Part shown: piece by piece, positions 1 through 35,451 of the stretch
How positions within the stretch are numbered: position 1 is the first letter of the stretch
Layout: the number at the start of each line of letters is the position of its first letter
Assembly (NCBI GenBank): GCA_000934665.2
Contig: JYFJ02004030.1
Location: forward strand, 1-35,451
Reading direction: 5' to 3'
DNA length: 35,451 nucleotides
DNA from: Catajapyx aquilonaris
Taxonomy: Eukaryota
Notes under the pieces: generated by a model
Seen by the model: the letters and a program-made list of their open reading frames with translations, nothing else
Told to the model about the DNA's origin: nothing
The model's database searches: none
Made by a program: the position numbers and the translations under genes

Positions 1-272
1 GTGGTCCTGGTAGTTGTCGTACTTCATTGGTCACTCCTCTGACGACATATACTCCAGGATATTGTTGCCAGCCCTGTAGTAGTGGTCCTGGTAGTTGTCG
101 TGCTTCATTGGTCACTCGTCCGTTGACGACGAACTCCAGGTTATTATTTCCAGTTCTCTAGCGGTGCTGGGCAGGCCCTGGCGGGGACGCGTAGCGCCGA
201 AGGCGCGCCAATTGGGGCGCAGCCCCAAGGGGGGGTGTGGGGGGGCGGAGCCCCCCCGCCTCGCAAAGCGAG
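1..272. repeat. GC-rich insertion in intron 10 of Dicer copy A: ~81-bp tandem repeat plus clustered mini-hairpins
   Basis: GTGGTCCTGGTAGTTGTCGT.CTTCATTGGTCACTC at 1 and 82; hairpins at 194-206, 212-228, 239-257, 260-272; no counterpart in intron 10 of copies B or C. Confidence 0.65.
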
Positions 273-370
273 TATGAAAATAAACAGCCTGTATTTTCAA
301 CCGAAAAACCTTTAACATCGGCAAAATCACTGTCAAAATACATCTCCCAAGTGCATGACTTCTGACTCAC

Positions 371-3300
371 CTTAAGTGGAGTACCACGATACCAAGGTAT
401 AACTACTGCATCCTCCAATAGTGCAATATTAACCATTTCAGGGACATGCTCTTTGGAGTTGGCCAGGGTCACTGCATGCTTCACAGTTTCTTCAAACTTT
501 GGAGCATTGTTGACAATGTCCCAGTCAATATCCTTGGAATCCCCTAGGAACACAAGATGTCAGTGAAGACACTATTAGCTCTGCAGGAAAATGACAAGTA
601 CCTTTCAGAGGAACAATAAGACCTCCTTCACTGGTCTCATCATGTACATCGAATCTCAGCATCGGGTGTGTCATGCCCAACAATGTGTGGAAAAGGTAAT
701 TGTGGAATGTGCCTAATAAGGTCACTTCTTTCTTGTCCAGGACTTGATAAGGTTCTGACATTGCTTCCACTGTTACCCACACCATGCCGTACTTGGAGTA
801 CAGAGGAAATTTACACACCTAAATAGAAATTCTTTAACTAGGAAGAGCATATAGATACAGAAGAAATTGAAAAAAGGTGTTCGTAAATTACCTTAGGCAA
901 TTTGATGGCACACAACATTCCAAATGTGTTCCTGCTCATCTGGGGAGTCACCGTCTTCAGATCCCACTCTGACACAGCCTCCATTTTGAGGACATGTAAA
1001 TACATTTCCTTCCCAACTATCGGCCATGATCTTAAATATGCTTCTGGCGTAGCAATCTTGTAGAACTGCCTCCTCTTCTTGGTACCCACCTTGGGCTCGC
1101 TTGGGAGTGTCTGATCCTCTGGAGGCTCAACCCAATCATCTGGCTCCTCCTTAGGCTTCCTCCCAACTGGAAGAAGATGGGCCTCATCCAACTCCCCAGC
1201 ATCATACAGGACTTTACAGGCCTCCATGTAAACCGATTTCTTGGCTAAACCCACAGTTGGCATTGGAAGGCCTGTGATGTCCTCTCGAACTGGTGAATTA
1301 ATGGGCAAGCGCAGAGTGGCTTGAAACCTGGGTTGGTCTGATCCATGGTGCACATACCAGCAGAGAGGCGACAGGAAACTAAAGCGGTCCTGAGGGAGCA
1401 TGCTGCAGTACCTGATCAACAGCAAGAAATAAATGCAATTATGTTGGTGCAAAAGAATACTCAAATGTACTTACATATGAACAAGTGAGATGGCAGCAGT
1501 GTGGGCAATCATGGGTGCTCTTTCCTCTTTCCTTGGTTGGAAAGGAGGGAGCAACAGATCACCTTCTCTCTGATCTGACTCTTCATCTGGGGTCACAAAT
1601 TTGCACGGTGACCCAGCCTTGAGAACATTATAAAGAGTTTCTTCTATTTTCTTGAAGCTGTCAAGCTTCTTTCTGATCTCATCTTCTTTATATTCTGAAG
1701 TTAAAAGCACATAGCGTCCTTCTCGTTTCCTTGCTCTTCCCATTGATTGAACATATGAAGGGAATGATTGAGGAGGATCAAATCTGAGCACTAAATTACA
1801 CTTCGGTATATCTATCCCTTCTTCTAAGACACTTGTGGTGACAATGAGGTTGGATTCACCCGAACGAAAGCGCTCCATAGCTGCTTTCTGGCGCTTTACA
1901 TTAAACCTGGAAACCAAATTCTCATTTGGGTTTCCTTCGCTTGTACCCACCACAAACTGGGGTGAAATAAAGGAATACTCTGGCAACTCATTCCTCACAT
2001 CCTGCATGGAAGAAAAGGCTTCGTGGAATGAAATGTTTACGTACTATCACTAAAAAATAGCACGACCTTACCATAAGGAAATGGCTCAAAACCTGAGCAG
2101 TTATGCGCTCTTCGATAAAGATAAGCCCACATAGGCGATTGTCATTCTTCTCTTTGTCATTCCCTCTTCCATTCTTCTTCCAAGGGGATGTACCCACTAT
2201 CTGCTCAGCCTCTCTGTATCTAAAAAGAGTGACTGTTAGCTTCGTCTACAGTATAGACACATTAAAGTCAGGAGCTGACCAATGTCCATACCTGGAAAGT
2301 ATTCCCAGCATGTGCTTCACCTTAGGTTTGAGGAATCTACTCATCCTTTCTGCTGGTGAACACTGTGATAGCAATATGTCCAATCTGCTATGTATACAAT
2401 GCATCAAAGTCCTCACCAGAGAGTAGAACACCTCCTTTTTTTCTGTGCATATACGAATCTCCTTCTCCAAACGCACAATGATCAGTAAGGCAGCAATATT
2501 TGCACAGTACAAACCCATCTCGGATATTATGGACTGCATTGCACCTAAGAAGCTGCAATGGAAACACCTCTGCCATTATTATTTCTATTGAAATACATCG
2601 TCTTACAACCTTACCTGGTCAACGTTTTTAGTGGACGATGTATGATAGGAGATAGTAATATTCCATTGACCTTAGGTATTCTCTCTCTCTTGCTCATGGT
2701 ACTCTCCGCCCAAACAATCACATTTCTGGTCTCGGAAAGTTCCTGTTCTAGTCTTTCAATTAAACTAACAGTATCATGATCAAGGGTGTTGTCTGGACCA
2801 AACACGTCAAATTCTTCTGTTGGGTTGGTAGCATATTGTTCAACAACTGTGTGGTCATATGTGGCAGCCTGACTGCACATAGTGTGCTCCAGTGCTCGGA
2901 CCTTTTTAGCCACATTTGGAACTTTAACATTACTATTTATCAGTGTGGCAGTGAGGCCTAGTACTTGAGGAACATCCTGTCCTTGCTCATGTGCCTTCCT
3001 TAGATCATCCATGGCCACCCTCATGGGGTGGTCCCCCACTGCATGGTGACACTCATCCACTACGAGAAGTGCGACATCATTCCAGTGGATGTAGCTATGA
3101 TGAAGCATCTGTACAAAGACCTGAGGTGTCAGAGCCAAAACCTGGAAACATCATGTACTTGTAACAAAGCAACATATTACTGCCATAATTCTTATGAAAC
3201 CTTTAATAGTGAAGACATGATTGTCACGCAACATAATTAAAATGTGAAAATGAGCTCAATAGGAAACACATGGAATTCCGATTTTGAGCGCCTGCAGCGG

Positions 3301-3992
3301 CCAAACGCCATGGTAGATTTTCTTCGGCCTTCAGACAATTGACTTTGAAATCAAGATCTATCAACTGACCAAGTTTCATCCAAATCCATCTGGCACAACT
3401 TTACACGTAAGGACCCCACCATGTCCTTTCAAGACACAATTAAATAATAATTTACGCTAACCTCATGTTGTTCCATTTCTCTTTGCCATGTGTCATCGTC
3501 CCAGAGATCAACTTGTGCCTCTCCTGTGTAGCAAGCAACATCGAGGTTACTATTCTGCTGTATGTACTTACTCTGCTGATGCACCAATGGGACCGTCACT
3601 GCCAAAAAAAATATTTTCTTTTGATCCTTCCCTTTTGATCCGCTTCAAATGAAAAGATAAATCATTATTTTCGATAGGATGAAGACTTTCCAATCATTTT
3701 TATCTTATTCAAAATGCCAGTATAGTAGAAAAGAACTCACAGTTTCGTAGCAACATGCTTTATCAGCTGCAAGGCAATGAATGTTTTTCCTGAGCCAGTT
3801 GGCAGGAAAATCACTGTGTTCTGTTTCTTGGCACACTCCAACAGTGCAATCTGTCACAACATATAAAAATGATTGTAAATGTGTAGCACAATAACAGCCA
3901 AATAATTTCAAAATGAATATTCTGCTTACTTGATAATCCCGTGGTTCAAATAACGGAAATAAGACATCCTTACTCCCGTCTGCGCCGAGGGC
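371..3992 (-). CDS. Dcr-2: Dicer-2-like endoribonuclease, copy A (partial: helicase, DUF283, platform, start of PAZ; continues beyond the left window edge)
   Basis: Hand-spliced GT-AG exons: 3992-3930, 3850-3741, 3642-3462, 3141-2615, 2552-2292, 2219-2072, 2001-1475, 1411-892, 818-602, 543-371; phases are compatible and no stops occur. Motifs: FEPRDYQ, Walker [50 protein letters not shown]283 [34 protein letters not shown]. The first visible exon starts at an acceptor (ttttaag|GCC), so the ATG lies in an unidentified upstream exon. Confidence 0.9.
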
Positions 3993-5020
3993 CTTAAAAT
4001 AGATACATTAGGTGATGTCATCATGTGGAAATGAGGTAATGACAGGAAAAATAAGGGGGGAAATCATAACTTCAATCATGCTTTCCAGTGCTAGAGCGAC
4101 TCTAACGGTTTTGCAGATACGGCTTTTTCCCATGAGACGGCAGAGCAATAAAACGGTACCGCTACTGATTTTCAATAGATAACTCAGTGAATATGTTCAA
4201 CAATGCAACCTCGAGCTCCATATCCTCACGAAACCTTACAGGATCACTGGTATTACATAGCAACAATGAATAGTCACCTGACAGTTCGAATCATTCGAAT
4301 AACGAGGTTCAATGTGCCGGCCCGCAGTATGATTTTCATCAAACGTTTTCAGAGCACCAGCAGTTAAATCATCAACGTTGTACTCTAAAACAAAAAGAGA
4401 AAGCCGGTAAATACACTTGAGGTAAAATGAAGTAAAGCTACTGACCAGTCATGATCGCGTGAGTGTCTTGATTGCTGCTGAGTATGTGAGGTAGCCTGGC
4501 CTTTTTAATGCTGTATATGCATATCGGTCGGGTATCGGCGACTCACGAGTAGATAAGATTATCTTTCCTTGATTGCAATATCATATTTTACGTCTCAACA
4601 CAGAGTGCAATAATTGCTAACCGTACCCACAAGTTAAAAAAGCAGTATTATATTTAGAAACAAACTATGGATTATTTTATGCAAAAAATATAAAAATATA
4701 AACAAACTATGTAAGTAACATGTCTGACAAGTTCTATGAATTCAGTGGTTTTTTTAATTGAGAAAAAAAATTGCAGAAGGAAATGAAATCTTTCTTTGAT
4801 TTGCCATAAGTAGCCTAAAATAATAATGTTACAAAGTTATTTATATGCAGCTTGGCATGATGAATGTCCGGCCTTATTTTTGGTGTCACTTTCATAACCT
4901 AAAAACTGTTCTTTGATTCAGTCACGGGGACTGATCGCTTTGGTGAAAGCCCAGTGAAATTCATTGGTGTTTTATGACTAATATTCTATGTCTCCAAACT
5001 TACAATAATATCATTATTGT

Positions 5021-5339
5021 TATATGATTGTTTATACTTTGTGACACCTAGAAAAAATTACCTACAAGACCTGCCCACATTCCCCCCAACAAGCTATCAT
5101 CTCCTTTTCCAAAATATACCAAAGCAACACATATTTTCTCTATTTAAATTTTTCCAAAACGTGAACAAAAGAATTAATTTTTCAAAATACTAAATATGTT
5201 AAGGGTCATATGTTTATGTATTTAAAAAAAAACTAAAATTGGAAATTAGAAATTTGGCAGGGTGTGTGTCCCCCGAAACAGGACGCAATGTACGGAGAAA
5301 GGGGTATGAAAATAAAAAATTAAAAATAAAATAAAATAA
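5021..5339 (+). mobile_element. 5'-truncated non-LTR retroelement 3' end with A-rich tail and 14-bp TSD
   Basis: Direct repeat AATATCATTATTGT at 5007-5020 and 5340-5353; (TAAAA)n tail at ~5307-5340; the 5' part reads DCLYFVTPRKNYL, resembling the end of a LINE ORF2 CCHC region. Confidence 0.7.
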
Positions 5340-5599
5340 AATATCATTATTGTGGAGCCTCGAAAATTCTATTATTGAAATACTTGTGACAAGACAGGGA
5401 ATATTGTTAAGTATTGGTGGTAAGTTAAAACGTACGTAAGTGAACATTATTGTTGACTTTGCCACAAATTTTTATATGGCATTACAGCAATTCAAAATAG
5501 TGAATGTTGGTACAGTACCCACCTGACATTTTTGGTCCGTAACTCCGTATGGAATACCGTTTCAATTGTTGTCACGGTATTGTTGCATCATAATGGTGA

Positions 5600-5678
5600 G
5601 GCTTTAGTTCATATGTTGGGTTAGCTTGCGTCTCCCTTCATCGCTGACTACCCCTTATAAGGAAATGTGATGGTGATG
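5600..5678 (+). mobile_element. 79-bp extreme 3' fragment of the same RTE family with 10-bp TSD
   Basis: AGTTCATATGTTGGGTTAGCTTGCGTCTCCCTTCATCGCTGACTACCCC is a near-exact reverse complement of ~31421-31470; flanked by direct repeat ATAATGGTGA at 5590-5599 and 5679-5688. Confidence 0.85.
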
Positions 5679-5971
5679 ATAATGGTGACGTGAAGGGAAT
5701 AACGGAAATAATGTTGATTGGAGCCTTGGAATTTATTGAATAATATAAAATTGGTATCATAACCGCATACATAATATGGTAATAGGTAAAATGCAAAAAT
5801 GTATACAAAAATGTATTTTCAGGCCTTTTTTTGTTCCATTCGACATTTTAATTCAACTAGATATTCAACAGATCAAAATTGGGTCGAACTCATGTGCAGA
5901 ATATGATATGCTGCACCTGTCATCGCAAAGACTCAAAACTCTCTTTCAATGACACAGGAACCCTTGATTAG

Positions 5972-8900
5972 CTATTTTTTGAGATTCCTCAAAGCCAACT
6001 TTGCAGCTGCAGCTGTGGCTCTCTGCTTTCCTCTTCCTAGGCCATGAAACATCTGGTCCTTTCCTCCAATCTTGACACAGATGCGGACCACATCAAAGCC
6101 CTCTTTTTCAAACTCGTCATGAGCAACTGGCCTGCAAAAGTAAATGTTATGTCCACTCTTATGTATGCGTACTACATAGAGATGGACTAGTAGCAATATG
6201 ATATTAGTTCTCACCTGATGTCCAATCTGTGAGGATATCGCTCATGCAGTTCTCTGAGTGGTGACATGGGCACATTCCTTGTGAACTCAGTTATCTCTCT
6301 GTTCATCAAGGATTTGAAGACTCCCCACACCTTATTGAGGGACATCCCACTGTCCAGATATATTGCTCCAGCCAGAGACTCAAAGAGGTCTCCAAGCACC
6401 TTGGGTACTTCTATCTCGCCCGCAATGTCCTCGTCCTCACCTAGAAGCTCAAACTGAAAAAATGACATAAGGTCCACACTGAGACATACCGGTATGTGTA
6501 AAATAATTGCATCAATTCCATCAAAACGTTTTTAACAAAATATAATTATTTCCATTTGTCATAACTTCATCTGCAGCTTCATGCATGAGAAGCTCATGAA
6601 GTACTACTTACATGACCTGAAACTTTATGACCGTTTTCTTCCTGGTGAAGCACAAATCTGTCAATGACTGTCTGAAGTTGAGGTGAAGAGTGTCGCAAAT
6701 ATTTGTGGAGTCCCTCTCGCACAGCTATGGAGGCAAATGTAATGTTGTTCACCAGGGCAGAACGAAGGTCAGTCATCTGCCCAGGGGTCAGATTGGGGCC
6801 ATCCTCGTAAATGTGACGAGTAATCAAGTAATCTGTGTCAGAATGAAATAATTGATATTACATCACCTGGGAAATGAATAATCATTCGTGATGTATACTC
6901 GTACATACCTAGAACAGCATCACCCAAAAATTCCAGCCTCTGGTAGCAATCTGTAATCCGGTTCTGGAAGAACGATGCATGAGTAAAAGCTTGAAGTAAA
7001 AGGCTGACATCTTTGAACTTGTAGCCAATTCGTTTCTCAAGCCTATCCACTCCAAAGATGTAACTTTCGATTTCATCATCCATGTCAATTCCCATATTGT
7101 GGTAGTTAACAACAGCTGTTGGAAGTGGGTGGTGCAATGAGATCTCATCTCCTTCAAGACCCCTGTCCCTCATGCCAAGCCAGGACAGAAAGTGGATGGC
7201 AGCATCATCTCCACATCCAAGGAGATGTGCTCCTATCATGGCTTCCACACAATCAGCCACACTCTTATCCGAGACACTATGATGATGGAAGTAGCTAGTG
7301 AAGCCATTGACTTTGCAGGTATCAACTTCCTTTGGTGTCTCCCCAGTAATATTTTCTACTACACAATCCACTAGGTAACGAAGCTGCTTAGGGTCGAATT
7401 CAAACAGTTCTTCAGCAGTATACTCTTGAAGTGTGGTGTAATTTAAACCAAGTTCAATGAGGATGTCTTCCAGGGCTACTGGAGGCTAATAAATGAGAGA
7501 AACAAATTCGCAACAACTCTGCATTTTGCAAGTGTCAACAGTCCAAAAACAAAATAACAACACTCTAGTTCAAGAAAGAAAAATGTTGCCTTACCTTGAA
7601 TCCAGGTGGTGCACAAAAGTTCCTTGGCTCAAATGGATGGGAATTAATATATCCAGGTAATCCCTTCATCTTCCCTAGCTTATACAAAATCTTGTTATTG
7701 ATGAGTCGCATCCTGCGAGTGCTGAGCTTTCCTTCATCATCGCTCTTGTAGGCGCAGAAAAGGTGGACTGACACTGCGAATTTGAGGAATGAATCCCCTA
7801 CCATTTCTAGTCGCTCCAAGTCAAATCCATCGTTGCAGGCAGCCAATGTCAGAGCCTTTAGTAAGGAAGAGAGCTCAATGTCATGGCAGTGAATAGACCT
7901 AATTTGTGTGTGTCTCATGTTGTCAAGCATGTTGCGCTTCTTTTCCGGGGGTATGTAATGGTCTGCATTGCACTCATCATTTCTGGATGCCGATACAGGC
8001 TTAAAGGTGACTGAATTATGGAAAAGCTCAACGTCAGACAGAGTAACAGTGAAGATGCAGTCTTCAGGATCTACAATGACTTTGAACATGTCAAATGCCT
8101 GTCCATGATAATCTGTCACATGCACTGCGTCATCATCATCTGCAATAGGAAAAATAAATGTTTAGGAATATTAAGACTGTCAACACGACATGCCAGAAAA
8201 TTCTAAAAACAGTAGAAAAATATCACCCATTTATATGTAGTTAATAAACCAACTAGCCTGATACTATTTCACCATCCTCCAGCGTCTGCTCCTGATCACC
8301 ACCACTTGAAACCACACTGGTCCTAGTTCCATCAGCATTATCACAATTTCCTGCGGTCGTGATGGGACCATAAGACAAGGCTTTCCAGTCAGGTTTCCCT
8401 CTATTGTGTTCAAATCCAAGTGACGAGTACATATCCCCGGCCAGAAGAAGCTGTCTGTAGCGATGAAGAATGGAAGGGATGTGTAGGGCCTGAACTAGAA
8501 AGGAAGCAGGCATTGGATGGACACAACAGAGCTCAGGAACCAGGTGCTCCTGAAATTTGTCACGGTGCAACATTCGCCGTGATTCCTTATTGTGAGGGCC
8601 AGTCCTGGAATGATAACAAGGCAGAAGTGATAAAAGCAGTATAGCAAAAATGATGTAACAACATCCCAATAAACCTTTGAACATAATTATTTCAGGTTCA
8701 ACAGTAGGAAAACTAGAGTTAGCTTACTGGTGAACTAGTAAGTTAACATGGAATGATCCCTGTGATCCAATTTGCTTCACTTCAATCAATGGCTGGTCCT
8801 GGTGCTGCACGTCGAGCTTGTATTTCTCTTTGTAGTAAGCCTTGTAAGTGGCATATGTCTCTCCAGAGGGGAATGGGGAGGAAGGAGTAATATCACTACA

Positions 8901-11900
8901 GTTCTCCACAATGCTGTAGTACTGTAAATAATATTCATTTCATGTCATAAGGATCAGGCATTAAATAGTAGCAATTTAGTGTTACTTAAGTCTGAATATA
9001 TTTCGCTACTGAAATAAGTCAATTATCAATTTGATGACCCTTAATATAAATGTAAGTAATGGCGCAATGTATCTGCTAAAATAATGACAATTCAGTTCTT
9101 CAACAAATTAAGTGTAAATTTACATTTGCAGTTTTAAATTAAACATGTAAAATTAATCAGGTGGTCATATATATTTTATTCCATATCAAAATATGACCCT
9201 TTAGCAGTATGACCCATATAACCATTATTTAAGTTGCTGTAAAAATACACAATACAGGCTAGCCAAATTCCATCAAAATAAGACCATTGATATCGGACTA
9301 TTTGAGGAACAATAATTTTGTCAGACAGAAAAATTACTGTAATGTGAGGTATTTTCATATTTGCAACAGCTTCACTAGTATGCAAATAAGTTCCATATAC
9401 CTATTATCGACTGAGAAACCTGCTAAAAATAATTCTTTCAATTTAACCTAGGCAAAATTACTATCAAAACTCGTCAAATAAGTGCACCATTGCTGCCTCA
9501 CCTTAAGTGGAGTACCACGGTACCAAGGTATTACTACTGCATCCTCCGAGAGAGCAGTATCAATCATTTCAGGGACGTGCTCTTTGGAATTGCCCAAGGT
9601 CACTGCATGCTCCACCGTTTCTTCAAACTTTGGAGCATTGTTGACAATGTCCCAGTCAATATCCTTGGAATCCCCTAGGAACACAAGATGTTAGAGAAGA
9701 CACTATTAGCTCTGCATGAAAATGACAAGTACCTTTCAGAGGAACAATAAGACCTCCTTCACTGGTCTCATCATGTACATCGAATCTCAGCATCGGGTGT
9801 GTCATGCCCAACAATGTGTGGAAAAGGTACTTGTGGAATTTGCCTAATAAGGTCACTTCTTTCTTGTCCAGGACTTGATAAGGTTCTGACATTGCTTCCA
9901 CTGTTACCCACACCATGCCGTACTTGGAGTACAGAGGAAATTTACACACCTACATAAAAATTAGAATTAAGCATAAAGAATAAATGGAACAAAAATGTTT
10001 GTAAAATACCTTAGGCAATTTTATGGCACACAGCATTCCAAATATGTTCTTGCTCATCTGGGGAGTCAACATCCTCAGATCCCACTCTGACACAGCCTCC
10101 ATTTTGAAGACATGTAAATACATTTCCTTCCCAACTATCGGCCATGATCTTAAATATGCTTCTGGCGTAGCAATCTTGTAGAACTGCCTCCTCTTCTTGG
10201 TACCCACCTTGGGCTCGCTTGGGAGAGTCAGATCCTCTGGAGGCTCAACCCAATCATCTGGCTCCTCCTTAGGCTTCCTCCCAACTGGAAGAAGATGGGC
10301 CTCATCCAACTCCCCAACATCATACAGCACTTTACAGGCTTCCAAGTAAACCGATCTCTTGGCTAAGACCACAGATGGCATTGGAAGCCCTGCGATGTCC
10401 TCTCGAACTGGTGAATTAATGGGCAAACGCAGAGTGGCTTGGAATCTGGTATTGTCTGATTCACGGTCCACATACCAGCAGAGAGGCGACAGGAAACTAA
10501 AGCGGTCCTGAGGGAGCATGCTGCAGTACCTGCAGTAAGAAATAAATGCAATTAAGTTGGTGCAAAAGAATACTCAAGTGTACGCTACGTACATATGAAC
10601 CAGTGAGATGGCATCAGTTTGAGTAATCTTGGGTGCTCCTTCTGCTTTGCTTGGCTGGAAGTGAGGTAGCAACCTCTCAGCATCACCATGATCAGACTCT
10701 TCATCTGTGGTCACAAATCTGCATGCTGACCCCTCCTTGAGAGCATTCCGAAGAATCTCTTCTATTTTTTTGAAGATGTCAAGCTTCTCTCTGATCTCAT
10801 CTTCATTAGATTCGGATGTTAATAGTACATAGCACCCTCCTCGTTTCCTTGCTCTTCCCATTGATTGGATATAGGAAGTAAATGTTTGAGGAGGATCAAA
10901 TCTAAGCACTAAATTACACTTCGGTATATCTATCCCTTCTTCTAAGACACTTGTAGTAACAATGAGGTTGGATTCACCAGAACGAAAGCGGTCCACAGCA
11001 GCTCTCTGACGTTTTGCATTAAACTTGGAAAGCAAATTCTCATTTGGGTTGCCCTGGTTTCCCACCACAAACTGGGGTGAAATAAATGAATATTCTGGCA
11101 TTTTCTCCTTCACATCCTGCATGTGAAAAAACAGTTATGTTAGTTTAATGAAAAAAAACACATATCAATAAAAAATAGTAAGTGCTCACCATAAGGAAAT
11201 GGCATATAACCTCAGCTGTTATACGTTCTTTAACAAAGATAAGCCCACAGAGGCGATTGTCACTTTCCTCTGTGTTATTACCTCTTACATGGTTCTTCCA
11301 AGGGGATGTATCCACCGTCTGCTCAGCCTCTCTGTACCTACAAAGAGTGACTGTTAATGACACATTAAAGTCAGGAGCTGACCAATGTCCATACCTGGAA
11401 AGTATTCCCAGCATGTGCTTCACCTTAGGTTTGACGAATCTACTCATCCTTTCTACTGGTGAGCACTGTGATAGCAATATGTCCAATCTGCAATGTATAC
11501 AATGCATCAAAGTCCTCACCAGAGAGTAGAACACCTTCTTTTTTTCTGTGCATATGCGAATCTCCTTCTCCAAACGCACAATGATCAGTAAGGCAGCAAT
11601 ATTTGCACAGTACAAGCCCATCTCGGATATTATGGACTGCAATGCACCTAAGAAGCTGCAATGGGAAGCCATTATTATTTCCATTGAAATACTTTATCTT
11701 ATTACCTTACCTGGTCAACGTTTTTAGTGGACGATGTATGATAGGAGATAGTAATATTCCATTGACCTTAGGTATTCTCTCTCTCTTGCTCATGGTACTC
11801 TCCCCCCAAACAATCACATTTTTGGTCTCTGAAAGTTCCTGTTCTAGTTCTTCAATTAAACTAACAGTATCATGATCAAGGGTGTTGTCTGGACCAAACA

Positions 11901-12973
11901 CTTCAAATTCTTCACTTGGGTTGGTAGCATATTTTTCAACAACTGTATGGTCATACGTCACAGCCTGACTGCCCATAGTGATTTCCAGTTTTCGGACCTG
12001 ATTAGCCACATTTTCAACCTTAACATTACGATTTATCAGTGTGGCAGTCAGGCCTAGTACTTGAGGAACCTCCTGCCCTTGCGCACATGCCTCCTTTCTG
12101 TCTTCCATGGCCACTCTCATTGGGTGGTCCTTCACTGCATGATGACACTCATCCACTATGAGAAGGGCCACATTTTTCCAGTGGATGTAGCTATGGTGAA
12201 GCATCTGAACGAAGATCTCAGGTGTCATAGCCAAAACCTAAAATTCATTTCGGATGTATTAGGCAGATATTGTATCCCTGCTTTTTAGTAAGAACTAAGA
12301 ACAGACAAGTTCCTAAATATTTCAAGACGTAATAATTGCAAAAAATTTAACTTGCCTCATGATGGCCCGTTTCTTGTTGCCACGTGACTTTGTCCCAGTG
12401 ATCAACCTGTCTGTCTCCAGTGTAGCAAGCAACATCAAGATTAATATTCTGCTGTATGTACTTGCTCTGCTGCTGGACCAATGGGACAGTCACAGCCAAG
12501 AAAACTATTTTCTTCTGATCCTTCCCCTTTGGTCCACTTCAAATAAAAGATAAAAAATAATCAACATTGTCGTTTGCACTTTCCAATAATTTTTGACCTT
12601 ATTGCAAAAGGGACTTAACTACACTTACAGTTTAGTAGCAACATGCTTGATGAGCTGTAGGGCAATAAATGTTTTTCCAGAGCCAGTGGGCAAGCAGATC
12701 ACTGTGTTCTGCTTCTTGGCAAACTCCAACAACGCAATCTGTCAGCATATAAAAATGCATGTAAATAAGTAGCACTACAATAGTAAATGATTATTCTGCT
12801 TACTTGATAATCCCGAGTCTCGAATAACACATCCTTAAGAGCCTGTAAATGACCATGTAAAATTTAAACTCACAGTTGCAGTATGTAAAATATTCATTTG
12901 GCTTTGTCTCTGGTGGAATTTCTGTTAGACTAGCCACCCAGGGGCAAATACACAAAATGACCCATACCGCCAT
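5972..12973 (-). CDS. Dcr-2: Dicer-2-like endoribonuclease, copy B (complete, ~1660 aa)
   Basis: Exons: putative ATG GCG micro-exon 12973-12968 (uncertain), 12842-12804, 12738-12629, 12536-12356, 12237-11711, 11655-11395, 11337-11190, 11116-10593, 10529-10010, 9949-9733, 9674-9502, 8921-8728, 8604-8258, 8139-7595, 7485-6909, 6832-6612, 6453-6215, 6131-5972. Without the micro-exon the total is 4983 nt, in frame, ending TAG. Domains: DExD/H helicase ([16 protein letters not shown]), DUF283, PAZ (YKAYYKEKY..DQPLIEV, HLVPELC), RNase IIIa ([22 protein letters not shown]), RNase IIIb ([21 protein letters not shown]), C-terminal dsRBD. The intact helicase, short RNase IIIa insertion and overall length favour Dcr-2 over Dcr-1. 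Confidence 0.93.
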
Positions 12974-15384
12974 TGCACATCTTCCACTGCACCTCTCACC
13001 CTGCCTGGGTGTGACTGCTGTTCAAACTGTACCAAAATGGCAACTATCAGCCAGTCATCACCTGATTGGAGGAGCCTAGATAAGATTACAACCAGTGTTC
13101 CAGTAGCAAGACGTGTATCCGGCCAGTTCCACGTGCACGATCATTAACTTTTATTACAACCATTACTCATGATACTGGACACCCTTATCTCTGCAGGACA
13201 AAACTTGCAAGAGCACATGAACAACACATTGCGTAACGAGAGTCTGTTTAGTCTCTTACTAGACAACTCTTAATGTTCACTCGAACAACTGTATGACTCG
13301 TTCTCTTGTTTTTGGTGGTGACTCCTCTTCTGCATGTCATCTCCAACCGCTCGCTTATAATTGGTTACTCTTCATTGACGTCAACATTGCTGTGGTATTC
13401 ATTGTTTTCCTTATGGAGGCGCACTGTTTCTTATCAACATCTCTCTGCACAATGGCAGACGCAAAAATGTGTCTGCGCCTACATTCTTGCGTCACAGGGG
13501 GAACTAAGATGAACTTTGAACATTCGCATAACTTACCAAATGTTTCTCATATTTTTTTTTGCATTTAAAATTATCAATTTTTAAAATAATATATTATTGA
13601 AAAGGCGATCATTTGCCTCAAAATAAAGAGTTTGTGGGGTTTATTTCGGTTTATTTTGTTATAATAATTATATTATGTTCTCATGTTTAACCATGAGGAA
13701 ATGACCACGGTCACAAAGTCACCCCTCATGACCAGCACAACCTGTGAGCACAACTGACGTACCGATCATCTGGTGACCGGTCAGGTCATGTAGAGGATAT
13801 AAAATTGTTTTAAAAATAGTTTACAAATGGCTTAAGCTGATGAAATGGGAATCAGATTCGCTCCTGTAGTGGTTGAGAATGTGCTGACTAGTCGTTGGCG
13901 GCAATACTGGCGAATCAGACTTCATATTTTATACACCGCGAGGTTTCAATGATCATTACTGGCCGGCCTACGTACAATAATTACAATTTAAAGACGATAA
14001 GGGAAAGGCATAATCGTATTGTTAAAAACAATTAGTTCGAAAATTATTCACCAAAATCACCACATTCAATGGATACGGTAGCATGTTTACAGGGAGAGAT
14101 TTTTCAGTGCAATTTATTCGTGAAAATAATTTTATTTTTGACAGGTTGAATCAAGTGAGTGTTTTTTTTTAAATGTTTCCTTAGTTTTTGTCACCTGATG
14201 TTGCCGTAGGTTAATAACTGACTACAATATTTCCGGAATATTGTCACATGTCAACAGCGGACATACGTCTCCATTGCCAATATGCCATTATGGTATGTAT
14301 AGCACATTATTTTATGCTTCCAAATAGCTGCTAATTAACACCTTTTATCAATGCAAACTTTTAGTTTGTTATTTTTAAATGAGATTCTGACCTCAAATCC
14401 TGCCATTTGCCCTGTGCTTCTCAGGAATTTGAGCTATAGATAGAGCATCGTCTCCAGCGTCGCCAGTGTTTCGCCGGATTCTAATTTGCTGTTCGGAAAC
14501 TGTCTGATTTTTTTTTCAGTAAAAAATATTATTTTTTTGTCCCTCCAGATGATTTTGTACAATAATTAGTTTTACAGGTTGCGTTTCTCGGCAACATCCA
14601 CTATGTGCTGCAAAAGGTAAAGCGAGCACAGCGGGGAAGAGCCCGCCGCATGCGGATTTTTTGGGGGTTCAAGGTCGCACAATATTAGGCGAATGTAACT
14701 GGACAGAGAACAGTGGAATCCTCCTGCACTGTAAGCACGTCTGATATTATTTTATTATATTTATTTTATTTTTATTTTATCTTATTTTGAGTACACAAAA
14801 GCGATTTTACCACCGTACAGAGCCAGGAGTAATAAGCCCCCACAATTACCGTGCAGCAGGTTGGCAACGCTGCATGGCTGGGTAGGATATTGAAACCGGA
14901 GAGCTTATATATCCAGTGTTTGCAAGGGCATCTTGACCTTTGGGTCAGGCATGGCACATATGGGGATTTCCCCCAGCCTCAAGGCTGCAAGCCCCATTGG
15001 TCAATTCAATGCTCCTGACACCCTCATACAAATAATATCATCAAGAGCCATCGGTCAGTGACTATTCCCTCCGCCGCTGGTTGAAGCGCCACTGGTACTT
15101 TGCCATCTACCGGAGGGAAGTGCAACTACTAATGTTCGTTCGGAGGGATTCAATCAGACACTACCCATTGTTGTCTGATTATTCCGCCACGTGCGAGCTG
15201 GTCAGACGCATTCAGAGTTGGGCAGGTGATGCAGGAAGCATTGTTTGGCAGGACATGCCATGGATAGGTAGCCGTGGACCAAGGAGTGTTTTCTCTGGTC
15301 GTACCAGGCAATGTGAGTTATTAACTTATTATTTGTTGGACGAAATGTGTGGAGGGTCGAACTCCATCGAGGCCAAGATAGACC

Positions 15385-15418
15385 TATTTGACCTTGACAC
15401 ATGTGTCAAGGTCAAATA
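15385..15418. repeat. Perfect 34-bp palindrome between the divergent Dicer copies B and C
   Basis: TATTTGACCTTGACACA|TGTGTCAAGGTCAAATA. Confidence 0.9.
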
Positions 15419-16578
15419 ACATATCATATAACGAAAGTGGCTGGATGCTGGCAGCTGGTGGGAACCATTTATGCTTTAGGAGTTTAGGTAGACCCTGTTT
15501 GTCATCATACATGGGAAGTACATGTCAATTTTCATTGAGAACTGTACAATAATTAAAAATAAGTTCTTGAGCAATGTTTGGGTTTCCATGCGAGAATCAT
15601 CCTGTACAATAATTGACACGTGATACGAACAAGTTATCCCAAGTTGGTGGCTCGACAGTCTCAGAATTTGATATTTAAAAATCGTGTGCTTATACACACA
15701 CATGAGCTGTTGCTAAAATCGAAATTAGAGCCAACCAGTTGAAAATCCCTAGGAGATATGGCAACGTCTTTCGGCAACAATGGAACCGGACTGACAATAT
15801 ATTTCAGGTGGAGTTATTGTTGTAACCCAATGATCATATATATCGAAAGAACGGGAATGAAATGAGGAATATTGTGGTGGCAACAGTTTTAACCTAGAAC
15901 GCAAAATAACAATTATAAACAAATTCTCATTATTGTTCAAAAATGGCACATTTCAGATGGTCCAATGTCACTGTTAAACACATGTTAGGAGTGTGAAATT
16001 AATATGGTAGATACATTGCCATACACATGGTACTTACTACTGTGGAAGGAAAACATTACAGGTCAAGCAGTCTTGGAAATAAAGAAAATCCTGAAATTCC
16101 ATTTTTCTGTAAGTTGGTCATATCTTGGAGGTCATTTTTTCTGGGTCGATTTTAAAGTTACATGTGTTGAAAGAATAGTCTTTTTGTGCTTGATTTATAG
16201 ATATATAAGAACGGTTCAGTCCCCCTGAGCGGTTCACCCCCATATCATTAAATACAGCAGCGCCAAATAACGTAGAGTAGGCGTACACGAGTATTTTAAA
16301 ATGTTCTGGTGTACCTCGCAGGGGGACTAGATTAAAACTGCTGCCGTCACAATATATTAGTGATGTACAGTAATTGCGTAACTTCTGTTACACGTCAAAC
16401 GAGGTGAGATTGTGCCAGGAGGGGTGAGATTGTGCCGCGCATTTTTGGACAACAGTGACAGCAGACGTAGCGAATTCACTGCACGTCTGAATATCAAATT
16501 TTTCAGATGTTTAATTTTTATTATGTTGCAGGAAATTACTGCTGAACTTAATCTAAATTTTGTGTTTATTTGAAGGCA

Positions 16579-19500
16579 ATGGATTCAGATGGTAGTAAGG
16601 ATAATATGTTATTCGAGACTCGGGATTATCAAGTAAGCAGAACATTCCTTTACATTATTTTGCTGCTTTTGTGCTACAAATTTACACTCAATTTTTATAT
16701 GCTGACAGATTGCACTGTTTGAGTTTGCCAAGAAACAGAACACAGTGATTTTCCTGCCAACTGGCTCTGGAAAAACATTGATTGCCTTGCAGCTGATAAA
16801 GCATGTTGCTACGAAACTGTGAGTTCTTTTCTACTATACTGTCACCAATAATGTAATGATAATAATCATCTGCCCATTTTGAATAAGGTAAAAATGATTG
16901 GAAAGTCTTCATCCTATCGAAAATAATCACTTATCTTTTATTTGAAGCGGACCAAAAGGGAAGGATCAAAAGAAAATAGTTTTCTTGGCAGTGACGGTCC
17001 CATTGGTGCAACAGCAGAGGAAGTACATAGAGGAGAATAGTAACCTTGATGTTGCTTGCTACACAGGAGATACACCAGTTGATCTCTGGGATGAGGACAC
17101 ATGGCAAACAGAATGGGACCAACATGAGGTAAGATTAATTTATTTACAATTATTGTGCCTTGAAATTTTTAGAAACTTGTCTGTTAGACTGCAAAATACT
17201 GTATACGGTCAAAGGGCTGCTCAGTTTCAGTTTTTTAGAATTTAAATTGTCCAAAGAAAGCCGTGTAAATCTTAAATAAGCTCTACCATTAGTGTTTGGC
17301 AATGTATTTTTCGAGTCACATATTGTTTACTAAAACTCGCAATGAACAATTTACTTTAAGATAGCGCCATACGTAAGTGTGTGTACCATGCGGAAAACTT
17401 TCAAAGTGGGATATATTATAATGGGATAGTTAACTCATCAAGTTCATTACATATGTATATATGTCAGTGATTGTCCACCAAAAAGGCCTGTTTGGCCCAT
17501 AAAGGGGTCAATTAAAAAAATAAATAATAATAATAATAAAATGTCAGTGATTAAGAAGATAATTATCGCTAAAAATTGGGCATCATCTACTAGTGCCATT
17601 TAAATTTAAATTATAATTTGTGATATTTTAAACCTTGGTAATAGTGCATTGATGAGTACTACTTTTATAGGTAAATGTCACAATTATTGTGTATTTTGTC
17701 GGTTTTTACTATTTGCTTGGGTTTGATAGTGACAATTTTTTTCCACGCTGAATATGTTTGTCAGAAGTTTATGATATATCCTGCTTTATTATGTTATGTT
17801 TCCAGGTTTTGGCTCTGACACCTCAGGTCTTTGTACAGATGCTTCATCATAGCTACATCCACTGGAATGATGTCGCACTTCTCGTAGTGGATGAGTGTCA
17901 CCATGCAGTGGGGGACCACCCCATGAGGGTGGCCATGGATGATCTAAGGAAGGCATATGAGCAAGGACAGGATGTTCCTCAAGTACTAGGCCTCACTGCC
18001 ACACTGATAAATAGTAATGTTAACGTTCAAAATGTGGCTAATGAGGTCCGAGCACTGGAGCACACTATGTGCAGTCAGGCTGTCACATATGACCATACGG
18101 CTATTGAACAATATGCCACCAATCCAAAGGAAGAATTGGAAATGTTTACGACAGCCAACACCCTTGATGAAAATATTGTTAGTGTCACAAAGGATATAAA
18201 TCAGGAACTTGTAGTGACCAGAGGGTGGATTGCTTGGCTGGAGATTGCCATGCGCAGGAGAGAGCAACTTCCTATAGTGAGTGGCACATTACTAACTCCG
18301 GTCAAGAAGTGCTTACTGAAAAAGTTGTCCAGGTAAGATCCTGAGGCCTAATGCATTTCAATTGAAACATTTTTAGTTATGTTTTATTGGAAAGAGAGTG
18401 TACATCATGTCCTACATAATTCAGTAGTGGCTACATGATAACTTGGGAACTCCTGCCTCAAGTTATCATGTGGAGCTGTAATAAAAGATTATGGCAAGGA
18501 TGTGTGGGTCCTGGTCCTGCAGCTTAGAGTAACATAGATGACAGTACCTTCCAATTGCAGCCTGGTGGGTTCAATGCAGTCCATAATATCAGAGATGGGC
18601 TTGTACTGTGCTGATGTTGCTGCATTACTGATCATTGTGCGTTTGGAGAAGGAAATTCACATGTGCAAAAAAGATTATCAGGAGATGGCCTACCGTCAGG
18701 TACAGACTATGATGCATTGTATTCATGCCAGGTTGGGCAACTTGCTATCGCAGTGCTCACCAGCAGAGAGGATGACAAAGTATGTCAAACCTAAGGTGAA
18801 GCGCATGATGGAGATACTTTCCAGGTATGGGTACGCCGCAGCTGTTGTTTGGTCAGCTCTTGAAGTTGTTTTTTGTCTGTCCTGGTGTATAAAAGACCAA
18901 CAGTGTAGCAAGCACTCTTATGTAGGTACCGAGAGGCTGAGCGGATGGTGTATAAGACCAAGCATGTAAAAGGGAATGGCAAAGAGGAAAATGATGGTCG
19001 CCTCTGTGGGCTTATATTTGTTAAAACACGCATAACTGCTCAGGTTCTGAGCTACTTCCTTTTGGTGAGCACATACTATTTTTCATTGCTAATACATGGA
19101 TTCTTTATTCAACTAAGGCTCTTTCTTCCATGCAGGATGTGAGTGAGAAGTTGCCCGAGTATTCATTTATTTCACCCCACTTTGTGGTGGGTACAAACCA
19201 GGGAAAGCCAAATGAGAATTTGATTTCCAGGTTTAATGCAAAATGCCAGAGAGATGCTGTAGAGCACTTTCGCTCTGGTGAATACAACCTCATTGTCACC
19301 ACAAGTGTCTTAGAAGAAGGGATAGATATACCAATGTGTAATTTTGTGCTCAGATATGACCCCCCAAGGAACTTTACATCCTATGTTCAGTCAATGGGAA
19401 GAGCCAGAAAATTGGGAGGGCGCTATGTGCTTTTAACCTCAGAGTCTGAAAAAGATGAGATTAGAAAGAGAATTGAAACTTTCAAGAAAATACAAGAGAA

Positions 19501-22500
19501 TCTTCGGACTGTTCTCAGGGAACGGTCAGCATGCAGATTTCTGGCCATAAATGAAGACTGTGCCGAAGAGTCTGATCATGGAGAAGCTGAGAGCTTGCTT
19601 CCTCCCTTCCAGCCAAGAAAAGAAGAAGGAGCACCCAAGATTACCCAAACTGATGCGGTATCACTGGTTCATATGTAAGTACTGTGCATTTGAGGATTTG
19701 CACCAACTTAACAGTTACAGTACTGATTAGGTCAGCACTTTAACAATTGCATTTATTTCTTACTGTTTATCAGGTACTGCAGCATGCTCCCTCAGGACCG
19801 CTTTAGTTTCCTGTCCCCTCTCTGCTGGTATGTGAACCATGGACCAGACCATACCAGGTTCCAAGCCATTCTACGCTTGCCCATTAATTCACCGGTTCAA
19901 GAGGACATCGCAGGTCTTCCAATGCCATCTGTGGTCTTAGCCAAGAGATCGGTTTACTTGGAAGCCTGTAAAGTGCTGTACGATGTTGGGGAGTTGGATG
20001 AGACCCATCTTCTTCCAGTTGGGAGGAAGCCTAAGGAGGAGCCAGATGATTGGGTTGAGCCTCCAGAGAATCAGACTCTCCCAAGCGAGCCCAAGGTGGG
20101 TACCAAGAAGAGGAGGCAGTTCTACAAGATTGCTACCCCAAAAGCATATTTAAGATCATGGCCGATAGTTGGGAAGGAAATGTATTTACATGTCCTCAAA
20201 ATGGAGGCTGTGTCAGAGTGGGATCTGAGGATGTTGACTCCCCAGATGAGCAAGAACATATTTGGAATGTTGTGTGCCATCAAATTGCCTAAGGTATTTT
20301 ACGAACATTTTTGTTCCATTAATTTTGTATGTTCTTCCTAGTTAACGCTCATTTTTATGTAGGTGTGTAAATTTCCTCTGTACTCCAAGTACGGCATGGT
20401 GTGGGTAACAGTGGAAGCAATGTCAGAACCTTATCAAGTCCTGGACAAGAAAGAAGTGACCTTATTAGGCAAATTCCACAAGTACCTTTTCCACACATTG
20501 TTGGGCATGACACACCCGATGCTGAGATTCGATGTACATGATGAGACCAGTGAAGGAGGTCTTATTGTTCCTCTGAAAGGTACTTGTCATTTTCCTGCAG
20601 AGCTAATAGTGTCTTCACTAACATCTTGTGTTCCTAGGGAATTCCAAGGATGTTGACTGGGACATTGTCGACAATGCTCCAAAGTTTGAAGAAACGGTGG
20701 AGCATGCAGTGACCCTGGCCAACTCCAGAGAGTATGTTCCTGAAATGATTGATGCTGCACGTTTGGAGGATTCAGTAGTGATACCTTGGTACTGCGGTAC
20801 TCCACTTAAGGTGAGGCAGAAGTGCTGTACTTGTGTTAGGAGTTTTGACAGTTATTTTGCTTCTAAAGGTTAAATAGTAAGAATACATAATGGCATGTTT
20901 TGCAGTTAGAAATCAAGTTAGAAGTACATCTATCATATTAAAAGCCTTGCGGTGTTGGACCAAGCCTTATGATTGGTCCGCTGCATATATTGTTACCGCC
21001 TCCTCCCCATTGGCCTGCGTTCTACTTATGCGCAATGGGGTGTAAACAACTCCCCTGTTGGGTTGCCGGGGAAACTGTCCATTCCTTCTCTGCATATTGT
21101 TGCCCAGTCGGGACTACTGTGAAGTTGTTTACAGAGACAGTTCCCTTTTTGGAACAACAGACACAGGACAGACATGTTCTCACTTCTCACTAAAGGGGCC
21201 ATTCGAAGACTGCTGGAGGGTTAACCTTACACCCTCCCCCGGTGATGTGGTGCTCCGAATAGGTGCCACAGGCCTAGAAAAGAGCAACCAAAGAGAGAGG
21301 TGTTCTGTACGAGATGGGTCGGTGAACGAACGCAAGCGGGTGCCCAATTTTATTACAGGAATTACATTACAAACTGTATTCCGACCTGTCATAAAATTGG
21401 CCATCTGCTTGCGTTCGTTCGCCGACCCATCTATAGGCCTCGGGCCTAGGAAAATGCAGAGGAGCGAGGGTTTTCCTATAGTATCTGTTTATTTTCATAC
21501 TATAGTGAACCTGTTGCCAAAATTAAAATAACATGTACTACCAATTACAGTTTTCTGTCTAGCATTATTGTGTCTGAAGTAGGCAGATATCACTGGTTAT
21601 ATATTGATGGGATTTTCTCATGGGTGGCTTGAAATGTGTATATTCGAGGCAACTATAATATTGGGTCAATATTATTGTTCTGATGGGTCATATTGAATAT
21701 GACAATGAAAGTTGATAATTTCCAACCATAGTTTATTTCCTGCATACTGTGACTATGTATTTTATTACAAGCTACTGTCCTGACATTTTGACAAAAATAA
21801 CTTCCAGACACAGTAGCTAAGCCGAAAGCCTCGTGTCAAATGACATTGTTTTAAAACATGCATAAGGTGTTGTTGAGTAATGTGCAGTACATTTTCCAGG
21901 AAGAAAAGGTGGGTTTGTTACAAGAGAATGGACAGTAATAGAACATTTCTGACTTATTCTTATTTAGAATCAGCGCCAATGAATGCATAATAGACAGCTA
22001 AAATCGTTCATGTAACAAAATCCTTGTTGACCAGTGTAATTTAATAAAAGAACAGCAATAATGATGTCATAATTATGTTTTGTGTAATAATAATAATAAT
22101 TATAGTATAATAATTTGTACCCCGTGCTAGAGCCGTGGGCCCTCTTAGGGGATACCACCATATTTTTTTATCTGGAACTCTTGCTTTCGTTTTTACTACT
22201 CGTATAAGGGGATGGGATAGGGACGGAAGGAAACGGCTGTGGCCTATAATTACGGACACGACCCCGGAATTTTCCTGGTGAGACCATGGGAAACCACAGA
22301 AAACCACGGTCAGGGTCGGCGGCCACTGGGATTCGAACCCAGGACCTCCCGATTAGCAGTCGGATACCATATCCCCTCCGCTACCACTGCTTCGGTTATG
22401 TTATGTGTATGCCCTACTATGAGGGAGTAGCCAGGAGTGGTCAGAAAGAGGTTTTGTCAATGTTGTTTCAATATTTGTCACTGCAACTGTCTGTTGACTG

Positions 22501-25500
22501 TTGAACCTTATACTCATCAATGATGGATGAAATCATATGAATAGTGGCCCTGAAGATGTGTAGGAATCAATAGATGCATTCTCTGGTAATAAAATCATGA
22601 ATATTGTATGTGTTATAATGAAAAGTGGAACATTATGCATTATTATTGTTCCACTTTCCACCTTTTGTTTAGGAACATCATATGTCAATATCCCCCTGGA
22701 ATTTTTTCCCAAATTACTACCACTTGCAGACAGTGATATTGACAATTATTGATAATGTGTATAATCAGCAGGTACATTTTCCGATGATGAAAATCACGTA
22801 TTTCTCAATAAAACAATGAATAATGAAAATGTATGGATAATATTATTCCACTTTTTCCATAAGAACAGCATATGTCAATATATTTTCTTCTGGGATTTTT
22901 TTTCTAGCATTATCACCTCTTGCAGATATTTGAAGTTAATGACACTTTATGTCCCATCAGTGTGTCCATACACCATTTCATTTATTTAACCTCCCTGCCT
23001 CATTCACGCAATGACACTATTTTTTTTAAGATTCGTTCAAGTCCTCTTATAAAGAGCAAGGATTGTTTTTTTGTGTCTCCTGAAAAGTAACATCTTTGGA
23101 AATAATCATGTGGTTTTTGCAAAAAAAGGCTTTAATTATTAAATACGCTTATCATAAAATGTGTCAAATAATTTTTTAGCTTTATTATTTTCTTAATTAT
23201 GGAGATGAAATTTTGCAGCACATTTTCCACATGGCAGATTTCATTCTCATACTATGAATATCTACGAAGTTCGCCTGTAACATGTACAAAATATAAAAGT
23301 TAAGTTTAAAGCCATTTTAATTTTTTTTTCATGTGTTTTGACAGTGGGGACAGAAAAATATTACATTGGAAAATCATTGGTAATATGTTGGGACATAACA
23401 GTGTAAAAATACGAAGTCAGATAATGCAGGAAATAAATTACACTGGGGAACACATTTTATACCCTTGAAGGTTAGACCCATTTTAGGGTATATCCTTGGG
23501 TATGTCTGACCAAGTGATCGATGAAATGTAAAAATAAATTTTAGTTACATTTTAGAGAAAACATAATTCCATAAACGTATTCTCCTGGTGTTTCTCTTTC
23601 TTTTGATAGAGATGTTCATTGGGTTTGAGCAATTCCACTAACCGCAAAAAAATTCTCCCAAAAAAAAGGCCTCATTTTCGGCCATTTTTCAAAGTTTCTC
23701 GAATGTTTCCCTCCCAATGGTACCGGTATTGCGTAATGTGGCTGAAACTTGATGTGCAGCATTATGGCATAATAAGTCTGTACATGTGTGATTATTTTCA
23801 CCAAGATCCGAGAAGATGTAAAAACGTTACGGCTCACTTGCTTCGGAAAGACCCCAAGTAAACTGGTCCCAACTTTAAAACGATATATCTCAATAACTAG
23901 AGCTGATGGAGCAAAACGGATGCCAGTTTTGGAATCAGCGCCACGGATATACCCTCAAATCGGTCTAACCTTCAAGGCACCAAGAAGAAAATTCAATATT
24001 GTTCCCCTGTGTTATGGTTGGGAAAAAAAAAACTTTCAATACCACAATCTATTTGACCCTAATTGATCCAAACATGCAATTTTTAAATTTGTAATGTATA
24101 AGTTCATTTGCCTGATAATGACATCAAAGGAATATTAATTACAGTACTACAGCGTTGTGGAAATCTGTGATGATGTTACTCCTTGCTCCCCATTCCCTGG
24201 GGAGACATATACCACTTACAACGATTATTTCAAAGAGAAATACAACATTGATGTGCAGCACCAAGACCAACCAATGGTTGAAGTGAAGCTAATTGGATCA
24301 CAGGGCTCATTCCCTGTTAACTTCTTAGTTCACCGGTAAGTCTTACTCTTGTTTGCCTACATTGGACCTGAAATATGTTCAAACTCTGTTACATCTGGTG
24401 ATGTGGAATTTTTTTCTATTCTGCTTTTTCGCTTCTGCCTTGTTATCTATCTAGGACTGGTAAGGATGGTCTGCCAGGCCATCACAATAAGGAAGCTGGG
24501 CGCATGTTGCACTATGCCCAGTGTCGGGAGCACCTGGTTCCTGAGCTTTGTTGTGTCCATCCAATGCCTGCTTCGTTCCTGGTTCAGGCCCTACACATCC
24601 CTTCCATTCTTCATCGCTACAGACAGCTTCTTCTGGCTGGGGATGTGTACTCTTTACTTGGATTTAAGCACAATAGAGGGAAATCTGACTGGAAACCCTT
24701 GTCTTATGGTCCCATCATGACCTCAGGAAATTGTGATAATGCTGATGGAACTATGACCAGCTTGGTTTCCAGTGATGGTGAACAGGAGCAGACACTGGAG
24801 AATGGTGAAGCATCATCAGGTCAGAAACATGATGGGTTTATTAACTGCTTTCAGAGAGGTGACATTTACAGTGCGCCAAGCATCTTTGCAGTGATACTAA
24901 AAATATTCTACTACAGTATGTCATGTTGACTGTCATCATATACTACTCTATACGTGCCTCATGATGTTTCTGAGCACCACTTTTTTTCTATTGCAGCTGT
25001 TGACCCAGTGAATGTGACAGATGCTCAAGAAGAGAAATTTGACATCCTCAAAGGCCTTGTAGACCCTGAATGCTGCCTCTTCAAGGCTACTCTGTCTGAT
25101 ATTGAGAATTTCCACAAGGCGGTGACCTCTATACATACATGTACTATTGGAAAGCATGATGAGTGCGATGCAGACCACTCCACACTCACAGAAAAGAAGC
25201 GCAACATGCTTGACAACATGAGACACACACAAATGAGGTCTCCTCACAGCCATGACATTGAGCTCACCTCCTTACTAAACGCTCTGACATTGGCTGCTTG
25301 TAACGACGGATTTGACTTGGAGCACCTAGAAATGGTGGGTGATTCATTCCTCAAATTCGCAGTGTCAGTCCACCTTTTCTGTGTCTACAAGAGCGATGAT
25401 GAAGGAAAGCTCAGCACTCGCAGGATGCGCCTAATCAGTAACAAGTTCTTGTATAAGCTGGGAAAGATGAAAGGATTGCCTGGATATATCAATTCCCACT

Positions 25501-27386
25501 CATTTGAGCCAAGGAACTTTTGTGCACCACCTGGATTCAAGGTGAGGCTTTATGTTTTTCTATTTATATTTCTTTTGAACCACCGCACCATTGTAATTTT
25601 GCTTATGGACAAAAGGCAATAATTGTTGACATTTGCAAAATGTGAAGTAGCACCATCATTGCTGCAAATTTTTACTGTATGCTGTTGTTTCTCTCTCTTT
25701 CATGTTAGCCTCCAGTAGCCATGGAAGTCATCCTTCTGGAACTGGGCTTAAATTATACCACACTTCAAGAGTATACTGCTGCAGAACTGGCTGGCTTGAA
25801 CCCTCAGCAGCTACGTTGTGTGATGGATTATGAGGTAGAAAGTATGGCTAAGGATACACCAAGGGCAGTTAAGACCAGCAATGTCAATGGCTTCACTAGA
25901 TACTTCCATCATCATAGTGTCTCGGATAAGAGTGTGGCTGATTGTGTGGAAGCCATGATAGGAGCACATCTCCTTGGATGTGGAGATGATGCTGCCATCC
26001 ACTTTCTGTCCTGGCTTGGCATGAGGGACAGGGGTCTTGAAGGAGAGGAGATCTCATTGCACCACACACTTCCAACAGCTGTTGTCAACTATCACAATAT
26101 GGGAATTGACATGGATGATGAGATTGGAAGTTACATCTTTGGAGTGGATAGGCTTGAGGAAAGAATTGGCTACAAGTTCAACGATGTCAGCTTCTTACTT
26201 CAAGCTTTTACTCACGCATCATTCTTCCAGAACCAGATTACAGACTGCTACCAGCGGCTGGAATTTTTGGGTGATGCTGTTCTAGGTATGTCAACTTATT
26301 AGCTAGTGCAATCATGATGCTTAATTGCAATGCAGTGATTTTGTTACATTTACAGAATAGATCATGACATGAATGACTATCACTGCCAACCTTATTTTCA
26401 TCATAAATGATTACGGTATGTATATCCCCGCAGTGTTGTAATATCCATTCTTTCGGTCTGACACAGATTACTTGATAACTCGTCACATTTACGAGGATGG
26501 CCCCCATCTGACCCCTGGGCAGCTAAGTGACCTTCGTTCTGCCCTGGTGAACAACATTACATTTGCCTCCATAGCTGTGCGAGAGGGACTCCACAAGTAC
26601 TTGCGACACTCTTCCCCTCAACTTCAGGCAGTCATTGACAGATTTGTTCTTCACCAGGAGGAGAATGGGCATGACGCTACAGATCACGTAAGTGCCATTT
26701 ATTTTGATGTTTTTCATGCATGAAGTTGCAAATGAAGATTGAAGCTATTTTTTGTTGTACAATTTATAACAATTTGAAAACCTTTGGTTAGTGATCCATG
26801 TCCTGGACCTGACATATTTTGATATTTATATTACTGCTCCGAATAACACTTGAAAGAAATAACACTTGCATCACTATACCGTGCTATAACGCTTTTTTAA
26901 AAAGTTTGAGCTTCTGGGTGAGGACGAGAACTTGGCTGGTGAGATAGAAGTACCAAAGGTTCTTGGAGACCTTTTTGAGTCATTGGCTGGCGCCATCTTT
27001 CTTGACTGTGGGATGTCCCTCAGCAAGGTGTGGGAAGTCATCAAATCCTTGATGGATAGGGAGATAACAAAGTTCACAAGGGAAGTACCCAAATCACCAT
27101 TCAGAGAACTGCACGAAAGTTATCCTAACAGTGTGTACATAAGGTGAGTACTAATATCCAATAGCTGTGAGTCCATTTCTCTCACCTGCAATGTCAATCG
27201 CCATTATGTCTGTGTGTTTTTAACAGGAGCATTGCTCATGACGAGTTTGAAGAAGAAGGCTTGGATGTGGTCTGCATATGTATTATGAATGGAGGAAAAG
27301 AGAGCTTTTTCTATGGCTTAGGAAGAGGAAAGCAGAGAGCCAAAGCTGCAGCGGCACATTTGGCCCTGAGGACACTCAAAAAATAG
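16579..27386 (+). CDS. Dcr-2: Dicer-2-like endoribonuclease, copy C (complete, 1673 aa)
   Basis: 17 GT-AG coding exons: 16579-16632, 16709-16818, 16948-17128, 17806-18332, 18561-18824, 18926-19064, 19136-19674, 19774-20293, 20363-20579, 20638-20810, 24145-24335, 24455-24819, 24997-25541, 25709-26285, 26467-26687, 26905-27143, 27227-27386. Total 5022 nt = 1673 aa plus TAG. Same domain order and intron positions as copy [59 protein letters not shown], dsRBD. Confidence 0.93.
17473..17540 (+). mobile_element. 68-bp retro-insertion with (TAA)n tail and 12-bp TSD in intron 3 of Dicer copy C
   Basis: ATGTCAGTGATT at 17461-17472 and 17541-17552 flanks a short sequence ending in an A-rich/(TAA)n run. 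Confidence 0.7.
21312..21432 (+). repeat. Inverted repeat, 48-bp arms with 25-nt spacer, in intron 10 of Dicer copy C
   Basis: Arms 21312-21359 and 21385-21432 match at 43/48 positions. Confidence 0.88.
22087..22395 (-). mobile_element. tRNA-derived SINE in intron 10 of Dicer copy C
   Basis: Minus strand shows an A-box-like TGGTAGCGGAGG, B-box GGTTCGAATCC, a central body (GGTTTTCTGTGGTTTCCC..CAGGAAAATTCCGGG..AGGCCACAGCCGTTTCCTTCC) resembling widespread invertebrate SINEs, and a (TTA)n tail. Near-perfect 14-bp TSD TTATGTT(T/A)TGTGTA at 22073-22086 and 22396-22409. Confidence 0.85.
22600..22945. repeat. Diverged ~200-bp tandem duplication in intron 10 of copy C
   Basis: TTCCACTTT..GAACA.CATATGTCAATAT..CTGG.ATTTTTT..CTTGCAGA at ~22649-22730 and ~22846-22927. 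Confidence 0.6.
23441..24011. mobile_element. Non-autonomous DNA transposon (MITE) with CAC...GTG termini and TTA TSD (Chapaev3- or PIF/Harbinger-like; superfamily uncertain)
   Basis: Termini CACTGGGGAACA / TGTTCCCCTGTG; subterminal CCTTGAAGGTTAGACC.ATTT.AGGGTATATCC present in inverted orientation at both ends; TTA at 23438-23440 and 24012-24014; interior similar to 34440-34760. Confidence 0.8.
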
Positions 27387-27396
27387 TTTCTTAAGA

Positions 27397-27474
27397 AACA
27401 ACTACAGTAATACAAACTATCTTTACACAACCCAATTGGGTTGTGTAACGATAGTTAGTATTACTATAGTTGTT
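27397..27474 (+). repeat. 78-nt near-perfect inverted repeat in the 3' UTR of Dicer copy C
   Basis: 39-nt arms AACAACTACAGTAATACAAACTATCTTTACACAACCCAA / TTGGGTTGTGTAACGATAGTTAGTATTACTATAGTTGTT with 3 mismatches and no spacer. Confidence 0.9.
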
Positions 27475-27813
27475 GACCCTTTTTGATGACAGGGACAGCA
27501 GCACTAACCCAAAATGCATATTGATCCTGTGATTGTATGTGAGTAATTGATTACTTTTAAAGTTACAGACTACATTCCTTAGAAGCTGCTGTTGAATCTG
27601 TTAAATTTATGGTGTAATTGTATTTATTACTGACAGTAATATTATCATGGATTTTGTTAAATGTTGTAGTTCTTTTCTATGAATGACTGGTTAATTAGCT
27701 GTTTGTGGCAGTTAGTAAACTTATAACAAGCAAAATATTTAAAGAATTAAAAATTTCATGCTTTGACTCCCAGAATTGGCAGACCCTGCAACAATAATAG
27801 AGTAGGAGGAAAG

Positions 27814-27919
27814 GTACTATATCGCTCAAAAAGATAGAGACGATTGGCATTTGATTCAAGTGCAAGTTGCACTTGAGTCAAATGCAAAATCATCTCTATC
27901 TTTTTGGGTGATATAGTAC
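27814..27919. mobile_element. ~100-bp palindromic foldback element (MITE-like) inserted at a TA/GTAC site
   Basis: GTACTATATCGCTCAAAAAGATAGAGACGATTGGCATTTGATTCAAGTGCAA-G-TTGCACTTGAGTCAAATGCAAAATCATCTCTATCTTTTTGGGTGATATAGTAC; the paralogous site near 34171-34180 has a single GGTACA. Confidence 0.75.
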
Positions 27920-28579
27920 ATGATAAGAGAAATATTGCTCAAAGGATTTATTGGTATGATAGGAGTACTTAGTAACCTACAGATAATCCCACATGACTTT
28001 TCACAGCAGACTTTTTTCATAGAGTCCTATCACTCCTGTGTTTCTTGCTGTACCCATGCTGTTTGTCTTGATTGCCATTTACCAGGCATTATTCTACTTT
28101 AATGGTAGAAAAATTGTTGACACCTGACAGGTGAAACTATCCTGTATGACATGAAAATCTCAAAATAATATGTAATATTCATAAAATAAGTGATATTTAC
28201 TTCCTTCTATTATGGGTACATATATGCAATTCTCTGCCACCCAGAAGTACAGATTCCTGTGATAGATCTCTTACTTGTCATCATTTTCTCTTCACAGAGC
28301 TTTCTGTTGCTGGAATTTCAGGCTCGTCTGTTCATGCTTACCTGATATAATATTTCACCAGAAGTAAAGTAGGCCATAAGATGCATTTAATTACAGGAGA
28401 TGGCAATCATGACAATACCTACAAGGGCTTCGCATTTTAAGGCTAATACTCTGGTTGCAGGGGAAATATTTACGGTAGATGGAAGGATTTTTAATGTGCT
28501 AAGAAGTTACACCATCGCCAAATCTAGCCACGATTCGCATATAAAAGGAATAAATCGATTGGAATCGGTCAGTTCCAGC

Positions 28580-30520
28580 ATGGAAGCGATACTTGTAACA
28601 GTAGTTGCTCTTTGCGCAGTGGCCTTTCTTCCAGCTGCTGCCATTGCATACGTACCATTTTCATCTGTTGGGTCGGAGGAGGAAGAGCTGGTGACCTCCC
28701 TGGTGGAAGATGTCCGTGGTTCGAGACCCGAGTGTCTCCTGGTGCTGTGCGGCGACTGGTTGGTGTTCCCCTCTTCGTTTAACCGGCTGATCAACAATGG
28801 ATCGGAGGAAGTGGCGGTGGTGAGGTGGGACGGGACACCAGTGGACGCCAGTGGACAGTACTGGTTCTCCTGGCTGCACAGACCGGAGGCCAGGAGACTG
28901 GACCCCTGCGCCACCTTCCTCTTCGCCTTCGGGACACTGGACACCTTGTCTCCTCTGGTGGTCCACGCGGCCACTCTTCACCTCATGGACACCGGAAGGG
29001 ACAGGTTCCTCTTCTGGCCCAGGGACGGAGGTCTGGACACAGTCTTGATGCATCCCATCGCCCAACTCATGCTCTTTCAGGTCGGGATCCAGTTCGACCA
29101 GGACTCGAACTCGCTCAAGGTGATGGCGAACTGTCACTATTGCGACAATGGCAGTCCGAAAGTTGTTCAAGTAAGTGAATACAAACGTGGTAGTCGATTA
29201 AAGGAAAGTGATATTTTCCCTGATTATTCCATCAATTTGCATGGAGCTTTCGTAAATGCCACAGGGCCTGTTGACATATCTAAAGGAGATTTAAGGTATT
29301 TTTACGAAAATTCTTTGCCATTCTTTGGGTCGATTTTCTTTGTACTGGATGTCAGTGATGCATTAAATTTTGATTGGACGATGGAAGCCGCAATGTTAGA
29401 TGACGGAGAAATTCCTGACATTCCCTTGCCTGATGGAAATTATACGGGCCAAACTGGCGTAATAATCTTAAGAGAGGCCGAAATGGGTTACACAATAGTA
29501 AACGATGCAATGTGCAGTGTCGTAACACTATTGGACTTCCCTATTTATTACATCCAAATGTCATTCACCACAAGAACAGCGAGACATAGTTATTCCTGGA
29601 ATTCTGTCCTTATGCCCTACACCATTGATATGTGGATTTGTGTGTTTTTCGCTTCCCTGGTGGGCAGTCTGGTTCTTTGTGCACTATTGAAAATAGAGCG
29701 GCAATTCAACAATCCATTTCCAGGCAAAGGCCCTCCCTTCCTCCTCCTTTATTCCTTGCGATACACATTTTCCACACTGATTGAGGAAAATCCCAACACT
29801 GTACCCGAAGGCAATTCTCCCCGAATCTTCATCTCCTTCTGGTGGATTGGTTCATTGGTTTTAATCTGTGGATACGAAGCCAGGTATTTTGGATTCTTGG
29901 CTTCTCCATTGATGGAAAATTTGCCCAAGACGTTTCGAGACCTGAACGACAGACGCGATAACTGGGAATGGGGTACATGGGGCGCAGTTAAAACTTACTA
30001 TGCCAGTGTTTTTTTGAACAGTGATATGGATGACTTTAAACCCATTGCTGACCATGTGATAGATGAGAAGGACTTCAGCACTTGTGTCCGTAAATCAATC
30101 GATGCCAATTACGCGTGCATTACAGCTAGTGACATATTGCTGGCCATAGGTGCTCAATATGTAGACAAGGCTGGAAGAATTCCCATTGTTGTATCAAATG
30201 AAGCAGGCGTTTTAGTGTTTGGATGTATTTTAATGGACAAGCACAGTTTGCTTGTGCCAATAATGAACCGGATGGCACTGTACTACACAGATTCTGGTCT
30301 AATGGCCAAGTATGACAAGTATTTATTCGACACTTGCCTTGTTATTGGAATAAGAGATGCAAGAGCCAAGGATCGATTGTTTGTGACATCGATGGCCCTG
30401 AAATTTGAACAACTAAGGGGAGTTGTCTATTTTCTAATCGTATTCAGCTGGGGCTTTGGCCTGATTGTGCTATTTGCAGAAGTATTGTGTGGAAGCTGTA
30501 TAGTCGATCGAGTTAAGTAA
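28580..30520 (+). CDS. Divergent ionotropic receptor (IR / iGluR-like chemosensory receptor), single exon, ~646 aa
   Basis: Uninterrupted ORF (track 28400-30520). Signal-peptide-like MEAILVTVVALCAVAFLPAAAIA from ATG 28580; S1 motif PDGNYTGQTG..REAEMG; M1 LMPYTIDMWICVFFASLV; pore-lining segment SPRIFISFWWIGSLVLICGYEARY (degenerate SYTANL) followed by P.TFRDL; final TM ALKFEQLRGVVYFLIV..LIVLFAE. The upstream 28400 extension is frameshifted in the paralogous copy near 35262, so 28580 is the likelier start. Confidence 0.88.
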   Translation: MEAILVTVVALCAVAFLPAAAIAYVPFSSVGSEEEELVTSLVEDVRGSRPECLLVLCGDWLVFPSSFNRLINNGSEEVAVVRWDGTPVDASGQYWFSWLHRPEARRLDPCATFLFAFGTLDTLSPLVVHAATLHLMDTGRDRFLFWPRDGGLDTVLMHPIAQLMLFQVGIQFDQDSNSLKVMANCHYCDNGSPKVVQVSEYKRGSRLKESDIFPDYSINLHGAFVNATGPVDISKGDLRYFYENSLPFFGSIFFVLDVSDALNFDWTMEAAMLDDGEIPDIPLPDGNYTGQTGVIILREAEMGYTIVNDAMCSVVTLLDFPIYYIQMSFTTRTARHSYSWNSVLMPYTIDMWICVFFASLVGSLVLCALLKIERQFNNPFPGKGPPFLLLYSLRYTFSTLIEENPNTVPEGNSPRIFISFWWIGSLVLICGYEARYFGFLASPLMENLPKTFRDLNDRRDNWEWGTWGAVKTYYASVFLNSDMDDFKPIADHVIDEKDFSTCVRKSIDANYACITASDILLAIGAQYVDKAGRIPIVVSNEAGVLVFGCILMDKHSLLVPIMNRMALYYTDSGLMAKYDKYLFDTCLVIGIRDARAKDRLFVTSMALKFEQLRGVVYFLIVFSWGFGLIVLFAEVLCGSCIVDRVK

Positions 30521-31381
30521 ACGTGACTATAGTACGTATAAGTAAGGGCTACCATTGATTTCAGTCCAATTACAAATAAATTATGTGATCCTTTTTATTG
30601 TTCCTTCCTCCCTGTAATAAAATGGTTGATTAAATTTTTTATAATATTTGACACCCTTTCTATGAAACCTGAACAATGTCACCTGTTATTTTTGGCCTAG
30701 AATCACATGGCCAAGGACACCAAAGGAATACCCTGCATTTATGTTCATGTCTTGCATTATTGTGACACCTATTAAAAGTGTACAGGAGGTCCTCTTGACC
30801 TACTAGGTGCAACATTTGCTACTGTCTTTTACATTTGACAATTTAAAACAGTCATGCTGGTCTAAATTATTTTGGAATGGCATGTACACACATCATGGCC
30901 ATCTAGACATCAGAGAACGGCTAACAATGCCCCAGCCCATAAATGCAGTCAATTCACTGCTGAATCACATGGTAAGTGCACCACTCACCTCCTGCCATCT
31001 GGATAATTATCTGGTCATATTAAATTTCATTTTAATTAACAATATATGAGATAAAATTATGTGATCAGGGATGATGGTTTTAACAATGGCTCACACAGGA
31101 GTTTCGTTTGGCGGGGGTGTTTGTCAGACGTCAGAACCGTTATATTAGTTCATATAGTTATATTATAATAATATAATAATCGAATGATTCGAATCCACCC
31201 GGCAATGACGTCACATACTGCTACGCGATAATTGGTCCGGACCTTTGCTGCGTTGCCACTTCTATCTGTCACACGCGTACCAACTGAACGTGTTCCAAAT
31301 CCGACACAAATGAAGAGCTACAGGCTCCCCTTTCGGAACTAAACTTTTAAAAATGCCATGACAAATTGAGACCTCGTAATT

Positions 31382-31980
31382 ACAACAACAACAACAACAA
31401 CATCACGACATTTCCCTATGAGGGGTAGTCAGCGATGAAGGGAGACGCAAGCTTACCCAACATATGAACTAATAAAACTCATGAGAATAAACCTAAAAAC
31501 AACCTGTCCCACCCCTGCTCACCTCAGACATCACCTTATCCTTAGACATATAATTTATCTATTTACCCATTAATTAACCTACGCCATTTACACCTATCCA
31601 AACAAGCAACCCTAGCCTCAGCCACGTCCATGGTCCTACTGACACAAGAACGTCTCGGCTTAACACTAGCAACACCCTTAAGACACTGACCCACCTGGTC
31701 CAACCATGTCTTCCTAGGCCTACCCTTGCCCCTCTTACCAACTACTCCACGCAAATAAACCTTCTTCACAATCTCCTCCTCCTTCATCCTCTCCACATGG
31801 CCAAACCACCTTAGAGTAGACCTACACACCTTATCTTTAACAGTCTCCTTAACATTACACCTCTCCAAAATCTCCTCATTCCTAATCCTATCGAACTTGG
31901 TAACCCCACAAACAGCCCGGACATAACGCATCTCTGTAGCCAACACACTACTCTTATGCCTATCTGACCAAACCCACGAC
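31382..31980 (-). mobile_element. 5'-truncated RTE-clade LINE fragment (ORF C-terminus, 3' UTR, (TTG)n tail)
   Basis: ORF 31563-32036 contains EMRYVRAVCGVTKFDRIRNEEI..LRWFGHVERM..GKRGKGRPRKTWLDQV, typical of the post-RT C-terminus of RTE elements; (CAA)n microsatellite at 31383-31400 marks the tail. Confidence 0.88.
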
Positions 31981-33150
31981 CGAATAAAATCGATTTCCAT
32001 CAAAAAAAACAAAAACAAATAAGCACACACCTCCAAATACCATGTTTAAGTTGGCAGTCGTGAAAATTGCGCCAGCGCACAAAAACTTGCAGCCGGTAAT
32101 AGGCCCATATTAAATCGAGTTTAAAACGCAGATTCGAATTGAATGCATAGGATTGAACAGCATTTACTGCTGCATCGGTTGCGCGTATGTTTCCCTGATT
32201 TTAGCCCTTCTTATTAACATTCCAATTCTAGACTCTCATTTGATTAGCAAGTCGCTTCATTTCCGCAGATAGTAGTGTATCCAGTGTGATTTTAGTTTAA
32301 GAGGGCGCATTAGTAAAAAAATACGGTAACAATCGGTAACAATGCGAGCCCTTGGCGACTACGTAAACAAACTCGCGTTTGCATGGACAGTATATGGGGA
32401 TTCGACATGTCCACGCTTCTGCGGCCGTACGGCCGCAAAAATGGAGCAATGGACACAGAAATTACACCAAAAAATAGGACATGATCTGGCGCAGGGCACC
32501 TTCGGCGTCATTTTACAATTTTCGGCCTAGAAGTGACCTTTTCATCGAGTTGAAGTGAAAGGAAAATGGCGTTCCCGAGAAGCCCATTTGAATAACATGG
32601 TGGCAGGAACGCGACAAATTCGGGAACGCTTCGGCGCCCGTATGTCCACAATTTTAATGCAATCATATCGAGTATGGTACCATAGTAAAGGCCAAACCTT
32701 TCCGCAGGGCACCTTCGCTTCGGCGTCATTTTTTCGATTAACCGCGGCAGGAGGAACGGATACCTGGGCCAGCAGGCTCGCACCGCCCGCGCCCGGGTCA
32801 TCCAAACCGACTGTTTATCCTGATTAGGCAATCCCACTTAACTTCTGTTAATAATACTTACGAGTGTCATGTTTGAGCAGCGCCGCTTGAGCATACACGA
32901 GTATAGAGAATGATGTCTGGGCCAGCAGACTAGACCCGCCCGGATTATCGGACCGATTATTATTACCGAAGTGCTTCCTCCTCTCGACTTGTGAGTCGTC
33001 GGAAGCCCGGACTAGGGCAGGGTAGGTTCCGATTACATAACACCTTGTGTACCTACTCTTGTGCCTATTGTGGTCGTTGGGAAGTAGAACCTCTAGCGTC
33101 ACAACACTAAATAAAAGCAAAAAAAAAAAAGAGAGAATACCACGTTTCCT

Positions 33151-33550
33151 AAATTTGCATCTCATTTATCAAAAATCTATACCAGGTTTTTATAGAACCT
33201 GTCTTTCCTTTATGAAGATAATTTAAAAGAATATTGCATATTTAAAATGGCGTTTTCCAGATATTAATTTTTGAAATGTGCATGTTGTTGCAAAAAAAAT
33301 TTACCAACTCACTGTCAATAATAAATTTGTATCTCACTGAATACAAATATATACCGAATTTTGATACAATTTAATAATATAACTCATTCTACTTTGCTAT
33401 AGAAAAATCAAGATTAAATATCTAAAATGGCTTCTTCGAGAACATAGGCTATTTATTTTCAGTGTGCATATTGTAGCACAATGACGAAAGTTGTCACCTT
33501 ACAAAAATTTGTATCTCACTTATGAAAAATATATACCGGGTTTTGACACT
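33151..33550. repeat. Diverged tandem repeat, about 3 units of ~170-180 bp
   Basis: AAATTTG(C/T)ATCTCA..AAAT.TATACC.(A/G).TTTT recurs at ~33151, ~33323 and ~33505. Confidence 0.65.
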
Positions 33551-34079
33551 ACGTGATTTTATAACAAGTCTTTCCTTGTAAAATAAAAAATAAAAATAAA
33601 ACATTAAAAATTGCATTTTTTGCATGCTGTTTTCGCTTGTTGCCACATTTTCACCTCGCATATCTCAACTACACGCGGAGCTAACAAGATTTTATTTCAT
33701 AACCTGTAGGGGTCACCGAGTATATCACAAAATATAATCAGCACAACCATCACGTTTACCATGACGGTGTATTAAATTGCGGAATATGCGCATTTTGACA
33801 AAAATATGCCAGATTTGAGATATTTTTGAAGGTGACTGTACCATTAAATAAGGTAAATCTATGCATTGCACAACAGTGCGTGATTCCAAAAGCATGAGTT
33901 TAAATTTTCACATTGGTTTTCAGAACAGTTCCCGAAATATACTCATTGAAACCAATGGAAAATCTGCATCTTCCCGTGATTGTGATTTTGGTACGTCTTT
34001 AATGAAATATTAATATCTCGATAAATAAATTTATTGCCATAAATATCAATATCAAAATCAAATCAAAATATGTTAAGCA

Positions 34080-35451
34080 TTCATGCTTTGAATCCCAGAA
34101 TAATTGGTAAACCCTGCAACAATAATACCTTTTGCCACAAGTCACTGTCAGTGGGAGAATAGAGTAGGTGGAAAGGTACAGGATAGGAGTAACGTACAGA
34201 TAACAGGCCTGCGAAATAATACTTTATATTTGTTATGCACAATTTTATGTGTTTCTAATGTATTTCGATACGCTGAGTTCAGACATGCCGGGATTTTTCC
34301 TCTATCATGCAGATTTTTCCACAAAGTGAGGATGAAGTTTCAGGAAAATCACACGGAGGTGACAATATTATTCTTGGGCATGTGACTGAGCAAGTGACCA
34401 ATGAAATGCTATAAAAATTTATTTTTGCATTTTAGAGGAAAACTAATTCCAGCGATGCATTCTACTGGTGTTTCTATTCCTTTTGATATATATGTTCATT
34501 GGGTTCTGATCACTTCCACTAACCGGGAAAAAAAATCTCCCCAAAAGGCCTAATTTTCAGCCATTTCCATATTTTTGCGTTTTTTTTCCATTGTCATGGT
34601 ATTGCGCAACACGGCGTAAATTTTATAAGCAGAATTACGGAATTGTTGAGTACATCTGCGATTATTTTGAACAAGATCCGAGACGGTCTAGCAACATTTA
34701 GGCCCACTTGATTCGGAAAGACCCCTTAGTTAATCGTTCAACGTTTTAAAACGATATATCTCAAAAACTGTGGGTGATAGAAGGTTTTACGTATTTGTCC
34801 CTAAATCAGCATTAAAAATATATAAGGAACACCTCTCACTTTGAAGAAAAGATTTCATCGCACGCCTGTGTAATCCAACATGACTTTTCCCATCGGACTT
34901 TTTTCACAGAGTCCTGTGTTTCTTGCTGTTTGTTCTTGATTGTCATTTACCAGGCATTATTCTACTTTAATGGTAGAAAAATGGTTGGAACATGACAGGC
35001 GAAACTATCCTGTATGACATGAAAATCAGAAAAAAGATGTAATGTTCATAAAATAAGCGTATTTACCTCCTTCTATTATGGGGACATAGATGCAATTCTG
35101 TGCCAACCAGAAGTACAAATTCATGTAATAAATCTCTCACTTGTCATCAATTACTCTTCACGGAGCTTTCTGCTGCTGGAATTTCATGGTTGTTCATTGC
35201 TTACCTCATATAATATTTCACCAGCAGTAAAGTAGGCCATAAGATGCATTTAATTACAGGAGATGGCGATCGTGACCATATACCTACAAGTGCTTCGCAT
35301 TTTAAGGCATTTTAACTCAAGTTGGAGGGGAAATATTTACAGTAGATGGAAGGTTTAATTTTTTAATATACTAAGAAGTTATACCATCGCCAAATCTAAC
35401 CACGATTCGCATATAAAAGAAATAAATCGATTGGAATAGTTCAGTTCCAGC
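34080..35451 (+). repeat. Duplicated upstream region of the IR gene (paralogue of ~27755-28579), ending just before the expected ATG of a second IR copy
   Basis: Colinear similarity, e.g. TTCATGCTTTGA.TCCCAGAAT (27755/34080), ATTTACCAGGCATTATTCTACTTTAATGGTAGAAAA, AGTAAAGTAGGCCATAAGATGCATTTAATTACAGGAGATGGC. The window ends with TCAGTTCCAGC, which directly precedes ATG 28580 in the first copy. Confidence 0.9.
34204..34870. mobile_element. Related non-autonomous DNA transposon with TAA TSD inserted in the duplicated IR upstream region
   Basis: Imperfect TIRs CAGGCCTGCGAAAT / ATTTCATCGCACGCCTGTG; TAA at 34201-34203 and 34871-34873; the paralogous empty site TACAGATAATCCCACATG is at ~27978-27995; interior homologous to ~23560-23895. 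Confidence 0.8.

Follow-up and report, generated by a model that had tools for sequence, protein, structure and literature searches.

The window analysed in this study, a stretch of 35,451 nucleotides from Catajapyx aquilonaris, contains three Dicer paralogues (A, B and C, all with unbroken frames), which probably form a real, lineage-specific cluster of Dicer-2-type genes evolving by both divergence and gene conversion. Dicer-2 cuts viral dsRNA into small silencing RNAs and stands at the start of arthropod antiviral RNAi, usually as a single gene. A 17-exon gene probably gave rise to the cluster by duplicating twice, once in tandem and once in inverted orientation, after which divergence would have been mixed with gene conversion between the copies.

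Copies B and A lie in tandem on the minus strand, and C lies on the plus strand, head-to-head with B. The three paralogues of the "tandem cluster" reported in a preliminary description of this DNA are thus present, but C is inverted. The exon models were derived from a three-way DNA alignment together with splice-site and frame rules; run X5, cited below, is one public run, taken as RNA on account of its spliced joints.

371-4004, minus strand: copy A, visible part, exons 1-10, ending within intron 10; 913 codons
3930-4004, 3741-3850, 3462-3642, 2615-3141, 2292-2552, minus strand: copy A exons 1-5
2072-2219, 1475-2001, 892-1411, 602-818, 371-543, minus strand: copy A exons 6-10
5972-12861, minus strand: copy B, 17 exons, 1666 codons; stop codon 5972-5974
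12804-12861, 12629-12738, 12356-12536, 11711-12237, 11395-11655, 11190-11337, minus strand: copy B exons 1-6
10593-11116, 10010-10529, 9733-9949, 9502-9674, 8728-8921, 8258-8604, minus strand: copy B exons 7-12
7595-8139, 6909-7485, 6612-6832, 6215-6453, 5972-6131, minus strand: copy B exons 13-17
To at least 5723, minus strand: copy B 3' UTR, from a spliced run X5 contig
16578-27386, plus strand: copy C, 17 exons, ATG at 16578, stop codon 27384-27386, 1673 aa
16578-16632, 16709-16818, 16948-17128, 17806-18332, 18561-18824, 18926-19064, plus strand: copy C exons 1-6
19136-19674, 19774-20293, 20363-20579, 20638-20810, 24145-24335, 24455-24819, plus strand: copy C exons 7-12
24997-25541, 25709-26285, 26467-26687, 26905-27143, 27227-27386, plus strand: copy C exons 13-17

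Intron positions and phases are identical across the copies, as had been claimed, and this extends to all nine junctions present in A. Between B and C, 11 of the 17 exons are equal in length and the five differing internal exons are off by multiples of 3; for exon 1, the 5' end in B is undefined. No internal stop or frameshift occurs in the 913 codons of A, bearing out the claim that it is in frame over its 10 visible exons, or in the 1666 codons of B and 1673 of C. Position 371 is the final base of A exon 10, directly followed by a GT donor, and the homology of A to B and C stops near 307-311, with an unrelated high-copy repeat further left. The remainder of A, and any additional copies, would lie beyond the window. 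All introns are GT-AG in A (9/9) and C (16/16); in B, the donors of introns 3 and 12 are GC. Intron 3 measures 118 nt in B versus 320 nt in A and 677 nt in C, and intron 10 measures 580 nt in B versus 3334 nt in C. A 706-aa ORF adjoins the cluster, its nearest counterparts being arthropod ionotropic-receptor clusters (score 0.98), in keeping with an arthropod origin.

12238-12355, minus strand: B intron 3, 118 nt, predicted GC donor GAG/GCAAGT, where A and C have GT
8140-8257, minus strand: B intron 12, 118 nt, GC-AG, CAG/GCTAGT, spliced out in a run X5 contig
6132-6214, minus strand: B intron 16, 83 nt, GT-AG, spliced out in a run X5 contig
17129-17805, plus strand: C intron 3, 677 nt, GT-AG, spliced out in a run X5 contig

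Pfam analysis of the exon ORFs identified DEAD, Helicase_C, Dicer_dimer and Dicer_platform in A, the visible part of which spans the helicase, DUF283/dimerisation domain, platform and start of PAZ. In B and C the profiles found were DEAD/ResIII, Helicase_C, Dicer_dimer, Dicer_platform, PAZ, two Ribonuclease_3 and Dicer_dsRBD, and both copies carry the full Dicer-2 domain set (helicase, DUF283, platform, PAZ, two RNase III, dsRBD). All 40 ORF pieces matching a Dicer profile (domain E<0.01) fell inside A, B or C on the correct strand, which excludes chance. The helicase motifs GSGKT, DECH, TAT and QSMGRAR are intact in the three copies, and so are the four RNase III acidic motifs in B and C (32 residues together: LEMVGDSF and ADCVEA in RNase IIIa, LEFLGDAV and a ten-residue motif in IIIb), where they align to the same motifs of solved Dicers; RNase III was judged in these two copies, as this part of A falls outside the window. 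Both earlier observations, of intact ATPase motifs in all copies and intact RNase III acidic motifs in B and C, therefore hold.

In trees built under LG+G4 only, with named Dicer-2 references all from insects, the three copies formed one clade, whose sister group comprised 16 proteins and held insect Dicer-2 (FastTree support 1.0; IQ-TREE SH-aLRT 100). Within this sister clade, P0046, P0083, P0090 and P0032 are named insect Dicer or Dicer-2 proteins, and P0088 has Drosophila Dicer-2 as its best solved match (921 bits versus 584 for human Dicer). The Dcr-1 representative P0006 and the vertebrate Dicer representative P0018 fell elsewhere, and the copies grouped with neither Dcr-1 nor vertebrate Dicer in the trees. 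Three separate protein regions each recovered the same sister group (support 0.986-0.999), and both of the other splits examined were rejected, if only modestly, by an AU test (p=0.031 and 0.024). These results, including the phylogeny that the preliminary description had proposed as a check on its "Dicer-2-like" label, support the view that the copies are probably Dicer-2-type rather than Dcr-1-type. Because A, B and C are mutual closest relatives, the expansion is lineage-specific, in agreement with the earlier proposal.

It could be argued instead that the copies are fast-evolving Dicer-1-type duplicates pulled towards Dicer-2 by long-branch attraction. The branch of the A/B/C clade is long (0.94 substitutions per site in FastTree), only simple models were used, and single-exon scores for RNase III and DUF283 were higher for human Dicer and Drosophila Dcr-1 than for Drosophila Dcr-2 (96 versus 39 and 109 versus 49 bits). 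Over the full length, phmmer ranked insect Dicer-2 at the top (853-895 bits), with the best Dicer-1-type proteins at 794-872 bits and some, such as P0031, nearly equal to insect Dicer-2. However, the Dicer-2 placement was obtained with both tree methods and from each of three independent protein regions, the AU test rejects splitting the copies from it, the ATPase motifs of the helicase are intact, and a length of ~1670 aa without the long PAZ-RNase IIIa insert (profile gap 1110-1317) is Dicer-2-like. A Dicer-1-type origin is thus improbable. Among the matches listed from a search of 1.84 billion representative proteins, the best relative was 42% identical over a 207-aa exon ORF, with the exception of a 652-aa entry (61% over 86 residues). 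This entry has the same length as the reconstructed ancestral Dicer helicase AncD1D2.

Evidence for the reality of the Dicer-2-type copies came from contigs of both the DNA runs and run X5. Contigs from the DNA runs matched each copy exactly, at similar depth (about 20-60) over all three. Run X5 contigs with 0 mismatches covered 5723-6130+6214-6435 and 7933-8139+8258-8393 in B, and 17033-17126+17804-17954 (intron 3 removed) and 19390-19554 in C. Two introns of B and one of C were spliced in this run, all exactly at the predicted introns, and the B and C spliced joints were found in 0 of 3 DNA runs. B and C are therefore transcribed with correct splicing, and since the spliced contigs match them exactly, at least two copies are transcribed; expression of only one copy, raised earlier as a possible objection, is ruled out. 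Copy A was left uncovered in run X5, a result without weight in either direction.

The cluster might also be an assembly artefact, with the copies being alleles or one locus misjoined or over-expanded. No DNA-run contig bridges two copies, so that their order and orientation are taken from the assembly, and the DNA runs may come from the same sample as the assembly. However, the copies differ by 11-20% in DNA and in intron lengths and are thus not haplotypes, which also argues against the haplotype misassembly that had been considered as an objection. Copy-specific indels, unrelated regions upstream of the copies, exact copy-specific DNA and RNA contigs and the similar depth across A, B and C likewise make an artefact very improbable.

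The 5' ends of the three Dicer-2-type copies, which in the transcripts lie outside the run X5 contig cover, deserve closer consideration. An in-frame 5' ATG is present only in C, which reads from the ATG at 16578 to the stop at 27386; the homologous sites are as follows:

16575-16580, plus strand: C start, ttgaag/GCA ATG, the ATG 3 nt past an acceptor-like AG
3987-3992, minus strand: site in A homologous to the C ATG, ttttaag/GCC CTC, the codon being CTC
12837-12842, minus strand: site in B homologous to the C ATG, tttacag/GCT CTT, the codon being CTT

Relative to A, B has lost 15 nt in frame after the CTT codon. A and B contain no in-frame ATG from the upstream in-frame stop to the Walker A motif, and a search of their upstream regions yielded no convincing ATG exon; for this reason, translation of A and B is only predicted. 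An in-frame AG/GCN acceptor is preserved in all three copies. Thus, where B and C had been called complete and in frame, C is complete and B has an open frame but no in-frame ATG, and the "three apparently intact genes" have open frames and intact helicase motifs, but A and B are without a start codon.

These observations raise the possibility that C is the only working gene. A and B, having lost the start codon, would then be pseudogenes or non-coding copies that are still transcribed, their frames being open because conversion from C keeps repairing them. In addition to the replacement of ATG by CTC or CTT and the absence of a credible upstream ATG exon, the two non-canonical GC donors of B and the evident conversion tracts, with C among the partners, are consistent with this explanation. 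The copies are indeed a mosaic of gene-conversion tracts. Overall they are 78-85% identical in protein and 80-89% in DNA, and one tract is homogenised: exon 9 is 99-100% and intron 9 95-98% identical in all pairs, with dS of at most 0.11 (alignment codons 675-900).

19774-20637, plus strand: homogenised tract in C, exon 8 to intron 9
9675-10529, minus strand: the same tract in B
544-1411, minus strand: the same tract in A

However, the copies are under purifying selection, as revealed by the pairwise dN/dS comparison that the preliminary description had suggested (A-B 0.33, A-C 0.52, B-C 0.40). Neutral drift over half the A-B synonymous distance would leave ~13 stops in the 913 codons of A, and ~28 stops are expected for B; none of 500 neutral simulations left A open. 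The loss of the ATG is common to A and B, yet the two differ by a dS of 0.226 with the above dN/dS. B is unlike both other copies in large parts and is still open (exons 1-3: A-B 83-86%, B-C 84-87%), its GC-donor intron 12 is correctly spliced, and the AG/GCN acceptor is retained in frame throughout. Pseudogene status of A and B is therefore rather unlikely. A and B would then presumably obtain their initiator AUG through a 5' exon that has yet to be annotated, or through a spliced leader, in either case attached at the conserved AG/GCN acceptor.

In contrast to the homogenised tract, the start of the Hel2i-like region, assigned by rough mapping onto Drosophila Dcr-2, is hypervariable. Its dN/dS is 1.1-1.3 for A or B versus C. 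Compared with the remainder of the gene, the region has a raised Nd:Sd ratio (Fisher p=0.0009), although this ratio does not exceed 1 significantly (p=0.59).

18127-18332, plus strand: hypervariable Hel2i-like start in C, residues 223-291
11655-11916, minus strand: the same region in B
2552-2820, minus strand: the same region in A

Each complete copy encodes all the parts of a Dicer-2: a RIG-I-like helicase that uses ATP and is made up of Hel1, Hel2i, Hel2 and the pincer, followed by DUF283, platform-PAZ, the pair of RNase III domains and, at the C-terminus, a dsRBD. By analogy with Drosophila Dcr-2, its helicase or platform-PAZ would bind the ends of long dsRNA, and ATP-driven threading of the RNA with cutting by RNase IIIa and IIIb would then release siRNA duplexes for antiviral and transposon silencing. 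The hallmarks of Dicer-2 are ~21-nt siRNAs from long dsRNA, an antiviral and endo-siRNA role, and partners of the R2D2 or Loqs-PD type; the enzymatic activity, siRNA production and antiviral role of the present copies are presumed from this likeness.

The Hel2i of Drosophila Dcr-2 contacts the dsRNA terminus and 5' phosphate and helps to hold the Loqs-PD tail. A more speculative proposal, which we put forward tentatively, is that the cluster represents an array of antiviral sensors of dsRNA that is undergoing diversification. Conversion would hold the DUF283-platform core (exons 8-9) near-identical in the three copies, while C and the A/B pair would diverge approximately neutrally (dN/dS 1.1-1.3) across the first ~70 residues of Hel2i, and the copies might differ in the dsRNA ends recognised, in partners, or in the viral suppressors escaped. 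The preliminary description had likewise proposed that the copies may differ in substrate, siRNA length or tissue. A and B, under purifying selection without an ATG of their own, would acquire their AUG from elsewhere, through a non-homologous 5' exon or spliced leader.

Linked, diverged and still recombining, the copies provide a natural experiment on the constraints acting on Dicer-2, with some parts free to change (the Hel2i start, the PAZ-RNase IIIa linker and the RNase IIIa insert) and others held constant (DUF283-platform and RNase IIIb). If the copies do differ in dsRNA-end recognition or cofactors, they would show how RNAi-based immunity broadens its range, and would bear on RNAi efficiency in the species. 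The present gain consists of corrected gene models, at least two transcribed copies, and the question of the A and B start codons.

Compared to known systems, the copies share with Drosophila melanogaster Dicer-2 (7w0a, 7v6b, 6bu9) the same domain order, from the helicase with GSGKT/DECH/QSMGRAR to the dsRBD, and a similar length (1722 aa versus 1673 aa in C). The insect Dicer-2 clade was their sister in every tree made, but Drosophila Dcr-2 itself is a distant match, with exon-level scores of only 39-59 bits, and Drosophila has one Dicer-2 where three copies occur here, two of them without a recognisable start codon. Dicer-1 and vertebrate Dicer (8dfv, 5zak) belong to the same fold family and are the most similar pairwise in the RNase III and DUF283 exons, but stand apart from the copies in the trees, and the copies do not have their long PAZ-RNase IIIa insert. 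The earlier statement that Dicer-2 expansions are uncommon agrees with insects, for which the available part of one survey gives no Dicer2 duplicate in the 80 of 100 transcriptomes with Dicer2 (PMC5521735), but not with Daphnia and several mites: the available parts of two other reports give two copies in Daphnia, five or three by different counts in Metaseiulus occidentalis, and two each in Varroa destructor, V. jacobsoni and Dermatophagoides pteronyssinus, the siRNA Dicer being multiplied per lineage and Dicer-1 remaining single (PMC4833078, PMC7659050). Dicer-2 expansion as such is thus already known in a few arthropods, and this cluster is an additional case. It shares lineage-specific multiplication of the siRNA Dicer with the Daphnia and mite expansions, which in those parts of the reports are documented by copy numbers and trees, whereas the tandem and inverted layout, conversion tracts and start-codon loss are described here.

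The window is eukaryotic sequence of ~40% G+C with 0 N, and it carries a cluster of three Dicer paralogues, whose stop-to-stop ORFs with Dicer domains occupy the following regions:

~160-4000, minus strand: copy A
~5970-12860, minus strand: copy B
~16550-27390, plus strand: copy C

Self-comparison showed A and B to be direct repeats (311-3143 versus 9442-12239, 88.6% identity over 2843 aligned bases including introns) and C to be inverted with respect to both (80-85% identity); thus, B and A are arranged head-to-tail, and C and B head-to-head, 3.7 kb apart. When the window was searched with a Dicer profile derived from 30 full-length relatives, 40 ORF pieces matched at domain E<0.01, and every one of them fell within A, B or C on the expected strand, indicating that the window contains no further Dicer fragments.

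Splice junctions were assigned from a three-locus alignment as GT/AG at homologous columns in all copies with the frame preserved, yielding 17 coding exons in B, 17 in C and 10 in A up to the window end. Exon lengths are equal in B and C for 11 of the 17, and five others differ by 3, 9, 15, 3 and 18 bases; the 5' end of exon 1 is undefined in B. Intron phases agree throughout the three copies, and no internal stop was found in A (913 codons), B (1666) or C (1673). The introns are of the GT-AG type in 9 of 9 cases in A, 14 of 16 in B and 16 of 16 in C; the exceptions are GC donors at introns 3 (12354-12355, minus strand) and 12 (8256-8257, minus strand) of B, where both A and C have GT. Most introns measure 55-230 nt, and intron 10 is longer (B, 580 nt; C, 3334 nt). 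Exon 10 of A ends at 371 and is followed by GT, and similarity to the intron 10 sequences of B and C continues until ~310, beyond which a very high-copy repeat takes their place. These exon models, alignments, phases and open frames bear out the preliminary description, which had placed three genes at 371-27386 with identical intron positions and in-frame copies.

The domain content is that of a Dicer. Among the single-exon ORFs of B and C, Pfam recognized DEAD/ResIII, Helicase_C, Dicer_dimer, Dicer_platform, PAZ, two Ribonuclease_3 domains and Dicer_dsRBD, and the visible part of A was matched from the helicase to the platform. The helicase motifs GSGKT, DECH, TAT and QSMGRAR are found in all three copies alike, and the RNase III acidic motifs were found in B and C, aligned with their counterparts in the solved human, mouse and fly Dicers. 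Comparison of a Dicer exon with a protein atlas returned generic Dicer_dimer clusters only.

To which Dicer type the copies belong was addressed by searching 1.84 billion representative proteins exhaustively with HMMER, using the 207-aa ORF containing B exon 8 as the query. This search retrieved 315 proteins (E<=0.001), of which the best full-length match is only 42% identical, and hence the library contains no close relative; a word-index search with a Dicer exon against longer proteins gave no match. Two trees were built, one from 72 matches of >=1300 aa together with A, B and C, and the other from 59 matches together with A, B and C (IQ-TREE, LG+G4). In both, A, B and C were monophyletic, with a long stem branch (0.94), and 16 proteins made up their sister group, with a support of 1.0 (SH-like) and 100 (SH-aLRT). 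That group includes proteins named at source as insect Dicer or Dicer-2, from Bacillus rossius, Orussus, Hetaerina and Cimex, as well as the protein P0088, whose best solved match is Drosophila Dicer-2; the representatives of Drosophila Dcr-1 and vertebrate Dicer were placed elsewhere. The helicase, DUF283-platform-PAZ and RNase III columns, each taken alone, recovered the same sister group, and the AU test rejected both topologies that split the three copies off from Dicer-2 (p=0.031 and 0.024). A full-length phmmer comparison also ranked insect Dicer-2 first, by a narrow margin. However, single exons score higher against human Dicer or Dcr-1 than against the very derived Drosophila Dcr-2. 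On balance, the copies are very probably of the Dicer-2 type, an assignment obtained with simple models and with named Dicer-2 sequences that are all from insects. They lie outside all the insect Dicer-2 proteins in the trees, which points to a lineage that is not an insect's or that branched off early. Their monophyly and sister position, together with the AU test, lend support to the lineage-specific Dicer-2-type expansion proposed earlier.

The 5' ends of the copies are less uniform. C reads ttgaag/GCA ATG GAT (slash after the AG), with an in-frame stop 11 codons upstream, and the homologous sites read ttttaag/GCC CTC GGC in A and tttacag/GCT CTT AAG in B, where 15 nt of A are missing without a change of frame. 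In A as well as B, a stop closes the frame a few codons upstream, no in-frame ATG was found ahead of the Walker A motif, and the second methionine of C is replaced by valine (GTG or GTC). No similarity indicative of a common 5' exon or promoter was detected among the regions upstream of A, B and C by sensitive blastn, and a scan for upstream phase-0 exons running from ATG to GT yielded weak donors only (4-6 of 9). The completeness previously attributed to B is thus not established, as the copy has CTT at the position of the ATG of C, no in-frame ATG and no convincing upstream exon.

A and B have the loss of the ATG in common and have since diverged to a dS of 0.226 with a dN/dS of 0.33. Under neutral drift over half of this dS, ~13 stops would be expected in A, none of 500 simulations remaining open, and ~28 would be expected in B. 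In addition, A, B and C have all retained the AG and, directly after it, an in-frame GCN codon. The dN/dS after the loss, frames free of stops against the expectation from drift, and the kept AG/GCN together argue that A and B are still read. The simplest reading is that the AG before GCN would be a real acceptor, with the AUG supplied by a non-homologous 5' exon or a spliced leader.

Evidence for transcription came from public sequencing runs, which were compared with positions 1-20000; none of the runs listed is recorded as RNA. Four are DNA-type runs from one sample (2014) with ~90% of sampled words, and the fifth, X5, is a small run from another study (2022) with 8%, its kind being unrecorded. 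Contigs of X5 with 0 mismatches skip exactly three predicted introns in this region:

6132-6214, minus strand: intron 16 of B, removed in an X5 contig
8140-8257, minus strand: intron 12 of B (GC-AG), removed in an X5 contig, so that its GC donor is used
17129-17805, plus strand: intron 3 of C, removed in an X5 contig

These three joints were absent from all three DNA runs compared, and X5 therefore behaves as RNA. The transcript of B extends to at least 5723, ~250 nt beyond the stop codon. At least two copies, B and C, are transcribed and correctly spliced, which removes the possibility, raised in the preliminary description, that only one copy is expressed. Within 1-20000, X5 leaves A and the 5' exons of B and C uncovered, which has no bearing on expression either way.

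The DNA runs gave exact contigs on all three copies at a similar depth of ~20-60. None of these contigs bridges two copies, and the runs may derive from the assembled sample itself; the arrangement of the copies accordingly rests on the assembly. That the copies are alleles of one gene can be rejected, as they are far too divergent (88.6% DNA identity between A and B, 80-85% for C). Among the contigs of these runs, clustered alternative letters occur at 7067-7147 and 10108-10234 in B and at 13878-14128 in the spacer between B and C, some on every covering contig and others on only part of them; these could be alleles, assembly differences or reads of further near-identical copies.

At the protein level, identity is 85.1% between A and B, 77.9% between A and C, and 79.0% between B and C, with pairwise dS of 0.23-0.28 and dN/dS of 0.33-0.52. 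The relationships change along the genes: A is nearest to C across exons 2-3 and intron 2 (91-96%, versus 78-86% to B) and nearest to B across exon 5 and intron 5 (97-98%, versus 74-81% to C), and in all pairs exon 9 is 99-100%, intron 9 95-98% and exon 8 94-96% identical. As the introns follow the same mosaic, gene conversion or unequal exchange, the inverted copy included, is indicated rather than selection on the protein.

With domain borders that are our own estimates, RNase IIIb is the most constrained domain (dN/dS 0.17), and the least constrained parts are the PAZ-RNase IIIa linker (0.84), an insert in RNase IIIa (0.94) and the first ~70 residues past helicase motif III (1.1-1.3 between A or B and C). 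The value for these ~70 residues significantly exceeds that of the remaining gene (Fisher p=0.0009). Aligned via P0088, this segment corresponds roughly to residues ~220-280 of Drosophila Dcr-2, the start of Hel2i. According to an excerpt of one report on fly Dcr-2 (PMC9279154), a Hel2i loop (257-271) enters the dsRNA major groove, and both the 5' phosphate (Lys310) and a portion of the Loqs-PD tail are bound by Hel2i as well. The data do not establish positive selection in Hel2i, the ratio of 1.1-1.3 not being significantly above 1 (p=0.59), and since the start of Hel2i is poorly conserved across all Dicers, relaxed constraint fits the data equally well as adaptation.

Several other features accompany the cluster:

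1-310, 5604-5668 (also 31408-31472): repeats of very high copy number (word depth ~8,000-17,000 in the DNA runs, versus ~20-60 elsewhere)
21046-21531: 161-codon ORF without a Pfam match, in intron 10 of C
22318-22390, minus strand: tRNA-Ser(GCT)-like element in intron 10 of C (Rfam tRNA, 36.3 bits; ARAGORN)
28400-30517, plus strand: intronless 706-aa ORF with a Lig_chan match (Pfam E=1.1e-10)
31566-32045, minus strand: 160-codon ORF without a Pfam match
34871-35451: second copy of the first codons of the 706-aa ORF and of the sequence upstream of them (85% identity to 27984-28579), exiting the right window end

The nearest protein-atlas clusters of the 706-aa ORF are arthropod ionotropic and glutamate receptor families (score 0.98), a hint that the sequence may come from an arthropod, and a word-index search returned no relative at E<=1e-5. 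An acceptor-like ...aattacag stands 3 nt ahead of its ATG, as in Dicer copy C. The start of the second copy is frameshifted relative to the first (LQEMAIVTIYLQ... and then a stop), and it is likely a degenerate tandem duplicate. The repeat at 1-310, which replaces intron 10 of A, contains an imperfect 81-nt tandem duplication (1-79 versus 82-161, 82%) and a G+C-rich stretch, and that at 5604-5668 lies in or beside the 3' UTR of B, with a further occurrence at 31408-31472 (95%). Intron 10 of C, 3334 nt long, carries a repeat in common with 34369-34769 (75%) and looks swollen by inserted elements; the tRNA-like element was the sole Rfam match in the window, with no other RNA family found. The ORF at 31566-32045 may be similar to the C-terminal tail found in reverse transcriptases of non-LTR retrotransposons.

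Taken together, the three Dicer-2-like genes of the preliminary description are real and were well described, with the reservation that the completeness of B and A is unproven. In the available text of one survey, Dicer 2 is single in most arthropods studied, duplicated in Daphnia and present in five copies in the mite Metaseiulus (PMC4833078). The corresponding portion of a later screen lists three copies in Metaseiulus and two each in Varroa destructor, V. jacobsoni and Dermatophagoides pteronyssinus (PMC7659050), and among 100 insect transcriptomes, an excerpt reports Dicer2 in 80, with 0 duplicates (PMC5521735). Judged against these partial accounts, with additional copies known from Daphnia and mites, an expansion of Dicer-2 is unusual, yet not new in kind.

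Follow-up and report, generated by a model that had tools for sequence, protein, structure and literature searches.

Why does the closest relative of a Dicer gene change in the middle of an exon? This question is raised by a window of 35,451 nucleotides (the whole stretch of Catajapyx aquilonaris DNA analyzed here; contig JYFJ02004030.1), in which three animal-type Dicer paralogues, clustered and intact, lie within about 27 kb (Table 1). We designate them A, B and C. Copies A and B stand in tandem, in direct orientation and 9.1 kb apart, and C is inverted relative to both; as A is encoded on the minus strand, its coordinates fall as its exon numbers rise. In our assessment, these clustered paralogues have very probably exchanged sequence repeatedly through interlocus (ectopic, non-crossover) gene conversion.

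Three clustered Dicer paralogues

The assignment of the three copies to the animal-type Dicers relies on their domains. Copy A contains a DExD/H helicase (Pfam DEAD in exon 4, E=8.4e-6) and Helicase_C (exon 7, E=2.8e-16), and the sequences GSGKT, DECH, TAT and QSMGRAR, which we take to be helicase motifs, occur in the translated sequence of each of the three copies. Further downstream, A possesses Dicer_dimer (E=3.5e-20), the DUF283 domain encoded by exon 8, and Dicer_platform (E=8.9e-8); exons 8-10 are 92-98% identical among the three copies. PAZ (E=1.6e-10), two Ribonuclease_3 domains and Dicer_dsRBD were detected by Pfam in B, and Ribonuclease_3 and Dicer_dsRBD in C, the PAZ domain of which is visible by tblastn only. 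Hence, B and C have the two RNase III domains and the C-terminal dsRBD of a Dicer, together with the motif E[RH]LEMVGDSFL and a second 11-residue motif, presumably the RNase III catalytic signature; this half of A lies off the window, and the part of A within it is collinear with full-length Dicers (tblastn).

Table 1. Positions of the Dicer paralogues and of the segments of copy A that differ in their relatedness to B and C
Feature	Position	Strand	Remarks
Dicer paralogue A, exons 1-10 (helicase, DUF283, platform)	371..3971	-	3' half off window
A, exons 1-5	3971-3930, 3850-3741, 3642-3462, 3141-2615, 2552-2292	-	GT-AG introns
A, exons 6-10	2219-2072, 2001-1475, 1411-892, 818-602, 543-371	-	GT-AG introns
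Older A~C tract: exon 1, intron 1, exon 2, intron 2, 5' part of exon 3	3575..4000	-	identity and dS
Recent A~C tract: last 10 nt of intron 3 and 5' 282 nt of exon 4	2860..3151	-	Hel1 motifs II-III
Point in exon 4 at which A~C gives way to A~B	2848..2860	-	homologous places: B 11944-11956, C 18087-18099
A~B tract: 3' part of exon 4, intron 4, exon 5, start of intron 5 (Hel2i region)	2256..2848	-	identity and fragment score
Background, star-like divergence: exon 6 and 5' part of exon 7 (Hel2)	1640..2255	-	identity, dS
Exon 8 (DUF283) and intron 8	819..1411	-	copies 92-95% similar, weak B~C excess
Three-way homogenized block: exon 9, intron 9, 5' part of exon 10	509..818	-	identity, dS
Dicer paralogue B, full length	5972..12847	-	helicase 9502-12847; PAZ, RNase IIIa, RNase IIIb, dsRBD in 5972-8939
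Dicer paralogue C	about 16580..27386	+	helicase 16580-20810, intron 10 ~3.3 kb, 3' half 24109-27386

Comparisons with known structures place exon 4 on positions 114-254 of the reconstructed AncD1D2 (9mw6, E=7.7e-23), on positions 147-293 of human Dicer (5zak numbering, E=1.5e-14) and on Drosophila Dicer-2 (7w0a, E=2e-13). The sole PDB match of exon 5 is the partner-binding Hel2i fragment of human Dicer (4wyq), and it is weak (E=0.16). Among these RIG-I-like-family helicases of animal Dicers (human, Dicer-2, AncD1D2), A, B and C are by their scores near neither the Dicer-1 nor the Dicer-2 type.

Every intron of A has GT-AG ends, and the reading frame is open over 902 codons in A, 898 codons in the helicase part of B and 902 codons in C, so that stop codons are absent from the about 900 codons of exons 1-10 in each copy. 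Of the first exon common to all three, only the version in C contains an in-frame ATG; none was found in that exon of A and B. Intron 3 measures 320, 118 and 677 nt in A, B and C, respectively, and its body is non-homologous between A and C. Spliced contigs of run X5 are found on B (5723-6435 and 7933-8393) and on C, where intron 3 is removed (17127-17803, or 17129-17805 if the cut is shifted two letters to the right) with GT..AG ends; no sequencing run is labelled as RNA, and we read these contigs as transcripts. The same run gave no contig on copy A between 850 and 4184, a blank that is uninformative about the expression of A. Together with the open frames and the helicase motifs, a dN/dS below 1 in all segments whose dS is above zero makes all three genes look functional.

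The closest pair changes along the gene

A three-way alignment provided 3321 ungapped columns and 620 informative sites, at which one copy stands against the other two: 152 BC|A, 213 AC|B and 255 AB|C. These patterns are strongly clustered, as 358 pairs of adjacent informative sites carry the same pattern versus 214.5 +/- 11.5 in permuted data (0 of 10000 permutations reach 358). The longest runs comprise 28 AC and 38 AB sites (0/5000 permutations each) and 8 BC sites (25/5000). A GENECONV-like analysis, a check suggested by the initial annotation, returned fragments for A-B (A 2848-2256, score 97.6), A-C (A 4000-2860, 67.5) and B-C (A 1639-481, 17.6), and not one of 2000 permutations reached any of these scores; for the A-B fragment, the 99.9% permutation value is 16.6.

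The initial claim that A resembles C in intron 2 and at the 5' end of exon 4 was borne out. In the 5'-most tract, A and C are 90.7% identical over 387 ungapped columns (A-B 74.9%, B-C 77.5%), dS in exons 1-3 amounts to 0.14 for A-C, 0.72 for A-B and 0.52 for B-C, and intron 2 contains 26 AC|B sites versus one of each other pattern. In the second tract, at the beginning of exon 4, only 6 of 292 sites differ between A and C (97.9% identity), the first 160 nt are identical, and none of 64 synonymous sites has changed; B is 83-85% identical here. Here, A and C share the peptide beginning ALTPQVF, and B reads AMTPEIF. This tract adjoins the non-homologous body of intron 3 on one side and the A-B tract on the other. 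Since the intron 3 body is non-homologous between A and C, the A~C signal represents at least two tracts.

The initial annotation had put the change of partner at about 2860, and this position proved exact. In the MAFFT alignment, the last site before the switch at which A agrees with C against B is A 2860 and the first at which A agrees with B against C is A 2848, so that the closest pair changes within 12 nt from A-C (97.9%) to A-B (95.9%). Upstream of the switch there are 43 AC|B sites and 0 AB|C sites, downstream of it 6 and 127, respectively (Fisher p=6e-35).

Downstream of the switch, A and B share GPDNTLDHDTVSLIE...KTLT, from which C differs, and introns 4 and 5 agree with 18 AB|C sites versus 5 and 2, in line with the proposed A~B affinity. 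Over the 586 columns of this tract, identity is 95.9% for A-B, 75.3% for A-C and 76.1% for B-C, with dS values of 0.05, 0.45 and 0.35, respectively. The tract is an internal patch, both flanks of which are diverged between A and B (83% and 84% identity).

The domain labels Hel1, Hel2i and DUF283 hold in outline: helicase motifs I-III (Hel1) fall into the A~C block, the A~B block extends from ~30 residues past motif III through exon 5, where the 4wyq match is weak, and exon 8 is Dicer_dimer/DUF283. Judged by collinearity and by the usual domain limits, the switch probably lies near the Hel1/Hel2i border, and copy A accordingly appears to combine a C-like Hel1 and a B-like Hel2i in one helicase.

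The next segment represents the background. From exon 6 into the beginning of exon 7, identities are 83.7% (A-B), 80.3% (A-C) and 79.5% (B-C), dS is 0.36-0.47 for all pairs, and the synonymous patterns are evenly distributed (BC|A, AC|B, AB|C: 12/13/15). In exon 8, dS is about 0.10 for all pairs, and there are peptides common to B and C in whose place A has PTVGLAKKSVYMEAC and DLKTVTPQMSRNTF. The B~C affinity claimed for this exon stood, weakly, at the amino-acid level (14/5/6 replacement sites in the same order of patterns) but not at synonymous sites (4/4/5); with intron 8 (9/4/3) included, the totals are 27 BC|A, 13 AC|B and 14 AB|C (p=0.034). Shuffling of the DUF283 segment is therefore not supported, the B~C leg being indistinguishable from replacements private to A. 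Further downstream, the 310 columns from 509 to 818, the intron included, show 98.1-98.4% identity for every pair, and dS is 0.00 throughout. All peptides quoted in the initial annotation were recovered when the three copies were translated conceptually.

Gene conversion and competing explanations

Comparing the dS of one and the same pair across segments makes an outgroup unnecessary. Along the gene, dS runs 0.14, 0.00, 0.45, 0.47, 0.11, 0.00 and 0.21 for A-C, and 0.72, 0.30, 0.05, 0.36, 0.10, 0.00 and 0.30 for A-B. From the 5' part of exon 4 to its 3' part plus exon 5, A-C dS rises from 0.00 to 0.45 (0/64 versus 36/107 synonymous differences; Fisher p=6e-9), and A-B dS falls from 0.30 to 0.05 (Fisher p=3e-4). 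Synonymous and intronic sites, at which the initial annotation had proposed to compare the copies, switch as well (chi-square 77.6, p=1.4e-17): among them, the 5' block has 7 BC|A, 65 AC|B and 5 AB|C sites, whereas the Hel2i block has 8, 2 and 34. These results strongly support recombination between the paralogues.

A search of 1.84 billion representatives returned 6431 matches at E<=1e-3, and no orthologue or close outgroup was found among them, the best representative being 42% identical. A search with exon 4 among longer proteins gave 646 candidates, none of them at E<=1e-10, and a Protein Atlas search gave generic Dicer_dimer clusters only, with no informative taxon. In domain-wise maximum-likelihood protein trees with four distant outgroups (~35-40% identical), only Hel2i groups A with B (90/93); bootstrap values for Hel1, Hel2 and DUF283 are 49-59%, and AU tests rejected no alternative (p 0.10-0.47). 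We do not count these per-domain trees as support, as rooting with outgroups of ~35-40% identity is too weak.

The sharply different dS of the same pair in adjacent segments, which points to recombination, is matched by the introns. The high-identity tracts are discrete and have diverged flanks, and the signal extends to neutral sites, the B~C leg of exon 8 excepted. Of the two mechanisms originally put forward, unequal crossover fits less well than non-crossover conversion, because C is inverted, the A~B patch is internal and the tracts differ in age; the first two of these features and the non-homologous intron 3 body require several non-crossover tracts. Conversion templated by cDNA is ruled out, as introns 2, 4, 5 and 9 were converted too. 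Allelic haplotigs are likewise ruled out by a background of 75-85% identity, by the differing intron lengths and by the location of all copies in one contiguous window.

The mosaic consists of discrete tracts, differing in age, within sequence whose background nucleotide identity is ~80-85% (dS about 0.4). An older A-C tract covers exons 1-3, and a very recent one, ~230-290 nt long, lies at the beginning of exon 4. The Hel2i-coding part carries an A-B tract of ~590 nt, and all three copies are homogenized in exon 8 as well as in exons 9-10. The mechanism may have been the repair of double-strand breaks with a paralogue as template; the number and order of the events, and any functional consequence, are likewise inferred.

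The best-surviving competitor holds that A is a single chimeric duplicate, formed by unequal or non-allelic recombination with a C-like 5' end and a B-like middle, that later underwent a few local conversions. It would explain why A takes part in both strong tracts and why its C-like part reaches the 5' edge of detectable homology (about A 4007), and the direct orientation and spacing of A and B suit it as well. However, a simple crossover with the inverted C yields an inversion and not a chimera, the A-B block is internal between two diverged flanks, the dS of the tracts varies widely (A-C 0.14 versus 0.00; A-B 0.05), and the three-way homogenized blocks require further exchanges. We consider this origin improbable.

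More doubtful still is an artefact of assembly or polishing, in which mis-joined or over-polished paralogous reads would have made A first C-like and then B-like. The 100% identity of A and C over 160 nt exceeds the length of many short reads and can mislead assemblers and polishers, and no contig bridging A 2848-2860 is present among the longest contig pieces listed. Yet letters private to A occur within and beside both tracts: six differ from C in the recent A-C tract, 24 differ from B in the A-B tract, and those at 2864 and 2851 flank the switch. At the switch, B and C have at most 13 identical bases in common, too few for a k-mer mis-join. De Bruijn contigs of runs X1-X3, three DNA runs from one sample that are possibly the source of the assembly and hence not independent, cover B 11872-12823 as well as C 16898-17825 and 18053-19314 without a single deviating letter. 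They are exactly the unique-31-mer stretches predicted from the three assembled copies; their ends, which depend on the sequence of A, match the predicted boundaries to the base in all three runs. Run X1 contains 86 of 100 sampled 31-mers of A 2300-3400, and no variant letters are reported in A 850-4300. An apparent contig joint from 9962 to 850 was traced to the cutting of the stretch at 850, the 18 letters in between being the reverse complement of A. We conclude that an assembly artefact is unlikely, to the point of being a marginal consideration, with support for the junction in A being indirect.

The view that there was no recombination at all, and that copy- or region-specific rates or selection on one tree mimic the switches, deserves practically no credence: the unrooted tree of three sequences is a star, so that a closest pair reflects branch lengths only, and the exon 8 signal, confined to replacement sites, is compatible with faster protein evolution of A, but the switch is as strong at synonymous and intronic sites as it is at replacement sites, rate variation cannot yield 0/64 beside 36/107 A-C synonymous differences in linked segments, and for the two main tracts this reading is already contradicted.

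Probable gene conversion in a Dicer family

Interlocus gene conversion and concerted evolution are well known from tandem families such as the globins, the MHC and plant R-gene clusters, and the process itself is thus ordinary. As in those families, the Dicer copies lie a few kb apart, near-identical tracts of a few hundred bases have diverged flanks, and the signal is intronic and synonymous, with partners that differ by segment. Unlike those families, the genes are Dicers and one partner is inverted. Full-text searches of the literature gave us no description of gene conversion between Dicer paralogues, and it has apparently not been described before. Lineage-specific expansions of Dicer occur in animals, the tardigrades being an example; a report on the latter mentions concerted evolution a single time, as something that might explain the constant clustering of two copies from the same species (PMC12505628). 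The present case resembles that expansion in having several full-length, helicase-bearing Dicers in one genome and differs from it in that the exchange is seen directly at the nucleotide level, with mapped tract borders.

One might further propose that the cluster is a module-swapping dsRNA sensor, in which the Hel1 motor and a fast-evolving Hel2i surface are recombined between paralogues at or near a domain border. Dicers that combine an ATPase core with a different surface for binding RNA or partners would then be selectively maintained in an arms race against viruses or transposons. Across the Hel2i block, dN/dS of C versus A or B is 0.58-0.76 and never above 1, with a dN of 0.26; the ratio exceeds that of exons 1-3, where unconverted pairs have 0.11-0.16 (Fisher p=8e-4), but does not exceed that of Hel2 (p=0.15). 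We regard this proposal as speculative and rather unlikely. The initial annotation had envisaged that shuffling yields chimeric dsRNA sensors, after the manner of immune gene clusters; this is not implied, since much of the signal is homogenization.

Dicer phylogenies serve to date duplications and to assign copies to miRNA, siRNA and antiviral pathways. If clustered Dicers exchange segments, whole-gene trees would be averages of conflicting histories, and the ages of the copies would be underestimated. At the same time, natural chimeras such as A, with its putative C-like Hel1 and B-like Hel2i, would allow a biochemical comparison of helicase sub-domains, which could address dsRNA end preference, ATP dependence and partner binding.

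Dicer copies and their surroundings

A self-comparison of the window revealed three mutually homologous segments, which Pfam matches to DEAD/ResIII, Helicase_C, Dicer_dimer and Dicer_platform identify as the N-terminal half of Dicer, and a further homologous pair identified by PAZ, two Ribonuclease_3 regions and Dicer_dsRBD as the C-terminal half. Copies B (5972-12847) and C (~16580-27386) are therefore full-length Dicers arranged head to head. In tandem with B lies a third copy, A, whose 3' half would fall beyond window position 1. The tblastn matches of four full-length Dicers, the nearest proteins obtained from a representative protein library but remote (best match only 42% identical), are collinear with this three-copy reading.

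Dicer segments from the self-comparison, and pairwise identities along the gene from sliding windows and segment counts on the three-way alignment (A coordinates, 5' to 3')
Feature	Position	Strand	A-B	A-C	B-C	Remark
Homologous segment of A	307-4007	minus
Homologous segment of B	9442-12832	minus
Homologous segment of C	16561-20871	plus
Further homologous pair	5972-8960; 24109-27386	minus; plus
Exon 1 to early exon 3	4000-3575		74.9%	90.7%	77.5%
Intron 3 body	3461-3142					lengths 320, 118, 677 nt; no homology in any pair
Intron 3 end, 5' exon 4	3151-2860		83.2%	97.9%	84.6%	A-C: initial 160 nt identical
3' exon 4, intron 4, exon 5, intron 5 start	2848-2256		95.9%	75.3%	76.1%
Exon 6, 5' exon 7	2255-1640		83.7%	80.3%	79.5%
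Exon 8, intron 8	1411-819		92.6%	92.4%	94.8%
Exon 9, intron 9, early exon 10	818-509		98.4%	98.1%	98.4%
Remaining exon 10, intron 10	below 509		84.8%	84.8%	86.3%

Ten exons per copy were modelled from the three-way alignment. Their introns are GT-AG throughout, the sole exception being a GC donor after B exon 3 (12354-12355), and the conceptual coding sequences of A, B and C (2706, 2694 and 2706 nt) are free of stop codons, and all three retain intact helicase motifs, as B and C do intact RNase III signatures. In the first shared exon, an in-frame ATG is confined to C (16580-16632); A (3930-4010) and B (12804-12850) have no ATG ahead of the upstream stop, with AG acceptor-like sites instead, and may begin in upstream exons that are not shared. 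A contig of the sequencing run X5 lacks C intron 3, cut out where the model predicts and with GT..AG ends, and two X5 contigs splice out introns within the B 3' half. We take these spliced contigs, from a run whose kind is not recorded, to indicate transcription of B and C and a correct exon model at C intron 3. An intron of B spliced out in an X5 contig (8140-8257; CT..GC ends on the plus strand) is its second GC-AG intron.

The homology of A to B and C ends at ~307, inside intron 10; positions 1-307 are rich in G/C runs and open with an 82-nt tandem duplication (1-79 versus 82-161, 82% identical). Repeats seem to have inserted into intron 10 of C (20811-24108), which measures ~3.3 kb versus ~560 nt in B: one of its segments matches 34369-34769 at 75% identity, and a 37-nt stretch recurs inverted (23463-23499 and 23941-23977). 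Directly downstream of B lies a very high-copy repeat, a 65-nt element (5604-5668) found again, inverted and 95% identical, at 31408-31472; its word depth in the DNA sequencing runs X1-X3 is ~7300-7700 versus ~30-60 elsewhere, and numerous loose ends fall at 5605-5659. The predicted product of an open 709-codon frame (28391-30520; Pfam Lig_chan, E=1.1e-10) is similar to ionotropic glutamate receptors. The 5' region of this frame (27984-28579) is repeated at 34871-35451 (85%), probably the beginning of another copy at the window end. The GC skew of 31001-32000 is strong (-0.35 over 1 kb), and the minus-strand open frames there have no Pfam match.

Switching of the closest pair

The initial annotation had proposed that the closest pair of copies switches along the helicase, and this is borne out by the segment identities and by the clustering of informative sites: adjacent sites share the same pattern 358 times versus 214.5 +/- 11.5 expected (0 of 10000 permutations as high). 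The longest A-C run (28) and A-B run (38) were each matched in 0 of 5000 permutations, the longest B-C run (8) in 25 of 5000, and a GENECONV-like scan returned one dominant fragment per pair, each above all 2000 permutations. The change from A~C to A~B, claimed at ~2860, is located by the alignment between A 2860 and A 2848.

The signal is equally strong at neutral sites, i.e., introns and codons with an identical amino acid in all three copies. Sites of the patterns BC|A, AC|B and AB|C (the two agreeing copies named first) number 7/65/5 in the 5' block versus 8/2/34 in the Hel2i block (p=1.4e-17). Across the switch, dS moves from 0.00 to 0.45 for A-C (Fisher p=6e-9) and from 0.30 to 0.05 for A-B (Fisher p=3e-4); so abrupt a change within one pair excludes pure rate or selection effects and requires no outgroup.

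The A~C part carries motifs Q to III of the helicase sub-domain Hel1; exon 4 aligns to human Dicer residues 147-293 (5zak numbering), and the switch lies ~30 residues past the TAT motif. Exon 5 matches the partner-binding Hel2i fragment of human Dicer (4wyq) weakly (E=0.16), and the A~B tract would correspond roughly to Hel2i. From collinearity, we infer a switch near the Hel1/Hel2i border. Between C and the other two copies, dN in the Hel2i block is 0.26 (dN/dS 0.58-0.76); constraint there is lower than in Hel1 (Fisher p=8e-4) and does not differ significantly from that in Hel2 (p=0.15), and the values give no evidence of positive selection.

The proposed affinity of B and C in exon 8 is weak. 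The peptides cited for it are correct, but the excess lacks synonymous support: BC|A, AC|B and AB|C count 14/5/6 at replacement sites, 4/4/5 at synonymous sites and 9/4/3 in intron 8 (exon 8 plus intron 8, 27/13/14, p=0.034), and dS is ~0.10 in all pairs. Among three sequences, a B~C excess is equivalent to a longer A branch. It may stem from B-C conversion, from replacements private to A, or from conversion of A by an unseen copy.

Integrity of copy A

Copy A is not pasted together from B and C reads, and an assembly artefact is unlikely. In the recent A-C tract A departs from C at six letters, and in the A-B tract from B at 24; private A letters at 2864 and 2851 flank the switch, where identity between B and C extends over only 13 bases. 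Independently assembled contigs of X1-X3, which are a single sample and possibly the source of the window assembly, span 30 of 30 bins of 850-20849, with no variant letters in A 850-4300. The contig pieces B 11872-12823, C 16898-17825 and C 18053-19314 carry no other letters in X1, X2 and X3 alike, and their ends agree to the base with those of the unique-31-mer stretches computed from the window: the C pieces end there because the assembled copy A matches C without a difference from 17796 onward and in the 39 nt preceding 18083, the B piece because the assembled A matches B without a difference across the 52 nt immediately downstream (gene direction) of 11902. Among the X1-X3 pieces listed, none crosses A 2848-2860.

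In the B RNase III region (7035-7250), X1-X3 contigs have C at 7072, G at 7119, T at 7128 and C at 7147. The letter at 7119 matches neither B nor C, and the other three are C-copy letters; B letters are retained at 7102 and 7108, and no X1-X3 contig placed there has the window's own letters at 7119-7147. The reads consequently contain a third RNase III-region sequence, also mosaic in appearance, which probably represents either a fourth copy or the A 3' half.

Probable gene conversion among Dicer copies

Ectopic conversion or unequal crossover had been suggested as the cause; conversion is supported in the three-way homogenised block and in both pairwise tracts (A-C, A-B), with exon 8 B~C remaining weak. 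Immune-style shuffling into chimeric dsRNA sensors, which the initial annotation also proposed, would be a hypothetical functional consequence. Non-crossover interlocus gene conversion fits best, by which the copies would have exchanged segments in tracts of different ages. Four observations favour it: C lies in the opposite orientation to A, the A-B tract forms an internal patch, a non-homologous intron interrupts the A-C signal, and the tract ages differ (dS 0.00, 0.05, 0.10 and 0.14 versus a background of ~0.4). That A had a single chimeric origin, with fewer conversions afterwards, seems improbable to us. Introns were converted as well, which indicates genomic DNA as the template and leads us to reject cDNA.

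Gene conversion in clustered gene families is a textbook process. We found no description of it between Dicer paralogues in the full text of papers outside subscription journals; the closest there is a tardigrade Dicer paper that raises concerted evolution once, as a possibility (PMC12505628).
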